Shown here: piece after piece, positions 1-64,000 of the stretch
Position numbering within the stretch: the stretch's first letter is position 1
How the letters are laid out: each line of letters opens with the position of its first letter
IMG/VR virus record: IMGVR_UViG_3300045988_138358
Source of the DNA: a virus
Lineage: Duplodnaviria; Heunggongvirae; Uroviricota; Caudoviricetes
Length of the DNA: 64,000 bases
Reading direction: 5' to 3' (one strand)
The notes under the pieces: model-generated
Database searches by the model: none
Told to the model about the DNA's origin: nothing
What the model saw: the letters and a program-made list of their open reading frames with translations, nothing else
Made by a program: the position numbers and the translations under genes

Positions 1-1487
1 GTACTCAACAGGGGGATCTTTTCACCGCTGGTACCGAGTTCTCTTAAACCAAGGTATTGGATAACAGCAAGAACGCTTGTTTTGGCCAGAATATCGCGAC
101 CGACTGACGTTAAGTCAGTCTGAGAAACAGTGTCTGTACCGGTAAAGTACGGCAATTTATTTGCGCCTGTCGCAAGACCAGCAAGCGCGGTTAAAGTTGC
201 ATCAAGTGGCTGTTTCCCTGCCAGCGCATTTGTCATTGTTGTCGCAAAGTTCGGGTCATTGCCCAGTGCTGCTGCAAGCTCATTCAGGGTATCAAGAGCT
301 TCTGGTGATGAACCAACCAATGCGGATATGGCAGCTCTTACATAAGCGGTCGTAGCAATCTGCGTGTTATTCGTACCCTGTGCAGCGGTAGGCGCAGTAG
401 GTATTCCCGTTAATGCAGGACTTGCCAAAGGCGCTTTGAGAGCTAGGACATTGTTGATAGTTGTGCTGAAATTCGGGTCGTTATTGATCGCAGCCGCTAT
501 TTCTTTCAGCGTATCCAGTGTGCCAGGTGCGCCGTTGATAAGTGCCGTTATAGCTGCCTTAACAAAGGCTGTATTTGCAATCTGCGTGCTATTTGTGCCT
601 TGTGAGGCCGTAGGTGCTGTCGGCGTACCTGTGAACGCCGGGCTTGCCAAAGGCGCTTTGAGAGCCAGGGAATTGTTGATAGTTGTGCTGAAATTCGGGT
701 CGTTATTGATCGCAGCCGCTATTTCTTTCAGCGTATCCAGTGTGCCAGGTGCGCCGTTGATAAGTGCCGTTATAGCTGCCTTAACAAAGGCCGCATTTGC
801 GATCTGTGTGTTGTTTGTACCGGGTTCAGGTGTCGGCGAAGTCGGCGTACCTGACAGATGTGGACTATCGAGCGGAGCTTTTGTATCAACCAAATCATGG
901 AGAGTTTTGACAGCCAGAGGTGTAGCCGCTTTTCTTTCTTCTGTACTGCTTATTTCATTAGAGAATTCGACACCAACAGCACGGTTAACCCGGTATTTAA
1001 GCACAATCATTTCTTTCGTCACAGCCGTTGCGCCGTTAGGCACGATAACTCGACATAATTCAATTTGATTCTGCCCAATAGTATTGTCCGTACGCGCGTA
1101 AATTCTTGCAGCACTGACAGAAGATGCGCTCTCTACCTGTGTCGTTTTTACACCATGTTCAAAATTGGCTTCCAGCACAATAATGTTGGTAGCCCCAGCC
1201 TTTACCGAGACAGTCACATCTTCTATTTGCTGAACGGATATCTGAACATTATTTACATCTACTGAAGCAGCCCCTTTACCTTCTGAGTTTTCAGAAGTTA
1301 TACGGACGCTCAACCCTGTGCCGGGAACTGGTTCAAATCCACAGTAAAAGCCCGGCAAAACAATATTTTTAAGTTTTCTGTTAAGAGCCGAACTACTATA
1401 GAGTTCGAAATATTGAACATCAGCAAGCAACGGCTGTGAGACACCAGAGGATAGTGTCATTATGTTGTTCGTTTTATCAGCACCCAT
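1..1487 (-). CDS. side tail fiber protein, N-terminal portion (gene runs off the window start)
   Basis: Manual minus-strand translation from ATG at 1487 (GAGGG 8 nt upstream): collagen-like fiber repeats (NTQIANTAFVKAAI, APLASPAFTGTPTAPTA) and a block KQPLDATLTALAGLA..GRDILAK..IQYLGL resembling lambda Stf/T4 gp37-type fibers as I recall them. Absent from ORF track because no stop lies inside the window. Confidence 0.65.
   Translation of the reverse strand, partial: MGADKTNNIMTLSSGVSQPLLADVQYFELYSSSALNRKLKNIVLPGFYCGFEPVPGTGLSVRITSENSEGKGAASVDVNNVQISVQQIEDVTVSVKAGATNIIVLEANFEHGVKTTQVESASSVSAARIYARTDNTIGQNQIELCRVIVPNGATAVTKEMIVLKYRVNRAVGVEFSNEISSTEERKAATPLAVKTLHDLVDTKAPLDSPHLSGTPTSPTPEPGTNNTQIANAAFVKAAITALINGAPGTLDTLKEIAAAINNDPNFSTTINNSLALKAPLASPAFTGTPTAPTASQGTNSTQIANTAFVKAAITALINGAPGTLDTLKEIAAAINNDPNFSTTINNVLALKAPLASPALTGIPTAPTAAQGTNNTQIATTAYVRAAISALVGSSPEALDTLNELAAALGNDPNFATTMTNALAGKQPLDATLTALAGLATGANKLPYFTGTDTVSQTDLTSVGRDILAKTSVLAVIQYLGLRELGTSGEKIPLLS
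397..840. repeat. tandem ~222-bp direct repeats inside the tail fiber gene (two near-identical copies plus a degenerate third upstream)
   Basis: Near-identical ~150-bp cores at ~421-570 and ~643-792 seen directly; coordinates approximate. Confidence 0.6.
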
Positions 1488-1489
1488 AA

Positions 1490-1936
1490 TCAACCCTCAA
1501 CTTGCTCGATTGTCATGAGAATACTGTAACGTTTACCTTTATAGAGGGTATCTTGCTGGGTGCAAAGCACACCAAAAGCCTGTTCCTCAGCATCAACAAG
1601 CACAAGCGTGTTAAAGTCGTAAGGCGTGTTATCCGGCATTCTTTCTTGAGGGAAGGCTGCGTTGATAGTGATAATCCCATCCACACTGGACAATATCAGA
1701 TCGGACGCAGCAAACTGTTGAGCGTTACTCAATTTAAAATCGAGTGGAATGTCCGCTATATTCCAGCCTCCTGCACCATTAGCAGTTACCAAACCAGATT
1801 TGCACCAATACGCCTTAGAGATAACAAAACGCGCACCTTTGCCGATCGCCGACTCAGCGCGGCGTGAATAATAGTAGGAAAGCAATTGCGCCTTATACAG
1901 GCGGTTACCATCTCTTGCCTTTAAATTTTCAGCCAT
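1490..1936 (-). CDS. hypothetical tail/baseplate-associated protein
   Basis: ORF track 148 aa; stop 2 nt before the tail fiber start, inside the baseplate gene run. Confidence 0.4.
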   Translation of the reverse strand: MAENLKARDGNRLYKAQLLSYYYSRRAESAIGKGARFVISKAYWCKSGLVTANGAGGWNIADIPLDFKLSNAQQFAASDLILSSVDGIITINAAFPQERMPDNTPYDFNTLVLVDAEEQAFGVLCTQQDTLYKGKRYSILMTIEQVEG

Positions 1937-2030
1937 ACGAACATAGCCCCTTCATAAGCAATGAACCAAAGGAAAGTATGCTCAGTTTGTGATTTCCGTT
2001 GTTCTTCCCCCAAATGCGGGGGAAGAATTA

Positions 2031-2876
2031 TTAAACAGGTTGAAGGTGATAATCCAAAGGCCACGCATCGAGTGGGGTTACATCAAGATGTAATTGCTTT
2101 TCTGCCGTTCTGTTCGGTATGGCGTTAAGAGAAATATTGTCTACCTGGCAGGAGGTATCATTACGGGATAGCATATCAGCCATACTCTCAGTAACATAAA
2201 CACCTTCAATTACCGAAACATCCGTAGACAAGCAATTTAGTATTTCAGCCACTTCAGGGAATACAGCACTAAGCCGAAACGAGACGCCATCAAAAACAAT
2301 ATGCAATGGCAACAAAGGGGCTATTACTGTTTCGAAGTCAGATAACAATTTCTGCACAGCGGCTTCTTTATCCTGCTCTCCATATGAGCGATATAGCTTG
2401 TTCTGATCAACAACGACCAGCCCCCTTGATGTCAGGAAGAACTCACCGAATTGAGCCTGTGCCGTAGGTATTTCTATTTCGGTCGCAAAATATGAACCAT
2501 AGGGGTGTTTTTCTATATTTACAGGTGCATACAGCGGTTCCCAACTAACAGGAATACAACCGAATTCACGCCAGAATGTCTGCTCAATAGGCAAGATAGT
2601 GCCTTTAAAGTGCACTTCATCTAAACGTTGCGCCAGCAGCATTGGCCTGCGGGCCTTATCTTTTTCAGTGATAACGAAAAAACGCCCGTATTCAGCAATG
2701 CGGGCATCCATATCCTCACTGTCCATAGTGAAGAAGGATTTTCTGTTACTTATTCTTGTTAATATTGGTTCTACTGCCTCATTCCAGACATCCTGTAAAG
2801 CGTCGATAAAGGCACTCCAGAGATGTGAATCCTGTTTTACTTTAGTTAATCGTTCCTTAAGCCAATTATCTTTCAT
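2031..2876 (-). CDS. hypothetical baseplate/tail-fiber-associated protein
   Basis: ORF track 281 aa; lies between the J-like gene and the fiber gene. Confidence 0.35.
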   Translation of the reverse strand: MKDNWLKERLTKVKQDSHLWSAFIDALQDVWNEAVEPILTRISNRKSFFTMDSEDMDARIAEYGRFFVITEKDKARRPMLLAQRLDEVHFKGTILPIEQTFWREFGCIPVSWEPLYAPVNIEKHPYGSYFATEIEIPTAQAQFGEFFLTSRGLVVVDQNKLYRSYGEQDKEAAVQKLLSDFETVIAPLLPLHIVFDGVSFRLSAVFPEVAEILNCLSTDVSVIEGVYVTESMADMLSRNDTSCQVDNISLNAIPNRTAEKQLHLDVTPLDAWPLDYHLQPV

Positions 2877-2886
2877 GCCAACCTCA

Positions 2887-4317
2887 TTACGGGTAAGAAA
2901 TGCTGAACGTTGAAGATTTCACGTCAAGATAAATGAAGTCATTAAAGTAAACAGCATCTTTCATATTTTGTATTGTTATGTCGTAAGACAGAAACATATC
3001 CAGAGACTCTATTACTCGCCAAATATCTTTGACTTTTACCTGCGCATAGCATTGCTGGGAATCATCATCACTCTGTAGCAATAAACTGAACGAGGACGAA
3101 TCACGCCCAAAATTATCTTCCAACGCGGCTTTAATGGCATTTTTAGCATCGTCTATCAGAACACTTTTACGTGCAATGCCAGTAAAATTTATCGTAAAAG
3201 GCTGTTCATTTGTATCTACATACTCGAACCGCTTGTTCAGTTCATTTGGAACATTCTCCAGGGCTTTAAGTATTTCTGACTTAAGTTGCTCCTGGCTTAC
3301 GCCCGGCTTATGTCCACAAAAGAAAATCTTATTGATGTTACGCACATCAAATCCTGTTATTTTTTCTTGTAACGCTTCACCCCACACGTTCAGCCATGAC
3401 GTACCGTGTACCACGTTCTGGATGAATTGACGGTAATCACCGCCCCATACGACTTGTTCATCATATGCAACATAATACTGTGCGCGATTTCGGGTTTCTT
3501 CTGTGGTTTCCATGCCACCGCCGCCAGTAATGATCGAATCGGTTTTAAACTCCAAAGACTCTATGTATTGGGCAATATTTCCAGCTGGTTCTAACTTTTG
3601 TCCTTCAGCCAAAGTATAGTCGCCAAGGCTAGCCATAACATCAATTCTAACCTGACAACCTGCTGGCGGCATCATACCCATAGATCCGTCACCAAATTTA
3701 ACGCCAAGTTGTTCCGTTGGCTTATATGCCAATGAATAGTGCTTACTTTTGTCTCTGGACATTCGAAATAATGGGTTGTAGATCCATTTTTCTTCTACAC
3801 CATTTGTAATAACATAAACATCAAGGCTAGAGACTTCTTTTGTTAATTCTCTGGAAAGCAACAACGTCAGGAATAGCGTTTCCTTTTCAATATCAAATGT
3901 AACGCTTACGGCTTCGTGCTGTTTGACTTCTACACCAGAAACAGTTTTTCCAGCAGGAACAACCACACTGTTAATAATTGCTAAAGGAGTTTGGTCGCTA
4001 GCAAGCAATTCTGCCCCGGCTGGTAACGTAATATCCCGATCAGTTTTATTGGTTATCGACGTTGTTCCGTATGAAGCACTAACAAATCGTCCTACGTAGC
4101 TACGGTCTTCAGCAACCGCCAAAATACTTGACCGGCGCGTAGCTGTTGAAATAAGCCCCTCAGTAAGACCACGACTTGCAAATGTACGAGCAATATAAAT
4201 AAGCTGTGCTCCGAACACAGCGTGCATCTGCACAAACTGACTGTTTACAAATCGTGACCACCATGTATTTTCATTTAGCTTGGCGTTAAATTTGTCCAGT
4301 AATTCTGTAATGGTCAC
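2887..4317 (-). CDS. baseplate J-like protein
   Basis: ORF track 476 aa; directly follows and overlaps the gpW/gp25-like gene, the usual W-J order; assignment by size and position only. Confidence 0.4.
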   Translation of the reverse strand: MTITELLDKFNAKLNENTWWSRFVNSQFVQMHAVFGAQLIYIARTFASRGLTEGLISTATRRSSILAVAEDRSYVGRFVSASYGTTSITNKTDRDITLPAGAELLASDQTPLAIINSVVVPAGKTVSGVEVKQHEAVSVTFDIEKETLFLTLLLSRELTKEVSSLDVYVITNGVEEKWIYNPLFRMSRDKSKHYSLAYKPTEQLGVKFGDGSMGMMPPAGCQVRIDVMASLGDYTLAEGQKLEPAGNIAQYIESLEFKTDSIITGGGGMETTEETRNRAQYYVAYDEQVVWGGDYRQFIQNVVHGTSWLNVWGEALQEKITGFDVRNINKIFFCGHKPGVSQEQLKSEILKALENVPNELNKRFEYVDTNEQPFTINFTGIARKSVLIDDAKNAIKAALEDNFGRDSSSFSLLLQSDDDSQQCYAQVKVKDIWRVIESLDMFLSYDITIQNMKDAVYFNDFIYLDVKSSTFSISYP

Positions 4318-4694
4318 GCGCCCACCCCGCTTGATTTCTGCATAACAATATCCATGCTTCCACCTTTCGCATAAAAACTAATTAATAAAGAATCTTCAGA
4401 AATGGATGTACAGCGAATCCCCTGCACATCTAAACCAGGTAGATCTTGTCGTAGTTTTGTCATCATTCTCCCTTCAATAGCCACTTCGACTATGTGCGAA
4501 GTTTCAGAGCCGAATGGTTCATGCTTAAATTCTTCCATTGGATTTCCCCAGGACGGTAACCCATAAACGCTTCCTTCCGGGGTTCGTAGCCACTCGTCAA
4601 GGCGAGCCATCCAGGCTGCTGTATTTCCCTCTGCAATAATGACACCGCTTTCGTTCGTTTGAAGTCTTGCGTCTATTTCGTAAAGCATCAGCAT
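4314..4694 (-). CDS. baseplate wedge protein, gpW/gp25-like
   Basis: ORF track 126 aa; LRTPEGS motif and size match the gpW/gp25 family as I recall it; overlaps neighbours on both sides. Confidence 0.5.
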   Translation of the reverse strand: MLMLYEIDARLQTNESGVIIAEGNTAAWMARLDEWLRTPEGSVYGLPSWGNPMEEFKHEPFGSETSHIVEVAIEGRMMTKLRQDLPGLDVQGIRCTSISEDSLLISFYAKGGSMDIVMQKSSGVGA

Positions 4695-7600
4695 TAATCC
4701 TCCAGCAGAGCATCCAGCGACGGGTCATTAATAGTTGTGCTCGCACGTGGTCGCGGCTGCGGCTGCGATGTTTTGACAACCTTATCTGGATCGCCTTTTG
4801 TATTATTTTTGTTCACATTCAGAAGGTCTTTCAGGATGGAACAGACGTTATCCAGCGCCTTCAACATAGCAGGATCGTTATTTGCAGTGTCAGTAGTTAA
4901 TGGTTGTCTTATTCCGCTTCGAGCAAGATCGGTTACAGTGGGAAGCTGTGGCGGCATAGCAAGAAAAGGTTCCTGCACGGCTGACGCAGTGCCAAATATG
5001 GCGTTATTTGCCTCAGTTGATATTCCTTTGATGCTATCGGCAGTTTGTTGAATGCCATTATTTAGCCAACCACCAGCACTTTTTGTAAGTGGGCTAATCG
5101 CCCTGGCGATTGTTGAATTCTGCCCTGTAGCCTGATAGACAAAATCATTTAATATGCCAGTGCCATCGATGCCACCAACAAGCTGTGAAACGTTATCACC
5201 AATTGCAGGTAATACAGCCGAACCAATGCGCTTTATGCCTGTTAATGACGAATCAAACAAAGAACCAAGAAATCCCTTATCTTCGCCGTCTATTACCTTA
5301 TTGCCATTGTCATAGACCGGAATCCCTTTTGAGTTTACAGGTGTTTTTTTATTCTCTGTTGGCTGTGCAGCGTCAGAGAGAAGATCGACCGAAGACATAT
5401 CGCGTTCAGGTGTCGGCCTTTTTTGTATAGCCTCCCTGATATCAGCTACCTGTGGTGCTTTTTTGAATCCAAAAGATTTTCCGGTTAAGCCGGATATTTT
5501 TTCAGTCAGAGCCTGATCCATTCCCTTCGCCTTTTCTGAAAGCGAAGATATAGAACCAAATGAAGTAGCCGACGCAAAATCCTTCACCAAGTCCAGACTT
5601 GTTCCAGCAAGACTGGTAGCCGCGCCGCCAAATAAATCACTTACTCCACTGATACCGCTTTCATTTATGGCGATTAACCGCTCAAGCAAACTCGATGGCG
5701 AGCCAGTATTAACATCAGCGTTCTCTGGAATAATCGGTTGTGGTCGGTTACCTGTTTTTTGTGGCTTTTTGGCTGCCTGGGCATGTTGTGCAACCTCAAT
5801 TGGCTTAGGTGTTGCTGTTGGGACTGCATTCAATACAGGTTGTGCCGGAGATGTACCATCAGCATATCTCACCTTGCGACCAACGCTATATTGCGAATCA
5901 CGAGCAATTAGCTGACCGCCATTCTCTTTCTGAATTTTATTAAGCCGCGCCAATGTTTCATCGGAGAAGCGCCCCTCCCAACGACCGGTATTTGCATTGA
6001 ACGCCCCAAGAGCATTCTTAATAAACTCATTATTAACCGCAGGGTTTCCGCCTTCTTTCGTCGCAATAGCACGAACTAATTGCGTCATAACCTCCGGGTT
6101 GCTGACATCTATTTTTTCATTAGGCGATACACCAAGATATTTACTGACGTTATCAATATATTGGTTAGTATTGTTCTCATTTGGCGGTGCCCATTTTGAA
6201 ATGATGCTGGATACTGTTTGCAGCTTCTGATACCCGGCGGCAGCACTTGTACCGTTGTAATAACTCGATACCTGGTTTGCCAATGCCCGAATCCCTTCTT
6301 CGGGCGTATTAAACCGCGCAAAACGCTGTTCGCCTTTCGCGTTCGGCGCTTCCAGTACCGCCCCCTCCTGATTTGCAAAAACCAGGTTCCCCAGGTTGTT
6401 ATTCCGGTAATTCCTGTTCTTGGCGTTGCTTCCGCCTATATTCAGATCAGCCGTTATTGTATTTTTTTCAGGCGCTTTAAATTCGTCTGGCGATTTGTAG
6501 CCGTGTTCACCCACGCCATCCTCACCACTGCGCCCGCCCTGTAGCTGTCGGGCCAGATCATTAATTGCGGCTACCGTTTGCTTGGTGCCATCTTCAACGG
6601 CTTTCTTAACCTGCGCAGTGCCTTCGCTGCTTGATGAGAACGATTCTTTTAGGCTGCTGAATACGTTTTTTGTCGTGTCTATAGAACTATTTATGCCACG
6701 AGCAATATCTCCAGTATCAAAATTCTGAAGTTTTTCACCAGCCCCCTCAAAGCCTAACGCAGAAATCCCTTTACCTATCAGGTTGGTTGCGCCAGAAACT
6801 AAGCCGCCCATATCAAGCACATTAGCTGTTGCGTAAGCCGATTTTTGCTGTCTGGACACAGCATCATCATCACTTAAGCCAAAAGCTGCCTTTTGCGCCT
6901 CTGTATCTGTGTAACCATCTATGGCGTCATATCCAGCCATTGCCAGCGAACCGATGATAGGGACCGCTCTTGCCGCTGTGGATGCTGCTGATTTAACACC
7001 TATTTTTGCTGCACTTTTGAGGGCTACAGATTCAGTTTTTTTCTTTGCAATGACTTCGCCGGTTTTAATGGTGGCATCTTCAGCCACAACACCAGCTGAC
7101 TTCACGGCCTTAGCAGTATTTTTTGTTTCCTTTGCAATCCCCTTTGATGTATCGCTGATAGTGCTTACATCTTTGGGTTTGCTGATCTTATTTTTAACTA
7201 CTTTTGCTGCTCCGACACCAGTGCCAGCCGCAGCGCTACCGGCAGCAACTTTTTCGCCAGCGGAGAGTGCTTTTTTCCCAAGATTGCGGCCTTTCCTTTT
7301 CGATTTGTTCCGTTTATTTTTTCCCGTCTGATCACCAATATTGATTTTATTTCTTCTGCTTGCTCGATTTTTCCAGAGATCACTTAAGCCGAACTTATTT
7401 CCAGAAGACACTGATTTCCGAAGCTTAACTATCTCGTCAGAAACATTTTCCAGACCATCAATTATTTTGTTGTCATTGGTCTGAAGGATTTTGGTTTGCT
7501 CTTCTACTGCTTGTGCGGATTTTGTCTCAACAGCGTTATTGAATGCTTTTGCAGATGTTGCTTTTTGAGAATTCACCGCCGCCGGATAAGTAATTACTGG

Positions 7601-8485
7601 TGATATCGCTTTCGAGGCTGATGTTTCTTTTTTCCCCTTTTCTACCAATTCTTTAAGAGATTCTGCTTTACCTGTGATCTCTTTAGTTATGTCGTACATG
7701 CCACGAGCCGCCATCCATAACGGCCCACCAGCACCGACACCAGCTGCATTTGTTAAAGACTCTTCACTGGAAGACTGATTGCCATCTACCCCCATAATGG
7801 AACCTAGCTTTCTGAGAAAGCCAGCGTGTAATTTTGCGTCGGCTTTACGTGCGTTCTGCAATTCTTTTTTTCTGGCTACATCCTCATTGCTTTTTTGGGA
7901 TACAAAACGTCCATTACTATCCCGCAGCGGGCCTTTTAGACTTTGGGGGGATTGTGGTTCAAGAGGGGCTGAATTAGCAGCTACCGGTATAAAACCGTCC
8001 GATTTTCGGATGGTCTGACGTGATTGCACGGAGCGAACACTTTCTTGTGTGTTCGTTGCAACGATAGAGCGGTCCACGGTTTGGTTTATCGGTGCCCTTT
8101 CCTTTTTAGCAGGGAGACGTTTTTTATATGGGTTAGTTTTGACATCTCTAACGCTATCAGATGTACTTTGCTCGTAGTCTTTACGCCTGCGTGATAGTCT
8201 GTTGCTAACTCTGCCTTGCCTTTCGTCCTGTTGCGTTATGGTGCTTGCCCCAGAAAGAATGGCGTCTTTTACCTCAGCAAGAGCTTTAAGTTCGTTTGTG
8301 CTCGCCCCCTGTATAGCGTCAATTATTGCGATACGGTCTTTATTCTCTTTCAAAATAACCTCTCTTTTGCCAGCGCGATCAACGTTTCCCGGCTTGAGCT
8401 TTGTATTTTTCTTCCAGGGCTTTTGACATATGGAGTGCTCGCCATTGCGGTAATTGTTCAACGTCGCTAACGGGCTGATATCCAT
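4694..8485 (-). CDS. tail tape-measure-like / large internal tail protein
   Basis: ORF track 1263 aa, Ala/Gly/Lys/Ser-rich low-complexity stretches, immediately upstream of the baseplate genes. Confidence 0.5.
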   Translation of the reverse strand: MDISPLATLNNYRNGEHSICQKPWKKNTKLKPGNVDRAGKREVILKENKDRIAIIDAIQGASTNELKALAEVKDAILSGASTITQQDERQGRVSNRLSRRRKDYEQSTSDSVRDVKTNPYKKRLPAKKERAPINQTVDRSIVATNTQESVRSVQSRQTIRKSDGFIPVAANSAPLEPQSPQSLKGPLRDSNGRFVSQKSNEDVARKKELQNARKADAKLHAGFLRKLGSIMGVDGNQSSSEESLTNAAGVGAGGPLWMAARGMYDITKEITGKAESLKELVEKGKKETSASKAISPVITYPAAVNSQKATSAKAFNNAVETKSAQAVEEQTKILQTNDNKIIDGLENVSDEIVKLRKSVSSGNKFGLSDLWKNRASRRNKINIGDQTGKNKRNKSKRKGRNLGKKALSAGEKVAAGSAAAGTGVGAAKVVKNKISKPKDVSTISDTSKGIAKETKNTAKAVKSAGVVAEDATIKTGEVIAKKKTESVALKSAAKIGVKSAASTAARAVPIIGSLAMAGYDAIDGYTDTEAQKAAFGLSDDDAVSRQQKSAYATANVLDMGGLVSGATNLIGKGISALGFEGAGEKLQNFDTGDIARGINSSIDTTKNVFSSLKESFSSSSEGTAQVKKAVEDGTKQTVAAINDLARQLQGGRSGEDGVGEHGYKSPDEFKAPEKNTITADLNIGGSNAKNRNYRNNNLGNLVFANQEGAVLEAPNAKGEQRFARFNTPEEGIRALANQVSSYYNGTSAAAGYQKLQTVSSIISKWAPPNENNTNQYIDNVSKYLGVSPNEKIDVSNPEVMTQLVRAIATKEGGNPAVNNEFIKNALGAFNANTGRWEGRFSDETLARLNKIQKENGGQLIARDSQYSVGRKVRYADGTSPAQPVLNAVPTATPKPIEVAQHAQAAKKPQKTGNRPQPIIPENADVNTGSPSSLLERLIAINESGISGVSDLFGGAATSLAGTSLDLVKDFASATSFGSISSLSEKAKGMDQALTEKISGLTGKSFGFKKAPQVADIREAIQKRPTPERDMSSVDLLSDAAQPTENKKTPVNSKGIPVYDNGNKVIDGEDKGFLGSLFDSSLTGIKRIGSAVLPAIGDNVSQLVGGIDGTGILNDFVYQATGQNSTIARAISPLTKSAGGWLNNGIQQTADSIKGISTEANNAIFGTASAVQEPFLAMPPQLPTVTDLARSGIRQPLTTDTANNDPAMLKALDNVCSILKDLLNVNKNNTKGDPDKVVKTSQPQPRPRASTTINDPSLDALLED

Positions 8486-8499
8486 ATAGAGTCAGGTTG

Positions 8500-9321
8500 T
8501 TAATAATGGTTAGCCATCCATTCAGATCTAATTGATGGGATAAACTCTCTATTGAGAAAGGGGACGTACAGTGTGGTTGTCACATCTGCACCCTCCTTAG
8601 CGTTTTTGCAATGTTGCGGAGGCAGGATCAGTCGGCTTGTGCCTCTCTCAATAGACATTTTCAGGCCGTGGCGTAGGTCTTTTTGCATAAGCTGTATGCG
8701 AGCCACAAGCGGAGTAAATTCGGTTTCAAGCGCCATGCTTTCAATGATGTCAAAGCGTCGGTTAGCGGCCTGCGTGAAGTCCTCCGGATCGTCTTCAAGC
8801 GCCGTGCATAAAGCGAGTTCAGCAATTCGCATCCGTGCCACGCCAGCACTGTATTCGGGGCTTTTCATATCAGTAAGTGACGCTCGCATTCGTTCAAGGA
8901 GTTCCGCGCCTTTCCCGGTTAATGGTTTAAGTATCCAGTCAGTTGGTACTCCATTTACTGGTACGTTGGTTTTCACGTAAGGAGGTACAGTGAGTATTTC
9001 TACTGTTTGGGCCAGGTCGCTCAGGTTAATATCTGCATGATGCGTATTACCGCAGTGACTGCACTCATAGGAGTAGGTCATTACTGCATCGGGGCGCGAA
9101 TTAACAAATATCCACCAAAGAGCAGTTCTGCGATCCTGAACTGTCCAGTTAGCACTGTCGTTAATTTCACCATCCTGCATAGAGTTAAGGTACTCTGTAG
9201 TAGTAGCCTCATCTTCTGCCGGGTTCAGGTCAGAATATTTCAGCGCATCCTTCACGGTAGGGGCGTGGAACTGAATTTCTGTCTCAGGACGGGAAGGCAA
9301 TGGGAATTTTGGAATGTTCAA
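8500..9321 (-). CDS. hypothetical protein with Cys/His cluster (YSYECSHCGNTHH)
   Basis: ORF track 273 aa; sits between the replicon and the tape-measure-like gene. Confidence 0.35.
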   Translation of the reverse strand: MNIPKFPLPSRPETEIQFHAPTVKDALKYSDLNPAEDEATTTEYLNSMQDGEINDSANWTVQDRRTALWWIFVNSRPDAVMTYSYECSHCGNTHHADINLSDLAQTVEILTVPPYVKTNVPVNGVPTDWILKPLTGKGAELLERMRASLTDMKSPEYSAGVARMRIAELALCTALEDDPEDFTQAANRRFDIIESMALETEFTPLVARIQLMQKDLRHGLKMSIERGTSRLILPPQHCKNAKEGADVTTTLYVPFLNREFIPSIRSEWMANHY

Positions 9322-9426
9322 TTATTCCTCCGAAAAGCAGGTATCTGTTCATTTTCCAGAGGATAGGGAGTGTGTGATTTGCGATGGGGACTGAATGAAG
9401 ATCTTTGCCGGTCGAGAAGCGATTAT

Positions 9427-9445
9427 TGAGGGTGATTTTTACACC
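9427..9445. repeat. iteron-like sequence, inverted orientation, upstream of the origin
   Basis: tgagggtgatttttacacc is the reverse complement of the iteron core. Confidence 0.45.
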
Positions 9446-9463
9446 TTAAGTGACGCTACTCAC

Positions 9464-9472
9464 ATATCCACA
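9464..9472. promoter_or_regulatory. DnaA box-like sequence (ATATCCACA)
   Basis: One mismatch to the TTATCCACA consensus; followed at 9473-9530 by an AT-rich stretch with CCTTTTT repeats, a plausible unwinding element. Confidence 0.45.
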
Positions 9473-9567
9473 GAGTATTTTTATAAACCTTTTTCCATTT
9501 TTAATCCTTTTTAGATCCTTTTTAGGCGTCGCTGGAGCCAGTAGTGGCGCGGGCTGTAGAGGAGGCT

Positions 9568-9686
9568 GGTGTAAGATTTGCCCTCAATTAAATACGATCG
9601 GTGTAAGATTTGCCCTCAAAAGGTGTAAGATTTGCCCTCAAAAGGTGTAGTAATTGCCCTCAAAGTGATGTAAAAATTGCCCTCAC
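9568..9686 (+). repeat. iteron array upstream of repA: five ~19-bp iterons (GGTGTAAGATTTGCCCTCA and variants), the last four on a 22-bp period
   Basis: Copies at 9568, 9600, 9622, 9644 and ~9667 seen directly. Confidence 0.85.
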
Positions 9687-9709
9687 CATTTGAAGGATCA
9701 CACAGGGTT

Positions 9710-10465
9710 ATGAACAGAGCGGAATTAACAGCAAAAGCCGTCAGCCTGATTGAGTCAGCGACACCTATTAGTCGTAGTTTGGCACAAGCCAATGAGATCA
9801 CGGAGGCTGCTTATCACCTGACTCGCGACCAAAAGCGACTGTTGTTTATTGTGGTGGGAAGACTTCGCTATGCTTCTAAGGATGGCGTTCTTGGTTCAGG
9901 TGCCTGTGAGTTGACGGTCAACGAATATGCAGAGATGTATAATTTGCCCTCTGCTGAAGCCAGCAAGGATATTCGTAAGGCCATTTCAGGGCTTAGCGAG
10001 AAGAAAGTTACGATATATAACCCTGATGAATCGACCGAATCAGAAGACAGTTATGAGTCTTATCCCTGGATGATTAAGGATGCCTATTCACCACGGCGCG
10101 GGACTTACATTATTCATCTTAATCCATATCTCATGCCGTTTTTTACTCTGCTTGATAAGAGATTCACAAGGCTGAATTTTACCGAAGTATCTCGCCTTAC
10201 AAATCCTTATTCTATGCGGCTTTATGAGTCCTTATGCCAGTACAGGAAGGATGATGGAAGCGGCTTTGCCATACTTGGCGTCGAATGGATGCGGGAGCGT
10301 TATGGGTTACCAAAAAGCTATCAGCGGTATGCCGAATTTAAGAGAAGTTTTTTAACGAAGGCTGTAGCAGAGATTGAAAAAAATACAAAAATGAAAATAG
10401 TCTTCTCAGAGGTGACGGAAGGCGGCAAAGTTACCAGGATAAAATTTACCTATCAGCAGTCTTAA
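9710..10465 (+). CDS. repA: iteron-binding replication initiator RepA (Rep_3-like)
   Basis: ORF track 9677-10465 begins at a TTG; the ATG at 9710 (MNRAELTAK..) is the likelier start. Flanked on both sides by iterons; sequence has the feel of RepA/RepE-family initiators. Confidence 0.75.
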   Translation: MNRAELTAKAVSLIESATPISRSLAQANEITEAAYHLTRDQKRLLFIVVGRLRYASKDGVLGSGACELTVNEYAEMYNLPSAEASKDIRKAISGLSEKKVTIYNPDESTESEDSYESYPWMIKDAYSPRRGTYIIHLNPYLMPFFTLLDKRFTRLNFTEVSRLTNPYSMRLYESLCQYRKDDGSGFAILGVEWMRERYGLPKSYQRYAEFKRSFLTKAVAEIEKNTKMKIVFSEVTEGGKVTRIKFTYQQS

Positions 10466-10794
10466 GGGCAATTTTTACACCCCTCTCAAGGTGTAGAATT
10501 TGCCCTTAACGATCGGCAATTGAGGGCAATTTTTACATCTTAATTGCATGTATCTTGTTATTAGCAAGTTGTGTTTTTATATAACGTATTGATATGTAAG
10601 GACTATGTAAAAATCGCCCTCAACCAATATCGTGCGTATCGTGCATTCTTATTGCGCTTTTTTATTATCATTCACTGTGTTAACTGATTGATATTATTGA
10701 AATGTGTAAAGAATGCCTTCATTACAGATGAATTGATGATGTAAAAAATGCCCTCAAAATTGCGCTACCTTCCCTACCCGCTATCGTTGAGGGC
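10465..10794. repeat. downstream iteron cluster in both orientations (copy-control-like locus)
   Basis: Iteron-like sites at ~10465-10481 (inverted), 10490-10508, 10521-10539 (inverted), 10604-10622, 10701-10721, 10738-10756 and a partial at 10786-10794. Confidence 0.7.
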
Positions 10795-10846
10795 GTGGGT
10801 GCTGACGGGAAATGAGCAACCCTCCAGCACACATAATTAAAGCTAT

Positions 10847-11554
10847 TCAGAATTTGATCACTCCACTCACAGCCCCCTTTAACGCACTTGTAGCCATGCC
10901 AGCGGCACCGTTGACCAAAGCAGAAACACCTGAGCCTGCGGATGTGTATTTCTGGAAAGTGATTGGGTATGACAAGAACTCTGACACCTGATCACGTGAG
11001 CGTGTGATTTCCCCAAGTTGCGTAGGAAATACGCGCATTTCTTCTTCCAGTTCTTTTCCGCCGTCCTGAGTCACCCGGTAGACACGGATTTTCATCAGAT
11101 ATTCAGGAGGAAGGTTTATTGTTCCATCAGGATTTGTTACACGAGAACGACGCTCTTTGAACCAGTCCATGATCTTGCCATCTTCGGTATCCCTCACGGT
11201 CATAGTGACCGGTCCGGCGCTAACATAGGTTGGCTTGCTGAATTCTACGCTGCCGATCACCTTGCTTTCTGTCTCAATGTTTCCACTGCTGTAGGTGATA
11301 TCCTTCACGAACATATCGAAGCCGTTCAGGCCATCCACTTCAACGGTCCACTGCCACCCCTGGGCGTAACGGATACGCATAGCGGCAGCAACAATATTTT
11401 TCCCGTAGGCAATATCGCTACTGTAATTCCCGCTTACCCCGCCGCCTGATATGGCTTTATCAAGAATGTCGCTAATGAGGTTGCTGGTGAATGATTTCGT
11501 GTTAAATGACAATGCGGTGGTCAACGTTCTACCAACGCTGCTGAAAATACTCAC
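10847..11554 (-). CDS. hypothetical virion protein
   Basis: ORF track 235 aa in the tail gene run. Confidence 0.35.
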   Translation of the reverse strand: MSIFSSVGRTLTTALSFNTKSFTSNLISDILDKAISGGGVSGNYSSDIAYGKNIVAAAMRIRYAQGWQWTVEVDGLNGFDMFVKDITYSSGNIETESKVIGSVEFSKPTYVSAGPVTMTVRDTEDGKIMDWFKERRSRVTNPDGTINLPPEYLMKIRVYRVTQDGGKELEEEMRVFPTQLGEITRSRDQVSEFLSYPITFQKYTSAGSGVSALVNGAAGMATSALKGAVSGVIKF

Positions 11555-11569
11555 TCTGCGCCTCCAGCG

Positions 11570-12121
11570 TTAAAAAATGGTAGCCCCCGGAATAATGGCC
11601 CGGTTTGAGGACATTTTTTCCTCAATCTCCTGCACGCGGGCATATAGCGTGGCTTCATCGGGCAGATCGGAGTAGTCAAATTTCCCGTCGATGGACGCTC
11701 TACGCTGCCGGGCGACATTTCTTACATTGATAAGCGCCTCCAGATATTCCTCCAGCATTCCAATGATTGCAGGAGGCACTTGCCATTCATCCAGCTCTCT
11801 GTCGCGTAGATTAACCAGATACAGCATTCGAAAAGGCCAGCGTTCTGAACCTGTTAGCTCTAATTCAATAAATCCGGATAATTCATCCGAATAGACCAAC
11901 AAGCCGTTGTTGTCGGTAACATGAACCAGAGAGAGATAATCTTCTGGCAACGGGATTGCAGTACCACCAGCTTTTTCAAGTTTTAACGTTTTCACTACCC
12001 CTGCCCTGTCCTGATACGTGGTCAGAGCTTTGATCAGGAATGCTTTCAACGTTTCTTCTTCACGCACAAGCAGCGGATTAAATCGCTCTTTAACGCTTTC
12101 TAATAATTCAATTGGTGTCAT
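11570..12121 (-). CDS. hypothetical virion protein
   Basis: ORF track 183 aa. Confidence 0.35.
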   Translation of the reverse strand: MTPIELLESVKERFNPLLVREEETLKAFLIKALTTYQDRAGVVKTLKLEKAGGTAIPLPEDYLSLVHVTDNNGLLVYSDELSGFIELELTGSERWPFRMLYLVNLRDRELDEWQVPPAIIGMLEEYLEALINVRNVARQRRASIDGKFDYSDLPDEATLYARVQEIEEKMSSNRAIIPGATIF

Positions 12122-12175
12122 TGTTGCCTACAACTCAATAACAAGGATGTTCCCGCCACAAGGGCGGGATAGGGA

Positions 12176-12667
12176 TTATTCCGCCCAGTTGTAAACAATG
12201 CGCAGGGAAGGTTTAACGACCGCCGTTACGTCTTCGGATGAGAAGTCCACGGCGTCGGAATACACTTTGCAATGAGAATATGTGCGGATCAGACCTTTAT
12301 GGTTACCGCTATTCGATTCAGCCGCCGCCTGTAAGGTAATTTCCAGATATTCTTTTCCGTATACCATCTGTTTTACAGCGGCGAGAACTGCGCCTTCGAT
12401 AGTTTCCGCGCATGTGACCTGAAATTCACCAGAGTTGCGTAATGGTCCGTGCTGGTTGAATTTCATGCCACCGGGGGCGTAATCCTCCACATCTTCACGT
12501 GTCATTTCTGGTAACTGAGCTGTACGAACTAGTACAGACAGATGTTCGTAACCCTTAATGGTCATCCAATATTCAGAACCAATAAGTTTTTCGCCTGCAG
12601 CCAGGTTTTTATTAAACCGGGATTTTAGAAAGGCCATATCGGCTTTTGTATTTGCAAAACCGGACAT
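12176..12667 (-). CDS. hypothetical protein (tail tube candidate by size only)
   Basis: ORF track 163 aa, downstream of the sheath gene. Confidence 0.3.
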   Translation of the reverse strand: MSGFANTKADMAFLKSRFNKNLAAGEKLIGSEYWMTIKGYEHLSVLVRTAQLPEMTREDVEDYAPGGMKFNQHGPLRNSGEFQVTCAETIEGAVLAAVKQMVYGKEYLEITLQAAAESNSGNHKGLIRTYSHCKVYSDAVDFSSEDVTAVVKPSLRIVYNWAE

Positions 12668-12675
12668 AAATACTC

Positions 12676-13266
12676 CTACACAAAAACAGATGAGATATTG
12701 CTACGGTTGATCGATGTGTTACCGCTGCATTGCAGGGTTACCGTGTTATGAGTGAAATAGCCTTCCGGTGTGCGCGGGGCGTCCAGTTGGTAACTCACGC
12801 TTTTGATAACAACGTCGGTAAGGGCTATGTTCCTACCTATGTTTAACGTTACTGTCTCCGGGCGACGACCGAATGGCGCTACATTGTTCAGTTCCGGCGA
12901 TTCCATCTTCAGCAATGCTGTAATGGCTGCGTTCACTTCAAGTTGCGCGTTCGTTGTCGCCATGAAATCAATTATCAGATTAAATTCAGGCGGTTGCTGA
13001 CCTTCCCAAACAAGCATTGAGTTGAAGAGGGTTTTTGTTGTTACGCCGGTTGCGGTCTGAAGCGTATCTGCAAGAGAGCCAGCCGCAGCGCTAATACCGC
13101 CAAGCAAACCTCCTACTGACTGGTTTTCAAATGGTGATTGCCACATTGATGACAGTTCTGCGGTAGATCCTTCACCGATATAACCGACGACCATATCCTC
13201 TGAAGAGAGGATATAAACCTTCATTAACGGACTTATTCCGTCAGGCATTATCGCGCCGCAAATCAA
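12676..13266 (-). CDS. hypothetical virion protein
   Basis: ORF track 196 aa. Confidence 0.3.
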   Translation of the reverse strand: MICGAIMPDGISPLMKVYILSSEDMVVGYIGEGSTAELSSMWQSPFENQSVGGLLGGISAAAGSLADTLQTATGVTTKTLFNSMLVWEGQQPPEFNLIIDFMATTNAQLEVNAAITALLKMESPELNNVAPFGRRPETVTLNIGRNIALTDVVIKSVSYQLDAPRTPEGYFTHNTVTLQCSGNTSINRSNISSVFV

Positions 13267-13315
13267 ACGCTATTTCTCCCAGGTAGAGGCCACCTTTGCA
13301 GGCGGCCTATGTCAC

Positions 13316-14056
13316 TTACAAACCGCGTTTTTTGCGAATGCGCATTGATTTTTTGCGGTTGATATTCGCTACGGATGTATGTGCTTTGCGGCGTGCTTTT
13401 TTCAGCGCCTGTTTTTGCAATGACGTCATGCGGCGAGGACGCGGGCGTTTACGGATGATGGTAACCTTGCCATCACGAACCACTTTTTTACGTACCGCTT
13501 CCAGCATTGCGCTATCACCACCAGCAACGGTGTAAATGGCAATAGCTGTTTCCATCATGTCGGTGTCGCTTTCGGAAAGAGCGTCATAAACACGTTCGGC
13601 AGCTGAGTCATCTTCATCGTCGATCATTTCGGTTACATCGTCCTGATCAGCGCCAAGCGCAACAGCTGCATCAGCAAGAGCTGCGAGAGCATCGTTATAA
13701 GCATCGATTTGCTCATCGGTGAAATCGGTGTCTTCATCGATATCAGCCAGGCCAGCCATAGTGATTGCTAATGCATCAAATGAGTCAGCCTCCGGATCAC
13801 CATCTTCAACCCAACCAGCAAGCATGGAAGCTGCCAGGCTGCGCATATCACCTTGTGCACGGGATTCAACCGCTTCCATCATCGCGGTTTCAATGTCGCC
13901 TTTGGGCTTTGGTTGAGTGTCCTTTCCTTTCTGTCCTGCGCTTTCCAGCATGGCGTTATCATTATTGTCCTGCGTGGATTTATCACCGCTTTCAAAGCAG
14001 CCAGAACCGAAAATCGCACGCATAAAAGGATCAGCAGTATAATTTTTCATATTCAA
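13316..14056 (-). CDS. acidic hypothetical protein
   Basis: ORF track 246 aa, strongly Asp/Glu-rich centre. Confidence 0.3.
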   Translation of the reverse strand: MNMKNYTADPFMRAIFGSGCFESGDKSTQDNNDNAMLESAGQKGKDTQPKPKGDIETAMMEAVESRAQGDMRSLAASMLAGWVEDGDPEADSFDALAITMAGLADIDEDTDFTDEQIDAYNDALAALADAAVALGADQDDVTEMIDDEDDSAAERVYDALSESDTDMMETAIAIYTVAGGDSAMLEAVRKKVVRDGKVTIIRKRPRPRRMTSLQKQALKKARRKAHTSVANINRKKSMRIRKKRGL

Positions 14057-14094
14057 ACCTCTCTCCCCCGCATCATTTAGCGGGGGGTTATAAA

Positions 14095-15753
14095 TCAGCG
14101 CATCAGAATTGGCTTACCGACGATTCGGCGAGCTGTACCGGTCGGACAAACAGACCAGGACACTTCCCACAGATCGATGTCCTTTTGGACAACCTGAACA
14201 ACATATGGATCTTCGCCCTGGGACTTGTCACGTGGAGTAACCAGCGCACCGGCTGCAACGTAACGGTCAAGCAATTCAGTCATTGCTTTCATTAGCGTTT
14301 CTTTGGTAATGCCATCCGGTTCGTGCTTAATCGCCTGAGCTACTTCATAGAAATCTCTGGCGATGGCGTTCATCAAGGAAGACACATGCTGGAATCGCAG
14401 ATAGTTGTTTTTGCTGTAAGTTGTTAAAGAGTCGTCAATGTAAACGGACCCGTCAGCAGCAACTGAAACTGGATTAATGCGCGCAAGAACGAACGCTTCA
14501 CGATCAACTGCACCGATATTTGGAATTCGGGCAATGTTCTGTCGATCAATAATCGCGCGTGATATACCTGCAGGTGCGTAATGCCAACCACCAACATCCG
14601 GTACCAGCGCCACTCCTTTTGCTTTCGCTACGAATGCGTCGCAGCTAATGCCATAGACGACATTCATTCCAGTGAAAGTATCTCGGCAGGAGAGCGGGAA
14701 GTAGTAACGGCTTGGTTGATGTGAGCCGCCAAAACTATGGCTTTTCGCTTCTGAAATAGCGTTTTCAGGTGTCTGGTTGCCCTTCAGGTCATAGAACATG
14801 TCTACGCGAACATCTTCAGCCAGCTTTTTGATTGCGGCTAAGGCGGATGCGTCATAACAACCCAGTGACAGCAATGCGGTGTAATTAACCTCTGAAGCTT
14901 CGAGAACCTTTAATGCTTCCAGATAGTCTTCAGTGTCAATTTCGGACAGATCTCCATCAGTACCACCTTCAAAAGCTACATCCTCAAAAATGAGTTGAGC
15001 AGCGGATGCTTCTGCATTATCTGCCAGTACGGCACCAATGCGAGTGGACTGGCTTTCAAGCAGTGTCGGAATCCATGCTGGTTGGCCCATGTCGTTAGTG
15101 CCTTCTGGATTGAAAGACACCTGGTGGCTTTCCAGCACCTCAATGGACCCATCGGTTTGTTTTTCTTTCAGCGTCAGCGTAAAGAGTTCGCTTTCTTCAT
15201 CATCGCGAGTTAGTGATAACGTGCGATTTTGAGATGCATCACCATCTTTGATGAAGAATAATGCCTTCTCTTCACCTTTAATCCTGGGCGTCTCTTTGGG
15301 TGTGAAGGACACTGATTGAGTCGTTGCAGTTGAAGCAACACCAACGCTTAATGTGTCACCTGGATTTACTGTGGTTTCAGTAGGTTCAACGGAAAGTTCT
15401 TTGCTCGCCTTTGCCGCTTTTGCTTTGCCCACAACGGAAACAGAAATACCCGGCACCTTCATGTCTTTAGCGCAAACTCGAACGACATATCCAGAGCCGC
15501 CTTTTACTGCACGCTCCACGTGGCGATATGGTTCAAATGCCGCACCCTGGCGAGGGTGAATCGGTGAACCTAATACGCTTTGATAAGTCGTATCGTCAAC
15601 TTTCAGTACCTTACCCGGTGCGCCACGACGCGATATTACAAGCCCAGCAAAGACGGATGCGCCACCGCTGGTATTGGTGAGGGTAGCGTCAGCATTTACT
15701 GACATTACAGCAACGCCAGCTGCCTGCCCTACCGAAAAACTAATCTTATTCAT
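14095..15753 (-). CDS. tail sheath protein (candidate)
   Basis: ORF track 552 aa; size and position next to the capsid and Ig-like genes; no motif verified. Confidence 0.45.
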   Translation of the reverse strand: MNKISFSVGQAAGVAVMSVNADATLTNTSGGASVFAGLVISRRGAPGKVLKVDDTTYQSVLGSPIHPRQGAAFEPYRHVERAVKGGSGYVVRVCAKDMKVPGISVSVVGKAKAAKASKELSVEPTETTVNPGDTLSVGVASTATTQSVSFTPKETPRIKGEEKALFFIKDGDASQNRTLSLTRDDEESELFTLTLKEKQTDGSIEVLESHQVSFNPEGTNDMGQPAWIPTLLESQSTRIGAVLADNAEASAAQLIFEDVAFEGGTDGDLSEIDTEDYLEALKVLEASEVNYTALLSLGCYDASALAAIKKLAEDVRVDMFYDLKGNQTPENAISEAKSHSFGGSHQPSRYYFPLSCRDTFTGMNVVYGISCDAFVAKAKGVALVPDVGGWHYAPAGISRAIIDRQNIARIPNIGAVDREAFVLARINPVSVAADGSVYIDDSLTTYSKNNYLRFQHVSSLMNAIARDFYEVAQAIKHEPDGITKETLMKAMTELLDRYVAAGALVTPRDKSQGEDPYVVQVVQKDIDLWEVSWSVCPTGTARRIVGKPILMR

Positions 15754-15820
15754 GCTGGTTCTTATCCTCTAAAGCGAGAGAACGAGGCAAGGCTACCCAC
15801 GGTTAATGGGCAGCCTCTGA

Positions 15821-16099
15821 TCAGGATTCGCTTACCGTGAAGTTGTCGCCTACGGTTACTTCTTTCGTAGTTGGTTCAACACTGACGGCGCTTACGCTTT
15901 TAGGTGCCTCCCTAACAGTGACTGTGCACTGTGCTGTTTTATTGCCGTCATTTGTTTTGATTGTCAGCACTGCCTGCCCGGCCTTAAGAGCGGTACATGT
16001 AGTGCCATCAACCTGGACAATTTCAGGGTGATCTGACTCAACAGTGAAAGATTTGTCTGTTGCGTCAGATGGCGTGATAGTTACTTGAATGTTTGCCAT
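15821..16099 (-). CDS. Ig-like (Big_2-like) domain protein
   Basis: ORF track 92 aa with beta-rich T/V/S pattern typical of bacterial Ig-like folds. Confidence 0.5.
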   Translation of the reverse strand: MANIQVTITPSDATDKSFTVESDHPEIVQVDGTTCTALKAGQAVLTIKTNDGNKTAQCTVTVREAPKSVSAVSVEPTTKEVTVGDNFTVSES

Positions 16100-16246
16100 T
16101 CTTTTCTCCTGAACGCCCCTTATTCAGGGGCGTGTTTTTGCCTTACTTCTGCTTTGTTTTTTTCTGTGCCTTTGAAGTGTTCGCGGCGATAGTTTCACCT
16201 TCATCTACGTCAAGTGACGTTGGTGATACCGACACGTTCGCCACCA

Positions 16247-17944
16247 TCACTTTTTTTCGTTAACCTTGCCTGTCAGCATGTCGATAGCACCTTCTTTGGC
16301 GCGAGTCAGACGCAGGCGGGTGAAGTAGTTTTCACCGTTGCGAGGATGTACTTCGTTGATGGCACTGCCCCAGAGGGTGGTACGGTTAACGAGAGACGGA
16401 TTGGTTTCGTGCACGTAAGGGATTGCTGGGACTGCATCACCAGCAATCAGACCGGCTTTACCGATGCCTTCGCCACGCCCATAGAAGAAGATGTCATCCA
16501 GCCCGAAGTCATATCCCTGTGCCTGGAATTGCTCACAGACAGGTTGCGGCACTTCGTAAATACGAATCGTGCCAAACAGGGTGCCGATGTACTGTACATA
16601 CGGCGACTGAACGTAACCTGGTGCGATCTGGAAGTGCTGTGGAGGCAGAGAGCGCAGGAAGTTCGCGGCGTCACCACCAGCAAAGCCGCCACGAATACCC
16701 GTTGTCAGGGTACGATTTGCCATTTCTTGAGACAGAGCGTTTACTACGTGACGCAGGAGGCCGACCCAGGACTCATAGTTTTGAGCTTCCGGCAGAGCCA
16801 CATCAAATTCACGACCATAAACGGTATGGAATACCAGGGTGCGCAGACGCATGATGTCGGTTTCATGGGAGATCCAGTTACGCATCGCGGAGAACTGAAG
16901 TGCCGCTAATTCAAGGCCGTGCTCACGGCTTAAATCGGATGCGGACATTACCGTGTGTTCGGAAGCAATTACGTACTGGGACGGACGAACTTCGTACTTA
17001 CGCATAGCCTGGTTGATCACAGGAATCAGGCTTGGATTGCGCTCGATGTTAATTTCGACCTGAACAGCAATTTCAGTACCTTCTGGCGGAGCCTGGGTAA
17101 ATGTAATGTCAATGACACCAGTGTCATAGGCAACTTTGGCAGTCGCTGAGAAAGCATTACCTTTGCTGTCTTTAGCATTGAAATAAAGGTTGCCATCGCC
17201 GTCGTCAACTTTGGACGGTTTGCGGTTGATCAGCAGTTTGTTATAACCAGCGCGAAGCGGGCAGGATTGTCCCTCAAAATTTTGGATGTCGAACTGGAAG
17301 GTTTTGGTGCTGCCATCCCCTTTAGTGGAAAGGGTATACAGGCGCTTCATTTGAGAATAAACACCAGCTGACTGCATATTCAGTTCGTCACCTTGTTTGA
17401 AGGTGCCGAATTTTGTGCCTGCTACGTTGACCAGTTCATAAATATTTGACTCGTCACGATCACAAGGAACAAAAGTACAGGCATCACTGGTAGCAGCGCC
17501 CAGAGAGGCAGGCAGTATTAGTGCAGCATATTGAGCAACTTTCATTACGCCGTCAGAGCTACGCATTGATTGCGCGACAGACTCAAACATTGCCTTACCC
17601 GTGCCTTCATGGGTATCACTGGCACATTCAGTCATCAGGCGTTCAAGAGCCATGTGTGCGTTCGCCAGGATGTCACTTGCCGGGTAATGACCATGTTGAC
17701 GTTTATACTCATGCAGAGACATAGCCCACCCACCAGTGATCTGACGAGCGACCTCTGGATTTACGCCTTCAAACATAGGCACTTTCTGGATTGCTTTATC
17801 CAGGTTTTCCATCATTACTGCCTGGTCAGCAATCATGTTGCCTGCTGCATCGGTGGTCGGATCGACGGTCATAGCCATGACGCTTGCCGCCCGATTCATA
17901 ATCTCGCGCTCGCGATCACGAGCTGGCTGAATGTTTTTATTCAC
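16247..17944 (-). CDS. major capsid protein (candidate)
   Basis: ORF track 565 aa; first gene of a minus-strand late operon upstream of the sheath; assignment by size and position. Confidence 0.4.
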   Translation of the reverse strand: MNKNIQPARDREREIMNRAASVMAMTVDPTTDAAGNMIADQAVMMENLDKAIQKVPMFEGVNPEVARQITGGWAMSLHEYKRQHGHYPASDILANAHMALERLMTECASDTHEGTGKAMFESVAQSMRSSDGVMKVAQYAALILPASLGAATSDACTFVPCDRDESNIYELVNVAGTKFGTFKQGDELNMQSAGVYSQMKRLYTLSTKGDGSTKTFQFDIQNFEGQSCPLRAGYNKLLINRKPSKVDDGDGNLYFNAKDSKGNAFSATAKVAYDTGVIDITFTQAPPEGTEIAVQVEINIERNPSLIPVINQAMRKYEVRPSQYVIASEHTVMSASDLSREHGLELAALQFSAMRNWISHETDIMRLRTLVFHTVYGREFDVALPEAQNYESWVGLLRHVVNALSQEMANRTLTTGIRGGFAGGDAANFLRSLPPQHFQIAPGYVQSPYVQYIGTLFGTIRIYEVPQPVCEQFQAQGYDFGLDDIFFYGRGEGIGKAGLIAGDAVPAIPYVHETNPSLVNRTTLWGSAINEVHPRNGENYFTRLRLTRAKEGAIDMLTGKVNEKK

Positions 17945-18056
17945 GGTTAAGCCCTAAATTCGGGCGCGGCGTGAAGGTTCTTTTGACGGGCTAACAATAC
18001 CTACTTTGTGATTTAGTCAATAGGTTTAGTAAAATAAAATCTATTAACACGCATGT

Positions 18057-18088
18057 TGTTATGTGATTTAATTTTAGTTTTCTAACAC
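18057..18088. promoter_or_regulatory. operator-like site (degenerate TGTTATG-N17-TCTAACAC) in the divergent region between the capsid gene and 18103
   Basis: Recurrent motif, see findings. Confidence 0.45.
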
Positions 18089-18102
18089 AAATCATTAGAG
18101 TT

Positions 18103-18495
18103 ATGGCGTATCGAATCTTTGTTTCGTATAAAAATGGCGCTAAGAGCCACTCTCTGAACACAACAAGTCGCTTTCTTGTTGAGGCGCAGTTGGCATCAAT
18201 TCTTGCCGAAAGTGAGATACTCTCGCTCGCTCAACGGATCGTTATCCAGTTTTCTGGTAGAGATATACTCAATGTCCCCGCCCTCACCCCGGCCTCCGAA
18301 GTTATGGAATCAATTAAATGGCCTGTATGCGGATGTCCTGCCAGGGTTGAAGAGCCGGTAACAGCAACGCTCTACATGCCGAAAGCAGTAAGAGATTGGC
18401 TTGCTATGGTTGGTAATGGGAAAGTCAGTGCTGGACTTCGCAAGTTAATTGAAATGGCAGATATTCCTGAGTTAAAAAACGCATGGCGACAATGA
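18103..18495 (+). CDS. hypothetical protein
   Basis: ORF track 130 aa; ATG confirmed at 18103. Confidence 0.4.
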   Translation: MAYRIFVSYKNGAKSHSLNTTSRFLVEAQLASILAESEILSLAQRIVIQFSGRDILNVPALTPASEVMESIKWPVCGCPARVEEPVTATLYMPKAVRDWLAMVGNGKVSAGLRKLIEMADIPELKNAWRQ

Positions 18496-18511
18496 GTAAA
18501 CAAGGGACAAA

Positions 18512-18970
18512 ATGAGCCACGTTAACCCATCAAAAACACAATATCGCTTAATGCTGGCGATCGCGTCAGCTATACCAACCAGCCTGAATCCCCCGGCAGG
18601 CTATCCCGCTGTTGTTGATGATTGTTTTCAGTATTACGGAGAAGACATCCTGAGCCAGTCCAAAGCGCTCAAGCAGTTATGTAAGGCAGGTATTCTTCAC
18701 TGTATCGGAGATCCGGACGATTTTGTTGTTATGCTGGCGGATCGTGACTCTTTTCTACTGTCCTGGAAAGCCGGTGCGCGCGAAGCACGTTTGGGGAATG
18801 GTATTGGTTACATAGACTATAGTGATTGTCCGCTGGCATTTGCTGGTGGATATATGCATTGGCATGAGCGAAATAGAGGCCGTCAGCGTCAGTATCGCTT
18901 GAGTGACTTTAACGTCTGTCACGGTTTCGAAGAAGCTGACAGCCAGGACATCTGGCTTCAGGAGCCTTGA
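18512..18970 (+). CDS. hypothetical protein
   Basis: ORF track 152 aa; 17 nt after the previous gene. Confidence 0.4.
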   Translation: MSHVNPSKTQYRLMLAIASAIPTSLNPPAGYPAVVDDCFQYYGEDILSQSKALKQLCKAGILHCIGDPDDFVVMLADRDSFLLSWKAGAREARLGNGIGYIDYSDCPLAFAGGYMHWHERNRGRQRQYRLSDFNVCHGFEEADSQDIWLQEP

Positions 18971-19290
18971 TCCCCCTTCCCTTCCCAAATCTCCCTGTTT
19001 CTTTGGTTATTCAGTGCGTTTCGTTGGTTGCATTCGTCGATCGTGCTGAATAACTGTTCAGCGTATGTCGGATACTTGTTTAACAGCACTGGCGTGTCCT
19101 CTGGCACTAAACAAGGGGAGTAATCAATCAGATTTGCCTGCGGCTTGCTGGTGGCTTCTACGGTAATTTTCACTGGCACGCTGGTTGATGGCTTTTGCCC
19201 GTTCCCGCTGCATCCTGATAACGTCATCAGGCACACGCACATCGTTAATCCCAGCACGGCGTAACGCATTTTCAAGGCGAGTGATTTCAT
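18958..19290 (-). CDS. o-spanin-like outer membrane lipoprotein (Rz1-like)
   Basis: ORF track 110 aa; signal peptide ending in lipobox LSGC; overlaps the 3' end of the i-spanin gene in another frame. Confidence 0.5.
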   Translation of the reverse strand: MKSLALKMRYAVLGLTMCVCLMTLSGCSGNGQKPSTSVPVKITVEATSKPQANLIDYSPCLVPEDTPVLLNKYPTYAEQLFSTIDECNQRNALNNQRNREIWEGKGDQGS

Positions 19291-19597
19291 TCTGGCTTTC
19301 CTCTCGTTGTTTGATTAGGTTGGCATTCAGTTCTGCTGTTTTGCGCTGGTACTCCTTTTCCAGTGCTTTAATTCTTTCGTTTTCGGTCAGCATGGCTGAG
19401 CGAGCGTTCTCACTTAACTGTAATGCGGTAGAAAGCGTGTTGTTCGTGCTTTCCAGTTGTGATTTTGAGTCTTCAAGCGATCGGACATACCTGATGTGTT
19501 CGATAACTGCCGTCGTTGTTCGGTAAATTCCAGAAATGGCTAAAAGCGCAATTACAATCAAAATTATCTTTTTCAAAACCATCCTCTCCAGGTTCAT
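19124..19597 (-). CDS. i-spanin-like protein (Rz-like)
   Basis: ORF track 157 aa; N-terminal transmembrane helix then long coiled coil. Confidence 0.55.
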   Translation of the reverse strand: MNLERMVLKKIILIVIALLAISGIYRTTTAVIEHIRYVRSLEDSKSQLESTNNTLSTALQLSENARSAMLTENERIKALEKEYQRKTAELNANLIKQREESQNEITRLENALRRAGINDVRVPDDVIRMQRERAKAINQRASENYRRSHQQAAGKSD

Positions 19598-19652
19598 TTT
19601 TGGTGTTAAACATGTACCAATTTACATCCCTTTGTGTGCCTAAGTGGTGTTT

Positions 19653-20459
19653 CTATGGTTCCTTTTTGGTGTTCTTTTGGAGCGCATCGATAACGCCTTG
19701 TGGCATGATTAAACTGATTGCCGGACTCATTACTGCATCATCCAGTAGAGAACCAGTTAACGTGATGGCGACAGCGTTCTCTAAACCTTTGGTTGCCTGA
19801 GTGGTTGACGTTTTAATGCGACCTGTAAGGGCTACGACATCCTCACTTGCTGAGTTAATTTCGGAGAGTAAAACTTCGGCGGCTGTCACTGCTGCCCGTA
19901 AAGCATCAATTTCATCCTGAGTAATGACTGGAGCCTGAGCGCCCCCAGCACCACCCTGTCCACCATTGCTTTCACCACCACCAGCACTTCCGGTAGCTTC
20001 AATTTTTGCGTTAATGGCGTTCATGGCGGTTTTCAGAGCATCAAGTTTTAGCGCCGTCAATGCGTCCGTTAGAGATTGCGGAATGGAAACATTCCCCATT
20101 CCCTCAACAAGGGCGAAAGCAGGTATGGGGGTCAGCTCGTTACCTTTTGCGTAGCATTCCCAGCCAATCTTCATCTGTAACAGCTCTGATGGTTTGGTGT
20201 ATGGGGAAAGAGAATCAGCCAGTAATGAAGACGCTTTGCTGGCCTCATTGAGCTGTTCGGAAAATCCAAGCAATTGAGTCGTCCAGGCCGACACTGAATC
20301 AGGATAGGTTTTATCAGGGTGAACCATTTCCTGTATTGCGCTCGCGAGTGACGAGGCTTTTGAAGAAGCCGCCCGGCTTATGGTTATTGATTCCGGTGTG
20401 GAGGCACCAGCACCAGACAGAATTTGGAAGGCTTTAACTTCACCTATTGAATCAAGCAT
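19653..20459 (-). CDS. hypothetical protein with Gly-rich linker
   Basis: ORF track 268 aa. Confidence 0.3.
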   Translation of the reverse strand: MLDSIGEVKAFQILSGAGASTPESITISRAASSKASSLASAIQEMVHPDKTYPDSVSAWTTQLLGFSEQLNEASKASSLLADSLSPYTKPSELLQMKIGWECYAKGNELTPIPAFALVEGMGNVSIPQSLTDALTALKLDALKTAMNAINAKIEATGSAGGGESNGGQGGAGGAQAPVITQDEIDALRAAVTAAEVLLSEINSASEDVVALTGRIKTSTTQATKGLENAVAITLTGSLLDDAVMSPAISLIMPQGVIDALQKNTKKEP

Positions 20460-20743
20460 TATGCGACCTGAAAAATATCCTCGCCGTTAGCGATAACAGA
20501 ACCACAAGAAAGCGGATCGCCTACGCAGACTACTCCCTTTCCACCTATTGAATACCATGCCCGTGTCGATACAGCCGATCCGGGATGTGCACTGTTGCCA
20601 TCTGTATGGCTGGGAAACATGGCACCATCCACAACAACTGGCTTACCGTTGACGGTGAACCAGGGAACGGTTTCAGCTACCAGTCGCGGCGGAAATCCTC
20701 CGTGACCGGAACAAAGTGTGTCGCTGGTGGCTATTGCGCTCAT
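20459..20743 (-). CDS. PAAR-like small Cys/His protein (tentative)
   Basis: ORF track 94 aa; GKPVVVDG and GDPLSCG patterns; ATG confirmed at 20743. Confidence 0.3.
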   Translation of the reverse strand: MSAIATSDTLCSGHGGFPPRLVAETVPWFTVNGKPVVVDGAMFPSHTDGNSAHPGSAVSTRAWYSIGGKGVVCVGDPLSCGSVIANGEDIFQVA

Positions 20744-20836
20744 TCTTCATCTCCTGGTTATTCGCCTATTGTCATCACTTTGTTATTTCGTCACTCAAAG
20801 AGAGAGTGAAATCACGGAACATTTACAATTCCCGTT

Positions 20837-20868
20837 TTGTTCTCAAATTGTTCTCAAATTGTTCTCAC
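20837..20868 (+). repeat. parC-like centromere: three tandem 11-bp repeats (TTGTTCTCAAA)
   Basis: Seen directly; further TTCTCAAA copies near 20903 and 20989; upstream of parM. Confidence 0.6.
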
Positions 20869-21020
20869 TTCTATCCAAGTGCCCGGCAGGCGATTAAAGA
20901 TATTCTCAAAACAACCTCAATTATGACTCTTATTTATCTCTAATTATGTGGATTTTCGATGCCTCCTCTTTTAAAATCATGATTTGATTCTCAAATGTGT
21001 CTCAGAAGTGGAGCAAGAAG

Positions 21021-21977
21021 ATGCGCATTTTTATCGACGATGGTTCAACAAATATCAAAATGCTGTGGGAACACGACGGGGAAACTCGCACGCACATCAG
21101 CCCTAACAGCTTTAAGCGCGGATGGTCAGCAACATTTGGTGCTGGCAAGCCATTTAACTATGTCATTGACGACGAAAAGTATTCGTATGATTTGATCTCG
21201 CCAGATGTTCTGCCGACGAATAACGTGGAATGGCAATACAGCCCGCTTAACGTCCTGGCTGTTCACCACGCCCTGCTGACAAGTGGCATTGAGCCGCAGG
21301 AAGTAGAAATTGTGGTTACGCTGCCACTGGCGGAGTTTTACGACGACGACGCGCAATACAATCTCGATAACATCGAGCGCAAGAAAGCCAGCCTTATGCG
21401 CCCCGTCACGCTGAATAAAGGCAATGTATTCACGATTAAGAAAGTTACGGTACGCCCGGAGTCTATTCCGGCAGGAATTGGCCTGTGCGACAATCTGACC
21501 CCTGCCCACTCTGTTCTTATCGTCGATTTGGGTGGAACTACCCTTGATGTTTCAATGGTCGCCGGGCAAATGACGGCAGTTTCCCGTGTTTTTGGCGATT
21601 CGAATCTTGGCGTCTCTCTGGTTACCAGGGAAGTAAGGCAAGCACTTGCCAGAGCCAATACCGAAACGTCAAATTACAATGTCGATCAGCTCATTATTAA
21701 CCGCCACGATGAAGATTATCTGAACGACAATATCAATGACCCATCAGCTATTGGTGATGTGAAAAAGGCCATTGCTGCAAGTATTGACCGTCTGCGTACC
21801 CGCGTTCTTGATGTGATTGGCGATTTTAAAGGATATACGCATGTCATGGTGATCGGTGGCGGCGCACCGCTGGTGGCTGATGCAATTCGCGAGCAAGTTA
21901 ATATTCGCGATGACCGTTTCTTCGTGGCGGATGACCCGCAACTTGCTCTTGTTCATGGCCTGAAAGCAATCGGTTAA
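21021..21977 (+). CDS. parM: actin-like partition ATPase ParM/StbA
   Basis: ORF track 20997-21977 starts at GTG; ATG at 21021 has GGAG upstream. N-terminus MRIFIDDGSTNIK..ISPNSFKR closely resembles R1 ParM as I recall it. Confidence 0.75.
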   Translation: MRIFIDDGSTNIKMLWEHDGETRTHISPNSFKRGWSATFGAGKPFNYVIDDEKYSYDLISPDVLPTNNVEWQYSPLNVLAVHHALLTSGIEPQEVEIVVTLPLAEFYDDDAQYNLDNIERKKASLMRPVTLNKGNVFTIKKVTVRPESIPAGIGLCDNLTPAHSVLIVDLGGTTLDVSMVAGQMTAVSRVFGDSNLGVSLVTREVRQALARANTETSNYNVDQLIINRHDEDYLNDNINDPSAIGDVKKAIAASIDRLRTRVLDVIGDFKGYTHVMVIGGGAPLVADAIREQVNIRDDRFFVADDPQLALVHGLKAIG

Positions 21978-21983
21978 CGAGGT

Positions 21984-22328
21984 ATGTCCATGTCTCAGGA
22001 ACGTAAGAAAGTGATGATTTATCTTCGCCCAGGGGCTTATGCCAATGAAAAGGCGGCGAGCGAGAAGATAAAAAAACATAGCGATATGGCAAGAACTGCA
22101 TTGTTGGCAGGGCTTGCGCTGGGAGAAGTCGATAGCAGGCTTCCTGGATTACTGGCTTCCCTGCTGACCGAAGACAATAACCCGGAGCAGATCCGAAAAA
22201 TGCTGGCATCCTTCCTGGAATTACCTGCTGCTGTTGAGGAGCACCCTGCCGCCATTGAGCCAGCGAAGGAGCAAGTTGTTGCCAAAAGCGTGTCGGCGCG
22301 TAATCTTGCTGATTCTCTACCTGATTGA
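21984..22328 (+). CDS. parR: partition adaptor ParR-like
   Basis: ORF track 114 aa, immediately downstream of parM. Confidence 0.55.
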   Translation: MSMSQERKKVMIYLRPGAYANEKAASEKIKKHSDMARTALLAGLALGEVDSRLPGLLASLLTEDNNPEQIRKMLASFLELPAAVEEHPAAIEPAKEQVVAKSVSARNLADSLPD

Positions 22329-22347
22329 TGGTCAAAACTCTATTTTA

Positions 22348-22372
22348 AGGCTGCAAATTGCAGCCTTTTTTG
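22348..22372 (+). terminator. intrinsic terminator after parR
   Basis: Hairpin AGGCTGCA..TGCAGCCT followed by a T-run. Confidence 0.6.
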
Positions 22373-22575
22373 TTCCTTTTTGGTGTTAAAATGGCATCAA
22401 AGCGACACCAAATGGGCGTCGTTAATGTACTGGTGCATACTTGGTGCTAATTTAGTGCTATTCAGGCGCAAAACGTGTACCAGTATCCATCGGATTTGAT
22501 GTTATACTTCCGGCATTAAGAATGGTGCTATTGCTGTACCGTTGATGTGTAAAAGTGGTGCCGTTTTAGTGTAAA
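22372..22575. repeat. dispersed GGTG(C/T)TA and GTACCAGT motifs upstream of parA
   Basis: About eight copies seen directly; candidate centromere/operator for the ParA-RHH pair. Confidence 0.45.
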
Positions 22576-22600
22576 AATAGAGCCAAAATAAAGCCGAGGT

Positions 22601-23248
22601 ATGGACATGATTATCCTGGTAGCAAGTCAAAAGGGAGGCTGTGGCAAGTCAACCACCAGCGTCAATATTTGTGCCGAGCTGGCCCGAAAAAACAAAGATG
22701 TCGTCTTGATTGATGCTGATAAGCAGGGAACGGCAGCTCGATGGGCGTCAGACCGTAATTCGTCCGAAGTGACACCAGTTATTCATTGCGTCCAGAAGTT
22801 TGGAAATATTCGAGAAACTCTGCTCGATCTTAACAATCGATATGAATACGTGGTTGTTGATACCGCAGGTCGTGATAGTAAAGAGATGCGCACAGGTATA
22901 ACGGCGGCGGATATTCTATTGGTTCCATTCAGGCCGTCTCAGCCAGATTTGGACACGCTGGCACACTTTGTTGAGGTGTTTGAAGAGGCTTTGGATCTGA
23001 TGCCTAATCCCAATATTAAGGCGTGCGCAGTCTTAACTATGGCCCCGTCAAATCCGGTTGTGAATGAAGCAAATGAGGCCAAAGAGTATCTGGCAGAATA
23101 TCCGCAACTGAAATTGCTGAAAACCATTATTCGCGATCGCAAGGTTTACCGCGACTGCATGGCTGAAGGAAAGGGTGTTGTTGAGATGGATAACGGTAAG
23201 GCGAAAGGTGAAATTCAGATGTTAGTTAAGGAGTTGCTAAGTGATTAA
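22601..23248 (+). CDS. parA: small ParA-family partition ATPase
   Basis: ORF track 215 aa; deviant Walker A KGGCGKST; ATG and SD confirmed. Confidence 0.75.
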   Translation: MDMIILVASQKGGCGKSTTSVNICAELARKNKDVVLIDADKQGTAARWASDRNSSEVTPVIHCVQKFGNIRETLLDLNNRYEYVVVDTAGRDSKEMRTGITAADILLVPFRPSQPDLDTLAHFVEVFEEALDLMPNPNIKACAVLTMAPSNPVVNEANEAKEYLAEYPQLKLLKTIIRDRKVYRDCMAEGKGVVEMDNGKAKGEIQMLVKELLSD

Positions 23249-23525
23249 ACGTCGAGAACCAGCTAAAGCGCCTAAGGCTACTGATCCGGAACTTGAGCGA
23301 AGAATTGAAGAGTTCGCCAGCAAAGCGGATTTAATCCCGGATGAAATTACAACGGGGAAGGTGCTTGATAAAGATGCGCCGCGCGACTTTAAATCCATAC
23401 GCGTGAGCTTTAATGAATATGAGTACGGGGTGCTCGATGCGTTAAGCAAAAAGCTTAACCGCAGCAAATTGAACCTGATTCGACATGCCATCCTCATGCT
23501 TGCTGAGTCAGAGGATGCTAAATGA
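23241..23525 (+). CDS. RHH DNA-binding partner (ParG-like)
   Basis: ORF track 94 aa; overlaps the parA stop. Confidence 0.45.
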   Translation: MIKRREPAKAPKATDPELERRIEEFASKADLIPDEITTGKVLDKDAPRDFKSIRVSFNEYEYGVLDALSKKLNRSKLNLIRHAILMLAESEDAK

Positions 23526-23644
23526 TACCGATTTGATGCCTTATTGGCGTCTATCGTGTACCAGTGCAATAATGTGTCAAAGTGGTGCCATAATGGTGTT
23601 AATATACAGCCATATTGATATCAAATTGACACTGTATCGGCATC

Positions 23645-23669
23645 AAAAAGCCCCAGGCGGGGCTTTTTC
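23645..23669. terminator. bidirectional intrinsic terminator between the parA-RHH pair and dam
   Basis: GC hairpin flanked by A-run and T-run. Confidence 0.6.
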
Positions 23670-24577
23670 TATTTGAGCGTTGCAATGATATCGTTAGCGA
23701 CTATTCGCGTGGATGCTTTGCATGACACGGACCGTCTGGCTGGCATGTGGTACAGCTTAAAACCGTTTCTTTCGTACAATTCGCGAATTTTTGGCGCGCC
23801 ACTGTTTGTTATTACTATCTTTGCACCGCGCTGGTGGGCCGCCACCAACAGTGATACAAGCCGTTTTTGTTCATCGAAAAGGAAGCTATTTCCTGAATAG
23901 CTGGTAAATCCCTCTGTATCTGGCAGCGGCTCATACGGCGGATCACAAAAAATCACATCGTCTTCACCAGCCGCCTCGATGACACCAGCAAAGTCACCTG
24001 ATACAAAGGAAGTGTTTTTGAGTACGTCATCAGCCAAAAATGCCTTCATCTCTGCATGTGGGAAGTAGGGCGCTTTGTATTTGCCATACCCCACGTTGAA
24101 CTCGCCATTTTGGTTGTACCGCGTTACGCCATTAAAACAGTGACGATTAAGGTACAAAAATGCGGCAGCATGATGTAGTTGGTCATACTTTCCTCTGTTA
24201 AATGCCTCACGCACTTCGAGGTAAGCGTCAGCGTTGTTGTAATTTTTGAAAAAACTATATGACAGCGTGACGAGCGAATGTCCTTCTCGCTGCAATGTCT
24301 GATAGAAGTTAATCAGGTCACCGTTAATATCATTAAGCAGGTTGTGGCGAAATCCTGCATTCGTAAATACGGAACCGCCACCAACGAATGGTTCTATTAA
24401 CCGCTTACCGTGTGGTAGATGCTCAAGCACTGTAGGCAATTCTGAGAATTTACCACCTACCCATTTGAATATCGGACGCTCATATTCATCCGGAGTCCGA
24501 ATGGTGCGCATATAGCTAATTTCAGCCATCGTATCCTGTTTTTCTATGGCTATGCTTGCTATAGATTTACTCATAGA
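23669..24577 (-). CDS. dam: DNA adenine methyltransferase (Dam family)
   Basis: ORF track 23669-24670; FKWVGGK and DPPY motifs; ATG at 24577 (MSKS..) has AAGGGGG upstream, the track N-terminal extension is probably not translated. Confidence 0.8.
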   Translation of the reverse strand, partial: SMSKSIASIAIEKQDTMAEISYMRTIRTPDEYERPIFKWVGGKFSELPTVLEHLPHGKRLIEPFVGGGSVFTNAGFRHNLLNDINGDLINFYQTLQREGHSLVTLSYSFFKNYNNADAYLEVREAFNRGKYDQLHHAAAFLYLNRHCFNGVTRYNQNGEFNVGYGKYKAPYFPHAEMKAFLADDVLKNTSFVSGDFAGVIEAAGEDDVIFCDPPYEPLPDTEGFTSYSGNSFLFDEQKRLVSLLVAAHQRGAKIVITNSGAPKIRELYERNGFKLYHMPARRSVSCKASTRIVANDIIATLK

Positions 24578-25319
24578 GCACCCCCTTATTCGCTTCGAAA
24601 ACTGCCTTTGCGAATCCATGTGGAGTAGCACTTCGAAAATTAGCCCTGTCAGGCCCTGGTGGCGCGGCATGGATTCTGTTATCTGGCTTGCCTAATGATT
24701 CGTCCATTAGGGCATCAGGCATGACAAAGCCCTGGCCGCTCCAGAGGCATGTTTTTTTTGTGTAGTTATCTTCCTGACAATATGCAGTGAAGAAGTAAGG
24801 GTGAAAGATGTGATCTGGCTTACGCCAGAATGTCGATATTTTGCTGACCGGATTTTCAATCATGTACGGACAACCGATCATCTTTGCAATGTCATAACAC
24901 TGCCAGACAACCTGCATTGCTTTGAACTGGAAAACCGGATCTTTATTAGCCTTGTCCGAAAACCAGCGCGCGCCGGAAACAGCCAGGTCAGTACACGGTG
25001 GGAACCCGGCCAGAAACACGATGCGCTGCAAATTCTTACGGAGAAAAGCGTATACTTCATCGCTATCGATGATCGCACTAATACGCGTCAGAACGGCACC
25101 TGATTGCATCCGCTCGTCACTGGTCGATAAGTGCTGTGGATCGACGATAGCGGCATCGACACCGTATTCCAGCCAGGGGGCAACCATTGCCCCCGTAAAA
25201 TCACAAAGACTCACAACAAGCTGTCGGTTATTATCGTTCTGCTTCACCGCCAATGGCCTCCACCAGCGCGTTAAACAGTGCAGATAATTCGCCCGTAAAG
25301 AGCACGAAATCAGCATCAA
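24567..25319 (-). CDS. C5-cytosine methyltransferase-like protein, short
   Basis: ORF track 250 aa; motif IV-like GFPPC and ENP; too short for a complete C5 enzyme; overlaps dam start. Confidence 0.4.
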
Positions 25320-26136
25320 ATCGTTGTGCTACATCCTCCCGGTCGATATCGTCGTTCTGGTCATAGAGATCATCACAGAATGTCAGGGCTTTGATACTCA
25401 TATCATCGTTGACTCTGAACGACGCACGGTCCATCCAGTTAATTGCAACGGTCGTAGCTACTTTCCCCGCCTCAATGTGAGACATAATCTCGTCGGACTG
25501 TAGATCAACTTTGTTGCAGCGAACGGCACCACCATTATCGAGCAGACCCTTTAATGTGGCGTCTTCACCTGCTGTAAATCCGGCAGGGAAGCCGCTTTTA
25601 AACCACTCGGTCATTGTAATTTCCAGCGGTTCGCGTGGTGTGAATGGAATGACAGGCAGGCTGCCGAGCGACTTTCGCAATAAAGCCAGCTGGTCCTCTG
25701 CCTTTTTGGCGCTGCTTGCCTCAACGAATACCAGATGGTTGCTGCGGTCGATCAGGATTTTGGCGAGTGATTTTCTCGTGAACGCGCGAGGCAAAAGTGA
25801 ATGCAGGACTTCATCTTTAAGACTGTCTCTTTCCGTTTTCTTCAGCTTGCGGGCTTGCTCTTCTTCGAGTTTCAGGACTTTTTTCTGCAACTCTTCCTTG
25901 AGCACCTGCGAGGGGAGAATTTTTTCTTCTCGCTTATGCTGTATTAGCAGAAAACCCTGGTATTCATGGGTGAGGTTGTCACCAAGAACAGGTGTCCAAC
26001 CGACTTTAGCTGTGTCCTGAGAACCGCAAGGAGTAAACACGAATTTGCTAAGAGCATCGGATACTTCTGCGGCACTCCAGTTAACTTCACGTGAAAGACG
26101 ATAGATGAAGATGTTTTTGAAAGCGACTGATCTCAT
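25231..26136 (-). CDS. rdgC: recombination-associated protein RdgC-like
   Basis: ORF track 301 aa; N-terminal pattern matches RdgC as I recall it. Confidence 0.6.
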
Positions 26137-26143
26137 GTTTCAC

Positions 26144-26185
26144 CAATTGTGTTAGAAAATTCTATTCAATTATCTAACACAATTG
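26144..26185. promoter_or_regulatory. operator-like perfect inverted repeat CAATTGTGTTAGA-N16-TCTAACACAATTG
   Basis: 13-bp perfect arms, 16-bp spacer, ends ~8 nt upstream of the rdgC start. Confidence 0.6.
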
Positions 26186-26195
26186 GATGTGTTTT

Positions 26196-26849
26196 CTATC
26201 CCTTCTTGAAATCAAAGTTGCTTGCGATGGCCTGGAAGGTGCCTCCAGCCTTGAAATCAATATTTTCGTCGGCTGTCACAGTAATGTTTTTGCCATTAAC
26301 GCTGATGTTATCGGCTGATTTGACGTTAACACTCCCTCCCGCATTCACTACTACATCAGCCGGACCAATGATGTATATCTGCCCTGATTCATTCATTCCA
26401 ATCCTTGAGCCTGCTGCCGTATTCGCTATTTCATATCCACCGCCAGCCGTTCGCACTTCGAGCACATTGTTGCGGTGAATCACGAAATCTTTTGTCGCCG
26501 AAAATTGCGGGCGGGGAGGCGCTCCGTCTACTTCTGGTGGCGTCCAGCCGCTACCATTGCCTGACGCCTCCGGCGCGACGTTTGGTACTCCTCCAGGCGC
26601 ATCCTGAGCTGCGCCAACTATCATTGGGCGTCTGGTATCAATTCGACCATTAACATCCAGATAAGGAAACTCTACCCATACCAGGTCGCCTTTTACTGTA
26701 GGTACAAACGCGTTACCTATGGGTAACAGGTATTCTGCCCAGGGTAGATCGTCATCAGGAACGCCATTCCAGTCTGGTAAAACACGGACCTGAGCACGCA
26801 TAAGCCCTGCCGGGTGCACAGTTCCAACAATTTGCGCTCTACGCTTCAT
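26196..26849 (-). CDS. baseplate central spike, gpV-like (tentative)
   Basis: ORF track 217 aa; beta-helix-like C-terminal repeats. Confidence 0.4.
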   Translation of the reverse strand: MKRRAQIVGTVHPAGLMRAQVRVLPDWNGVPDDDLPWAEYLLPIGNAFVPTVKGDLVWVEFPYLDVNGRIDTRRPMIVGAAQDAPGGVPNVAPEASGNGSGWTPPEVDGAPPRPQFSATKDFVIHRNNVLEVRTAGGGYEIANTAAGSRIGMNESGQIYIIGPADVVVNAGGSVNVKSADNISVNGKNITVTADENIDFKAGGTFQAIASNFDFKKG

Positions 26850-27826
26850 TTGTTCGGCACTCCTAATATCATTCGTGTTGTGTAGCCTACGCGGTCTTCA
26901 AAGTGCGCAACATTTTTTACTATCAGCTTGCGGGGCATTGATTCATCAATGCGGTTTTCCTGGTCATAGCGGTATACGATAATCTCTATTACCATTCCCG
27001 GTTTTATATCCGGATTGCCTGCGACTTCTATATCCATTTTGGGGACGAGAGACAGCTGCATATTGCGAAGAGTTTCCATATCAGAGTCGGATATATAACG
27101 CACTGGGAGTGAGCTATCGCCATATTCGACGTAGCCATCGGTCATGGAATACCCAACAAAACGATATTGATTCTTTGCTGTTGTCGCATGTTCCTGTTGG
27201 AGTAGGCGCATTTTGGACAAAGTGTATTCTGCTTTAGGGTTATTCCCCTCGTAGGTAAATGATGGCGTTTGCTTCATCAGATCAGCCAGGGTGTAAAAGT
27301 TAAATTCCCCACGGCATACCCAACATAATGCACCTTTGTCTCGCGCTATCTGCGAGAGCATTTTTGACGGTTTGTCACCGGCATTCAGATGATATGTAAC
27401 TGCGCGTTTTAGCACGCTGCTGGTAATTTTAAGCTTGCCGGAATATGCCTTGAATATAGCGTCTGGTGTTTTGTTGGTATGTAAATTTGTGCGCGGGGAG
27501 GGGATCTTAAACCTGCGCACGTCTTCACTGACAGCAATAACGGTAACAACATCACCAGCCAGCATTGCAGACGTAACAAAGAAGTCTGTTTTAAAAGTGC
27601 CTGCATTACCGTTTGGATCGCCCATTTCAGCCACCAGCGATGCACCGTATTTGGCTTTCCAGTCATCAATTACAGTGCCGGTAGCGTCATGAATTTCCAG
27701 TTTTAGCAAAGGGGCTTTGAGGCTGGTTTTTTCTACATATACTGCGGTAAAAATCCAGTCTCGTGGCACTTTGTTATCGTTAATGAGCACTGACTGTAGA
27801 AAATATTGTTGTAACTCCTGGGCCAC
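26846..27826 (-). CDS. hypothetical baseplate hub candidate
   Basis: ORF track 326 aa; overlaps the spike gene start. Confidence 0.3.
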   Translation of the reverse strand: MAQELQQYFLQSVLINDNKVPRDWIFTAVYVEKTSLKAPLLKLEIHDATGTVIDDWKAKYGASLVAEMGDPNGNAGTFKTDFFVTSAMLAGDVVTVIAVSEDVRRFKIPSPRTNLHTNKTPDAIFKAYSGKLKITSSVLKRAVTYHLNAGDKPSKMLSQIARDKGALCWVCRGEFNFYTLADLMKQTPSFTYEGNNPKAEYTLSKMRLLQQEHATTAKNQYRFVGYSMTDGYVEYGDSSLPVRYISDSDMETLRNMQLSLVPKMDIEVAGNPDIKPGMVIEIIVYRYDQENRIDESMPRKLIVKNVAHFEDRVGYTTRMILGVPNK

Positions 27827-27829
27827 TTA

Positions 27830-28597
27830 TCACCCCATAGATATCGAGGTTTCGGTAATAATACGTTTTGCGTCCAACTCCCATGCTGTGATCACGTCTG
27901 CAATCACACTTATCGGCGCTTGTGTGGCATAAATACGCTCTTCTCCAATTGGTGCCGAAACATCCGTAAATCCGACTTCTTTGGCATCCTGTATCGAGCA
28001 AATCAGCGGGACCGGGACACGAACAAGGTGAGTGGTTGCTTCAAATTGTGTACCTGTCATCAGGCGAAGCCGTGCGCCCAGCGAATTACACATCAGACTC
28101 ATGGTCGCTTTATCAGTTGCCATTAACGTAACGTCATACGTCAGAATGGCCTGGGTGTATTCCAGTTCTGCTAAAGGCATTCCGGTATCCGGTTCGCAAA
28201 AACTGGCTACTTTTTTGCGGTCAATCTGCTGATCATCGTTGATATAATTGATATCCATAGTGCGTGAGATATTGACCAGGGGGAGAGCATCCCGGTTAAT
28301 GTTCTGGTTTTCAGGTTTTCTCCCTTGCCCGGCATTTGCGCGACGAACTGCTTTAAGAAACTCGATCGCATTGTCGAAACGGGCCACATAGACACGCTCT
28401 GCTGGTGGACGATTCAGGAATGACGCAAAGCGTTTTTCTTCCGGCGCGGGGGCCACCAGTAAGATATCAGAAAAGATATTGCTGATTAGCGTAGCAAACG
28501 CGTTATCCACGTTTTCAAAGCCCGTGGTCTGGAATTTTCCTGTGCGTGAGGTTTGCCATTCACCTGTTCGCGCCAGGAGGGTTTTATTTGAAGTCAT
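27830..28597 (-). CDS. hypothetical protein
   Basis: ORF track 255 aa. Confidence 0.3.
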   Translation of the reverse strand: MTSNKTLLARTGEWQTSRTGKFQTTGFENVDNAFATLISNIFSDILLVAPAPEEKRFASFLNRPPAERVYVARFDNAIEFLKAVRRANAGQGRKPENQNINRDALPLVNISRTMDINYINDDQQIDRKKVASFCEPDTGMPLAELEYTQAILTYDVTLMATDKATMSLMCNSLGARLRLMTGTQFEATTHLVRVPVPLICSIQDAKEVGFTDVSAPIGEERIYATQAPISVIADVITAWELDAKRIITETSISMG

Positions 28598-29487
28598 TCG
28601 ATCACTCCGTTTTGAGTCGTATCAAAATTCCTGGCAGGTATGCAGTAGTAAAGCGAACCAACATGCTGTGTGCCGTAGCTAAAAATACGGTGCACGTACC
28701 ACCAGCGGCGGGCTACGCCGTTTACCATCTCTTCATTCCATTCAAGAATTGATCCGACGGGGACGTTATTTGCTGCAATACGCAGAATCAGAACATCATC
28801 GGTTAAGCCATCCTGCTCACCGTCTGCGTCAATCGCATGGAAAGAGTCACGCCCGTCCGGGTTATCCAGCACATAAACGATTTCAGGTTCCTGGTAAGTC
28901 AGTTCGCGCTGGTTGTTATCCAGTTCAGTGAATGACTCTTCTCCTGTTTCGTCGCTGACTACCCCATATGTGCCAACATCTGGTCGATATAAGAGAGCCT
29001 GAAACGCGTCTGGGCTGGATTCAATAATCAGCATCCAGTCTGCGCGGATTTGGTCGTTAAAGGCTTTATGCCCGTTATAGCGTGCTTTTAGCTGTGGAGT
29101 TGGTTCTCTGCCAGCCAGGGAAGGTGGAAGTATGGCTATATCTGATTCGGCAGCATCCGGAGTAAGGCCAGCGTTGCTATCAGCAAAATTATCATGGCTA
29201 TCAGCTTTGGCGGCGGGTTGCTCTTCCAGAATGCTGAATGAATCCGAACCGGTATTGCCATGTTCCGGCGCACCTCCTGCATTCGCTTCAATCGGCGCTG
29301 GCGTTTCTCTCTGCGTGCTGTCATGTTCTGACTCCTTACTTGCCAGGTTTGCATCGTCAGCAAACCATTCGTCAAAACGGCCCATAAGCATCCTCAAAGG
29401 TCGATCTGTCAGGTATCGAAAGGAAGATTTTCGGGAGATTGTGATTTTGGATGAAGGAGGGGGAATCCATAAAATGCACTTGCGCAC
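28594..29487 (-). CDS. hypothetical acidic protein
   Basis: ORF track 297 aa; true start may be the ATG near 29385 with GAGG upstream. Confidence 0.3.
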   Translation of the reverse strand: MRKCILWIPPPSSKITISRKSSFRYLTDRPLRMLMGRFDEWFADDANLASKESEHDSTQRETPAPIEANAGGAPEHGNTGSDSFSILEEQPAAKADSHDNFADSNAGLTPDAAESDIAILPPSLAGREPTPQLKARYNGHKAFNDQIRADWMLIIESSPDAFQALLYRPDVGTYGVVSDETGEESFTELDNNQRELTYQEPEIVYVLDNPDGRDSFHAIDADGEQDGLTDDVLILRIAANNVPVGSILEWNEEMVNGVARRWWYVHRIFSYGTQHVGSLYYCIPARNFDTTQNGVIE

Positions 29488-29547
29488 AGTGCAACAGTGC
29501 GCTATAGTTATGGCATTCGGTAATCATCACGGAGGATCAAATGACTA

Positions 29548-29850
29548 ATGACCAAAAAAATTAACATAAAGGATTTCAGGGATGCGTGGCTTGATGATTT
29601 TTTTGAATTTTCAACACCACATAGAAAGATACCTCCTGATATTCATATGACATTGTCACGGAAGTTGGACATTATCAATGCCGCAACTACCTGTAAGGAT
29701 TTAAGATCACCACCAGGTAATCGGTATGAGGAACTGTCAGGGAAGCTAAATGGCTATTCATCAGTAAGGGTGAATAAGCAATATAGGTTAATTTTTAAGT
29801 GGGTTAACGGAAAGGCCGAGGACTTGTATCTCGACCCTCACAAATACTAA
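29548..29850 (+). CDS. higB: HigB-type killer toxin
   Basis: ORF track 100 aa; C-terminus matches the HigB/killer-protein family pattern as I recall it; toxin-first order. Confidence 0.7.
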   Translation: MTKKINIKDFRDAWLDDFFEFSTPHRKIPPDIHMTLSRKLDIINAATTCKDLRSPPGNRYEELSGKLNGYSSVRVNKQYRLIFKWVNGKAEDLYLDPHKY

Positions 29851-29920
29851 AACAGATACCCGGTTACGGACCGGGTTCTGACCAGAGTCCACTTAATACG
29901 CACGCTAGTAAGGGCAAAAA

Positions 29921-30259
29921 ATGAAACAGGCAACCAGAAAACCGACGACCGTAGGTGATATCCTTCTGTACGAATACCTGGAGCCGTTAGAGCTGAAGAT
30001 CAACGAGTTAGCAGAAATACTTCATGTTCATCGTAACACCGTAAGTGCTCTTGTTAATAATAATCGTAAGCTAACGATGGATATGGCATATCGCCTGGCA
30101 AAAGCATTCGATACTTCTGTAGATTTTTGGATTAATCTTCAGACCGCAGTAGATCTGTGGGAAGTCGAAAATGATATGCGCGTTCAGGAAGAGTTAAGTC
30201 GTATCAATACTGCTGAAAAATTTATTTCTCAGCGGAACCTGAATAAAAAAGCAGCCTGA
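29921..30259 (+). CDS. higA: HigA-type HTH antitoxin
   Basis: ORF track 112 aa; XRE-type HTH. Confidence 0.7.
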   Translation: MKQATRKPTTVGDILLYEYLEPLELKINELAEILHVHRNTVSALVNNNRKLTMDMAYRLAKAFDTSVDFWINLQTAVDLWEVENDMRVQEELSRINTAEKFISQRNLNKKAA

Positions 30260-30276
30260 TATAGTAAAACACATAC

Positions 30277-30309
30277 AAAAAGCCCACTTAGCAAGTGGGC
30301 TTTCCTTTG
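30277..30309 (+). terminator. intrinsic terminator after higA
   Basis: Hairpin AGCCCACTT-agca-AGTGGGCT then a T-rich tract. Confidence 0.55.
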
Positions 30310-30315
30310 TAATTA

Positions 30316-30516
30316 ATGAACATTAAACCTATCCGTACAGAACAAGATTATGAGGCCGCACTGCGTGCGGTCGAACCGATGTTCGATAACGAACCGGAAA
30401 TGAATACTCCGGAAGGTGATTTCTTTGAGGTTATGAGTCTTCTCATTGAGGAGTACGAGAAGAAACATTACCCAATTCAGCCACCATCACCTGTTGAATC
30501 TTTTAACTATCCATAA
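30316..30516 (+). pseudogene. truncated antitoxin-like gene: N-terminal domain only, HTH domain missing
   Basis: ORF track 66 aa; the ORF stops where the AT-rich insert begins. Confidence 0.45.
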
Positions 30517-30537
30517 TAAAAGTAATCAGGATAAGCT

Positions 30538-31266
30538 ATGATGTCAGAAAAAGTTACAGATAATCCGTCTATAAATGAAACAGAACTAAAATCATTTTCT
30601 GAAATAATAAAAGATAAAATATTTAACAAGGTTTTTGCATATGTTGTCATTTCTTTTCTAATTTTTAACTGGAAGGATATTTTAATTATATTAAAGTCAA
30701 AGGACGACATCCTATATACATTATCTATTGTTTTTGTTGGTGGTAATGTCCCGTTCTTTGATAATTGGATTGTATCCCCGTGGGTTTATCACGTTGTAAT
30801 CCCATTTGTTTATGGAGTATTTGCATCTGTGTTAGCTCCTATTCTCACACTGAAGATATCTAAGCTAACAAGTAAATTATACACTGAAATAAGATATTTA
30901 GATGAAGCTGCTGATTATGATAAAAGAATAGAATTGCAAAGAAAGAAAACAAAGTTAAATCAAGCAACCAATGACGCTAAATATTCAAAACAAATCTTAG
31001 ATGAAAATGAAAATAAACTTAATGACCTAGCTAAGAAACAGCGAGAAATTTGCGGCGCGATAAAACTATTGCATACTGATGTTGGCAGTATTATTGAGCT
31101 ATATAAAAATAAGGGGGTTAGCATTGAATCTCCGCAAGATTTATGTGATTTTATAGTCGCTATAAAAAGCACATCATTCTATAATGATGACAAGCATTTT
31201 AATAAATTGGTGTCTGATATTTCCAGTTTGTTTGATAATACTGGAATTGATCTTTCAAAAAAATGA
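30538..31266 (+). CDS. AT-rich membrane protein with C-terminal coiled coil
   Basis: ORF track 242 aa; hydrophobic helices then Lys/Glu-rich coiled coil; GC content visibly lower than flanks. Confidence 0.5.
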   Translation: MMSEKVTDNPSINETELKSFSEIIKDKIFNKVFAYVVISFLIFNWKDILIILKSKDDILYTLSIVFVGGNVPFFDNWIVSPWVYHVVIPFVYGVFASVLAPILTLKISKLTSKLYTEIRYLDEAADYDKRIELQRKKTKLNQATNDAKYSKQILDENENKLNDLAKKQREICGAIKLLHTDVGSIIELYKNKGVSIESPQDLCDFIVAIKSTSFYNDDKHFNKLVSDISSLFDNTGIDLSKK

Positions 31267-31299
31267 AAGCCCAGCATAAACTACTAGGCTATGTGTGGT

Positions 31300-32493
31300 T
31301 TATGCTTTTTTCACGTACTCTATAAACATCTTCTCAGCCTGTTCTTGTGGCGTTCCAGCCATGACAAGCGCATCAATGAACGCCTGCTTCTTCAGTGCGA
31401 ACTGATCGGCAAGGCGTTGCTGAAGTTCCTTATTTTTCTGTTTCTCACGTTGCAAGGCCGCTTCTTTTGCAGCCGCCCGTTTTTTCTGTGCGTCTGACAA
31501 CTTTCTGGCCCTGGTCAATTGGTCACGTAGCTTGTCGATCTTGCCGTTGTCCTTTGCCAGTTTTGTACTTAAAGCTGCCTGGCGTTTCTGATAGAGCCTC
31601 CATTCGCGTTTGGCGGCTTCAACGTTCGTTTTACTGCTACGATTGCGATTAAACTCCTTCTCGTCTTCTTTTGAGAAGTGTTTAGTTGTACGGCGGCGAT
31701 CGTCACCAAATGCAATTTGCGTTGCAGCCTTTTGTAGCGCACGAGCAATACTCATTTGCCAACTGGCGGACTGTAACCGCGTCATTGAGTGGATCACGTG
31801 TTTACAGGCGACGCCTTGCAGCTTCGGGTTGCGAACTTTTGGATAGGCGTATTCTTTTGGCGGTGCCAGGGCAAAGTTACCCGCAGTGGCGATGTAACGA
31901 TACCAGTATTGATGACGACCACAGTCACAATCGAAAGACACTCGCCCGGCGCACAGTGATTTAGTGATTTTGAGAGCTGATTTATCGTCTTCTGCGATGT
32001 CATCAACCATCTGATCCCATTCTTCAAAGCGTATCCGGACGATATGGTGCTGGTGGACGGATATATCCGATGCTTCTACGCGGATATTAATCACATTGTG
32101 GCGAAGAGATACGGGGGTAGCTCTTTTGATACCAGATCCGTCATCCACGGCGTTATTTGCACGCTTAATATCGATTGCCTGGCTGGATGCCACCAGCTGG
32201 GCGTATGTGATGCCAGCCGTCTTGCTGTCATATTTTTCGCGCGTTTTACTCCGTAGCTTTTCGAAACCTTTCAGGTCGTCTCGCGTGAAGAACGTGCCGC
32301 CTTTTTTCTTCCCTAACTTGAGAATATCTTCGGCGGATTTGTTCCTCAGTCTACCTGGCGTCAGCGTCCGGTGAGCTTGTCGGCGCTTACGGGTTTGTTC
32401 TTTCCTGATAATCTCGAATAAACGCGTGAAGTCCTTAGAGGACAGGCCGTCAGTGATATAGCGCCCGTCCTGGTTTTTCAGGAAATCAGGCAT
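31300..32493 (-). CDS. hypothetical protein with SWIM-like CxC..CxH cluster and basic coiled-coil tail
   Basis: ORF track 397 aa. Confidence 0.4.
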   Translation of the reverse strand: MPDFLKNQDGRYITDGLSSKDFTRLFEIIRKEQTRKRRQAHRTLTPGRLRNKSAEDILKLGKKKGGTFFTRDDLKGFEKLRSKTREKYDSKTAGITYAQLVASSQAIDIKRANNAVDDGSGIKRATPVSLRHNVINIRVEASDISVHQHHIVRIRFEEWDQMVDDIAEDDKSALKITKSLCAGRVSFDCDCGRHQYWYRYIATAGNFALAPPKEYAYPKVRNPKLQGVACKHVIHSMTRLQSASWQMSIARALQKAATQIAFGDDRRRTTKHFSKEDEKEFNRNRSSKTNVEAAKREWRLYQKRQAALSTKLAKDNGKIDKLRDQLTRARKLSDAQKKRAAAKEAALQREKQKNKELQQRLADQFALKKQAFIDALVMAGTPQEQAEKMFIEYVKKA

Positions 32494-32815
32494 TTTCTAT
32501 CTCCGGTTCCGCGCTTGCGTAATCACGGATCTTGTTCCTCAGCCATGCCACATCAGGAAGAGTTAACGTGGTCCCTGCGGGCATTTCTTCCATTTCTGAC
32601 TCATGGCCCACCAGCACCCGGAATACCCAGCGCAAATCTGCATTGCCATACGCCCTGTAGGCTGCAAGGTCTGAACGATATACTTCATCAATCTTTATCG
32701 TGTACTGGAAATTATCAGAGTGATACTCCGATACCCGCTTAATCATTTCCTGGTGAAACAGCGCACGAAAAATATCGTCTTCAATGTACCTATCGTCGAG
32801 TCTGCTATAGCCCAT
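32486..32815 (-). CDS. hypothetical protein
   Basis: ORF track 109 aa; overlaps the downstream gene by 8 nt. Confidence 0.35.
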   Translation of the reverse strand: MGYSRLDDRYIEDDIFRALFHQEMIKRVSEYHSDNFQYTIKIDEVYRSDLAAYRAYGNADLRWVFRVLVGHESEMEEMPAGTTLTLPDVAWLRNKIRDYASAEPEIENA

Positions 32816-33008
32816 AACAAAGCCTCTCAGTCATAACCTGGGGGAAACTGTATGCAGGGTGTGAAATGCGAGAAACAGACAGGCCACCAGTTCAGGGGGA
32901 TGTGGTTCATAAATCCCCTCACTGGTGACAAGTGACTTTCATTAATCTTTATGCGGGGGCCAGCTTCATTTGCTGGCATTAGATTAAAAATTAAACGGAG
33001 TGAATAAC

Positions 33009-33143
33009 ATGGATGTTATCTTCGAATTATTAATGCTAATTGATCTGTTTATGAACGCTTCATTGACCACTCAAATACTGGCGTCAATATTTTTGTTACT
33101 CTTCTACCTGGTATTGAGGGAGTTAACAAAGCTACTAATGTGA
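33009..33143 (+). CDS. small hydrophobic protein, 44 aa
   Basis: Hand-found; ATG 33009 with GGAG ~10 nt upstream; stop abuts the stop of the convergent minus gene. Confidence 0.3.
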   Translation: MDVIFELLMLIDLFMNASLTTQILASIFLLLFYLVLRELTKLLM

Positions 33144-33797
33144 TCAAAGTATCACGGTATCTTCATCAACTTCTTTCCCAGTCAGTGTCTTTGACTGGGA
33201 GGTGCCTGCTTTAACTTTTTCATGCCCAATAATGGACAGGAACGAAGCGAGTATGCCTGTTTTTTGCTCTTTCTCGACTGTACCGGTCATCTGCTCTACG
33301 TAATCCGCACTGGCTACATTGTGGTATACGGTCGCGTAGCAACACAGGATCATCAAAATATGCTCCGGCCTGATATCCTGCCAGTTCACCCGGTAGACTT
33401 CTTCTCCGTTACCGTTGTATTCGGTGTCAACGATGGAGTCAGGGATTTCGAAAGCACCTTTGTTATTTTGCGGCAGGGATAATAGCTTCTGGAGTTTTAA
33501 CTCTCTGTATCTTTCCATCCCGACGATGATTGCTGCTCTGCCATCGGCATGACGGGTCTTGAGAGTCACCTGGCTTGCTCCGGTGCCAGCGGAGATCGTT
33601 GGCGTAATTTCGTCTACCAGTACCTTAAATTTGCTTTTCCGCAGGGCTGCTATAGCTGGAGGAATTTTTTGCTTTTGCTCCAATGCTGACGCGGGAAGGG
33701 GTTTTACTTCGTTAATAATGAGAGCACCGTCTTTCAGTATTGCAGTGAGCATTTGAGGCTTGCTGGTGGTCAGGCTGAATATTGCGATCTTTTCCAT
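33144..33797 (-). CDS. hypothetical protein
   Basis: ORF track 33144-33839 starts at GTG inside a terminator hairpin; ATG at 33797 with SD GGAGGAAGG is the likelier start. Confidence 0.4.
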   Translation of the reverse strand: MEKIAIFSLTTSKPQMLTAILKDGALIINEVKPLPASALEQKQKIPPAIAALRKSKFKVLVDEITPTISAGTGASQVTLKTRHADGRAAIIVGMERYRELKLQKLLSLPQNNKGAFEIPDSIVDTEYNGNGEEVYRVNWQDIRPEHILMILCCYATVYHNVASADYVEQMTGTVEKEQKTGILASFLSIIGHEKVKAGTSQSKTLTGKEVDEDTVIL

Positions 33798-33824
33798 TGT
33801 CCTTCCTCCACGGATGACGGATAC

Positions 33825-33849
33825 AAAAAAAGGCCGCACATGGCGGCCT
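33825..33849 (-). terminator. leader terminator/attenuator-like hairpin just upstream of the RBS of the 33797 gene
   Basis: Minus strand AGGCCGC-loop-GCGGCCT followed by six or seven U. Confidence 0.5.
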
Positions 33850-34065
33850 GCTTTGGCGTTATGACTCCCTACCGCGCTTCGGCTGAAAGTTAATCGTCAA
33901 AAGAACCTTCAACGGGAGCCGTTAGCGCGATGGATTATGTGCAGTTTGTGATTTCCAAAATAGTGTCAACCACTTTTGGTGGATTTTATTTTTTAACCGA
34001 AATTTGGCCTAAATCATGTTTATGTAGTTAATTGTTTTTATAACATAAAACTTCATTTTGTTTGC

Positions 34066-34689
34066 ATGAAGGATGGTGTAGTGAAGTTAAGGGCTTTAGG
34101 GGCCGCGCTCGCGGCTATGTTGGGATGCGTATCTGCTAATACTGCCAATGCAACTGCGTTACCTGCACAATTCAGGGCAGGGCAGCAGGTTATGAATAAC
34201 GCTGGTGGAGATCATTCACAAGCGGCCATTATGGACTTTTGCAAGAGGGAGGGCATTCCATTACGGCCTGTTGGAACTCAGTTTATTGGTAAAACTGACT
34301 TTTGCGTTTTTGCATATACAGCATATCTGACGGACAAAGCTATAACAAAAACAGGTTATTCAACCAAAGATACTCTTTCCAGATTAAGTCAGGGATGGCA
34401 GCAATTCGAAGTGTATCGCCAGCAAGGATTAGGTGAGTTATTGCAACCTCTTTTTATGCTTGCGTTGGTGCCAGAGGGGCAGCAATTTTTGGTTAAAAAG
34501 GGAATGCTTCGCCAAAGTGATATTGCCGGGTTCGATAGCATGATGGCTTATGAGCGCAAACTAACCGAGCAGCGAAATAAAAAACCATCTGCTTCATGTG
34601 TGCAAAGTAAAACAGCAGAATACAGTGCAGTAGCCGGGCCTTTAGCCAAACAAATGGCAGAGCAATGGTGTAAAAAATACGGGCAATAA
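34066..34689 (+). CDS. predicted secreted protein
   Basis: ORF track 207 aa; N-terminal signal peptide. Confidence 0.4.
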   Translation: MKDGVVKLRALGAALAAMLGCVSANTANATALPAQFRAGQQVMNNAGGDHSQAAIMDFCKREGIPLRPVGTQFIGKTDFCVFAYTAYLTDKAITKTGYSTKDTLSRLSQGWQQFEVYRQQGLGELLQPLFMLALVPEGQQFLVKKGMLRQSDIAGFDSMMAYERKLTEQRNKKPSASCVQSKTAEYSAVAGPLAKQMAEQWCKKYGQ

Positions 34690-34709
34690 GTTACGCAGCG
34701 GAGGCAGAA

Positions 34710-35102
34710 TTGAAAAGATTGGCTATTGCTTTACTGGCGTCTTTCCCTTTGATCGCGAGCGCCGGAAATTTACAAGTTAAGTGCGGTCGGTTTGATATAA
34801 AAATCTATCCAGATGCCATATTTCTGAATGGGAATAAGGTTGATAACGCACACCGAAAAACTGAATCTGACGTAATGAGCTATGTGTTCCAGGAGTATGC
34901 GGAGATGGGGGGAACTTACACGCTGTACTCGCTGGATGTTCCTTCTCGCGGTGATATGACATTATCCCATCAATGGCAGAACGCCGATGGCGAAGCTCTG
35001 CGCGAGGTTAAAACAGAAAAATGTGGCACTTTCCATTCTTTTAAAGGGAAAGCGCCAAATGTTAAATCTGTGCTTGAAAAACAGCGCGCAGGTGAGCTTT
35101 AA
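34710..35102 (+). CDS. predicted secreted protein
   Basis: ORF track 130 aa; signal peptide ending ASA. Confidence 0.4.
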   Translation: MKRLAIALLASFPLIASAGNLQVKCGRFDIKIYPDAIFLNGNKVDNAHRKTESDVMSYVFQEYAEMGGTYTLYSLDVPSRGDMTLSHQWQNADGEALREVKTEKCGTFHSFKGKAPNVKSVLEKQRAGEL

Positions 35103-35489
35103 ACACCTTTAACCACGGAGATGCCGTTCCCTGCACGATAGCGGCGGGGAACGGAATTCTCCATCAGGTCACGAATTACTCCCGCCTCATGTAGTTCCAC
35201 TGTTTCCCAGTATCTGTTTGTCACCAATTACGCCCCTTTCCGCCAGGGGAAGGTATGAACGAGCTTCTGCTTCGGTTGCAGCCATGACGCAGATATACAG
35301 GTGTTTTTGGCAGGAATAGAAACGCCAGATAAATTCAGAATGAGTTGGGGTGGGGATAGTAGCGATATTGGCAGCCTCCTTTGACTAAGTTAAGGAGCTA
35401 CCGCGTGAGGTTCCAATCCCGGCACCCGTTTTTCTAAGGTGCCGTAGAAATATACCCCACGATAAGGCCAGGGCGCAAAAGTCAGTATT

Positions 35490-35657
35490 TTATGCTTTGG
35501 CGGATTTCTTCCGGGCTTGCTTGCAGGCGTAGGCCATTGCTTTAGCTTTCACTTCATCCAGCTTCCCGGTGATCACTTCTTTTCCGAGAGTGACAAACCA
35601 GTCATAGCAACCGCCAGTGATGTTCTGGATTTGAAAGTTGAGGTAGCGAACGGTCAT
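35490..35657 (-). CDS. small basic protein, 55 aa
   Basis: Hand-found; ATG with GGGGG upstream; Lys-rich C-terminus. Confidence 0.25.
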   Translation of the reverse strand: MTVRYLNFQIQNITGGCYDWFVTLGKEVITGKLDEVKAKAMAYACKQARKKSAKA

Positions 35658-35978
35658 TTTGACACCCCCAGCGCGAGTAAAGAATGCAGATTATCGCGTG
35701 AGTGGCGGACAACGAGTGATGGGAAAAGACAGTAGCTGTTCATAGTGTAGTGACTCCTTGCTTTCGGAGCCGCCTTCGACTGTTCCACGGTCTGGTGGCG
35801 GCGCAATAAAGGCTGGAACACCGTGAGTCAACGGGGGCTTTTCAGCCACCTATATTGCACCGCCATAGGTATAGCGGCGGCAATAATACGAAAAACTAAA
35901 CAGTTTGTCTCAAAAAGTTGACCGGTGTGCCAATCGGTAGTGAATGTACATCGGAGAAATTTACAATTCAACTTAAAA

Positions 35979-35989
35979 TGTTAGAAAAC
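35979..35989. promoter_or_regulatory. operator-like half-site TGTTAGAAAAC overlapping the ref stop codon
   Basis: Recurrent motif. Confidence 0.35.
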
Positions 35990-36567
35990 TAATTTATCAA
36001 TTCAATCGCCATCTGATACAACGTCATTTCATCGGCATTGTGCCGCATGAAATCTGCTTTTCCGCCTATTTTTCCATCAGCATGAACAGGGACCAGCCAG
36101 GGATATTGTTCTCGGACCTCGGCTGGCGCTGCGTACTGGTGGTGCCATTTACACAAAGGGAGGACATATTTATGCGCGTTCTCTGCCGTTCTCCCGAAGA
36201 TATGGTGCAGGGATACCACTGGGCTATGTTGCCCGTGAATATGGCAGGCAATGCAGGGGAGAGTACCGATAGCGGTCTGTATCCGGCGTTCATCGGCTGT
36301 GAGTGATCTGCCCTTCAGGCCGCGTGACGTGCGTGTTTTTTTGGGCGGAGCGGATACCGCTTTATCTTTTCTCCGCTGTTCATATTGCTTTGCTTTTTCA
36401 ATTTTCTTTTGCCGATATTCAGGCGATGCGGCTTTTTCTCTCGCTCGCTGCTGCTGGCGTTGAGCTTGTTGAAGGCGCTTTGCCCTTTGTTCCTCTCGCC
36501 AGGCTGGGTCAGCCAATTTTTGCATGGCTTTTTGTCTCTGTTTCTCCCAATAACTCTGTTTCTGCAT
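35989..36567 (-). CDS. ref: Ref-like HNH endonuclease (P1 recombination enhancement function family, tentative)
   Basis: ORF track 192 aa; Lys/Arg/Gln-rich N-terminus plus C-terminal Cys/His nuclease-like core. Confidence 0.5.
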   Translation of the reverse strand: MQKQSYWEKQRQKAMQKLADPAWREEQRAKRLQQAQRQQQRAREKAASPEYRQKKIEKAKQYEQRRKDKAVSAPPKKTRTSRGLKGRSLTADERRIQTAIGTLPCIACHIHGQHSPVVSLHHIFGRTAENAHKYVLPLCKWHHQYAAPAEVREQYPWLVPVHADGKIGGKADFMRHNADEMTLYQMAIELIN

Positions 36568-36615
36568 GATGGCAGTCTCTTACTTTTCAACGATTTTTCT
36601 ATGATTGATCAAAAT

Positions 36616-36645
36616 TGTTAGATATTCAAAATTGATTTTCTAACA
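36616..36645. promoter_or_regulatory. operator-like inverted repeat TGTTAGA-N16-TCTAACA
   Basis: Between divergent ref and the 36688 operon. Confidence 0.55.
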
Positions 36646-36687
36646 CAAAATATTAATATCATTCCTGATAACTGTTTGGAGGACATG

Positions 36688-36840
36688 ATGCTTATAGCTT
36701 TAAGTGCGATCCACCAGCCATCTGTGAATGAAATTGGCCTGTTCTATGTGTTGTTTTTCGGGGCGTTGGCGCTACTTGAGCTTGGTATTGAGCTTTTCGC
36801 AGTGCTTATGTTTTGCGTCACGATTTTGGGGAAATTTTGA
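36688..36840 (+). CDS. small hydrophobic protein, ~50 aa
   Basis: Hand-found; GGAGG upstream; its stop overlaps the ATG of the next gene (TGATG). Confidence 0.3.
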   Translation: MLIALSAIHQPSVNEIGLFYVLFFGALALLELGIELFAVLMFCVTILGKF

Positions 36841-37463
36841 TGGTGAAACGTGTTTTGAAAATTTACATCGCGGGGCCGATGACTGGTTATCCAGATTACA
36901 ACCGTGCGGCGTTTAATGCGAAAGCGAGCGAGCTGATGGCTGAAGGGCATATCGTTCTGAATCCAGCTGTGTTACCTGGTGGCCTTTGTCAGAGTGAATA
37001 CATGGATATTTGCCTGGCAATGGTGCGTTCTGCTGATGCGATCTATCTGCTTAAGGGATGGGATGTGTCCGCAGGAGCACGTGCAGAACACGCTCTGGCT
37101 GAAAAACTGGGGTTGACGGTAATTTATGAAGCACCATCTGACACAGATTGCAGAATGGCAGCGCATCTTTACCGTGAACTGGTCGATGCGTTACGTGATG
37201 TTGCTATTGAATGTCACGGCACGGATCAGCTTCGCGCTCGCTTAAGCCAAACCCTTTCCAGTTACCTGTCTTTAGCTGAAGGATACAACCTCCGGCAGCG
37301 GAGAATGGTCAAATTAATCACGCGTTTATCTCAATCCCTGGCAAATGCCGAACCAACTAATCCGCTACCTAATGACGCAATGAATTATCTGAAGTCATGC
37401 GGCGTTGTTTCTGAAGATGCAGTTCGTTTTGTGGAGTTTATGTCTCAGAGGATGTCGGCGTGA
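36840..37463 (+). CDS. nucleoside 2-deoxyribosyltransferase-like (DUF4406-like) protein
   Basis: ORF track 36813-37463 starts at TTG; ATG at 36840 (MVKRVLKIYIAGPMTG) likelier. Confidence 0.5.
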   Translation: MVKRVLKIYIAGPMTGYPDYNRAAFNAKASELMAEGHIVLNPAVLPGGLCQSEYMDICLAMVRSADAIYLLKGWDVSAGARAEHALAEKLGLTVIYEAPSDTDCRMAAHLYRELVDALRDVAIECHGTDQLRARLSQTLSSYLSLAEGYNLRQRRMVKLITRLSQSLANAEPTNPLPNDAMNYLKSCGVVSEDAVRFVEFMSQRMSA

Positions 37464-37777
37464 GCTGGCGGGGATGGGGAAGGGCAGAAATCATGATACT
37501 CCGCCAGTGCGCCGGAACTATGACGGTAGAGAGTATTGGGAAGCTGATCGGTCGTACCGGTGATGCCGTCAGGACTAAAGCGCGAGAGCTGGGGATCAGA
37601 ATGATTCTGAAAGGTGACTTTCACCAGTCAGCCAAATATCGGCAGAGCGATATAGAGCTGGCGCGGCAGCTTCATCAGTGCGGTGTTCCCCGCCGTGAGA
37701 TCGCAGAAAAACTCGAAATGCCCCTGGGCATGATTAATCAGTACGTTTATTTCGAAAGGAGAGTGCATGAAGTCTGA
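37460..37777 (+). CDS. putative HTH DNA-binding protein
   Basis: ORF track 105 aa. Confidence 0.35.
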   Translation: MSWRGWGRAEIMILRQCAGTMTVESIGKLIGRTGDAVRTKARELGIRMILKGDFHQSAKYRQSDIELARQLHQCGVPRREIAEKLEMPLGMINQYVYFERRVHEV

Positions 37778-38468
37778 AGGTTTAACGCCAGAGCAACTGG
37801 CGGAGATCGAGCTTTACTATCCGTTACGTGAACGTTATTCACCGAAACCAGCGCCTAAATGCCCTGTTTGTGGCGAGGAAATGTCAATGCAGCGCATATC
37901 TGGATCACATGTTGTTTATGCCTGTTCCGGCATGGAGGATGACGGATGCTTCAAAACTGGACGAACTTATGCTGACGAGCATTACAAAAATTCGCGCATA
38001 TCAGTAGTTGATGGTAGCGATCCTGATGTGATTGAACTGCTTGACGAGAAAGTGGAGATGGCCCTAACGCTTGAGAAGCTGCGTGTTGAGCTGGAGGCCG
38101 CTAAAAAGTGTATTGCAGAGCTGGAAAGCAATAGCGGGGCGCTGGTGGCGGAATGCCAAAACAAAAAAGCAGCACTTGAGGCAATTCTTAGCCATCTCCC
38201 AATTAATCATCCAGATATAGACATCGCATGCGTAGCGAACATAGCTCATAACGAGTTAGGTGAAGCGAAAAGCACTATATCTGAGGCTTATCTTGTAGAA
38301 ATACAGGCTCAGGGATTGGAGGCATTCGCTTTGACGATGCGCGATACCGGAGATGATCCATTTTTTGATTCCGTTGCTTCTGCTTGCGCGGATGCGGCCG
38401 ACAGGTTCGCAGCCCTGCTTCGTAAAGGACAATCCTGCCTGCGCCCGAACTTTGAAGGGGAAAGATGA
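37767..38468 (+). CDS. Ea22-like mosaic paralog
   Basis: ORF track 233 aa; shares the LRVELEA coiled-coil module with three downstream paralogs. Confidence 0.45.
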
Positions 38469-38791
38469 TGACCACATCTCATTCTGCAATTACCCAGGAA
38501 AAAGCCTTCCACATACTCGAACGATTAGAAACGCTCGCTACGGAGGAGAAGATATCCCCGGAGATGCTGGTCGAGTGCAGCCGTGTGATATTGCGTCGCA
38601 AGAACGACATCGCGCGGCTGACATCTGGCGCACCATCCGTATCAGCCAGTCCAACGCTTTATTGCAGCTTCTGCAACAAATCCCAGCACACCGTTAAAAA
38701 GTTAATTGCCGGGGACAACGCTTTCATCTGCAACGAGTGCGTGAAAGATTGCAACAACATTATCCAGGAAGAGCAAAGGGAATCAGCATGA
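38465..38791 (+). CDS. protein with C-terminal ClpX-type zinc-binding domain
   Basis: ORF track 108 aa; [39 protein letters not shown] is near-identical in pattern to the N-terminal zinc finger of E. coli ClpX as I recall it; no AAA+ module follows. Confidence 0.6.
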
Positions 38792-39504
38792 AATTTTCCA
38801 AATTTTCTGAGTTGGTGAATCGTATTTTGTCCGACAACCACAGCCATCGTCGCGATATGGATGTAACGATCGTTGTTCATTCGCCTGGTCGCATCGGTTC
38901 AACACCATCAGTTGAGGTTCAGTCAATTCAGGTGGGTTTTGATTGGGATGCCGGGAAAGTGCTGATTTTCCCAGCACAGCCACTGACCACGCTAACACCA
39001 GAACAGATTACTGATATCACGGATAGTGTGCGCAAAGGTCAGTCTTGGCACGCATATCAGGAATACAAGAAGCATAAAGAGCAGTTGGAAAAATTGTCGA
39101 TTGAACTGGATGCTGCAAGACGGCGCATTACAGAACTGGAGAGCGAACGCGCGGTGCTGGCGGCGGAGAATGCGGAGCTGAAGTCTGTGCACCCTCAACC
39201 ATTCGGAGCTGAGATGATGAAGGCTCTTGATGCGTATGAGAAGCATCAGGATGAAGTGCCAGAGACTGGAATGCTCAATGCATTTTTCATCTTGCGCGAC
39301 AGTATCTGTGTTGACACCCCAGCCACCGATGCTTTCCTGGCTGAAGTACGGGCGCAGGGGGTAGAGATGTACGCAGATAACCTCGACAACGGAGCAGACG
39401 ACGCAGAACGAGGTGGTTTTGATTATGCCGTTAAGTTTCTACGCAGTGAAGCGTCTAGTGTACGTTTGTTCGCCGACCAGCTTCGCAAAGGAGGCAGCCA
39501 GTGA
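38788..39504 (+). CDS. Ea22-like mosaic paralog
   Basis: ORF track 38737-39504; ATG at 38788 with AAGGGAA upstream. Confidence 0.45.
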
Positions 39505-39794
39505 ATATCGACACGACAATAACGATCGATACGCTCCTAAATACCGGTCTGGCACTTCTCGGTTGGCTTTACATCATGTCCCGTACATGGCGATGGCTGG
39601 GTTCCATTTTCCTGAAACAGTGGAAAAAACGGCGCAAACAGGAACTACGCCAGAAGGCATTAGAAGCGTTCTATGACGCATTTGAACTTGGCAGCATTGA
39701 ACCAGGCACAACAGCGAGGATAGCGACAAAAGGTGACCTGATGATCGTGATGTTCCGACAGGAGAAAGCAAATGGCAGCAAAGCGAATGACTAA
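39501..39794 (+). CDS. small membrane protein
   Basis: ORF track 97 aa; one hydrophobic helix. Confidence 0.35.
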   Translation: MNIDTTITIDTLLNTGLALLGWLYIMSRTWRWLGSIFLKQWKKRRKQELRQKALEAFYDAFELGSIEPGTTARIATKGDLMIVMFRQEKANGSKAND

Positions 39795-39999
39795 TCGCGA
39801 ACTTGTTGATGCCGCGATTGAACTTGCTGGCGATTTTTATTCCATGATGGGTTACGAGCATCGACCTGGTTTTAAGTATTGGGAGTCACCGCATCCGCAA
39901 GAACAACAGGTGTTTGAAATGGCCTGCCGCGCTTTTGAAGTTATTCGCGGTTCTGATGTGATGGACGCGGTTGCTGATTTGGAGGATGTTGCAGAATGA
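39772..39999 (+). CDS. hypothetical protein
   Basis: ORF track 75 aa. Confidence 0.3.
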
Positions 40000-40679
40000 T
40001 CACCGTTAACGACCAGGCGTTATATAGCCGTATTGATGGTTCAGGATACAGAAACATATGGGTTGTTGGTGATTTGCACGGTTGCTACACCCTGCTTATG
40101 AATGAACTCCATCGTGTGGATTTTGACCCGGCGCAGGATTTACTGATATCAGTCGGCGACCTTATCGATCGCGGCACTGAAAATGTCGAATGCCTGGAGT
40201 TATTGCAAATGCCCTGGTTCCGGGCTGTCATGGGTAACCATGAGCGGTTGATGATCGATGCGTTAAGCCCAGCTGGAAACGTGAATAACTGGCTAATGAA
40301 TGGCGGTCAGTGGTTCTTTATGCTGGATAGTGATAAGGAAGTTTTAGCCAGGGCGCTGGTGGAGCTGGTAAGGCAATTGCCTCATATCATTGAGCTGAAC
40401 ACCGGGCAGGAGACTATTGTCATTGCTCATGCTGACTATCCGGATAGAGAGTATCAGTTCGGTAAGGCTGTGCCGCTTTTCAATGTCATCTGGTCGCGCG
40501 ACCGTGTTAGTGATTCGATAGATGGCATCGGTGAAGAAATTACAGGTGCAGATCGATTTATCTTCGGACACACCCCGGCTAAAAGCCCAAAAGCATTCTG
40601 GAACCAGCATTATATCGATACTGGTGCTGTATTTTGCGGAAACCTGACGCTAATGCAGGTGAAGGGAGGGCAATCGTAA
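39996..40679 (+). CDS. serine/threonine protein phosphatase (lambda-type metallophosphoesterase)
   Basis: ORF track 227 aa; GDLHGC, GDLIDRG and GNHE motifs. Confidence 0.8.
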
Positions 40680-40711
40680 GCCGGGTTACATCGTTTACGC
40701 GCTCAAAAGTG

Positions 40712-40741
40712 TGTTAGATTGTTGATTTTAATTTTCTAACA
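40712..40741. promoter_or_regulatory. operator-like inverted repeat TGTTAGA-N16-TCTAACA
   Basis: About 40 nt upstream of the 40784 gene. Confidence 0.55.
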
Positions 40742-40783
40742 TATTATTTTACCGCTCGGAACAAAACAGAGTCGGTATGCATT

Positions 40784-41779
40784 ATGAGTGCAATAATCAC
40801 CCCATATGTCGTAAATGAAACTGGTGTGGCTGTCTTTCCTGTAGATAAGCCCACCAGCAATTACATCGGCGCAGGCCGCCGTTTTCTTATCTCCCCATTG
40901 CCGCGCGAACAGGCTGAAAACACCCCTGATGGCGTCGTGGACCTGAATTATTCCCTGGTTGCCAACCAGTCACTGACACCCTTTTTTCAAAGTGAGCGCG
41001 TATTTAATGCGTTAGGTGGCGAGGATTCTATCGTTCACTGGGTTAGCACCAACATTCACGATTGCCAGGCGCATGATAAGCGCGATTGTAGCCACCAGCT
41101 AACCACTCACTTCTATAACGGTTCTGCCGTTCGCCTGTGCTGGAAGCATGATGCGGAATACATGATGAAGGGGTACAGCAAGCTGGACGACCAGTTATCC
41201 CTGAATCGCGCCAACTGGGTTATGAACTGGGCTGCGAGCGAGTTAAAACTACCGCCAGAACGCGATCTGAGCATGGTTGAACTCACTTTTTGGGCCATTC
41301 GCCGGAATCTGAAAGATGAGCTGCCAGATGAAGCCGGGCGCATTGCATTTTGTCAGCCAAAAACTGAAATCCCTACCGGTACGCTGAAAGAATCAGATAT
41401 CACCTGGGAGCGCAGTACGCGCGAGCTGGTGGACATAACCGCAGAGCAGATCGTCAACCTGTCTGTAGATGAGGATTCTGGCCTCCTATATATGCGCCGT
41501 CCAAAAACCTTACTCGGAAAAAGCCCGGCTTATCTCCGCTTTGTGGTTTCTCGTCCGTGCATCGGATGCGGTGGCAAAGTTAACCACCCGTTCATGTACC
41601 GCGCCCGCTCGTTAAACGAACACGACCGCTGGGCTGTTCCTCTTTGCGATGACTGCGCCAGAAGCGCAGAAAACGATGTCCGGGCATGGGAAAAAGCACA
41701 TGGCATACGCCTTTACGTAGCCGCTAACCAGCTTTTTGACTTCGCCATCGAGCGCGGAGTGATCACGTTCAATAACTGA
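40784..41779 (+). CDS. DUF968-like prophage protein with C-terminal Cys cluster (tentative)
   Basis: ORF track 331 aa. Confidence 0.4.
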   Translation: MSAIITPYVVNETGVAVFPVDKPTSNYIGAGRRFLISPLPREQAENTPDGVVDLNYSLVANQSLTPFFQSERVFNALGGEDSIVHWVSTNIHDCQAHDKRDCSHQLTTHFYNGSAVRLCWKHDAEYMMKGYSKLDDQLSLNRANWVMNWAASELKLPPERDLSMVELTFWAIRRNLKDELPDEAGRIAFCQPKTEIPTGTLKESDITWERSTRELVDITAEQIVNLSVDEDSGLLYMRRPKTLLGKSPAYLRFVVSRPCIGCGGKVNHPFMYRARSLNEHDRWAVPLCDDCARSAENDVRAWEKAHGIRLYVAANQLFDFAIERGVITFNN

Positions 41780-41792
41780 TGGGAACAATGCA

Positions 41793-42092
41793 ATGAGTCA
41801 AGGTAATGGTGACGGAGCTGCAAAGTGCAGAATCTCCACTTGTTTGATTAATGACAAAAAAATAGAACCGTGCGCGGCGTTGGCACAATCTCTGGAGCAG
41901 GATGCTGAATACACGACGCGGAAAGGTCTGCTGAAATACAAAATCTATAACCATGAATTAATTCATTCACAAGACCTGATCATGCTGCGATCAGGCGAGT
42001 TTTCTAAATCGCCGATTCGAATTTCATTTTGCCCGTTCTGTGGTGAAAGTCTGAAAACGCGGGAAGCGGAGGCAACCAGTGAGCAAAATTAA
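41793..42092 (+). CDS. small zinc-ribbon-like protein
   Basis: ORF track 99 aa; CPFCG motif. Confidence 0.3.
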   Translation: MSQGNGDGAAKCRISTCLINDKKIEPCAALAQSLEQDAEYTTRKGLLKYKIYNHELIHSQDLIMLRSGEFSKSPIRISFCPFCGESLKTREAEATSEQN

Positions 42093-42696
42093 CTATCAAG
42101 AACTGCGCGAGGCGGCGGAACAGGCAACGCAAGATGAATGGGTAGCATATATTTTGCCGGGTCATAACGGCATTTATCCTGCGCGCACATCTGAGGGTAG
42201 GCATTGCGGATACTTTATTGACTGGCCTGGCATTGATGGACAAAGGAATGCTGGTGCTAATGCCCGTTATATCGCTGCTATCCCACCAAAAGTTGCGTTG
42301 TCACTACTGGATGAAATTAAACGTCAGGAGGACTCAAATATTGATGCTATGTGCCGTATTGCAGAGCTTGAAACTAATATCGCGGCGCTGGTGGCAGAGA
42401 ACGCCGGACTGAAACACGCAATGGCCGTAACTCTTGAGCATGTGTCGGTAACGGATGCAGGGCAGGCCGGAGTTGCTGCGATGATTATTAATGATGCCCT
42501 GCACCACAGCGAAACGCCAGCTACCGACGCTTTCATGGCGGAAGTGCGGGCGCAGGGGGTGGATATGGCTCGTAACGCGATGATTGATTTTGTTGATGGT
42601 GAAGTTGGGCCAAACAAGAACGTTCCGGGTCTGATTAGAGGCGCAGAGATATGCGTAAGTATTGCTGAACAGCTTCGCAAAGGAGGCAACCAGTGA
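42079..42696 (+). CDS. Ea22-like mosaic paralog
   Basis: ORF track 205 aa; N-terminal INYQELREAAE and C-terminal ATDAFMAEVRAQG..QLRKGGNQ modules shared with paralogs. Confidence 0.45.
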   Translation: MSKINYQELREAAEQATQDEWVAYILPGHNGIYPARTSEGRHCGYFIDWPGIDGQRNAGANARYIAAIPPKVALSLLDEIKRQEDSNIDAMCRIAELETNIAALVAENAGLKHAMAVTLEHVSVTDAGQAGVAAMIINDALHHSETPATDAFMAEVRAQGVDMARNAMIDFVDGEVGPNKNVPGLIRGAEICVSIAEQLRKGGNQ

Positions 42697-43178
42697 GCGA
42701 AATTAATTACCAGGCACTGCGTGAGGCGGCGGAACGTGCAACTCCAGCAATGGAACGCCTGTTAATGTTGCCAGCTGATGATGATTTGTTAAGTGAACAG
42801 GAACTTAAAGATTACGGTGTGGATATTGATGCGCTCAACGCCTTCAAATTTCTGATCGGACCAGAAACCGTGCTGGCGCTGCTGGATGAACGGGAAAGAA
42901 ACCAGCAATACATAAAACGCCGCGATCAGGAGAACGAGGATATTGCGCTAACGGTAGGGAAGCTGCGCGTTGAGCTTGAGGCAGAAAAACAGCGGGCAAA
43001 GGATCTGTTTATGGAAAATGCTCGGCTTAAGTCAGGTATAGCCGGTCTGATACACCTCGGTATTCGATATGCGGATGTTGAGGTCATGAAAATTGCTGGA
43101 GATGCCCAGCTTTCTACCCCATGCACTGACAGCATCATAAACAGCATTGCAACAGGCATTCGCATCGAAGGAGAGTGA
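42693..43178 (+). CDS. Ea22-like mosaic paralog
   Basis: ORF track 161 aa. Confidence 0.4.
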   Translation: MSEINYQALREAAERATPAMERLLMLPADDDLLSEQELKDYGVDIDALNAFKFLIGPETVLALLDERERNQQYIKRRDQENEDIALTVGKLRVELEAEKQRAKDLFMENARLKSGIAGLIHLGIRYADVEVMKIAGDAQLSTPCTDSIINSIATGIRIEGE

Positions 43179-43179
43179 C

Positions 43180-43953
43180 ATGACCACTTTAACCGACAAA
43201 GAACTGATTAAAGAAATCAAAGAGCGCATAGGCAGCTTGGACGTTCGAGACAATATTGAGCGCCGTGCTTATGAAATTGCACTGGCATCGATGGAAGCAG
43301 ATCCAGTTGCTTATATTTTCAAACATCCGGCCGGGAAATTATTCTGGGCTTTAACGGATGAAAGCAATAAAGAGCAAGCGGACGTTATTCCTGTTTATGC
43401 CGCCCCTCCAGTACCAGTAGTACCTGCTGCATTACCTGAGAACGACGATGATGACGGGCATGACATTGATTATCTTGAGCCATCTGAAGTTTACTCGCTT
43501 GGGCGAACAGCTGGCTGGAACGCCTGCCGTGCTGCCATGCTTCATGGTGCCGAACCTGTAAGCCAAACTTACAAGTTGCCTCCCCTGTCATCCAACGAAG
43601 TAAACGACGCGGCATGGAAATTACGCAACATGCTTACTGAACACGGTCCTCTTAATGGGCGTCAGTTCAACAATCTGAAAGGTTGCTTCTATGAGGCATT
43701 AAAGGTCGCAATGCGCAACTATCCGGTAACTCCGGATGGTTGGATAAGCTGTAGTGAGCGAATGCCGGATACCAAAACAGCCGTTCTTGTTGCCAAGGAG
43801 TTTGATAGGAAAGGTGACTGGCGAATGAAATGGGCGACTTACATCCCGGGGCATCCTGACGCTAATGATGGGTGGATCATTCCTGGGGCGTCGTGGAAAC
43901 CGTCACACTGGATGCCGCTACCAGAACCGCCGCAGGAGGTTAACCGTGGCTAA
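43180..43953 (+). CDS. DUF551-like protein (tentative)
   Basis: ORF track 43147-43953; ATG at 43180 has GGAG upstream. Confidence 0.4.
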   Translation: MTTLTDKELIKEIKERIGSLDVRDNIERRAYEIALASMEADPVAYIFKHPAGKLFWALTDESNKEQADVIPVYAAPPVPVVPAALPENDDDDGHDIDYLEPSEVYSLGRTAGWNACRAAMLHGAEPVSQTYKLPPLSSNEVNDAAWKLRNMLTEHGPLNGRQFNNLKGCFYEALKVAMRNYPVTPDGWISCSERMPDTKTAVLVAKEFDRKGDWRMKWATYIPGHPDANDGWIIPGASWKPSHWMPLPEPPQEVNRG

Positions 43954-44227
43954 CCTTCAACTGGCAGTTAACGGTGAATATTTCGACCAGATGAAGTCTG
44001 GAGAGAAAACGGAAGAGTATCGCTTGTGTAATGACTACTGGAATAAGCGAATTCTGTTCCGCGAGTATGACCGCCTGATTATCACAAAGGGATATCCGAA
44101 GCGCGATGATTCCAGCCGCAGAATAGACGTCCCGTATGACGGATATGAAATCAAGACAATCACGCATCCCCACTTCGGCGATAAACCGGTAAAGGTTTAC
44201 GCGATAAAGGTAAATATCAATGGCTAA
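43946..44227 (+). CDS. small ASCH-like protein (tentative)
   Basis: Inferred GTG start at 43946 after GGAGG; ORF track lists a different N-terminus from 43865. Confidence 0.25.
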   Translation: MANLQLAVNGEYFDQMKSGEKTEEYRLCNDYWNKRILFREYDRLIITKGYPKRDDSSRRIDVPYDGYEIKTITHPHFGDKPVKVYAIKVNING

Positions 44228-44624
44228 ATTTCAAAGAAATATTATTTTTCTGGCAATGTTATCTGCCTGTCATTTATCTCATGCATCGGTTATTGCTGCG
44301 GGAGCTGCGGCAACCGCTGTAATTAGCGCCTCATCCGCCAGCGAGCATGAGCAACGTACTGCAATCAATGCATCTGCCAATACCACCACGGTATCAGTAA
44401 CACAAGAAAAGCCGAATATCGGCTTTGTTACTTGTGGCAAGCGATATGGTGAAATGGTTGGCTCTCTTGGTTGCGTAATGTGGCAAGACGACGACCGAAC
44501 AGAAATTCCGTGGAACTCATGGCCTGGCTACATTCTTGGTAAGAAGCTGCCCACCAGCTATGAAGTAAATGCTATTTCGTTCGACCAATATAACAGTGTT
44601 GCAACGGTCTATTTCTCTTATTAA
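44220..44624 (+). CDS. predicted secreted protein
   Basis: ORF track 134 aa; signal peptide. Confidence 0.35.
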   Translation: MAKFQRNIIFLAMLSACHLSHASVIAAGAAATAVISASSASEHEQRTAINASANTTTVSVTQEKPNIGFVTCGKRYGEMVGSLGCVMWQDDDRTEIPWNSWPGYILGKKLPTSYEVNAISFDQYNSVATVYFSY

Positions 44625-44636
44625 CACGGAGTAATT

Positions 44637-44930
44637 ATGTGGCGCGGTAATAATCATGGTGGAAGCCAGATGATACTTACCGAATATCAGCTCGACCACA
44701 AAACCAATAAATCACGCTCAGTATATTTGCTTCGGCACAATAGCCGCGTAAGGAATACCGTGCTGGAGCAAAATCTGACCGTTGAAATGGATAATTCGGG
44801 GAACTTCAAGCCAACAATTTCGCTTGATGATTTTCCGCGTGGTTTAAGCGAAAGAGAAGCCATGCTGAAATTAGCAGAATGGCTTCAGAGGTTAAGTATT
44901 GTTATTGAAGATAACTGGAGTCAACCATAA
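44637..44930 (+). CDS. hypothetical protein
   Basis: ORF track 97 aa. Confidence 0.3.
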   Translation: MWRGNNHGGSQMILTEYQLDHKTNKSRSVYLLRHNSRVRNTVLEQNLTVEMDNSGNFKPTISLDDFPRGLSEREAMLKLAEWLQRLSIVIEDNWSQP

Positions 44931-45106
44931 TGAAAAACAGAAAGAAATTTTGGATTACTTTTTTGTTTGTATGCCTTTGCGGTTTATTTATTTTATTAGC
45001 TGGTGGTGTTAAATGGGGTACGGTGGGGTGTGGTTTTTGGAGCGGGGTTACTCTTTTCGCAGCCTGGCTTATCGCCAACTTTGAGTCAGGCGGAGGGTAT
45101 TGGTAA
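44930..45106 (+). CDS. small membrane protein, 58 aa
   Basis: Hand-found; ATG overlaps the previous stop (TAATG). Confidence 0.3.
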   Translation: MKNRKKFWITFLFVCLCGLFILLAGGVKWGTVGCGFWSGVTLFAAWLIANFESGGGYW

Positions 45107-45185
45107 GTGGTCTTATTCCCCACTTCATAACGGATATCACGCTCGTGATAACGGATATTCCAATTTTGATAACGGATAAGGCCAA

Positions 45186-45395
45186 ATGAAGCATTTTTTA
45201 AGGTTGGCATTTGTTCTGGCGCTATTTGATCCTCCGGCTGCAATGGCTGGAGAACAGCAACATTGCACAAAAGAGAATGAACCCCCTTTCATCGTTATTC
45301 AATGCGATGACGGAACGGTGACTGTGGTTAATGTAAGAAATGACCGTGTAGCTGTTTGCCGTAAAGGCGAACCATGCAAGGAAATAAAACTATGA
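45186..45395 (+). CDS. small secreted protein
   Basis: ORF track 69 aa; signal peptide. Confidence 0.3.
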   Translation: MKHFLRLAFVLALFDPPAAMAGEQQHCTKENEPPFIVIQCDDGTVTVVNVRNDRVAVCRKGEPCKEIKL

Positions 45396-46150
45396 CAAGA
45401 ATCACTAAAGAGCGTATTTCAGATATTATTTCCCGTATCGAAATGTATGGTCACGGTGCTGGATATACGGCAGATGAAGTATTGGCACTTGCCCAAATGG
45501 CTTTGGCGGCTTGCAAAGATGATAAAAAAATGAAGCTTATCGACTTGTTAGTGAAGGAGCTGCCTAAGTGCGGCGGGTGGCCTGATGGTATGATCGATTG
45601 TCGCCTGCTCAGTGCCAATTTAATGGCGCCATGCGCGACTTTTGCTTTTGGCTCAGACCACAAAAAAGACACGTTCTTTGGGCGCAATTTTTGTTGTGAG
45701 ATTGAGCTTCCAATTGGTGACCTTGATAGCGATGAATACCTGTCAGTTGTCACTCGCGAACAATACGAATCAGCTCTCATAGCGTCGCAGAAAGTCGAGT
45801 TCAATGGTGATGAACTTGAAAGTAAGACTTACAGGTTGGATTTTGGGCAATGGCTGGAACAGCAACGCGGGAAAATCGATGTGGACTGTGGTTGTGTGTC
45901 CACTGAAACATTCATGCACTGGCTGCGGGTAGCTTACGAGGCTGGCAACCATCCGGATTTTCCGGATAGTTCCCAACAATCGCCCAAGAAAAGCGTAAAA
46001 ACCACTCTGGAAAGAGGCTATCTTGAGGCCGCATTAAAGATTAAGCCTGGCCATACGCTAGGCGTCATTGATGCCATGTTGGTTCATGAAATGGCGAAGG
46101 CTTTATTGCCGCTGGTGGCTGATAAAATTCCGAATAAAGCCGATATCTGA
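45374..46150 (+). CDS. hypothetical protein
   Basis: ORF track 258 aa. Confidence 0.3.
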   Translation: MQGNKTMTRITKERISDIISRIEMYGHGAGYTADEVLALAQMALAACKDDKKMKLIDLLVKELPKCGGWPDGMIDCRLLSANLMAPCATFAFGSDHKKDTFFGRNFCCEIELPIGDLDSDEYLSVVTREQYESALIASQKVEFNGDELESKTYRLDFGQWLEQQRGKIDVDCGCVSTETFMHWLRVAYEAGNHPDFPDSSQQSPKKSVKTTLERGYLEAALKIKPGHTLGVIDAMLVHEMAKALLPLVADKIPNKADI

Positions 46151-46189
46151 TCACCATGCTAAAATCCCCTCAATTCACAGAGGGGATTT

Positions 46190-46462
46190 TTGTATATGTT
46201 GCATAGAGTTTTATGGAAAAGCGTTATTGTCGGCGCGATACTGGCTATATCTGGGTGTGCAATGGTGCAATACAACGACGGTGAAAAGGTAAGCATACAG
46301 TCAGATGGTTGGTATGGCCTGGATAGCCTGCAAAAAACCGCAGATAAAGCCTGTCAGCAATATGGGAAGTCTAAAGCAGTATATCAGCATAGCGCGAACG
46401 CTAACCCTCATCTAGCGCCCGGTTCTGGTGTTCAGAATACCATCTGGAAATGTGAGCCTTAA
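46190..46462 (+). CDS. predicted lipoprotein
   Basis: ORF track 90 aa; lipobox ISGC. Confidence 0.4.
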
Positions 46463-46464
46463 AT

Positions 46465-46716
46465 ATGAGCGACTGGAATATTGCAGCTAAAAGTCAGGAA
46501 GAACGGGATAAGGTTAACGTTGATCTGGCTGCCAGCGGTGTGGCGTACAAAGAGCGATTGAACATACCTGTCATAGCTGAACAGGTAGCCCGCGAGCAAC
46601 CAGAGAATCTGCGCACCTATTTCATGGAACGGCTACGGCACTACCGGCAGTTAAGCCTCCAGTTGCCAAAAGGGAGCGATCCGGTGTATCAGAACGAGGA
46701 TGCACCAAAAAAATAG
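46465..46716 (+). CDS. hypothetical protein
   Basis: ORF track 83 aa. Confidence 0.3.
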
Positions 46717-46801
46717 CGGCAAGATGGGGGAGAAATGTGATTAGCCCCCAGCGTGGCGCGCCTACAAACCCAGCTTTCACAAACTATGCCTTTTCAATGT
46801 A

Positions 46802-46821
46802 TACTGTATGAATAAACAGTA
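46802..46821 (+). promoter_or_regulatory. LexA box (TACTGTATGAATAAACAGTA)
   Basis: CTGT-N8-ACAG palindrome ending 19 nt upstream of the humD ATG. Confidence 0.75.
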
Positions 46822-46839
46822 TCATTAAGGTAAAACGCT

Positions 46840-47229
46840 ATGGGCTTCCCTTCTCCTGCGGCGGATTATGCAGAGAGCCGCATTTCTCTTGATCAGCAAC
46901 TAATCAGACATCCTTCCGCGACCTACTTCATGCGGGCGGCAGACAGCCATCACCGTGAGGGAATATTGCAAGGTGCTTTGCTGGTGGTTGATTCCTCACT
47001 TACTCCGGTTGATGGTTCACTGCTTATATGCGCTATGGAGGGTGAATATCGCATAAAGAGATACAGGAAGTATCCGCGCCAGCACCTGGAGGATTTAAGC
47101 ACCGGGAAGAAAGAGGCGTTACCAGTAGATGACGATGGATACACGGGCAGTAATGCTGTTTTTGGTGTGATCACTCATGTCATCAATGATGCCCGAAGTG
47201 GGGAGTTTGATTATAGACCTGTGATTTAA
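46840..47229 (+). CDS. humD: HumD-like, pre-truncated UmuD' homolog
   Basis: ORF track 129 aa; begins MGFPSPAADY, i.e. at the position of the UmuD self-cleavage site as I recall it. Confidence 0.65.
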   Translation: MGFPSPAADYAESRISLDQQLIRHPSATYFMRAADSHHREGILQGALLVVDSSLTPVDGSLLICAMEGEYRIKRYRKYPRQHLEDLSTGKKEALPVDDDGYTGSNAVFGVITHVINDARSGEFDYRPVI

Positions 47230-47239
47230 GGCGCATAAA

Positions 47240-47270
47240 GAAGCCCGCCAGACCAGGCGGGCTTTTTGTT
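47240..47270. terminator. intrinsic terminator between humD and the convergent minus operon
   Basis: Hairpin AGCCCGCC-loop-GGCGGGCT followed by TTTTGTT. Confidence 0.65.
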
Positions 47271-47274
47271 GATA

Positions 47275-48369
47275 TCATTCAATGATTTTTTCGGCTGTCA
47301 GCCAGCTAATTTCGTGCCTGTCTTTCGGCGGTTTTAGCATGTGAGCATATTCAGCGACATGCTCCCACGGAATTGTTTTTGCCCACTCAACGATAGCATT
47401 GTGATCTGCAGTGAAGAGTGGAATAGTGTGCGATTTCAACCATTCTAATGTCGTGACGCCATGTTTTTTGGCGTGGTGCTGCGCATGATGCCGGGCTATC
47501 ACTCGTAATGGCATTGTCCATTCACTACCATCAGGCATCGAAAAGCGCATTGTCTTCGGCATATCTGATTCAAGAACAGCCTCCCTAATACCAGGGAACT
47601 CACCAAGAATCATACGACGATAGTCATCACTATTTCGCCCGCCATACCTTTCGGCAAAATGATCAAGATATTCTTGGGTAATAAATGGTGAATCCTCCGC
47701 ACTCAGCTTAATGGCTTTATATACACCACTCGGATTATCTTCAGCTAAAGCACGTCCATGATGTGAATCATAAAAAAAGCCTATTTCCTCTGGTGACGGA
47801 ATTGAAGTGAGCAATATGCGTGAATCACCACTAGTCATGCTTGCCCACACAATGCTGTATGCCCGATCGCTGATATGTGCGGAATCCACAATAATGAATA
47901 AAAGATGGTCGGCGTAGTGACCTGCAATGCTATCTTCATAGTTAAGGCGGTAGTTACAAAAGCACATTCCCCAAAATTCATTGAACATCAGACCGCTATC
48001 ACCGACCTTAAAATACTCAATGATAAAAGGTTGTTTTTTCAGCAATGCCTCCCAACATTGCCACACATATGCAACAATTCCTCTTTTGCAAACATTTGAT
48101 TTTGGATAAACAATTACTGTCCGGGAATCAGGATACATAATCGTATAAAGGGTACTAATAACAGCAAGCACTTGCGGTCGTCCGATCCCATACGGAGTGG
48201 TGACAGTAGCTTTTGCATTATTGGGCTGTATAGCTTCAACAATTTGTTGTTGCTGGTGGCTTAAATCAATATCAAACAATTCTTTTGCTGCCAGTACCCA
48301 ATTGTCTTTATATTTCTCCACCAGCGACAGCCAGCGCGGATCTTTATAAATATTGCTCTTAGTCGCCAT
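47275..48369 (-). CDS. terminase large-subunit ATPase-domain paralog with degenerate Walker A and B, no nuclease domain
   Basis: ORF track 47275-48660; likelier start ATG 48369. Aligns by eye with the PacB-like protein at 53517-55025, but GHGTGKS is PYGIGRP and LDEAS is VDSAH. Confidence 0.6.
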   Translation of the reverse strand: MATKSNIYKDPRWLSLVEKYKDNWVLAAKELFDIDLSHQQQQIVEAIQPNNAKATVTTPYGIGRPQVLAVISTLYTIMYPDSRTVIVYPKSNVCKRGIVAYVWQCWEALLKKQPFIIEYFKVGDSGLMFNEFWGMCFCNYRLNYEDSIAGHYADHLLFIIVDSAHISDRAYSIVWASMTSGDSRILLTSIPSPEEIGFFYDSHHGRALAEDNPSGVYKAIKLSAEDSPFITQEYLDHFAERYGGRNSDDYRRMILGEFPGIREAVLESDMPKTMRFSMPDGSEWTMPLRVIARHHAQHHAKKHGVTTLEWLKSHTIPLFTADHNAIVEWAKTIPWEHVAEYAHMLKPPKDRHEISWLTAEKIIE

Positions 48370-49126
48370 CTGCCACTTCCTTAACTTCTTCTTTGGCCTG
48401 TTCTGCAATCGCCGCACGGCATTTCGCCCTGGCCGTAGCGATTGCTTCAGCACGCACATCATCAGGAATCGTTGACGTGATATACATATCCAGTTCTTCG
48501 GCGCGGAACACTGTTTGGTCCAGATATTCGCGTAGCATCCAGGTAAATTCGAAATCACACGCGATAATCTCTGCGCTACCTTCTGCACCATTTGGGAAAT
48601 GAATAAAAGCCTGTTTAGCCAAACCGATAACACGACATGCGGTTGCCAAAACAGCGGCAACCAGGTTTACATTTTCACACGCTACGGGCTGATTAACGCC
48701 GGAGATTACTCCATTTAACTGTCGGTTATATGGAAGGTAGTTTGAGATGCGTTCTACGCGCCATGTGCCAGTCAGGCTGCCATTCTTAAAGATAATTGGT
48801 GTAACGGATAGCCCAAGCTCGCGTATAAGTCGTTGCGCTATAGCAGGATCATTAAACATGTCTAATGCTACACATTCGAAAGACTGTGCAAGGGTAAACA
48901 GTTCTTCCAGAGAGTAGTCTTTGCCCCTGGCGGTGATGTAACGATGAACGCCGCTTTCTGCATCACTCCATATAGCTACGCCATGCTCTTCATTCAGCTC
49001 TTCATTAAAGCCGAGATACGTCATGATAGTACGTTCAATCGTGTCAAACGGCAGTGACATGTCGGCGTTAACAGCCACCAGCAGGCCATTACGCAAGCGG
49101 TATTGAATTGCTTTAGTATTTTCCAC
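48359..49126 (-). CDS. hypothetical protein
   Basis: ORF track 255 aa; overlaps the downstream gene start. Confidence 0.35.
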   Translation of the reverse strand: MENTKAIQYRLRNGLLVAVNADMSLPFDTIERTIMTYLGFNEELNEEHGVAIWSDAESGVHRYITARGKDYSLEELFTLAQSFECVALDMFNDPAIAQRLIRELGLSVTPIIFKNGSLTGTWRVERISNYLPYNRQLNGVISGVNQPVACENVNLVAAVLATACRVIGLAKQAFIHFPNGAEGSAEIIACDFEFTWMLREYLDQTVFRAEELDMYITSTIPDDVRAEAIATARAKCRAAIAEQAKEEVKEVADGD

Positions 49127-49132
49127 GTTAAA

Positions 49133-49597
49133 TCACTCCACTACAAACCAGTCACATGCCAGTAAGTCGCCTACAGAAGGCGCCCACGGAACAACTACAC
49201 CTTGTGCATTTTTTAAGGCGAAATAAGCACCATACGGAACGAGATCGCCGGGGAAATATCCCTTAATGGCTTCCATTCGTGCCGGGTACTGTCCTTCAGG
49301 AACCAGCCAGCAGAATTGGTTTTCGCCGTTCCACCCGCGCCGGGCAACTTTCTTGCCATCCTTCAGCCACATCAGCGCGTCAGAAAAGTCGGCTGCTTCA
49401 AGGTCGATTTCTTCTTGCTGGGTGGTGATGCCACCAGCAGAAATAGTTACGCTCCCGGTAAGATTAATCATCACGCCGTTGTCATCCGTAATGATGACCG
49501 TGGTTCCATTTTTGGAGGCGTCGTTAACCAGGCCATAGCGTTCCTCAGATGATTTGGGAAGGAACTTAAAAAGCTCTTTCGTTGCCATGTTATTCAT
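49133..49597 (-). CDS. fusion protein with C-terminal DUF2829-like (Tad2-like) domain
   Basis: ORF track 154 aa; C-terminal ~90 aa (ALMWLKDGKKVARRGWNG .. VVPWAPSVGDLLACDWFVVE) match the DUF2829 hallmark pattern as I recall it. Confidence 0.55.
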   Translation of the reverse strand: MNNMATKELFKFLPKSSEERYGLVNDASKNGTTVIITDDNGVMINLTGSVTISAGGITTQQEEIDLEAADFSDALMWLKDGKKVARRGWNGENQFCWLVPEGQYPARMEAIKGYFPGDLVPYGAYFALKNAQGVVVPWAPSVGDLLACDWFVVE

Positions 49598-49611
49598 AGT
49601 CTTTTCTCTGC

Positions 49612-50106
49612 TTATAACTTTTCGTACTGAAGCGGTGAACGCTTAATTTCAAAGTGGCCTTCCGATGTGCTACCAAAGCCACCAGCGCCTCGCTCTGTTT
49701 CATCGAGTTCATCAACTTCTACCAGCGATACCGGTTCAACACGCTCAAAAATGCCTTGCATGACCGCCATTCCTGGCTTGAGGCAAACGCCTTCACCACC
49801 GGGATCTGTAATCAGTTTTGCCATGATTTCACCGCGATAATCGGAGTCGATAATTCCTACGCAGTTAGCCAGGCGAGTATGTTTTTTGCAGCCCAATCCG
49901 GAACGCGGATAGAGTTTCAGACACCAGCCGGGCGGGATCTCCATAGCCAGTCCGGTGTACACCCACCAGCTTGAGGAAATTGCACCATTGCTATCGACAC
50001 ATGGTTTTATTTCAACAGCCTCAAAATCCATCGCCGCCGATCCGGAGGTGGCATAAGCTGGAAGTTTTGCTGCCGGATGTAGGCGTTTCACTTTTACGTA
50101 AATCAT
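49612..50106 (-). CDS. dut: dUTPase (trimeric dUTP pyrophosphatase family)
   Basis: ORF track 164 aa; motifs SAAMDF, GIIDSDYRGE and RGAGGFGSTS. Confidence 0.8.
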   Translation of the reverse strand: MIYVKVKRLHPAAKLPAYATSGSAAMDFEAVEIKPCVDSNGAISSSWWVYTGLAMEIPPGWCLKLYPRSGLGCKKHTRLANCVGIIDSDYRGEIMAKLITDPGGEGVCLKPGMAVMQGIFERVEPVSLVEVDELDETERGAGGFGSTSEGHFEIKRSPLQYEKL

Positions 50107-50579
50107 TGTTTTTTAGCTCTCTGCGTGAATGTGTAAACCCGACGTTTGATATGTGGAACGGTAGGAACAGGAAGACAGGAACTTTCAATAACTCCTTGCT
50201 CCTCCAGCGATCGCACCGCCCGCAAGAACTGCGACGTGTCGCCGCCAAACTGGCGGGCATAGGTGCTGCCGTTATGAAGTATTTGAGCTATTACCCGAGC
50301 TTTTGTCTGGCTGTCACGATATGCGAATAGCCGCACGGCCTCTTCTGGCGCAATCGCTAACTGATAGCCTTTCCCGGCACGGTGTCGAATGAATCCATGC
50401 GCCAGTAGGTTTTTGAGTTCGTTACGAGTGCGAACAGATCCGTAACCCAGGAAGTGTGGATTGATAACGACTGGCTTAAACCATTCCGTAGGTGCTTTAG
50501 CTAATAGAGCTAACAGCTTCCCGGATAATTCTGGATAGGAAGACGGGTAACAATTCAGAGATGGGTAATAAGTTTTCAC
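50103..50579 (-). CDS. hypothetical protein
   Basis: ORF track 158 aa. Confidence 0.3.
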   Translation of the reverse strand: MKTYYPSLNCYPSSYPELSGKLLALLAKAPTEWFKPVVINPHFLGYGSVRTRNELKNLLAHGFIRHRAGKGYQLAIAPEEAVRLFAYRDSQTKARVIAQILHNGSTYARQFGGDTSQFLRAVRSLEEQGVIESSCLPVPTVPHIKRRVYTFTQRAKKQ

Positions 50580-50920
50580 CGACGCCCCCTTGCAGGATAT
50601 CGACCGGCATTAGTATCCGGTGCAATAAAGCCGGTAGTGGGGCGAGTGAAAGCGAGATTAATCTTCTCGACCATAGTGCGATAATTTTCCTGATAGTGGG
50701 CCAGGAGTTTTTCGGCGGCAATGATGGTTACTTTCCGGACGTAGCTTTCTGCTTCCTCCAGATTTCGCCAGTTTTTTTCGAGGGTAAACACAGGGACGGC
50801 CTCAAGCCCGGTCATGATGCCGAACACAACGACAGCATGACTGTTCTTAACACCAGCGGCGAAGGTTACGGTGTAACCATCCACCTTGAAGCGTCTTGAT
50901 TCCGTGATTTGACTCTGCAA
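50576..50920 (-). CDS. hypothetical protein, first gene of the operon
   Basis: ORF track 114 aa; TTG start preceded by GGAGG. Confidence 0.3.
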   Translation of the reverse strand: MQSQITESRRFKVDGYTVTFAAGVKNSHAVVVFGIMTGLEAVPVFTLEKNWRNLEEAESYVRKVTIIAAEKLLAHYQENYRTMVEKINLAFTRPTTGFIAPDTNAGRYPARGRR

Positions 50921-50977
50921 AGCACCCTCCTAAATAGGCGAGGGTACTTTACAGCAAAGACGTTAATCTAAAAAGAT

Positions 50978-50987
50978 GTGTTAGAAA
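50978..50987. promoter_or_regulatory. operator-like half-site GTGTTAGAAA upstream of the 50920 operon
   Basis: Recurrent motif. Confidence 0.4.
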
Positions 50988-50993
50988 TTTAAT

Positions 50994-52022
50994 TTACGAA
51001 TCCATCAGGCGGCTATTAGCCCCCACAGACACGCCGCCACGGCGAAGATACCGCATAAGTGTTTCCGGTTTCTTCCAGGTTCCTTCCTGCATGATCTCCA
51101 CCATAGACACCTGCTTTTCAGCCATATCAATAGCGGCCCCGACGCGTGCACTATGCCCGGTCCACGTCCGGTATCTTCCTTTGTTTGGCGTAGCATCTCT
51201 TTTATTCAGCAACACCCAGGCGTCGCTGAATATTTTCTCCATTGCAGGTGCAGTAAGGGGCGTTGTCGTGATCCTGGCCTTATTGCTACGGTGTATCGGC
51301 GGGAACAGCACTGCGTCAGGATGTTCGCGAAGCCCGGAAACATCCAGCCAGTCATTCAGCACAGCGGTAGTGCGACGGGAAAGCACCTTATCAAGCCCGG
51401 CGGCGGTCGTTATTGTCTTCGTGTGTGAAATATGTAGCGTGACAGTGTCACCTGTTTGGTCCAGATCTCCTACACGAATACGCGAGATTTCCGACATACG
51501 CATCAGCGTATTGTATGCAACAAAGAGAAAAGCCCGGTTGCGCAGGTCCACCAGCCGTTCTGACCTGGACAACAGGACGTCGAGCAGTTTCAGATCGTCC
51601 CACCGCAGCGGTATAGCCTGGCCTGTTCGTTCGCCTTTTTCAGTTGCCGCTTCGCGCCGGATGCGCCGCATAGCCAGAGAAACACTTTTATCATCCGAAA
51701 GTGGCGGAAGGCCACAATGCGAAAGCAGCATGTTCAGCATGGCGTAGTGCTTATCAATGGTGGTCGAAGCCAGATCGGCATCATGCAGCTGAAGAAAATA
51801 CTCGCGGGCCATTTCTGGTGAGATCGGAAACCAGGCAAGCTGGCGAGCGTGACACCAGCGCGCCCAGGAATGAAACACCAAACGGAGGTCGCGCAGAGTA
51901 TTCGGCGCATAAGCTCCCTGGTCATTCATGAACCGCATAAAGTTTTCTGCGGCTTCCTGGTACTCTTTGCCAATGTTGCGCAGAAAACCACCGGAACTGC
52001 CAGAGATAATTAATTCACTCAT
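50994..52022 (-). CDS. cre: Cre-like tyrosine site-specific recombinase
   Basis: ORF track 342 aa; C-terminus WTGHSARVGAAIDMA..EIMQEGTW..MRYL matches P1 Cre (WSGHSARVGAARDMA..EIMQAGGW..MNYI) as I recall it, catalytic His/Arg/Trp/Tyr in place. Confidence 0.85.
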   Translation of the reverse strand: MSELIISGSSGGFLRNIGKEYQEAAENFMRFMNDQGAYAPNTLRDLRLVFHSWARWCHARQLAWFPISPEMAREYFLQLHDADLASTTIDKHYAMLNMLLSHCGLPPLSDDKSVSLAMRRIRREAATEKGERTGQAIPLRWDDLKLLDVLLSRSERLVDLRNRAFLFVAYNTLMRMSEISRIRVGDLDQTGDTVTLHISHTKTITTAAGLDKVLSRRTTAVLNDWLDVSGLREHPDAVLFPPIHRSNKARITTTPLTAPAMEKIFSDAWVLLNKRDATPNKGRYRTWTGHSARVGAAIDMAEKQVSMVEIMQEGTWKKPETLMRYLRRGGVSVGANSRLMDS

Positions 52023-52173
52023 GAAACTATTTAACCTCTATATACAGATGACGCTACGCGAAAAATATAAAAATGACAGGGTAGCTATAAGTTAATTTTC
52101 AAGATTCAAGCCTTTGATTCGATGCACGTATTTTCAGTGATGTCAATACTGATCATCTACCCATGATTATAGC

Positions 52174-52207
52174 CTAACTTTAAATAATGCCAATTATCTA
52201 AAGTTAG
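52174..52207. other. lox-like site: 13-bp inverted repeats around an 8-bp spacer (CTAACTTTAAATA-ATGCCAAT-TATCTAAAGTTAG)
   Basis: Seen directly; arms match 12 of 13; same 13-8-13 layout as loxP; ~150 bp upstream of cre. Confidence 0.6.
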
Positions 52208-52379
52208 AAATTTAGGAATTTTTTTCCTTTCCGCGCAGATGGGCAATGCATTGCTGGTGTGGGCTTTAAGTTATGCCTGGCAGTTTTTAAGCAGAATTTT
52301 CTAAATTGGATGATAAAAAAATGCATCTTGATCCTTTACTCACCCTGTTATTCGGCATAGATTTGTCATAGTAATTTTA

Positions 52380-52390
52380 TGTTAGAAAAC
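52380..52390. promoter_or_regulatory. operator-like half-site TGTTAGAAAAC just upstream of the 52408 gene RBS
   Basis: Recurrent motif. Confidence 0.4.
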
Positions 52391-52407
52391 TAAATCGAGT
52401 AGGAATA

Positions 52408-53445
52408 ATGAGTAAGAAGTCGATCGAGAAAGAGTACAAACGGTTCCTGCAAACCGCTGAACGGTGGAAAGAGCTGGTGGTCGCAAACTCTGTTTTCCAT
52501 GATACCAGTTATTCCGGCGAGGAATTCCGCCATGTTGCACTAACACATGATCAGAATGTGCTAGAAGAAGCTGAAAAGTGCCTCACAGAATGGAAAGCCT
52601 TTGTTGACTTGTGCCGTAACGCTGACGGCAAAGCGTCTAACATTGTTGAGTCTGTATATTCTCCGATCCCATTCATTATCGAGGACACAAATCAAAGCAC
52701 GCATATTGTTGTGCAAAGCGCGACCACCACCCGCTCATTTACGCGCGAAAATCTGCTCAAAAAATATGATGCAATTATAAAGAAAAGCCTGAAAAACAAG
52801 ATATTTTCGCAGATTGTTGGTGCACTTGAAGAAGAGCGCCGTTTTTTCGCATCAGAACCTGAAGGGGAAGTTTACCGGGCGCGCAAAGATGGATACACAG
52901 ATGTAGTGCTTACAACAAACATTGAAGGCAGCAATGCTCTGTCACGATTCAGGGTAGGCGCACACGGAGCCTTAGTGTTCGCAAAACTTCCGAACACCAC
53001 AGTGCCCGTTGTTAATAATGTCGGCGAACGTCGCAGCATTACTATTTATTCTGGGGTTGAGTCGATACCTTGCGGCCTGCTTGGTGACTTTAGTCTCTAT
53101 CGCGTTCGCGATCTGGAGAAACACCAACCAAGCTATGTTGCGAAGTCATACATCTTGCGAAACATCGACATCCGCAATGAGAGCTTAAAGAACAAATCAG
53201 CCAAAATGCTTGAGGAAGCCGATCCGGCTATTCGCCATATCATTGAGCGTAAAATACAGACAGCACGCGAAGCGATGGCGAGACTGAATAAAATGGATCT
53301 GGAGTTGTTAGACGTAATGATGACATCCGGAGATGACCTGACAGGCATAAAACTGACAGACGCGCGGAAAAGATACGGTAAAACCATAGAAGAACGTTAC
53401 GGGTTCACTTTCTCCCAAACACAGCACGCCGCTAAACTCTGGTAA
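52408..53445 (+). CDS. hypothetical protein
   Basis: ORF track 345 aa; AT-rich upstream region; between lox-cre and the terminase genes. Confidence 0.4.
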   Translation: MSKKSIEKEYKRFLQTAERWKELVVANSVFHDTSYSGEEFRHVALTHDQNVLEEAEKCLTEWKAFVDLCRNADGKASNIVESVYSPIPFIIEDTNQSTHIVVQSATTTRSFTRENLLKKYDAIIKKSLKNKIFSQIVGALEEERRFFASEPEGEVYRARKDGYTDVVLTTNIEGSNALSRFRVGAHGALVFAKLPNTTVPVVNNVGERRSITIYSGVESIPCGLLGDFSLYRVRDLEKHQPSYVAKSYILRNIDIRNESLKNKSAKMLEEADPAIRHIIERKIQTAREAMARLNKMDLELLDVMMTSGDDLTGIKLTDARKRYGKTIEERYGFTFSQTQHAAKLW

Positions 53446-53516
53446 TCACAAGCCCCGCATTGCCGGGGCTTTATCCGGTGCGCCGTAAAACCCCGTCCTT
53501 CAGGGCGTGGAGGATG

Positions 53517-55025
53517 TCAAATATCCAGATCTGGCATTTCTACATCTGCAAGAACCTGATCGCGGAAGGTAGCCATTTCAGCGCCGATATCTTCATTAGC
53601 AGGAACATAGTCCACCAGCATTGTAAAGCAGTAGGTATCCCATCGGTCAGGTGATTTGATGTTCAGCTTTTGCCGCATGTGCTCCTTGCGCATCATCGCC
53701 ATCTTCCCTTCTTCATTAAGTAAAAAGGGGATTTTTGACGCTTGCTCTGCCGTTTTAGGGTCGCTGTCTATTCGCATACGACCTGACTTTATGGCATCAC
53801 GAGCCATAATATTTGCGTAGGCACGCTGGTTAACAAAACGCTCCTTGTCTTTGTTCGAAAACATGGGTTTCCCCCACCGAATCCGTACCGGATTAGCCCC
53901 ACGGCGCACCAGCTGCGCACAGGTATCTGAACCAAAACCGTCTGCGTCAACCGCGATTGTAATATTCGGGTATTTATCCGGCGTGCATTCGTTGTATATA
54001 AAGTCAGCAAAAGCCAGCGGGTCCATAGTCCCTGGCATTTCCATTACCTTAAAGTTAACAACACGCCGCTTTTCCCGGTGACCAGACACTTTACAGATAT
54101 TAAGAACTGACTTGTCTCGCCCGTTACCAACGTCAGCAGTAGCCACCCATCCCCAGTTTTTCTCCAACAACACCTTGCGCCGCGCAGCGCGATCGCATTC
54201 ATCACGACCAAGCAAATAGCCGTTAATCTCCCGAGGAAACTGACCAAGAACCTTGACCATGTACTCAATAGAATCGCGCCCGCCATATTCTAGGAGTTTC
54301 TGCCTGATGAATTGTGGTGTGACGAACGGTGATTCTTCTGAGTTAAGAACAATTGCTGTCCAGATCCCTTTCGGGTTGTCTGGGGTTTTAGCTTGAGAAT
54401 GGTGCGAATCGTAGAAATAACCACTTGGCCTTGTTGGCTGGGATAGCATCAACATTCGGTTATCTTCTTCAGTCAGAGCGCCAGTCATTACGCCGATCGC
54501 TTTATCAGATATACCTGATGCTTCATCCAGAATTAGAAGCAAATGTGCCGCGTGCTCCCCCGCCAGAGCTTCTTCGTTACCGAGTCGATAGCCTTTGCAG
54601 AGAACTTCCCAGATCCCCTTTCGAGAGCGTTCATAAAACATGGTGTCAGACAGGACAAAATAGGTCTGTAACCACCCATGACGCTTAACGGCATTCGCCC
54701 AATACTGTTTAACGTATTTGAATACACCTGTCTTAACCTGACCTATTTTGTTAGCAACAATGATGACACGGGCATCGGGGAACAGAATCAAATAAATCAG
54801 CAACAACATAGCCGTTAGCGACGATTTCCCTGTACCGTGACCAGAGGTAACAGTGGTTCTGCTCCCTTTTTGCTGTACGGACTGGATAATCTCCTGCTGC
54901 TGGTGGGAGGGAAACATCCCGAATATATCAACAACAGCCTGGGTAAAGTTGTAGCGGTATTTGATTACCATATCGCGCCAGCGTGGATCGCTGGTGACGC
55001 ATTTAATCTTGCGCCCACCAGCCAT
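53517..55025 (-). CDS. terminase large subunit (PacB-like)
   Basis: ORF track 502 aa; intact Walker A SGHGTGKS and Walker B ILDEAS; start overlaps upstream stop (TAATG). Confidence 0.8.
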   Translation of the reverse strand: MAGGRKIKCVTSDPRWRDMVIKYRYNFTQAVVDIFGMFPSHQQQEIIQSVQQKGSRTTVTSGHGTGKSSLTAMLLLIYLILFPDARVIIVANKIGQVKTGVFKYVKQYWANAVKRHGWLQTYFVLSDTMFYERSRKGIWEVLCKGYRLGNEEALAGEHAAHLLLILDEASGISDKAIGVMTGALTEEDNRMLMLSQPTRPSGYFYDSHHSQAKTPDNPKGIWTAIVLNSEESPFVTPQFIRQKLLEYGGRDSIEYMVKVLGQFPREINGYLLGRDECDRAARRKVLLEKNWGWVATADVGNGRDKSVLNICKVSGHREKRRVVNFKVMEMPGTMDPLAFADFIYNECTPDKYPNITIAVDADGFGSDTCAQLVRRGANPVRIRWGKPMFSNKDKERFVNQRAYANIMARDAIKSGRMRIDSDPKTAEQASKIPFLLNEEGKMAMMRKEHMRQKLNIKSPDRWDTYCFTMLVDYVPANEDIGAEMATFRDQVLADVEMPDLDI

Positions 55026-56389
55026 TAGTCATCCTCCGGCGGTTCTATCGCAATATCATCATCTCCGGCGTCATACCCTGCATCTGATGCATCATAATCA
55101 CCGTAAATTTCAGCCGTTGCCGAAGGGTCAATGTCCAACTCTTCATCGTTGGCCTCGAATTCCCCAGCCTTACGCTCGCCATTGTGGTCGTAATCTCCGC
55201 ACCCCAGATCTTCAACAATGGTTGCCACATCCGCCCGGCGCTCTGCCAGCCATTGCGGATGGTTAGCCTGAAGCGATGCAAACTCCTTCGCTTCTTTGTC
55301 CAGCTGTTCATCATCAACATCATTGATGTCAGAAACTGGAGGTTCGAGAAGAGTGATAGCTTTCGCCGCGCGCGCCGCGAGGATAGCCGGGACACTGACA
55401 CCCTGACGCTCGATGTATTCAGCAACACCGATATCGTCCAGCTCCTCGCGCTCACGCATACGTATAGCGGCGGCGATAACTCTGGCTGCGCGTGCGTCAG
55501 CGCCAATGCGATATTCAATCTCTTTGCCACGCTGTTCGGCCTGTAGGCGTGCTAATTCGAGTTTTTCTCTGGCCTCGGCCTCTCTGAATGCTTGCTGGCG
55601 AGCACCCTGACGAAGTTTTTCATCACCCTGTCGCAGCTTTTGTTCGGACTGATATATCGCTGCCAACCTACTGATAAAATCGTTCATGTAGTAGGCCGCG
55701 TCACTGATTAGACCGAGAAGTCGCTGCCCAGGGTGCATTCCTTCTGGCTGTTCATCACCCAGGGCGTCTATCTCCGCCTGTAGGCGTTCGGCCTCCTGAT
55801 CAACAATGCTTTGGTACTGAAGTGCGCGTTCTTGCGCCATTTGAATTGCTAACCGCAGGTGCTCTTCTGCGCCGTTCTTCATCATGTCGCGAGCCACACT
55901 CGTAGTGGGCAACGTGGCACGCTGCACAGCACCGCCAGGGATCATTGCTGAAGATCCCTCGATTTTTGAGGCGCATTTATCTTCGGTGGGGATCATTTTC
56001 GCCATTTTTTCGCGCAATGATCTCCTGACAGATTCTTTTATCTCATTGTTATTATTTGCATTATTTTCATGATCCGAAGTTTTCTTTCTCGGCATACTTC
56101 GGAAAGAACCTGTGCCCTGCGAATTGTCAATTTCTGTAAATTTTGTTGTTTCTGTACCCTCTTCTGGTCTTTTTTTTGCTCTTCCTGCCCGTTTTTTTTG
56201 AGGTGATTTGGTGCTTTTTTTTGTAGTCTTCACCTGCGACCGCACCTCATTTTTTTTCATATTGAGATGCTTTCTGGCGGTATTGAAGCTAAGGTCGTGT
56301 TGCTCGCAGTATTCCTTTACGGTGATCCCTTTTTCTTCACGCAACGCTATAAATTTGGCGCGGTGCTCTTCCCAATTAACCAGACTCAT
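55025..56389 (-). CDS. terminase small subunit-like (PacA-like) protein
   Basis: ORF track 454 aa; N-terminal HTH-like segment, acidic C-terminus, coupled to the large subunit gene. Confidence 0.5.
   Translation of the reverse strand: MSLVNWEEHRAKFIALREEKGITVKEYCEQHDLSFNTARKHLNMKKNEVRSQVKTTKKSTKSPQKKRAGRAKKRPEEGTETTKFTEIDNSQGTGSFRSMPRKKTSDHENNANNNNEIKESVRRSLREKMAKMIPTEDKCASKIEGSSAMIPGGAVQRATLPTTSVARDMMKNGAEEHLRLAIQMAQERALQYQSIVDQEAERLQAEIDALGDEQPEGMHPGQRLLGLISDAAYYMNDFISRLAAIYQSEQKLRQGDEKLRQGARQQAFREAEAREKLELARLQAEQRGKEIEYRIGADARAARVIAAAIRMREREELDDIGVAEYIERQGVSVPAILAARAAKAITLLEPPVSDINDVDDEQLDKEAKEFASLQANHPQWLAERRADVATIVEDLGCGDYDHNGERKAGEFEANDEELDIDPSATAEIYGDYDASDAGYDAGDDDIAIEPPEDD
55940..56075. 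other. GATC hexamer cluster inside the PacA-like gene (candidate pac site)
   Basis: Five GATC within ~135 bp as GGATCA, AGATCC, GGATCA, TGATCT, TGATCC. Confidence 0.35.
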
Positions 56390-56778
56390 AAAGCAACACC
56401 ACGCTTTTTAACGGCGGCATTCCACAGCTTATTCGCCATGTCCACCAGCTCTCGTTGCTCTTTTCGCGCCTGTTCGACTGATTTCCTGCTACAGTTTTTA
56501 ACCAGTAAGCTACCGTATTCAGGGGTGCGCCCGCGCACCTTGAACTGATATCCGTTCAGGCCATGCAACCAGTATTTCCGTGGGTAAACACGATCATCAA
56601 GCTCACAAATAGCTCGGCTTGACCGCACAAAATGCCGAATGATGTTGGTTACACTTACTCGTGAAACATGAAGGTGAGGATATTTTTCTTTAGCTAGAGT
56701 GGTGATTTCGGTGACTGTCAGATAGCAGTCAGCCCTAATCATGATATCCGCAATTTCTGCGCTGCTGATATGCTCCAT
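56386..56778 (-). CDS. hypothetical protein
   Basis: ORF track 130 aa; overlaps the PacA-like start; operator-like site upstream. Confidence 0.3.
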   Translation of the reverse strand: MEHISSAEIADIMIRADCYLTVTEITTLAKEKYPHLHVSRVSVTNIIRHFVRSSRAICELDDRVYPRKYWLHGLNGYQFKVRGRTPEYGSLLVKNCSRKSVEQARKEQRELVDMANKLWNAAVKKRGVAL

Positions 56779-56856
56779 TAATCCCCCAGGCAGGAAATGA
56801 CCGAGGGGATGATAATGAGAATGTTATTTCTGTATAGACTGGCAAAAAGTTGGTTA

Positions 56857-56886
56857 TATTAGAAAATTAATTCCATTCATCTAACA
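56857..56886. promoter_or_regulatory. operator-like inverted repeat TATTAGA-N16-TCTAACA
   Basis: Between the 56887 gene stop and the 56778 gene start. Confidence 0.5.
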
Positions 56887-57279
56887 CTACCAGCGAGATA
56901 AGCGAACGACGTGTTTTACCTTAGCGATCCACTTACCACGTGAGTTATTAATTACGGCCTGCGCCACCTTTAAGCTGACTTCAAAATCAGCCTTACGACC
57001 ATCAGAATCCACCAGCGTTGCACCGTCTATTTCCGGCAGGCTTAAATAATCCTGTTCTACCTCTAATGGCATTGACGGCTCTCTGAATGGTGTCAATTGC
57101 CGAGCTTTCCAGATAAAGCGAACTCTCAATCCCCTATAAGCCATTACCATGTAGCCTGTTATCGTGCTCTTATGGCCTGCATCAGTACGCGCAGCATTAC
57201 ACGATACAATCTTACAGGTGACGATATTCCACTCCACGTTGGAGACTTCGTGAATGCTTAATTTTGTTGTCTCGTACAT
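56887..57279 (-). CDS. hypothetical protein
   Basis: ORF track 130 aa. Confidence 0.3.
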   Translation of the reverse strand: MYETTKLSIHEVSNVEWNIVTCKIVSCNAARTDAGHKSTITGYMVMAYRGLRVRFIWKARQLTPFREPSMPLEVEQDYLSLPEIDGATLVDSDGRKADFEVSLKVAQAVINNSRGKWIAKVKHVVRLSRW

Positions 57280-57854
57280 CAGAATGCCTCCCAGTCAGTT
57301 GCGATAATATCCACGCCAGTTGCGAACCAGTCTGTCTGCGCCTGTAAATCCCCATTCATCATTACCAGGCGAGGCATAACCATCACATCGCACCCTTCCA
57401 CAATATCGAATGCCTCTTCCGGCAAGAATTCGAAGAGCTTTTCTTTGCTGCCAATGCTGCCACGGAACATCGATAAATAGCTCCCTTTAGGCCATGATGC
57501 CCGGCGGGCATCCAGCCCCTTCATCATCCAGAACATGGCGGCAGAAAAATTGATGTTCTTTTTGGCGATGAAAACATTATTGGCTTCTGTTTGCTTCAGA
57601 AACTTAATTAGCCTTGCCATCGACTCGGATAACGCTACGTATGGCTCATGATTGGCTGCGGACACGCTCACACCATGTAATCCAACACTGACTACCGTCA
57701 TATCGCCGCTTTGAGCGGTTTCAATGTTGACACCTTTGCGAACTAACGAGGCATAAAGTTCCTCTCGCTTTTGTGTCCAGCGTTCCCGCTGACCGATGAA
57801 GTCACTCAATATGAGGTCTGCTTCTGCATACGCGTTATCGTTCGCCGTTAACAT
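57279..57854 (-). CDS. fusion protein with C-terminal DUF2829-like (Tad2-like) domain, more divergent
   Basis: ORF track 191 aa; C-terminal half (AAMFWMMKGLDARRASWPKG .. PRLVMMNGDLQAQTDWFATGVDIIATDWEAF) follows the same pattern. Confidence 0.4.
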   Translation of the reverse strand: MLTANDNAYAEADLILSDFIGQRERWTQKREELYASLVRKGVNIETAQSGDMTVVSVGLHGVSVSAANHEPYVALSESMARLIKFLKQTEANNVFIAKKNINFSAAMFWMMKGLDARRASWPKGSYLSMFRGSIGSKEKLFEFLPEEAFDIVEGCDVMVMPRLVMMNGDLQAQTDWFATGVDIIATDWEAF

Positions 57855-57974
57855 AACGTCTCCTTTTTACACGCGCGACCATCCCTCGGTTAAACCGATA
57901 GAGATGTCGAAACTTCGTATTAATTAAGGGTTACAGCCTGAGCGGCTATATGATGAATTGAAAGGAGTTGTGGC

Positions 57975-57989
57975 GGTGGTGCCTCCACC
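57975..57989. ncRNA. short hairpin GGTGG-TGCCT-CCACC
   Basis: One of three hairpins with identical loop and covarying stems. Confidence 0.3.
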
Positions 57990-58307
57990 TGCCAGGTTAG
58001 CCACTCCTGGCGACGTCACTTATCAGAACGTAGTGAATGAAAATGGCTTCGTCACGAGCGCATAGCCGCAATTACCACAACGGAAACGGCGCTCACGCTA
58101 ATTAAACGCCTTTTCCTGTTGTGCGCCGTACTCTTCCGGCTGTCACACCGAATCGCCAGGGTGGTGAGTCCTCGGTCCGACGATATGAACGGGGCTTGCA
58201 CATTCCGGCTACCTGGTTTGTTGCCTGAGCTAGGGGAAAAGGTAACCCCTTTAACGTCACCAGACCGCTAACGACGCATGTGCCATACGCCGTGTTACAA
58301 CCAAATA

Positions 58308-58383
58308 TGGTGGCCCCTACCGGACTTGAACCGGTGACCGTGCGATTATGAGTCGCCAGCTCTAACCACTGAGCTAAAGGGCC
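58308..58383 (-). tRNA. tRNA with CAU anticodon (Ile2 lysidine-type or Met)
   Basis: Hand-folded cloverleaf, 7-bp acceptor stem, T-loop TTCAAGT, CCA encoded; close to E. coli ileX as I recall it. Confidence 0.75.
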
Positions 58384-58392
58384 AGATTACTG

Positions 58393-58521
58393 TTAATTCC
58401 GCTTACGCTTTTTGCCAGAACCGCGTAAGGCTTTTGCCGCTTGCTCGATCCCATATGCAACCACCAGCAGAAATAAAAATGTCCAACCAGGGTTCTTATC
58501 GGCAAAGGCCCAAAAATCCAT
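58393..58521 (-). CDS. small hydrophobic protein, 42 aa
   Basis: Hand-found; one hydrophobic helix and basic tail; ends 10 nt before the CAU tRNA. Confidence 0.25.
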   Translation of the reverse strand: MDFWAFADKNPGWTFLFLLVVAYGIEQAAKALRGSGKKRKRN

Positions 58522-58572
58522 CACTTGCAGCTACCTTTTAAGACAAAACGCCATTGCTGTTAGATTGCGGTG

Positions 58573-58587
58573 CCTGGTGCCTCCAGG
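58573..58587. ncRNA. short hairpin CCTGG-TGCCT-CCAGG
   Basis: Second of three hairpins with identical loop and covarying stems. Confidence 0.3.
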
Positions 58588-58795
58588 TGACGTTAACCAG
58601 TTAACAATTAACGCCGGGATGTTTGATTTAACCACTAAGGAGGATTGTTTTAACTGTTCCGCGTGCGCTTAGCCGCATTCACCGCAATGGTAAGAGCACT
58701 TGGCTGGCTGGGCGGCGATGACGCCTGTACGCATTTGGTGATCCGGTTCTGCTTCCGGCATTCGCTTAATTAGCCAAATACTCTTAACGTTGCGC

Positions 58796-58882
58796 TGGCG
58801 GAGAGTAATGGAATCGAACCATCATCGCTTGCGCAATGGGACGGTTTTCAAGACCGCTTGAGCACCATGCTCCCTACTCTCC
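58796..58882 (-). tRNA. tRNA-Ser-like (UGA anticodon, long variable arm), divergent
   Basis: Hand-folded: 7-bp acceptor stem, anticodon loop CTTGAAA, long variable arm, T-loop TTCGATT, discriminator G, CCA encoded; D-arm unusual. Confidence 0.55.
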
Positions 58883-59028
58883 GGCCGTTGTGGTGGCCGG
58901 TACTGAATCTCCGGCATACGGTGCAGCCAATTAGGACTACGGACGATCACCGCTCGCGAAAGGGAAGATTTGCGGCCGCATTTCCCTAACATCCAAGAAA
59001 GCTATCGCATCAGTCTGCGAATCCACCA

Positions 59029-59118
59029 CAACGTTGAGAACACTGGTTGTCACGCTGCAACGCAACATTTATTCGTAGATTGGGATATGACCCCGTTACG
59101 TCAGTGTTCTCAACGTTG
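59029..59118. ncRNA. long hairpin: perfect 17-bp inverted repeats around a 56-nt interior
   Basis: Arms at 59029-59045 and 59102-59118 are exact reverse complements. Confidence 0.4.
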
Positions 59119-59265
59119 TAGTACCGGTTACGGTTCCGGCCAGGCCTCTTCCTCAACGGGGTATTCTCCATACGGACTACCGTTTATTGGTCGTTCCTGC
59201 GGTTTATGTTGTGAAGCCAGATGCTTATCTTCTGGTTGCTTCAAAGAGCTGCACTTCATCACAAC

Positions 59266-59339
59266 GGTAAGGGTACTTCGTAGGGATTCGAACCCTCTGC
59301 CAAGCACGGCGATCTCCGACGTCGCAAAATACCCTTACC
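59266..59339 (-). ncRNA. tRNA-like element: 10-bp closing stem around a canonical T-arm, no canonical cloverleaf
   Basis: Closing stem GGTAAGGGTA/TACCCTTACC with internal T-arm-like hairpin; I could not fold it as a standard tRNA. Confidence 0.35.
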
Positions 59340-59347
59340 TGTTGTGT

Positions 59348-59423
59348 TGGTGCCGATTAACGGACTCGAACCGCTGACATCCTGCTTACAAGGCAGGCGC
59401 TCTACCAACTGAGCTAAACCGGC
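59348..59423 (-). tRNA. tRNA-Thr (UGU)
   Basis: Hand-folded cloverleaf; anticodon loop CTTGTAA; T-loop TTCGAGT; CCA encoded. Confidence 0.75.
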
Positions 59424-59425
59424 AT

Positions 59426-59502
59426 TGGCGATGGTGGGTGGATTCGAACCACCGACCGACAGCTTAGAAGGCTGCTGCTCTATCCTACTGAGCTACACCA
59501 TC
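59426..59502 (-). tRNA. tRNA-Arg (UCU)
   Basis: Hand-folded cloverleaf; perfect 7-bp acceptor stem; anticodon loop CTTCTAA; 2 nt from tRNA-Thr. Confidence 0.75.
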
Positions 59503-60005
59503 ACTTGCCGGTTACGTCTCCGGCGAGGGCTTCCACCTCCGTATGCTTTTCGGCGCACCGCGCCCTGGCTGCAATTCGGTAACAGGGGATGCACAACCCT
59601 GGCTTCCAGCGTGATTAGCGCCTTCAGCATGACGGGATATACCCGTAACCAACAAACTTTCCCATATACCATCAAACAATGGCTGTTACGCGGGAGGGAC
59701 GTAACAGGTAAGGGCGCTGACCAGAAAGACCTGACCCTTCTCATTCATCTGGTTAATCACACCAGCGCCCTTGCCTGTTATGCCTCCCCGTTCCCTAATA
59801 CACAGACGGGGACACTCTGCGGTCGATTTTTTGACGGGGGACGACTCATACCCCGTGGCGTCTGGCTTCTTAGGCCGCTACCATCATCAGATCATCGTTT
59901 GCATTTACTTTAATGGTCGGTTTCTAAACCGCCGCAAAGCCGCTAACCATGACGAAAACCCTAAAAAAGCCCACCCGAAGATGGGCAAATACGCTACATC
60001 TCACA

Positions 60006-60084
60006 CAAGAAAGAAGCCGACTGCCTGAGCTGGATTCACTTTCAAATGCCCGCAGAAAGGGAACACAAGTCGGCTTCTTTCTTG
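60006..60084. ncRNA. long hairpin: perfect 17-bp inverted repeats around a 45-nt interior
   Basis: Arms at 60006-60022 and 60068-60084. Confidence 0.4.
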
Positions 60085-60212
60085 ATGCGGCACTCTCTCC
60101 GCCCGTCACCGCTCTGTCTCGGTTGTCGCGTTTGCCACGCCAGCCATAACGAGGTTTAAAGTCTTTGCACGTTTCCATCACTCGACTGCCGTCTGTGGCT
60201 GTTCGTTGCAGC

Positions 60213-60227
60213 GGGGGTGCCTCCCCC
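60213..60227. ncRNA. short hairpin GGGGG-TGCCT-CCCCC
   Basis: Third of three hairpins with identical loop and covarying stems. Confidence 0.3.
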
Positions 60228-60300
60228 TGGGGATATCCCCGGCCTTACCCCATTCTTTCAAGACACAATGCAAGGCCGCATCCGCATAGGTGCATTACCG

Positions 60301-60367
60301 CAACATTAAGGAGACTTAGGGCAAAAGGTAATCGCCACAAAAAAATCCCTATGCCTCCTTAATGTTG
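60301..60367. ncRNA. long hairpin: 13-bp perfect inverted repeats, 41-nt interior with nested TAGGG/CCCTA pairing
   Basis: Seen directly. Confidence 0.35.
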
Positions 60368-60375
60368 AGGATGTG

Positions 60376-60434
60376 CATTGATGATGATTCGATGCGGCGA
60401 GTCCCGTTACTCTCTGCCGGACCATCATCAATGA
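60376..60434. ncRNA. hairpin: 11-bp perfect inverted repeats (CATTGATGATG / CATCATCAATG), 37-nt interior
   Basis: Seen directly. Confidence 0.35.
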
Positions 60435-60576
60435 ACATCTTAAAAAGACCTTCCGTGGCTCAACATGTCTTGTCGTTTACTCCGTAAAGTGCTCTCTCTG
60501 AAACCACTTTACGCACTAAACCTGCTGAACTTTGGCTTGCTCGGTGCCAAAGCGAATCCCTGTATGCATGTAATTT

Positions 60577-60584
60577 TCTAACAC
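60577..60584. promoter_or_regulatory. operator-like half-site TCTAACAC in the tRNA island
   Basis: Recurrent motif. Confidence 0.35.
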
Positions 60585-60709
60585 TTTAATTTGTTATTTG
60601 CTGGTGGGCGAACAACAACCAATAAGTGACTATCAAGCCCAGCAAGCGAAATGTGGCAACGCTCCACCAGCAAGGAAAATTCTAAGTTAAGTTACTCTCA
60701 CAATCAATA

Positions 60710-60740
60710 TGTTCGTTTGGTGAAATTAGATTTCTAACAC
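60710..60740. promoter_or_regulatory. operator-like degenerate palindrome (TGTTCGT-N16-TCTAACAC) at the 3' end of the 60742 gene
   Basis: Recurrent motif. Confidence 0.4.
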
Positions 60741-60741
60741 A

Positions 60742-61950
60742 TTATTTCCCATAAAGATCTTCTACGCCCCCATTCTTCTTGTCCCATTCGTTAGCCCACA
60801 CCCGGCAGGCATCAATAATTTCTTGACGACGGTCGCCCTGCATAAAGGGGATGCTTTCATGAAAACTACTTGGGATACAGGCCACGCTGAATACGGTATC
60901 AAACGCAGTCTGTTTGATAGCTTCCAACGTCTCTGGGCGCATTTTCAATTCATCGATCGGCGCATCCTTAGAGTCCATAATCCGGCGATGCAGGCGCGGG
61001 AAATCAGTCTCCAGGTACGCCATAATTTTATCTGCCAGGCATTCGTCTATATCGGTATTCCAGTCCGTTTCGAAGCCGGGCAGGCGATAGTAAAGCGGCG
61101 TTCCCCATACTGATGGGATCACATCCATCGTCAGCAGGCGGTTGGTTCTAATTTGTTGATGGTAATTAGCCGTCAACAGAGCTTCACCACGCTGACCAGT
61201 CTCCGCAACCAGACCATGCGGGTACTCATGGATATAGGCAATAGCATCCACCCCGTCATACATGAGCGGGAATGTCTCTGGCCTTTGTCCCATACCACAA
61301 GCGCGGTTCAGATCATGACCAAGCTGTGAGCACTCTCGTTTCAGCGTTTCAATAATGTTCTGCGCTGCTGCTAACTTTTTACGCAGTGTGACGCCTTCGC
61401 CTTGATACTTAATGCATTGCTGATTCAGCTCTGTTAAACGCTCTTTTAGTTCCCGACGCTCTCTTTTCAGCGCACGGTTATCCTTCTCCGCAACATCCAG
61501 TCGTTTTGACAGACTGGCTGGATAGTCTTTTTTGTAACGACTCAAATCGGCTTCTGCGGATTTGCGCAGTGTGTTTGCCTGTTCAAGACGCGCTTCCAGA
61601 TTGCCGATCTCACTACGCATATTCGCGGCAAATTGATTAACAGCATTGCCAAGACTTTCAACTGTCGCTGATACGCCTGTGACTTGTGAAAAACGGATCA
61701 AGCCATCATTAACGGCTTGTTGATATTCCTCAAACTGATCCACCAGCTTGTTGTAATCAACCGTCCCTTCCTCAAGTAGCTGGTTGATCTCCGCGACCAG
61801 GTTATCAGTAGTGGCAATGACGCTCTCATGTAGCCGTCTAGACAGGTCATCCCCCGGATTCCGCTTTTGAATAAGGGCGATCTGTGTCCGCAGCGTTTCA
61901 ATCGCGGCTGAGATGATTTCCAGATTAGAAGTATCAGTTTGTTGACTCAT
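60742..61950 (-). CDS. hypothetical protein, N-terminal coiled coil plus C-terminal globular domain
   Basis: ORF track 60742-61962; the second ATG at 61950 has a better RBS. Confidence 0.4.
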   Translation of the reverse strand: MSQQTDTSNLEIISAAIETLRTQIALIQKRNPGDDLSRRLHESVIATTDNLVAEINQLLEEGTVDYNKLVDQFEEYQQAVNDGLIRFSQVTGVSATVESLGNAVNQFAANMRSEIGNLEARLEQANTLRKSAEADLSRYKKDYPASLSKRLDVAEKDNRALKRERRELKERLTELNQQCIKYQGEGVTLRKKLAAAQNIIETLKRECSQLGHDLNRACGMGQRPETFPLMYDGVDAIAYIHEYPHGLVAETGQRGEALLTANYHQQIRTNRLLTMDVIPSVWGTPLYYRLPGFETDWNTDIDECLADKIMAYLETDFPRLHRRIMDSKDAPIDELKMRPETLEAIKQTAFDTVFSVACIPSSFHESIPFMQGDRRQEIIDACRVWANEWDKKNGGVEDLYGK

Positions 61951-61982
61951 TGCAGTTCCCATTGTTTTTGCAAAATTAGTTT

Positions 61983-61990
61983 TCTAACAT
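61983..61990. promoter_or_regulatory. operator-like half-site TCTAACAT ~25 nt upstream of the 61962/61950 gene
   Basis: Recurrent motif. Confidence 0.4.
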
Positions 61991-62064
61991 ATTTTATTAG
62001 TATGAGAACAAGATCGAAAGATGTGATAAACAAAAAACCCGCTAATCGGCGGGTTTTTGAGCGG

Positions 62065-62379
62065 TTATTGTGTCATTGCCTGGTAGATAAAATACACGAT
62101 GCATACCGGTACGATAGCCCATTGCAGCAATGAAAGCAGCCTCATGGCTGTCATTGGAGTAACTCCGTCTACGTATTCCTTCTCTGACATTTTCCCTAAC
62201 CAACTAACCGACAAAAGGGTCGAGTTCTCCCCCATTTCCAGCTCCCTGAGGGCTTCCCGGATTAAAGGCGCTGTTACCACCTTGCGGGCAGTGTTGAGCG
62301 TAATGCTCCGCGTCCTCCCGGCGTCATCGGCAAACGCCAGGTTCACATGATATTTTTTGCTCAATGTACAAACTCCCAA
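62065..62379 (-). CDS. hypothetical protein with C-terminal transmembrane helix
   Basis: ORF track 104 aa. Confidence 0.3.
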   Translation of the reverse strand: MGVCTLSKKYHVNLAFADDAGRTRSITLNTARKVVTAPLIREALRELEMGENSTLLSVSWLGKMSEKEYVDGVTPMTAMRLLSLLQWAIVPVCIVYFIYQAMTQ

Positions 62380-62561
62380 TCATCAGCGCCTGTACTTTCC
62401 GGGGTAATGTGAACCTTATCACCAGTGACAATATTCCGAGCCTCTATTGTTCCATTGCTGTGTTTCAACAACTCAACACACAATGGTTGCTGCCAGGAAC
62501 GACGGCGAGCAACAACGTTAGCACCAGCAGGGATAAGTTCAGCCACGTTAAGTAAACGCAA
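62361..62561 (-). CDS. hypothetical protein
   Basis: ORF track 66 aa. Confidence 0.3.
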   Translation of the reverse strand: MRLLNVAELIPAGANVVARRRSWQQPLCVELLKHSNGTIEARNIVTGDKVHITPESTGADDWEFVH

Positions 62562-62575
62562 AACGATTTCTCCGT

Positions 62576-63067
62576 TTAATCAAGACAAACATATTCCGTG
62601 ATAGCTTTTATGGCTTCAGCGGCACTGCGCGCCTCAAAGCAGTAGTAACCTGCTTCGGTGAGGCGAGTCATCCAGACGAGTTGTTCGGGAGTCAGGCGAT
62701 TTCTCCCATGTTTCATCTCAATGCGCATTCCGTGGTATCCCCCACAAGCAAGGTCTATAGAAAGATCGGGATATCCCTTCTTTTGGCCCTCTGCCACCAT
62801 TTTTATTGCCGTCCTTATGCCTCGCAGACCGCCGTTTGGAGTGGCGTGTGTATGCTCATACACATAGCGCATATTGCGATACAACCAATCCAGGACGCGT
62901 ACCTGCTCGTAATGCTCATGGTTCCTTTTGATTAGATCTGGGTTTTTCTCCAGTTCTCTGAGAGCTGCGGCATGTGGTGATGTTTCAGAATATTCACTGC
63001 GACGCCTTCTTTTTCTCGCTATTTTTCTAACACACCCATTGATAGTAAATAAGCGAAATAATAACAA
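62576..63067 (-). CDS. VRR-NUC domain nuclease (start uncertain)
   Basis: ORF track 163 aa from a TTG; C-terminal ~100 aa show a VRR-NUC-like pattern (TPNGG, GYPDLSI, IEMKHGRNRLTPEQ); an operator-like site lies inside the annotated N-terminus. Confidence 0.45.
   Translation of the reverse strand: MLLFRLFTINGCVRKIARKRRRRSEYSETSPHAAALRELEKNPDLIKRNHEHYEQVRVLDWLYRNMRYVYEHTHATPNGGLRGIRTAIKMVAEGQKKGYPDLSIDLACGGYHGMRIEMKHGRNRLTPEQLVWMTRLTEAGYYCFEARSAAEAIKAITEYVCLD
63026..63033. promoter_or_regulatory. operator-like half-site TCTAACAC
   Basis: Recurrent motif. Confidence 0.35.
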
Positions 63068-63206
63068 CTGCGTTAGATTTGTAAAACAAGAGAGATACTA
63101 CTCAAGGCTGGGCTATATGCAACAGGTCGGATTTGCTTTTAGAGTAAAAAGTGACCTTAATCAACAAGGAGGGTAAATCGCATGGCATTTACCCAACTTG
63201 TTATTT

Positions 63207-63467
63207 TTAAAGGTTTATTTTATCCGGTTCGGATATTTCTGTGATTGTCTTGTCGATTGCGATCAACCACCCTTCATAGGTTAAATCATCAACAAGCTCT
63301 ACCAGTTTGTCTTCTGTATGAGGGAAGTATACCCAGCTCCAGCTCGCTGGGTTTTCTGCTTTTCGCAGCGTAAAAACCTTCTTGTAACGGTGAAACTCAA
63401 GGACATACCCCTTCGATATGGAATATTCCTTTAGGTCTTCGACCGTAAACCTACGATTCTTTCGCAT
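63207..63467 (-). CDS. hypothetical protein
   Basis: ORF track 86 aa. Confidence 0.3.
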   Translation of the reverse strand: MRKNRRFTVEDLKEYSISKGYVLEFHRYKKVFTLRKAENPASWSWVYFPHTEDKLVELVDDLTYEGWLIAIDKTITEISEPDKINL

Positions 63468-63469
63468 GG

Positions 63470-63904
63470 CTACCCCATGATTCGATATTTCTCTATTGAC
63501 TCGTCGTAACTTGTGTACACGTATGGCTCTGTATCATCAGCATAAGGTGCGACTTCCAGAGCATGAACGGGATTGTATACCGCGTCATTTTCCAGGCGAT
63601 CGCTCGAATACAGATGCCCAGCCAAAACCGTAAGCGCCGGGCGACTCATTTTGTAGATCTCTGCCACATCACTATCTACAACTTGTCCAAATGATATGTC
63701 GCCGCGCTCCAGCAATATCGTTTTGAGCGCGGGCCACCACGGACCATAAAGGTGATAAAGCTGTGGATTTTTCTTCAGTCTTTCTACCATGCCATCAAGA
63801 TAAACTGTCAGGTATTCTTCTTCACTCCTGCCATTGAGTGCCTGCGGCAAGATTTCCTCAAGGTAGGATTCCGTCGGTTTTACAGTGTCAATTAGTGTCG
63901 TCAT
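63470..63904 (-). CDS. hypothetical protein
   Basis: ORF track 144 aa. Confidence 0.3.
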   Translation of the reverse strand: MTTLIDTVKPTESYLEEILPQALNGRSEEEYLTVYLDGMVERLKKNPQLYHLYGPWWPALKTILLERGDISFGQVVDSDVAEIYKMSRPALTVLAGHLYSSDRLENDAVYNPVHALEVAPYADDTEPYVYTSYDESIEKYRIMG

Positions 63905-64000
63905 TCAAATTCGGCCCCGGTTGGGGCCGCTCCTTATCTGTTAGGCCGCATCGGCGATTATTTTACGCAGTTCATCTACCGAGTAACGCGTAGATACCAT

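Follow-up and report, generated by a model that had tools for sequence, protein, structure and literature searches.

A gene transcribed rightwards and accompanied by short repeats interrupts a run of leftward virion genes in a phage sequence of 64,000 nt (hereafter the window), and the question raised by this locus is whether it constitutes a plasmid replicon and, if so, to which type it belongs. The initial annotation, made from the sequence, described it as an iteron origin with a DnaA box, an AT-rich region, five phased iterons, repA and a downstream copy-control cluster of mixed-orientation iterons, lying between the stop codon of one minus-strand gene (10847) and the start of the next (9321). 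All these elements were found at, or a few bases from, the coordinates given there, and the flanking genes were identified as homologues of tub (encoding the tail tube) and pmgB (Table 1).

Table 1. Features of the replication module and its flanks, in window coordinates
Feature	Position	Strand	Remarks
pmgB homologue, left flank	8500-9321	-	D6 orf41, "similar to P1 gene pmgB"
Candidate late promoter of the pmgB-sit operon, AAATCACACA-N5-TATCCT	9360-9380	-	Just left of the replicon
Inverted iteron upstream of the origin, TGAGGGTGATTTTTACACC	9427-9445	-	Pattern match, 3 mismatches
DnaA box 1, CTACTCACA	9456-9464	+	Degenerate; 7/9 positions versus TTATNCACA
DnaA box 2, ATATCCACA	9464-9472	+	8/9 consensus positions
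AT-rich region, T-rich strand	9473-9524	+	Presumed DNA-unwinding element; CCTTTTT-type repeats; GATC at 9514-9517
GC-rich spacer	9525-9567		GC 66%; terminal AGAGGAG
Origin iterons 1 to 5	9568-9586, 9600-9618, 9622-9640, 9644-9662, 9667-9685	+	Direct 19-bp repeats; consensus GGTGTAAGATTTGCCCTCA
Candidate extended -10 of the repA promoter, TGTAAAAAT	9669-9677	+	Inside iteron 5; sequence reading only
Shine-Dalgarno of repA, AAGGA	9693-9697		
repA	9710-10465	+	RepE-type Rep_3 initiator, 251 aa, WH1 and WH2 (Pfam)
Iteron-like site inside repA, GATGTATAATTTGCCCTCT	9934-9952	+	Pattern match, 2 mismatches; status uncertain
Downstream iterons, six	10463-10756		Mixed orientation; presumed incC-like copy-control/incompatibility locus
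Downstream iteron 1	10463-10481	-	Overlaps the repA stop codon
Downstream iteron 2	10490-10508	+	
Downstream iteron 3	10521-10539	-	
Downstream iteron 4	10604-10622	+	
Downstream iteron 5	10704-10722	+	Degenerate; outside the pattern matches; conserved in variants
Downstream iteron 6	10738-10756	+	End of the cluster
Half-site, TTGAGGGC	10787-10794	-	Probably not functional
tub homologue, right flank	10847-11554	-	D6 orf43, "similar to P1 gene tub"

Identity and distribution of the element

The window was 99.5% identical at the DNA level to Escherichia phage D6, the whole module included, and the D6 counterpart (NC_050154, 45453-46974) also lies between pmgB and tub homologues. The repA product was 100% identical to that of D6 orf42, annotated in the D6 record as "replication initiation protein", a putative plasmid initiator. 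The module is the replicon of phage D6 or of a D6-like plasmid prophage, with nothing substantive to set it apart from the orf42 region of D6. In the D6 GenBank record only coding sequences are annotated, and the origin, DnaA boxes and iterons are not. D6-like plasmid prophages correspond to subgroup P1-g2 and to MOB-suite rep_cluster_1704; iterons associated with the pYU39_89 replicon had already been noted (PMC6799933), and 14 persistent genes of the D6 subgroup separate replication from partition (PMC7969092). The replicon has therefore been annotated and described before, and its novelty is low; the detail added by the sequence comparisons below is the 50% identity of the initiator to RepE, the collinearity with F ori2, and the unrelatedness to the P1 (IncY) and p0111 initiators.

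In order to establish where the module resides, 5,426 complete Escherichia coli genomes were surveyed. All 101 copies of the module were on plasmids, and D6-like phage-plasmids were present in 88 of the genomes (about 1.6%). The module was also carried by 111 PLSDB plasmids, nearly all of 88-98 kb, with Salmonella and Shigella as further hosts of D6-like phage-plasmids, and a scan of IMG/VR returned near-identical D6-like contigs only. A 36.5-kb record, NZ_CP027382, was considered as a natural mini-replicon and rejected, being a linear, incomplete assembly fragment and uninformative. Chromosomal integration, against which the initial annotation had set its reading, was seen in none of the 101 copies. 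That the element is an integrating prophage whose repeats have nothing to do with replication has a practically negligible probability, since it is contradicted by this distribution, by the circular 91-kb D6 record, and by the presence of ParM/StbA-type and ParA-type partition genes. Structural, replication and partition genes thus share one extrachromosomal circle, according to the D6 annotation and the 101 plasmid copies, as expected of a phage-plasmid. The initial annotation was right in calling the element a phage-plasmid, but the position of the replicon inside the morphogenesis region, on which it had relied, is by itself no proof; the case for a plasmid lifestyle is made by a replicon that is intact and under selection, by the partition genes and by records that are all plasmids. 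Its description of the replicon as "complete" holds for the basic replicon but not for the partition genes, which lie about 10 kb away.

Iterons, origin and initiator gene

Iterons were searched over the 64-kb window using the 17-nt pattern TGTARNATTTGCCCTCA with up to three mismatches. Twelve matches were obtained, all within 9427-10756, versus 1.03 expected by chance, and none of 100 shuffled sequences reached that number. The five origin iterons start 32, 22, 22 and 23 bp apart, which places them on the same helical face and confirmed the phasing proposed initially. Phased direct repeats beside a rep gene, together with an AT-rich region and a DnaA box, are the arrangement found in Rep_3-type replicons. 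Conservation was assessed in six diverged variants, 81-96% identical overall, in which all five origin iterons were invariant. In pMIN14, a variant with 84% identity, the origin iterons plus the upstream inverted copy were identical at 114/114 positions; other upstream non-coding positions were 82% identical. The inverted copy was likewise unchanged in the six variants, and relative L016 has three inverted copies in its place. At the iteron-like site inside repA, the synonymous positions were the same in the six variants, bar one change that betters the match; the site was absent from L013, a relative whose Rep is 78% identical. Two other candidates in the region were discarded. The sequence GTGTGTGATTTGC at 9370-9382, considered as a half-iteron, is better explained by the candidate late promoter of the opposite strand, whose -22-like box it would form, and a 155-nt stretch (9824-9978) with zero differences from pMIN14, considered as a hidden element, varied in other variants and was attributed to a recombination mosaic. 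An Rfam search of 9200-11000 matched no RNA family.

Seven sites as good as ATATCCACA occur in the window, with about 15 expected, so that this DnaA box does not stand above chance by match score alone. Its support comes from its invariance in the six variants and from the box pair (9456-9472), which aligns with the corresponding pair in F ori2 and in relatives L013 and L019. The adjoining region is AT-rich, as initially described, with 20% GC (9475-9524 bin) and an AT skew of -0.45, and in its core the six variants differed at just 2 columns per 25 nt. The GC spacer that follows has an equivalent at this position in F and in relatives L013, L016 and L019, and is variable in sequence except for its AGAGGAG terminus.

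Profile searches assigned the repA product to the Rep_3 family: Pfam Rep3_N (PF01051, WH1) matched at 2.9e-29 (102.7 bits; gathering cut-off 22.4), and Rep3_C (PF21205, WH2) at 9e-16 (58.3 bits; gathering cut-off 21.1). The RepE crystal structures (PDB 1rep/7uxy) were matched at E ~1e-73. The reading frame is intact, and its dN/dS of 0.02 at dS 0.46 points to strong purifying selection, which supports function. These values bear on the alternative that the module is a relic, or a mere incompatibility or exclusion determinant, the phage being maintained instead by its RepL lytic replicon or by an unrecognised origin. D6 does carry a repL homologue, outside the window. However, apart from the intact and selected reading frame, the binding sites are selectively conserved, orf42 is the sole plasmid-type initiator annotated in D6, and about 100 circular plasmid records contain the module; moreover, repL of P1 is annotated under a C1 repressor operator, OrepL, and would therefore be silent in lysogens. 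We regard this alternative as highly improbable, and the locus as a real and very likely functional plasmid replication module.

Since only 24 nt separate the last origin iteron from the ATG of repA, the repA promoter should overlap the iterons. A scan of the iteron region for consensus sigma-70 promoters found none, and the extended -10 listed in Table 1 is a candidate.

The downstream iterons were confirmed as a mixed-orientation cluster. Compared with pMIN14, identity in it was 90% at iteron positions and 51% in the spacers (p = 1e-13, Fisher test), and changes in the six variants were limited to the degenerate central positions. The initial annotation had placed its last element at 10794; in the HX138, pMIN14 and E. 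marmotae variants, unrelated sequence takes the place of the half-site there. The half-site is unlikely to be an iteron, and the cluster ends at 10756. L013 has seven downstream iterons in alternating orientation. A role of the cluster in copy control is presumed by analogy; against it, relatives L016 and L019 get by with one downstream iteron each.

Origins within a downstream iteron cluster, with the upstream iterons acting as operator, have been reported for some other iteron plasmids. Here, too, a functional or second origin might lie within 10463-10756, the five upstream iterons serving mainly as the repA operator: AT-rich segments of 24-30% GC (10550-10600 and 10650-10750) separate the downstream iterons, and the sequence alone cannot tell which cluster fires. 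Against such an arrangement, no DnaA box with one mismatch or fewer is present in the downstream cluster, nowhere does the module vary more than in the AT-rich spacers of this cluster (13-21 variable columns per 25 nt, versus 2 in the upstream core), L016 and L019 possess just one downstream iteron each, and it is the upstream region that aligns with F ori2, which has been defined experimentally (PMC13028717). A downstream origin thus appears very unlikely.

Relation to the F, P1 and p0111 replicons

The initiator and F RepE share 50% identity (E = 2e-86), and both have 251 aa and two winged-helix domains. F ori2, also called oriS, and the module show, in the same order, tandem DnaA boxes, a T-rich AT stretch, a GC spacer and 19-bp iterons; the AT stretches have TATTTTTATAA and TTTTTAGATC in common, and the iterons share their ATTGCCCTCA half. 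As with the downstream iterons here, F incC begins at the stop codon of its rep gene, repE. The whole succession of DnaA boxes, AT-rich region, iterons, rep and downstream iterons is therefore that of mini-F (IncFIA), even if DNA-level BLAST of the module versus F gave no match. Three intermediate relatives, with Rep identities of 78%, 71% and 57%, have origins that align element by element, as with F ori2. The F counterpart, a fragment of 1430 bp, is the replication element of the mini-F plasmid pFM1, which also carries R1 parB and bla, and incC reduces copy number in F (PMC13028717). Together, the RepE-type initiator and the ori2 collinearity support the initial reading of an iteron origin with rep and, by analogy, downstream copy-control iterons.

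Several differences from F were apparent. The origin has five iterons here versus four in F, and the downstream iterons point both ways; in F, each of the five downstream copies is inverted with respect to ori2. A segment of about 70 nt that in F holds the promoter and the inverted-repeat (dimer) operator TGTGACAATCTAAAAACTTGTCACA is missing. The distance from the last iteron to the ATG is about 20-24 nt in the window, L013 and L016, none of which has an operator segment; in L019 it comes to about 27 nt with the annotated start, or to about 18 nt with an ATG upstream of it. In F, RepE touches the GTG/GtCA half of the iteron through WH2 (PMC4980987), and this half reads GGTGTAAGA here versus TGTGACAAA in F. 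Divergence of this half and retention of the ATTGCCCTCA half match the lower identity to RepE of the C domain (41%) than of the N domain (53%). RepE R118 corresponds to D124 in the initiator. The NCBIfam RepE equivalog model NF010305 scored 280.6 bits, under its cut-off of 342, which makes the protein a homologue and not an equivalog, so that details of F control such as the dimer operator and chaperone dependence may not transfer. Unlike in F, the partition genes are not adjacent to the replicon, which is surrounded by phage tail genes. Compatibility with F is predicted.

The L013 contig has a different gene neighbourhood from D6 and is phage-like, with a ddrB-ParB domain and an SNF2 helicase; a link to P1 or D6 is unconfirmed. 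As the C-terminal fragment of its large helicase had no significant similarity to D6 DarB, we call it "phage-like" and not D6-like.

In the sister phage P1, the same biological role is played by oriR(incC)-repA-incA, whose annotation follows the same plan, with DnaA boxes, a GATC-containing AT-rich region, five iterons at the origin, rep, and an array of iterons downstream for copy control. The P1 repA promoter is annotated within the origin iterons, as an iteron-embedded promoter is inferred to be here. The P1 replicon, however, lies beside parAB-parS, between gene 23 and upfA, and not between pmgB and tub. Homology to P1 RepA, suggested in the D6 record by the remark "similar to P1 gene repA?", was rejected at the sequence level (BLASTP E = 0.057; P1 absent from the tblastn matches). 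Typing of D6 as p0111 was also rejected, the pO111_2 Rep (AP010962 / NC_013370) giving a BLASTP E of 0.027 over 64 residues. pO111_2 too has a plasmid-prophage replicon in a P1-like element; its Rep is annotated as "RepB family", its p0111-type replicon occupies the P1 replicon site, and its pmgB and tub are adjacent.

The D6 replicon is thus neither IncY nor p0111 but of a third type, with F RepE as a relative, and marker screens for IncY and p0111 would miss D6-type elements. Phage-plasmids of the P1 community have been implicated in the spread of resistance genes (PMC11165635, PMC9603915). Predictions of compatibility with P1-type phage-plasmids and F plasmids depend on the D6 replicon type. 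Replicon-module swapping is already well documented as a phenomenon; the module is a clear case of it among related phages, with a mini-F-like cassette at a site other than that of P1.

Proposed mechanism and placement among the late genes

On the observed repeats, protein family, F homology, purifying selection and exclusive plasmid location, we consider it highly probable that the module is a basic theta-type, iteron-controlled replicon, a diverged relative of mini-F ori2-repE-incC, through which the D6-like phage persists as a plasmid prophage of low copy number. By homology with F, initiator monomers would bind the five phased iterons and host DnaA the tandem boxes; initiator and DnaA, probably with HU, would then melt the AT stretch, where the host helicase would be loaded. 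Because the last iteron is so close to the start codon and an F-type operator is lacking, the repA promoter is expected to overlap iterons 4-5, and initiator bound there may repress it, as in P1. The downstream iterons, and perhaps the inverted copy at 9427-9445, would titrate the initiator and, through looping or handcuffing, pair with the iterons of the origin; copy number and incompatibility would be fixed in this way, as homology with F incC suggests.

The pmgB-tub gap is 14 bp in P1 and pO111_2; since the two genes are that close in P1, the module splits a late operon. It is antisense to the tail genes that form this single late operon in P1, and a separate candidate late promoter serves pmgB beyond it. 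No terminator was detectable from the tub stop codon to the module: the fold after tub is on a par with that of shuffled sequence (z = 0.08), and terminator-like matches in the region were weak, including a pair 3' of repA (10632-10657) that is not conserved in pMIN14. Late transcription from tub might therefore read through the iterons, antisense repA and the origin. That this placement is functional, switching off plasmid-mode initiation at lytic commitment, seems to us unlikely. A more modest possibility is that the D6-type clade combines an F-type initiator with P1-style control, with autoregulation through an iteron-embedded promoter and the dimer operator dispensed with.

The P1-type late-promoter box AAGTKACTT-N4-TANNAT was not enriched (3 matches versus 2.8 expected) and was set aside. 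The motif of the candidate late promoter has four perfect copies in the 64 kb, versus 0.16 expected, all on the minus strand and upstream of minus-strand ORFs, three of which are homologues of P1 late genes; the copy at 9360-9380 was invariant in the six variants.

An F-like replicon module confined to plasmids

The 1,525-bp interval between two minus-strand genes (9322-10846) is 99.5% identical to positions 45453-46974 of Escherichia phage D6 (NC_050154), where it holds orf42, flanked by orf41 (similar to P1 pmgB) and orf43 (similar to P1 tub). The replicon is already annotated in that record: orf42 is the sole plasmid-type initiator annotated in D6, and a repL homologue is situated outside the window. 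Iterons of the D6-type replicon have also been mentioned for plasmid pYU39_89 (PMC6799933), and the kinship to F ori2/RepE and the absent operator described below are refinements of a known element. The interval was found in 111 PLSDB plasmids, 85 of them at at least 99% identity; nearly all are non-mobilizable, 88-98 kb in size and typed rep_cluster_1704, and their hosts are E. coli, Salmonella and Shigella. The module was present in 88 of 5,426 complete E. coli genomes, and all 101 places where it occurs are on plasmids, none on chromosomes. This location lends support to the initial annotation's view of the element as a phage-plasmid and contradicts the rival view of an integrated prophage.

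The orf42 product (Rep, 251 aa) contains both Rep_3 winged-helix domains (Rep3_N, 2.9e-29; Rep3_C, 9e-16), and the profile search thus placed the gene, repA, as an iteron-replicon initiator of the Rep_3 family. Among solved structures, those closest to it are of F-plasmid RepE (1rep, 2z9o and 7uxy; E ~1e-73), and it shares 50% identity with RepE across 228 residues. Since it scores 280.6 bits against the 342-bit cut-off of the NCBIfam RepE equivalog model, Rep is a RepE homologue and not an equivalog. Residue D124 of Rep aligns to R118 of RepE; the R118P change in RepE gives RepE54, which is monomeric and high-copy. No similarity was detectable between Rep and P1 RepA, or between Rep and the p0111 reference initiator of pO111_2, which ruled out a p0111 type. 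The replicon types described for P1-like phage-plasmids are IncY and p0111 (PMC11165635, PMC9603915), and the D6 replicon is a third type beside them.

Iterons, selection and variation

Searching the 64 kb with the iteron pattern TGTARNATTTGCCCTCA and up to three mismatches gave 12 matches, all within 9427-10756, against a chance expectation of 1.03 (0 of 100 shuffles reached 12). Both the five phased iterons and the mixed-orientation downstream cluster recognised by the initial annotation were recovered, and the start spacings place the five origin iterons on one helix face. The end of the replicon had been set at 10794 by TTGAGGGC at 10787-10794; this sequence is not conserved and is probably not a site, the last pattern match ending at 10756. 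The predicted AT-rich region was present and is followed by a GC-rich spacer. The DnaA box was borne out in part: it is invariant in the compared variants, but the window has no excess of matches of its grade (7 observed versus ~15 expected), so that its support is comparative and not statistical.

Features of the replicon and its surroundings
Feature	Position	Strand or orientation	Remarks
Inverted iteron	9427-9445	inverted	upstream of origin iterons
DnaA box	9464-9472		ATATCCACA; 8/9 positions match
AT-rich region	9473-9524		20% GC; then 66% GC spacer
Five origin iterons	9568-9685	same orientation	start spacings 32, 22, 22, 23 bp
Six downstream iterons		- + - + + +	first overlaps repA stop codon
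Fifth downstream iteron	10704-10722		degenerate; recognised by conservation
Candidate late promoter	1975-1995	-	upstream of R/S tail-fibre genes, at place of P1 LPs
Candidate late promoter	9360-9380	-	upstream of pmgB, just left of replicon
Candidate late promoter	17994-18014	-	upstream of gene 23, at place of P1 LP23
Candidate late promoter	33934-33954	-	upstream of unassigned ORF 33144-33839
ParM/StbA	20997-21977		first partition module
StbB-like gene	21984-22328		partner of ParM/StbA
Small ParA ATPase	22601-23248		second partition module
94-aa ORF	23241-23525		partner of small ParA

The window was compared with natural variants whose modules are 81-96% identical to its own (pMIN14, E. marmotae, PSS-10, HX138 and SX48). 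In repA, dN/dS was 0.02 at a dS of 0.46 (57 differences synonymous, 5 non-synonymous). None of the six sequences shows any change in DnaA box 2, the inverted iteron upstream or the five origin iterons. Variable columns number 2 per 25 nt in the AT-rich core, as against 13-21 in the downstream spacers. Identity to pMIN14 is 90% at the positions of downstream iterons versus 51% in the intervening spacers (Fisher p = 1e-13), and the iterons vary only at degenerate central positions. These selection data contradict the possibility that the module is a relic or non-functional.

Two segments within repA were also observed. Positions 9824-9978 show no difference from pMIN14 in 155 nt, with 62 differences scattered across the rest of the gene; other variants differ there, so that the segment looks like a recombination mosaic inside the replicon and not a constrained element. 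An iteron-like site at 9934-9952 (GATGTATAATTTGCCCTCT) includes a perfect TATAAT. Six diverged variants agree with the window at its synonymous positions except for one change, which betters the iteron match, and it is absent from the relative whose Rep is 78% identical. Rep may bind functionally at this internal site, or the resemblance may be coincidental.

Comparison with F ori2 and proposed control of replication

In the F replicon (NC_002483), two DnaA boxes are followed by a T-rich AT stretch and a GC-rich spacer, then by four iterons (TGTGACAAATTGCCCT..), a promoter that carries an inverted-repeat operator (TGTGACAATCTAAAAACTTGTCACA), and repE; the five iterons of incC, all inverted, start directly after the repE stop codon. 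Three intermediate relatives were retrieved: L013 (Rep 78% identical; 87-kb phage-like contig, ERZ15184914 NODE_74), L016 (71%; 104-kb metagenome contig) and L019 (57%; Nissabacter plasmid CP028040). All share the order of DnaA box(es), AT-rich region, GC spacer with an AGAGGAG end, five or six iterons and the rep gene, at whose stop codon lies an inverted iteron. In the five-way alignment the elements of the window face those of F, with TATTTTTATAA and TTTTTAGATC as common strings. F and window iterons have the ATTGCCCTCA half in common; they diverge in the TGTGACA half, which RepE WH2 contacts (reviewed in PMC4980987). The identity of Rep to RepE, 53% in the N domain versus 41% in the C domain, is consistent with iteron divergence in that half.

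The ~70-nt promoter/operator segment of F is missing from the window's clade, and only 24 nt separate the last origin iteron from the ATG, so that the repA promoter must overlap the iterons, as is annotated for P1 PrepA. A candidate extended -10 is TGTAAAAAT at 9669-9677, within iteron 5; a consensus promoter scan returned nothing there or elsewhere in the iteron region.

By analogy with the F system (PMC13028717, PMC4980987), Rep monomers would bind the five origin iterons and DnaA its boxes, the T-rich AT stretch would melt, and the host helicase would then be loaded; in F, RepE binds the T-rich strand of the DUE. Autorepression would be exerted by Rep on iterons 4-5 over the promoter, and not by dimers at a separate operator. 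Deletion of F incC raises copy number and its excess blocks ori2 plasmids (PMC13028717); the downstream cluster may similarly titrate Rep and pair with the origin. An origin within this cluster is unlikely, as it contains no DnaA box, the AT-rich spacers in it are hypervariable, and only one downstream iteron is present in two of the relatives.

Downstream of rep, L013 (4754-5300) carries seven iterons whose orientation alternates strictly. They lie within a ~200-bp repeated unit that includes a GC-rich palindrome, and the palindromic units flanking them share CCCTCCAGCACACA with window positions 10757-10846. In L019 (5588-6472 and 4900-5560), Rep adjoins a second gene, Rep3_N-like and 294 aa in length, with different direct repeats of its own ahead of it (AAAGGTTAACACTT(C/T)CATG and CATGGAACTACTAACCTTTTG units), which indicates a two-replicon plasmid.

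Genomic placement and candidate late promoters

In P1 and pO111_2 the pmgB-tub gap is 14 bp; in P1 both genes lie downstream of late promoter LPsit, and the replicon is located between gene 23 and upfA, adjoining parAB. The module of D6, at a different site, is therefore not an orthologue of that of P1, and it splits the equivalent of a late operon. The motif AAATCACAMA-N5-YATNNT has four perfect copies in the window, all on the minus strand, versus 0.16 expected, the pattern having been built from three of these sites so that the fourth alone is independent. No copies with one mismatch were found in the window, nor was the P1 late-promoter box AAGTKACTT enriched there. The motif probably corresponds, in D6, to the late promoter of P1, and the copy next to the replicon would restore late pmgB-sit expression after the operon split. 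No convincing terminator was found on the minus strand in the stretch from the tub stop codon to the replicon (10757-10846; fold z-score 0.08, no T-run), and late transcripts may thus read into the replicon antisense to repA.

The L013 replicon does not lie between tail genes; its neighbours are a HigB/HTH toxin-antitoxin pair and a 2,234-aa SNF2 helicase, a different neighbourhood that is consistent with movement of the replicon cassette. Two partition modules are located ~10 kb from the replicon of the window (20997-23525), in agreement with PMC7969092, where replication and partition in the D6 subgroup are described as lying 14 persistent genes apart.

Follow-up and report, generated by a model that had tools for sequence, protein, structure and literature searches.

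Dispersed asymmetric operators in a D6-like plasmid prophage are probably read by a C1 homologue of non-P1 specificity

The short motif TGTTAGA recurs in a 64,000-nt stretch of viral DNA (the window; IMG/VR record IMGVR_UViG_3300045988_138358), which raises the question of what kind of site it belongs to and which protein reads it. The window is a D6-like plasmid prophage of the P1 family, with 96% identity to phage D6 over the region tested. Comparative sequence analysis suggested that the motif is very likely the operator set of the D6-type C1 homologue encoded here, with a specificity other than that of P1. The control system is most likely of a well-known kind, in which the recognition sequence differs from that of P1, and the operator set may have been reported before, in the genome paper of D6 (Gilcrease and Casjens 2018).

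The recurrence reported in the preliminary description was confirmed at every coordinate, with one half-site moved from 50978 to 50979; the other half-sites are at 35979, 52380, 60577, 61983 and 63026. The frequency of the motif was also above chance. The palindrome TGTTAGA-N16-TCTAACA (up to two mismatches) had 5 matches in the window against 0.16 expected, and 0 of 100 shuffles gave 5. The bare 7-mer occurs 18 times in the window (6.5 expected). Three of these copies, at 52636 and 53306 (both within the c1 ORF) and at 58558, are without the extended context (tail scores −14 to −15) and are chance matches; the remaining 15 have tail scores of +3 to +13. From these 15 good half-sites, a matrix with 22 columns was built for the extended site. 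At a score of at least 17, it gave 16 matches in the window and 0.09 in Markov shuffles; because the matrix was trained on the sites that it scores, only this chance expectation is informative. These 16 strong sites are spread over 12 loci, and the placement upstream of operon starts held at all 12. The cores of 15 of the 16 strong sites in D6 are intergenic, where intergenic DNA is 10.2% of the genome (binomial P = 2e-14). The sixteenth lies inside the 5′-end of one ORF, which is probably an over-extended annotation.

Table 1. Operators and neighbouring features in the window, in order of position.
Feature	Position	Strand	Sequence, score or match	Context	P1 counterpart
Single operator	18069..18090	-	best matrix score, 29.2	between gene 23 and divergent orf52-orf53	none found
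Paired operator	26147..26182			upstream of hrdC-methylase operon; both cores kept in D6	Odmt, upstream of uhr-hrdC-dmt
Palindrome	26150-26179		TGTTAGA-N16-TCTAACA, exact		
C4-like antisense RNA gene	35791-35870	-	Rfam RF01695 (C4), 40.2 bits, E 8e-6; just below gathering score of 45		
Single operator	35976..35997	+	matrix score 23.3	~105 nt upstream of C4-like antisense RNA gene	Oc4, upstream of c4-icd-ant
Paired operator	36613..36648			between divergent ref (-) and orf88...ppp operon (+)	Oref and Oppp
Palindrome	36616-36645		TGTTAGA-N16-TCTAACA, exact		
Paired operator	40709..40744			upstream of pdcB...pmgU operon; right arm over -35 and spacer of TTGATT-17-TATTTT	possibly OpmgT
Palindrome	40712-40741		TGTTAGA-N16-TCTAACA, exact		
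Single operator	50976..50997	+		directly past stop codon of recombinase (dre/cre-like) gene	Ossb, for ssb-isaA
Conserved c1 promoter	52335-52363		TTTACT-N17-TAGATT	upstream of c1-leader operator	
Single operator	52377..52398	+	TTATGTTAGAAAACTAAATCGA; matrix score 25.5	c1 leader, 10 bp before start codon	Oc1
c1-like gene, 345 aa, presumed repressor	52408..53445	+	BLASTP vs P1 C1		
lpa	56386-56778	-	PF25716, E 1e-56		
Paired operator	56854..56889		TATTAGA-N16-TCTAACA	upstream of lpa; left arm strong and conserved	Olpa
Palindrome	56857-56886		one mismatch (TATTAGA)		
Second tRNA-unit operator	60565..60586	-	matrix score 23.8	~90 nt downstream of tRNA promoter; orientation as 60721..60742	
Palindrome	60710-60739		two mismatches (TGTTCGT)		
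Strong single operator	60721..60742	-	matrix score 28.1	facing tRNA cluster	bivalent Oban, before tRNA-tci-ban operon
Single operator	61971..61992	-	matrix score 27.4	between pmgR terminator and pmgS start	OpmgRa and OpmgRb (pmgR-pmgS)
Terminator	62058-62033			after pmgR	
Single operator	63014..63035	-		pmgM-orf11-pmgR operon; ~16 nt downstream of expected transcription start	
Promoter	63085-63058	-	TTTACA-16-TATTAT	pmgM-orf11-pmgR operon	

The repeated unit is an asymmetric site of approximately 18–20 bp (RTGTTAGAAAAYTAATTT), comprising the invariant core TGTTAGA and an A/T-rich tail. Conservation runs 10–12 bp to one side of the core only. The sites are single at seven loci and form inverted pairs with overlapping tails at four to five loci; at the paired loci hrdC, ref/orf88, pdcB and lpa, the cores are 16 bp apart. 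The preliminary description had taken inverted repeats with a fixed 16-bp spacer for the unit of a dimeric regulator. The spacer is indeed 16 bp in the three exact palindromes and at 56857–56886 and 60710–60739, but it is N17 at 18057–18087, where the left arm is poor (TGTTATG).

That the functional unit is a 30-bp palindrome bound by a dimer, with the lone half-sites as weak or non-functional remnants, is unlikely. Such a unit would explain the strict spacing of the four palindromes and the symmetry of the hrdC cores and flanks (CAATTG...CAATTG), which is kept in D6. Approximately 100 mostly helical residues at the C-terminus of the 345-aa protein, outside the BLASTP alignment with P1 C1, could mediate oligomerisation. 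A symmetric operator of a dimeric repressor would have two-fold symmetric half-sites, constant in spacing, at nearly every functional site, whereas 7 of the 12 loci here are single, their N16 partner position matching TCTAACA at just 1–4 of 7 bases. The c1-leader site, the most conserved of all, is among them. The scores of single sites also equal or exceed those of the palindrome arms, and comparison of the window with D6 showed one arm drifting in three of the four palindromes, the weaker arm changing while the stronger one is invariant. Together with the one-sided conservation, these results argue for the asymmetric unit.

The sites lie in promoter regions of early operons, among them those for immunity and replication. 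Several overlap plausible sigma-70 promoters, and one promoter, Pc1, is conserved (form TTTACT-N17-TAAATT). The predicted promoters are mostly weak, and a consensus scan called just those of hrdC, pmgM and the tRNA operon. At hrdC, a −10-like GATAAT overlaps the right core. The paired operator between ref and orf88 holds both predicted −35 boxes and has one core within each spacer (TTGATT-16-TAATAT on the plus strand, TTGAAT-17-AATCAT on the minus strand). The operator past the recombinase gene spans the −35 and spacer of TTAAAT-16-TAGATT, which drives the orf117-dut-isaA operon (minus strand), and is also kept in the relatives L007–L009. At lpa and the tRNA promoter, the strong site lies 8–11 bp upstream of the best −35 and not over the promoter; like the weakness of most predicted promoters, this weighs against the operator reading. 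The tRNA-operon site, with its degenerate partner arm (TGTTCGT, 60710), is 8 bp upstream of the −35 of a strong promoter, TTGATT-17-TAGAAT (60707–60679, minus strand), which faces the tRNA cluster; the tRNAs are on the minus strand. The core of the pmgS site abuts a −10-like TAAAAT (61996–61991). A degenerate copy, TTGTTTTACAAATCTAACG (63089–63068), overlaps the −35 of the pmgM promoter, and this layout mirrors that of P1, where OpmgRa covers the −35 and OpmgRb lies past the −10. The best-scoring site, next to gene 23, probably controls orf52 (TTAACA-17-TTTAAT, 18044–18072).

By extension from P1 and the predicted fold, we propose that each unit is bound by one repressor molecule. At orf88, pdcB, orf117 and ref, binding may occlude the promoter, with the core in the −35/−10 spacer and the tail supplying a −35-like TTGATT or TTAAAT. 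At c1, pmgM, pmgS and the second tRNA-operon site, RNA polymerase may be blocked just past the start. Facing units with overlapping tails would place two molecules on one 'bivalent' operator (hrdC, ref/orf88, pdcB and lpa). The c1-leader site would allow autoregulation of c1, and repression of lpa would prevent expression of the Lpa-dependent late operons in the lysogen.

Homology searches supported the 345-aa protein as the candidate regulator, as proposed earlier. BLASTP aligned it with P1 C1 at 20% identity over 239 aa (E 6e-8), and its homologues carry PF27008 (Phage_P7_repressor_C1). The NCBIfam model phage_rep_C1 gave 23 bits against an equivalog cut-off of 500. Judged by these matches, the protein is a distant member of the C1 family and not an equivalog, and the element encodes a C1-family repressor. 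P1 C1 is shorter, with 283 aa. The D6 orthologue, 89.6% identical to the protein in the window, is annotated as a prophage repressor.

The predicted fold of the C1 homologue may resemble that of Tus, with low TM-scores of 0.35–0.41. Tus binds an asymmetric site as a monomer. The sequence profiles of Tus and C1 showed no similarity (hhalign probability 0.3%), and a search of PDB sequences with the C1 alignment (hmmsearch) gave no match. When gaps were allowed, the operator consensus aligned with TerB (sequence from PMC4499146) at best no better than 20% of shuffles, the apparent likeness being TATGTT..AACTAA, and the consensus is not a Ter-like recognition sequence. The Tus-Ter system of E. coli differs in function, with fork arrest there and transcription control here.

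P1 C1 has 22 dispersed operators with an asymmetric 17-bp consensus, which occur singly or as overlapping inverted 'bivalent' pairs (PMC8546580). The suggestion that the motif is one regulon-wide set akin to these operators agrees with the orthologous loci. The element resembles P1 and P7 in its master repressor of the same protein family and in its more than a dozen dispersed asymmetric sites of ~17–20 bp, which lie in both orientations, in single and inverted-overlapping paired forms. Its 16 strong sites at 12 loci follow the pattern of dispersed operators of ~17 bp. The shared targets are c1, lpa, repL, c4-icd-ant, ref, dmt, the ban/tRNA operon, ssb/isaA and pmgR/S; for repL and icd-ant, the upstream sites come from D6 alone, where they lie outside the window. 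The paired sites span 30–32 bp here and 28 bp in P1. Upstream of c1, no coi gene is annotated or evident on inspection, and a homologue of the co-repressor Lxc was not detected at the syntenic position.

The recognition sequence differs from the P1 operator, as suspected earlier. The P1-type operator ATTGCTCTAATAAATTT had no match in the window within 3 mismatches, and by this measure the P1/P7 immunity specificity is absent. Alignment of the D6-type and P1 operator consensus sequences was no better than shuffles. Since the two operators are unrelated in sequence, heteroimmunity of the element to P1 is expected.

Phage D6 (MF356679 / NC_050154), the sequenced type phage of the cluster, has the same sites at the same loci; no operators or promoters are annotated in its GenBank records. 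The window is without tciA and tciB, unlike D6. In five elements with C1 proteins 45–100% identical, TGTTAGAAAA is the sole invariant block upstream of c1; relatives with C1 identities as low as 45% retain it ahead of lpa and the dut operon as well. P1, with a C1 20% identical, has no strong D6-type site (best score 13.5, inside genes), and scans of 25 kb around c1 in relatives from Citrobacter and Pantoea (C1 27–28% identical) likewise gave no strong site. Co-variation alone cannot tell whether C1 or Lpa reads the motif because both diverge together; the proposed assignment to C1 rests on gene class and geometry.

It is quite unlikely that these are real operators read by a phage or host regulator other than the C1 homologue. 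The link between protein and DNA is comparative here, and many proteins of the element are of unknown function, which would leave room for such a regulator. Against it, approximately ten orthologous loci match P1 C1 operators, including the autoregulatory site at c1, and the motif tracks the D6-type C1 across elements from several hosts. The motif is also not known to resemble the sites of E. coli regulators such as LexA, CRP and Fur, which counts further against another regulator.

A P1-type late promoter consists of a −10 hexamer preceded at constant distance by a box, is co-directional with morphogenesis or lysis operons, and has no −35. The Lpa-dependent late promoter of P1, AAGTNACTT-N4-TAnnnT, has a superficial likeness to the TGTTAGA sites in having a TAnnnT-like tail after a conserved box, and differs from them in gene class, orientation and spacing. 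Read in this way, TGTTAGA-AAAC-TAATTT would comprise a box and a −10 hexamer separated by 4 bp, akin to the P1 '−22 box', and the sites at 18081 and 61983 point at gene 23 and pmgS. The window and D6 have almost no P1-type boxes, so D6 must use another box. The earlier alternative that the TGTTAGA sites are activator boxes of Lpa-dependent late promoters is nevertheless highly improbable and was rejected: they lie in both orientations (those at 35979 and 50979 would drive transcription into convergent genes from the 3′-end) and at c1, lpa, ref, hrdC, the C4-like RNA and repL (early genes under C1 control in P1); the 18-kb late block (1–18000) has zero copies; and a separate motif at a fixed distance from the −10 hexamer fills the late role.

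This motif, AAATCACA-N7-YAnnnT, is strictly co-directional with the late operons and fits the P1-type definition of an Lpa-dependent late promoter, which the TGTTAGA sites do not. The window has 4 matches to it (0.45 expected) and D6 has 7. The motif precedes R, pmgB-sit, 23, mat, prt, ddrB and orf16, and variants of it occur at lydA, 7 and 26. Gene 23 has this motif as well as the nearby TGTTAGA site, and its own late promoter is at 18013–17994.

As read from the sequence, the repeated TGTTAGA sites of the window work like the C1 operator system of phage P1 and are of the same kind, with a different recognition sequence. The preliminary description appears right in its main idea of a regulon under one regulator and in its candidate, the 345-aa protein. 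Escherichia phage D6 is a plasmid prophage related to P1; a 4-kb sample of the window showed 96.4% identity to it, and the gene order of the two was the same throughout. Position 1 of the window lies at approximately D6 37970, and the window crosses the D6 origin and ends at approximately D6 10800. The 345-aa ORF corresponds to the "prophage repressor, similar to P1 C1" of D6. Another ORF encodes the activator of late promoters, Lpa (PF25716, E 1e-56), with 31% identity to P1 Lpa. An approximately 600-bp tciA-tciB segment of D6 is missing from the window.

The 7-mer TGTTAGA was found 18 times in the window (6.5 expected), and TGTTAGA-N16-TCTAACA was matched five times at two or fewer mismatches (0.16 expected). 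When the cores were aligned in one orientation, 15 of the 18 showed a long one-sided extension, RTGTTAGA-AAA(A/T)(C/T)TAA(T/A)TT. The remaining three cores, of which two lie within the c1 ORF, are chance copies, with tail scores far below zero. A 22-column matrix found 16 sites scoring ≥17 in the window, compared with 0.09 in shuffles. The same matrix found 16 strong sites in the annotated D6 genome, of which 15 had intergenic cores, and intergenic DNA makes up 10.2% of that genome (P = 2e-14). The bare palindrome (14 specified bases) gave only scattered single matches in unrelated taxa in a collection-wide scan, which is the chance level for 596 Gb. By every comparative test available, the TGTTAGA feature is real and should be functional. 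The coordinates first reported were all correct to within 1 bp; the copy at 18057 is present, although its spacer is 17 bp and its left arm is poor.

A dimer bound to a palindrome had been proposed for these sites. This picture is unlikely in view of the single sites and the drift of the weak arms. Single sites occupy seven loci, at which the expected partner position matches TCTAACA at only 1–4 of 7 bases. True inverted pairs occupy four loci, usually with the full extended match in one arm and the core alone in the other. The strong arm is identical in the window and in D6; the weak arm drifts, as at ref (TGTTAGA/GATTAGA), pdcB (TGTTAGA/CGTTAGA), and lpa (TCTAACA/CCTAATG); hrdC is the sole pair with both arms kept. 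The fixed 16-bp spacing is real and is best read as two facing units with overlapping A/T tails. The "bivalent" operators of P1 (Obanab, Oc1ab) have the same layout, with two inverted 17-mers overlapping by 6 bp and spanning 28 bp.

The targets were named after the D6 annotation and compared with the richly annotated P1 record. The site at orf52-53 was the only one without a P1 counterpart, and the 18-kb tail/head gene block (1–18000) contained no copy. The C4-like RNA, approximately 105 nt downstream of its site, matched the C4 antisense RNA family (Rfam RF01695) at 40.2 bits (E 8e-6), just missing the gathering score of 45. Downstream of it, the window had no long minus-strand ORF fit for the icd-antirepressor pair of D6. 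The part of D6 that the window does not cover had just two more strong sites, one ahead of repL and one ahead of icd-antirepressor, which correspond to P1 OrepL and Oc4.

Coordinates of the sites, predicted promoters and other features of the window
Feature	Position (strand)	Target or content	P1 operator	Predicted promoter
Single site	18081	orf52-53		
Inverted pair	26150	hrdC-methylases	Odmt	-10-like GATAAT
Single site	35979	C4-like RNA	Oc4	
Inverted pair	36616	ref and divergent orf88...ppp operon	Oref, Oppp	ref TTGAAT-17-AATCAT; orf88 TTGATT-16-TAATAT
Inverted pair	40712	pdcB...pmgU	possibly OpmgT	pdcB TTGATT-17-TATTTT
Single site	50979	orf117-dut-isaA	Ossb	orf117 TTAAAT-16-TAGATT
Single site	52380	c1	Oc1	TTTACT-N17-TA(G/A)ATT
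Inverted pair	56857	lpa	Olpa	
Site with decayed partner; single site	60710; 60577	tRNA operon	Oban	TTGATT-17-TAGAAT
Single sites	63026; 61983	pmgM-pmgR and pmgS	OpmgRa/b	pmgM TTTACA-16-TATTAT
C4-like RNA	35791-35870(-)			
C1 homologue ORF	52408-53445	345 aa		
Lpa ORF	56386-56778			
Strict D6-type late motif	1994-1975(-), 9379-9360(-), 18013-17994(-), 33953-33934(-)			
Variant D6-type late motif	29446(-), 20787(-), 56828(-)			
P1-type late match	32930-32948(+)	AAGTGACTT-N4-TAATCT		
P1-type late match	60697-60679(-)	GAGTAACTT-N4-TAGAAT		
16-mer GTCAAAAGAACCTTCA	17972-17987(-), 33896-33911(+)	leaders of gene 23 and mat		
ORF syntenic to Lxc	63207-63467			
tRNA genes	58308-59502(-)	Met, Ser, Thr, Arg		
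repA-like ORF	9677-10465			
Iteron arrays	9559-9686, 10462-10757	GGTGTAAGATTTGCCCTCAA family		

A consensus scan called promoters only at hrdC, where the predicted -10-like hexamer overlaps a core, at pmgM (10/12 matches), and at the tRNA operon. Scoring at a lower threshold predicted two recurrent layouts. In the first (orf88, pdcB, orf117, and ref), the A/T tail would supply the -35-like hexamer, with the core in the spacer and the -10 hexamer 8 nt past the core. In the second, which comprises c1, pmgS, pmgM, and the downstream site of the tRNA operon, the predicted start coincides with the site or shortly precedes it. At the predicted pmgM promoter, a degenerate copy overlaps the -35 and a good one follows downstream, which is the layout of P1 OpmgRa and OpmgRb around PpmgR. 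The predicted c1 promoter is kept in four lineages, and the operator follows approximately 13 bp after its -10. Four of the five sites downstream of a predicted promoter carry TGTTAGA on the transcribed strand, and the promoter-overlapping sites have the opposite orientation. A bolder extension of the Tus-fold proposal made below is that the promoter-distal sites may act as orientation-dependent roadblocks.

The alternative reading of TGTTAGA as an activator box for late promoters was rejected, because the sites are variably oriented with respect to the genes they precede and belong to early genes, and a separate motif fits the definition of a late-promoter box. This motif, AAATCACA-N7-YAnnnT, was found upstream of the D6 late operons, always co-directional with the gene. 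The strict form stands before R, pmgB-sit, 23, mat, prt, ddrB, and orf16, and variants stand before lydA, 7, 26, upfC, and lpa. Strict matches numbered seven in D6 and four in the window, where 0.45 were expected. In the window it precedes R, pmgB-sit, gene 23, mat, gene 7, and upfC, and a variant precedes lpa. It is probably the D6-type late-promoter motif. The variant upstream of lpa, AAATAACA, hints at autoregulation by Lpa. The motif differs from the late box of P1, AAGTNACTT. The P1 late promoters have the form AAGTNACTT-N4-TAnnnT, of which the window and D6 contained only two or three examples, and at two mismatches such boxes were not enriched in the window (14 versus 16.4 expected). 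The only two convincing P1-type matches are listed in the table; the tRNA operon has its strong sigma-70-like promoter at the second of them, with operators on both sides. An exact 16-mer was also noted downstream of the gene 23 and mat late promoters, with its orientation to gene 23 opposite to that to mat. A pair of copies at three or fewer mismatches is in itself within chance, since 18 of 100 shuffles contained as many.

The D6-type repressor was present in 155 plasmid records, mostly of Escherichia, Salmonella, and Shigella. Three metagenomic relatives (L007–L009; C1 53, 50, and 45% identical) kept the core TGTTAGAAAA at the same places as the window, namely ahead of c1, ahead of lpa, and between the recombinase gene and the dut operon. 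In the otherwise diverged DNA before c1 it was the sole invariant block. Relatives in Citrobacter and Pantoea (C1 27–28% identical) had no match with a score of ≥12 in the 25 kb surrounding c1; their most over-represented words were Chi-containing 9-mers. P1 (C1 20% identical) had no matrix match above 13.5, and none of its matches was at a promoter. The P1 operator was not found in the window, nor was an Lxc homologue at the syntenic ORF. Since the recognition sequence is unlike that of P1, the immunity specificity should differ too, and we predict heteroimmunity with P1. For the D6 cluster of P1-like phage-plasmids, often met in E. coli, Salmonella, and Shigella, this would supply the operator sequence and with it the immunity specificity. 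With the putative C1 regulon mapped and set cleanly apart from the late promoters, early and late units can be annotated in this cluster, and a second, orthogonal repressor/operator pair may be on offer for P1-based tools. None of these sites is annotated in the D6 GenBank records, and they may be described in the D6 genome paper (Gilcrease and Casjens 2018). A literature search returned nothing joining phage D6, C1 repressor, and operator, and the motif strings met only unrelated primers.

The C1 homologue had no solved structure or sequence-level relative in the PDB and matched none of the models in the Pfam set searched. Its AlphaFold2 model, built with ten homologues, had a mean pLDDT of 84.7 and a pTM of 0.57. 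Foldseek against the PDB gave only four significant matches, all to E. coli Tus–DNA complexes (E 2e-7 to 6e-6, probability 1.0; next match E 0.1). The TM-scores were 0.35–0.41, a likeness at the fold level only. The BFVD viral fold search gave no significant match, and no sequence-profile link between C1 and Tus was found (hhalign probability 0.3%). A Tus-like fold of the C1 homologue is at present no more than a lead. Tus is a monomer on an asymmetric Ter site of approximately 21 bp, which would fit the asymmetric 18–20-bp operator. P1 C1 has also been reported as a monomer. We tentatively propose, with considerable doubt, that in P1- and D6-like phage-plasmids the C1 repressors may have the Tus fold and that each may clamp an asymmetric site of approximately 20 bp as a monomer. 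If confirmed, this would explain mechanistically the long-standing oddity that the operators of the C1 family are asymmetric and work singly and in either orientation. The D6-type site, kept down to 45% repressor identity, would then be a second, orthogonal specificity of the Tus fold. A literature search found no paper in which "Tus-like" occurs together with either C1 repressor or phage P1. On P1 C1, PMC8546580 lists the work of Eliason and Sternberg (1987) and of Dreiseikelmann (1988). A resemblance of the operator to TerB (TATGTT..AACTAA) was no better than in shuffled controls.

Four tRNA genes were called in the window by ARAGORN; the D6 record differs in placing its tRNAs on the plus strand and naming the last one Asn. 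The window contained 49 Chi sites (GCTGGTGG), 20 on the plus and 29 on the minus strand. The repA-like ORF is flanked by iteron arrays, with five tandem copies upstream and scattered, partly inverted copies downstream. This layout resembles the incC/incA arrangement of P1.

Follow-up and report, generated by a model that had tools for sequence, protein, structure and literature searches.

[quoted passage not shown] The locus was reportedly described by Ebersbach and Gerdes in 2001 and by Ringgaard et al. in 2007. In plasmid R1, parC consists of ten 11-bp iterons. The par system of Agrobacterium pTAR has palindromic repeats in a 10-bp register. Among phages, orf58 to orf61 of D6 (MF356679; Gilcrease and Casjens, 2018) are the same four genes as those analysed here, in the same order and with the same terminator; the D6 record annotates StbA and StbB, with orf60 as "possible ParA" and orf61 as "hypothetical." The D6-like element pYU39_89 lists "cop, parA, stbB and parM" (PMC6799933).

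Here, we describe the corresponding locus in a 64-kb stretch of DNA (the window) that derives from a D6-like (P1-related) E. coli phage-plasmid. It shares 99.4% nucleotide identity with plasmid NZ_CP122510 (D6-like, PLSDB rep_cluster_1704).

Results

Two predicted partition cassettes lie in tandem.
On the + strand, the locus runs in the order ParR iterons, parM, parR, terminator, iterons, parA, a gene for a ribbon-helix-helix (RHH) protein, iterons, and a second terminator. Its sequence identifies two complete partition cassettes in tandem, an actin-type ParM/ParR system followed by a small ParA paired with an RHH protein. The initial annotation had named these same four genes, with iterons at ParM/ParR and a terminator between the pairs, and Pfam, PDB, and fold comparisons bear it out. 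It had placed the feature at 20837 to 23525; the genes do lie there, but iterons run on past 23525 (23534 to 23634), so that the feature is now taken as 20837 to 23668. Its elements are as follows.

20837..21008, +, predicted parC-like iteron field for ParR (TRF, 11-nt register table, shuffle test, core positions)
20972..20977, +, TAAAAT, candidate −10 box for transcription of parMR, in the gap that separates iteron blocks 2 and 3
21021..21977, +, parM, encoding a 318-aa segregation ATPase with an actin fold (Pfam, PDB, dN/dS)
21990..22328, +, parR (StbB type), predicted centromere-binding adaptor, 112 aa (PF10784, PDB 2jd3, phrog_8671)
22347..22373, +, intrinsic terminator at the end of the parMR operon, with a 9-bp stem, an AAT loop, and a T-run
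22381..22585, no strand assigned, upstream iteron field of the parA operon, with about 14 TRGYRCYA units, each joined to 3 A/T bases (register, shuffle test, site positions)
22500..22508, +, candidate parA-operon promoter with an extended −10 element (TG-T-TATACT), flanked by iteron blocks
22607..23248, +, parA, encoding a small 213-aa Walker ATPase of type Ib (Pfam, NCBIfam, PDB, dN/dS)
23241..23525, +, putative CBP gene, 94 aa, GTG start (predicted fold, dN/dS)
23534..23634, no strand assigned, downstream iteron field, two blocks in 11-bp phase that together hold about 8 units (register, shuffle test, site positions)
23645..23668, no strand assigned, bidirectional terminator between the RHH gene (+) and dam (−) (−15 kcal/mol)

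The starts of parM (21021), parR (21990), and parA (22607) were refined by Shine-Dalgarno spacing and the D6 annotation, and the start of the RHH gene overlaps parA by 8 nt. No second ParA or ParM homologue was found in the 64-kb window.

The first cassette is a predicted type II ParMRC system.
ParM matched Pfam StbA_N with 233 bits (1.7e-69) and the ParM C-terminal domain with 186 bits (5.5e-55), and a PDB search aligned it over its full length with R1 ParM at 54% identity (E 1e-110). ParR scored 43.9 bits with Pfam Plasmid_stab_B (PF10784; cut-off, 25), and its residues 4 to 76 matched the pB171 ParR structure (PDB 2jd3) at 1.5e-6. The tandem 11-bp repeat that had been noticed 5' of parM was recovered by TRF at 20837 to 20867 (2.8 copies, 100% match). 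It belongs to a field of 9 to 10 CTC[AT] cores in 11-bp phase, arranged as three perfect units (TTGTTCTCAAA, 20837 to 20869), four phased units (cores at 20905, 20916, 20927, and 20938), and two units (cores at 20990 and 21001) directly 5' of the parM Shine-Dalgarno sequence. Six pairs of CTC[AT] at +11 were observed versus 0.04 in shuffles, and this is the sole such place in the 64 kb. In six D6-like loci the cores are kept, the spacers between them vary, and TTTTAAAAT at the candidate parMR −10 region is unchanged. An actin-fold ParM, a ParR encoded directly downstream and matching the N-terminal RHH DNA-binding domain of such adaptors, and an upstream array of direct repeats around the candidate promoter together define the cassette, at the level of sequence, as type II.

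The terminator that had been proposed between the cassettes stands: the hairpin and T-run (hairpin at 22347 to 22367) have a folding energy of −13.5 kcal/mol (z −4.3) and are unchanged in six family members. A consensus promoter scan, which requires a −35 box, called no promoter for either operon; thus, both candidate promoters were placed from conserved blocks alone, the TGnTATACT of the parA operon being common to all six D6-like loci.

The second cassette pairs a small ParA with an RHH protein and a conserved repeat code.
The 213-aa ParA carries a deviant Walker A motif (KGGCGKST, residues 9 to 16) and no N-terminal DNA-binding domain. Pfam CbiA, AAA_31, and MipZ all exceeded their cut-offs, and the ParF structure 4dzz matched at 1e-17. 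By far the best-scoring model was the NCBIfam equivalog NF041546 (ParA_partition), with 161.9 bits, below its cut-off of 180.

The 94-aa product of the gene directly after parA has, by structure modeling and fold comparison, an RHH fold, as expected of a type Ib CBP. It comprises a basic N-terminal tail (MIKRR), a helix (residues 16 to 29), a linker, and a C-terminal RHH domain with a strand at about 52 to 57 and helices at 59 to 72 and 76 to 91. This AF2 model was built on a 61-sequence alignment; with 12 close relatives as input, model confidence was low (pLDDT 60). The homologue search had given only close relatives, and an exhaustive HMMER scan reached further. Pfam ParG (PF09274) matched neither the protein nor any of the 61 family members, and BLASTP against the pB171-type ParB gave an E value of 0.12, which does not amount to membership by sequence. 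In every record examined, the family is labelled "hypothetical."

A repeat field beside parA, containing two motifs, had also been described. The field is real, with three GT[GA]C pairs at +11 around parA versus 0.03 in shuffles; the two motifs, however, are a single iteron, an 8-bp pseudo-palindrome TRGYRCYA followed by 3 A/T bases, which recurs in strict 11-bp phase, upstream of the operon as well as downstream. Upstream, it forms three phased blocks (22381 to 22410, 22431 to 22482, and 22523 to 22585) with perfect TRGYRCYA sites at 22442, 22453, and 22523; downstream, there is one perfect site (TGGTGCCA) at 23583. Of the 18 perfect sites of the whole window, 4 fall in the approximately 350 bp of the parA fields.

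The same code flanks the ParA-RHH cassette in 22 distant loci as well, and most distant loci also have the downstream iterons. Across these loci, which were found with a 12-sequence alignment as the query, the flanks hold 20.9 iterons per kb and the remaining sequence 3.8 per kb; distances between same-strand iterons show sharp peaks at 11, 22, 33, and 44 bp and only scattered counts at other values, and the spacer positions, which were not selected for, are about 90% A/T. The code ranges from Enterobacterales to Methylococcales, Moraxellaceae, and Entotheonella MAGs. Repeat arrays beside the parA operon, predicted to serve as centromere and operator, are as expected of a type Ib system. This repeat code of the cassette's putative binding sites is the modest new point of the present analysis.

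Both cassettes are conserved, and the second is found without the first.
All four genes are under purifying selection, with dN/dS values well below 1: 0.01 to 0.05 for parM, 0.00 to 0.05 for parA, 0.06 to 0.11 for the RHH gene, and mostly 0.07 to 0.26 for parR, where a single exception comes from two nearly identical sequences whose few differences are not informative. None of the four is frameshifted in six loci, and the whole locus occurs in about 112 D6-like plasmids of PLSDB, with the cassettes kept together in nearly all of them. Such conservation shows that both cassettes are under selection; a partition role for both would go a step beyond it.

In all 28 distant loci, ParA-RHH is a fixed two-gene cassette, and in 28 of 28 unrelated loci it lacks ParMR. 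Together with recombination breakpoints inside the locus, this fits the module capture that the initial annotation had suggested. The cassette also occurs on ordinary plasmids, for instance adjoining repA in Aeromonas pS44-2. Tentatively, ParA-RHH may be an unnamed, widespread type Ib family with an unusually conserved centromere code, and the D6-like elements would be the one phage lineage to have acquired the cassette by capture and joined it in tandem to an R1-type ParMRC; we consider this a possibility worth stating rather than the expected outcome. A conserved iteron code, if true, would contrast with the usual fast divergence of centromere specificity. Literature searches found no named equivalent of the family. 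The par system of Psychrobacter pP62BP1 was considered as one and rejected, since it is of the ParG type with 8-bp AATACTCA repeats. The pTAR system is a further candidate.

Discussion

Our data are best explained by two independent, self-contained tandem cassettes, which probably ensure that each daughter cell inherits the low-copy D6-like plasmid prophage. In the first, ParR dimers would coat the 11-bp iterons flanking the parMR promoter, which would also repress the operon, and the ParR-parC complex would cap ParM filaments that push sister plasmids apart. In the second, RHH dimers would bind the TRGYRCYA arrays on both sides of the operon, one site per 11 bp on one face of the DNA. The upstream array brackets the candidate parA promoter; thus, we propose that the RHH protein also autoregulates. 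Its basic N-terminal tail would stimulate nucleoid-bound ParA-ATP, a diffusion-ratchet would space the plasmid over the nucleoid, and the terminator would insulate the two operons. DNA binding, autoregulation, ATPase stimulation, and stabilization itself are attributed here by analogy with the families named. A literature search, which did not cover the D6 genome paper, found no experiment on D6-like par genes.

Alternatively, only one cassette may partition the plasmid and the other be kept for a different reason, such as backup or particular hosts. As a backup, it would matter only if the first system were titrated by a co-resident plasmid of like centromere type, such as an IncF plasmid carrying a related ParMRC. 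ParMRC of the R1 and pB171 types is very common on E. coli plasmids (parM-like DNA in 1972 records), and of the two intact par systems of SCP1, only one made a difference in the laboratory (PMC13245405). Mosaicism among D6-like elements, moreover, affects the CBP tail and linker as well as the iteron fields. Nonetheless, both cassettes are intact, strongly constrained, and jointly retained, and we regard this alternative as unlikely; it would in any case refine the two-cassette explanation rather than contradict it.

It is considerably less probable that ParA-RHH is not a partition system and instead consists of a repressor and an ATPase for positioning or regulation in the phage cycle or for copy-number control. 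The RHH gene is called "cop" in pYU39_89 (PMC6799933), RHH proteins are mostly repressors, the best fold matches of this one are antitoxins and regulators, and ParA falls below the NCBIfam equivalog cut-off. However, ParA is 42 to 44% identical to pB171-type and IncK/IncI-type plasmid ParA; 8 to 22 phased sites flanking an operon are the usual layout of a centromere rather than of a simple operator; and the cassette resides on nonphage plasmids, including beside repA, with D6 its only carrier among 50,697 phage records. Finally, the notion that one cassette is a decaying recombination relic with chance repeats, prompted by mosaic surroundings (glnS is present in some D6-like neighborhoods and absent in others, and one locus, L002, has an IS91 insertion), is effectively refuted by repeat statistics far beyond shuffles, the lack of frameshifts, and dN/dS values of 0.01 to 0.26 in nearly all comparisons, the exception being the uninformative parR pair.

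With two partitioning cassettes as the preferred reading, the likely binding sites of both machines make prophage stability, plasmid incompatibility, and curing strategies testable. As these phage-plasmids are frequent in E. coli, Salmonella, and Shigella, the persistence of D6-like elements is of practical interest. In addition, the "hypothetical protein" of about 150 plasmid records could be re-annotated as a partition protein.

Comparison with known systems

The locus is closest to that of D6, with identities of 99% for ParM, 94% for ParR, 93% for ParA, and 78% for the RHH protein. Nonetheless, the intergenic iteron fields of the two are different alleles, and the glnS that follows orf61 in D6 is missing from the window.

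As in R1 parMRC, ParR is encoded directly 3' of ParM, and some 10 iterons, each of 11 bp, are found upstream of and around the candidate promoter; unlike in R1, the iterons have another sequence and a block layout of 3 + 4 + 2. ParM is closer to that of R1 (54%) than to the pB171 type (42%). The only structure to which ParR is detectably similar is that of pB171 ParR. The second cassette resembles TP228 ParF/ParG/parH and pSM19035 delta/omega in its small ParA, in a CBP proposed to be an RHH dimer whose N-terminal tail is flexible, and in repeat arrays predicted to double as operator, but it differs from them in having no ParG match and in a repeat unit that is an 8-bp palindrome in an 11-bp register.

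Two IncF plasmids (L003 and L004) served as stand-ins for pB171, since the ParR of these plasmids shares about 97% identity with PDB 2jd3. In both the pB171-type locus and the window, type II and type Ib cassettes are adjacent, the proteins are of similar size (ParA of 214 and 213 aa and CBP of 91 and 94 aa, respectively), and CBP sites, predicted here for the window, lie up- and downstream of the parA operon. Identity is 42% for ParA and 32% for ParR. The operons of pB171 are divergent, with one shared control region and cross-regulation, whereas in the window both operons read along the + strand, a terminator stands between them, and each has iterons of its own rather than a shared central region. 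The adjacency had initially been called unusual, which does not hold: D6 and pYU39_89 are annotated alike, the pB171 type is common on IncF plasmids, and a 2026 survey counted the type I-RHH plus type II combination in 971 PLSDB accessions (PMC13245405). Altogether, the pairing is genuine, although it had been recognized before, and conceptually it stands with the double par precedents of pB171 and R27 and adds nothing beyond them.

Two partition cassettes on a D6-like phage-plasmid

The 3-kb par region was 92% identical to that of Escherichia phage D6 over parMR and 99.4% identical to E. coli plasmid NZ_CP122510 over its full length. It is bordered on one side by a PAAR/upfC-like gene and upfB and on the other by dam, a cytosine methylase gene, rdgC, and baseplate genes, which are P1/D6-type virion and DNA-modification genes. 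Based on these sequence identities and neighbors, the window is a D6-like phage-plasmid. The par locus forms a plus-strand island, with phage operons on the minus strand at both sides. The initial annotation placed it at 20837-23525, which is the correct locus but slightly too narrow, since iterons extend to 23634 and a hairpin to 23668. Its features are as follows:

21021-21977, plus strand: parM, both Pfam ParM domains matched
21990-22328, plus strand: parR, above the Pfam Plasmid_stab_B threshold
22347-22373: hairpin and T-run after parR, 9-bp stem, −13.5 kcal/mol, z −4.3
22381-22410, 22431-22482, and 22523-22585: iteron blocks upstream of parA, 11-bp phase
22607-23248, plus strand: parA, 213 aa, deviant Walker A KGGCGKST
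23241-23525, plus strand: ribbon-helix-helix (RHH) gene, 94 aa, GTG start, good Shine-Dalgarno, 8-nt overlap with parA
23534-23634: iterons downstream of the RHH gene, 11-bp phase
23645-23668: second hairpin, closing the par locus, −15 kcal/mol

Elsewhere in the window, a four-tRNA cluster (Met-CAT, Ser-TGA, Thr-TGT, and Arg-TCT) lies on the minus strand at 58308-59502. In NZ_CP122510 (L002 9869-13126), the closest plasmid, an IS91-family transposase occupies the position that dam and the cytosine methylase gene have in the window, and rdgC is shortened.

The first cassette is of type II. Over its full length, the parM product shares 54% identity with R1 ParM, and the parR product matches the solved pB171 ParR structure 2jd3 (1.5e-6). 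Upstream of parM, TRF detected 2.8 perfect copies of TTGTTCTCAAA at 20837-20867, and more CTC[AT] cores follow in phase, in rows of 11, at 20905-20938, 20990, and 21001. Six core pairs are exactly 11 bp apart, compared to 0.04 in dinucleotide shuffles, and this cluster is the only one in 64 kb. Across six D6-like loci, the cores are kept, the spacers are variable, and TTTTAAAAT, a candidate −10 box, is invariant between iteron blocks 2 and 3. The hairpin after parR is likewise unchanged in six family members. Thus, the actin-type system, its upstream tandem 11-bp repeat, and the terminator between the two systems were all borne out. By homology, this cassette would work like R1 ParMRC, with ParR coating the iterons around the promoter, capping ParM filaments, and repressing the parMR operon.

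A type Ib cassette with its own iterons

The parA product scored above the CbiA, AAA_31, and MipZ thresholds and matched ParF at 1e-17. Its best NCBIfam model, ParA_partition, reached 161.9 bits, below the cut-off of 180; hence the PGAP name "AAA family ATPase." A Pfam search with the 94-aa RHH protein gave no match, and an exhaustive HMMER scan collected 125 representative relatives. An AlphaFold model built on a 61-sequence alignment (pLDDT 85.5) showed a helix at 16-29, an extended segment, and helices at 59-72 and 76-91. Moreover, the family profile aligned with CopG and HP0222 exactly across the strand-helix-helix region, and single family members matched RHH Pfam families only. Together, the model and the profile evidence confirm the predicted RHH fold. 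The small Walker-type ParA and its RHH partner were therefore correctly recognized at the outset.

The separate repeat field described for parA is also real, but the two motifs reported for it, GGTG(C/T)TA and GTACCAGT, are the same unit spelled in two ways, an 8-bp pseudo-palindrome (T-R-G-Y-R-C-Y-A) plus three A/T bases. Four of the window's 18 perfect TRGYRCYA sites fall within ~350 bp around parA-RHH, and +11 pairs of parA-field cores outnumber every shuffle. A conserved TGnTATACT (22500-22508) between the upstream blocks is a candidate extended −10 promoter. By analogy with other type Ib systems, dimers of the RHH protein would sit every 11 bp on one face of the helix, the arrays flanking the operon would make up the partition complex and repress the intervening promoter, and the N-terminal tail of the RHH protein would stimulate nucleoid-bound ParA. 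R5 is invariant in a close alignment and, together with F25, nearly so in the 61-sequence alignment.

Directly after the RHH gene, phage D6 (L001 9096-10757) and pEHP91H1-2 (L007 4597-5826) carry a glutaminyl-tRNA synthetase gene. The window (23526-23668), NZ_CP122510, and two D6-like plasmids (L006 and L008) are without it, and a terminator and then dam come directly after their downstream iterons. The allele of the downstream iterons tracks the presence or absence of this gene.

Distribution of the ParA-RHH cassette

A scan for the RHH family, with one genome per species, yielded 28 loci in Sodalis, Serratia, Rahnella, Chimaeribacter, Kangiella, Moraxellaceae, Kushneria, Zhongshania, Methylococcales, Berkiella, Entotheonella, and others. 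A ParA homologue ends at the start of the RHH gene in every one, with 57 to 70% identity in nearly all (one is at 37%, and one is truncated by a contig end), and none has ParM/ParR within 3 kb. In the window and 22 of these loci, core-motif density was 20.9 per kb in the cassette flanks versus 3.8 per kb in the rest of the locus (5.5-fold). Same-strand core distances peaked sharply at 11, 22, 33, and 44 bp (19, 24, 17, and 13 counts), with zero at the adjacent distances and only scattered counts elsewhere. In the consensus of 133 units, the spacer positions, which were outside the search pattern, were ~90% A/T; 36 successive spacings were of 11 bp and 14 of 22 bp. Sites flank the operon at both ends in most loci.

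The RHH protein occurs in 153 PLSDB plasmids, always adjoining ParA and always named "hypothetical protein"; in Aeromonas pS44-2, the cassette is ~800 bp from repA. Among 50,697 phage records it was found in D6 only, and its PHROGs entry is of unknown function. This distribution points to a mobile module for plasmid partition that the D6 lineage captured, in agreement with the module capture initially suggested. Pipelines name the plasmid ParA (3501-4145 in IncF plasmids L003 and L004; 22607-23248 in the window) "AAA family ATPase" or "division plane positioning ATPase MipZ." Name-based surveys will miss the cassette. In Rahnella sp. PCH160, it lies near both ends of the 198-kb contig3 (L016, ~5.5 to 11.8 kb; L018, 191.4 to 197.7 kb) with identical scores, probably because a circular replicon was assembled with overlapping ends.

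Selection and recombination

Comparisons between the window, D6, and three diverged plasmids gave dN/dS values of 0.01 to 0.05 for parM, about 0.07 to 0.26 for parR, 0.00 to 0.05 for parA, and 0.06 to 0.11 for the RHH gene. A sensitive blastn search recovered 112 PLSDB plasmids that carry 80% or more of the 3-kb query, and the intergenic fields have several alleles that retain the cores. These data are evidence that both cassettes are functional, as judged from conservation. One cassette could serve only as a backup, whether in certain hosts or when centromeres compete, and the ParA-RHH pair could have a regulatory role in place of partition. That one cassette is a relic is excluded by selection and the repeat statistics. 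Compared with D6, L006, L007, and L008 across 21021-23525, parM is closest to L008 or D6 and parA to L006 or L007, and none of the four is close in the RHH gene. The nearest relative thus changes from gene to gene, so recombination shuffles the par locus internally, with breakpoints within it.

Comparison with known systems

In GenBank, D6 is already annotated with StbA, StbB, and a "possible ParA," and the partition functions of D6-like pYU39_89 are given as cop, parA, stbB, and parM (PMC6799933). A 2026 survey counted 971 PLSDB accessions with type I-RHH and type II systems; the earlier cases that it cites are pB171, R27, and the Shigella virulence plasmid (PMC13245405). A pB171-type double locus is also present on L003 and L004, where ParR is ~97% identical to 2jd3. 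Carrying both types is therefore ordinary among large enterobacterial plasmids, and the initial annotation was right about identity and wrong about rarity. We add two modest points, the fold assignment for the centromere-binding protein (CBP) and a putative iteron code that is conserved across a type Ib family without a name. Relative to the locus of L003 and L004, ParA, ParM, and ParR of the window are 42%, 42%, and 32% identical, respectively, and similarity between the CBPs is not detectable. Furthermore, pB171 has divergent operons with a shared control region, whereas in the window the operons are in tandem, each with its own iteron field, and a terminator separates them.
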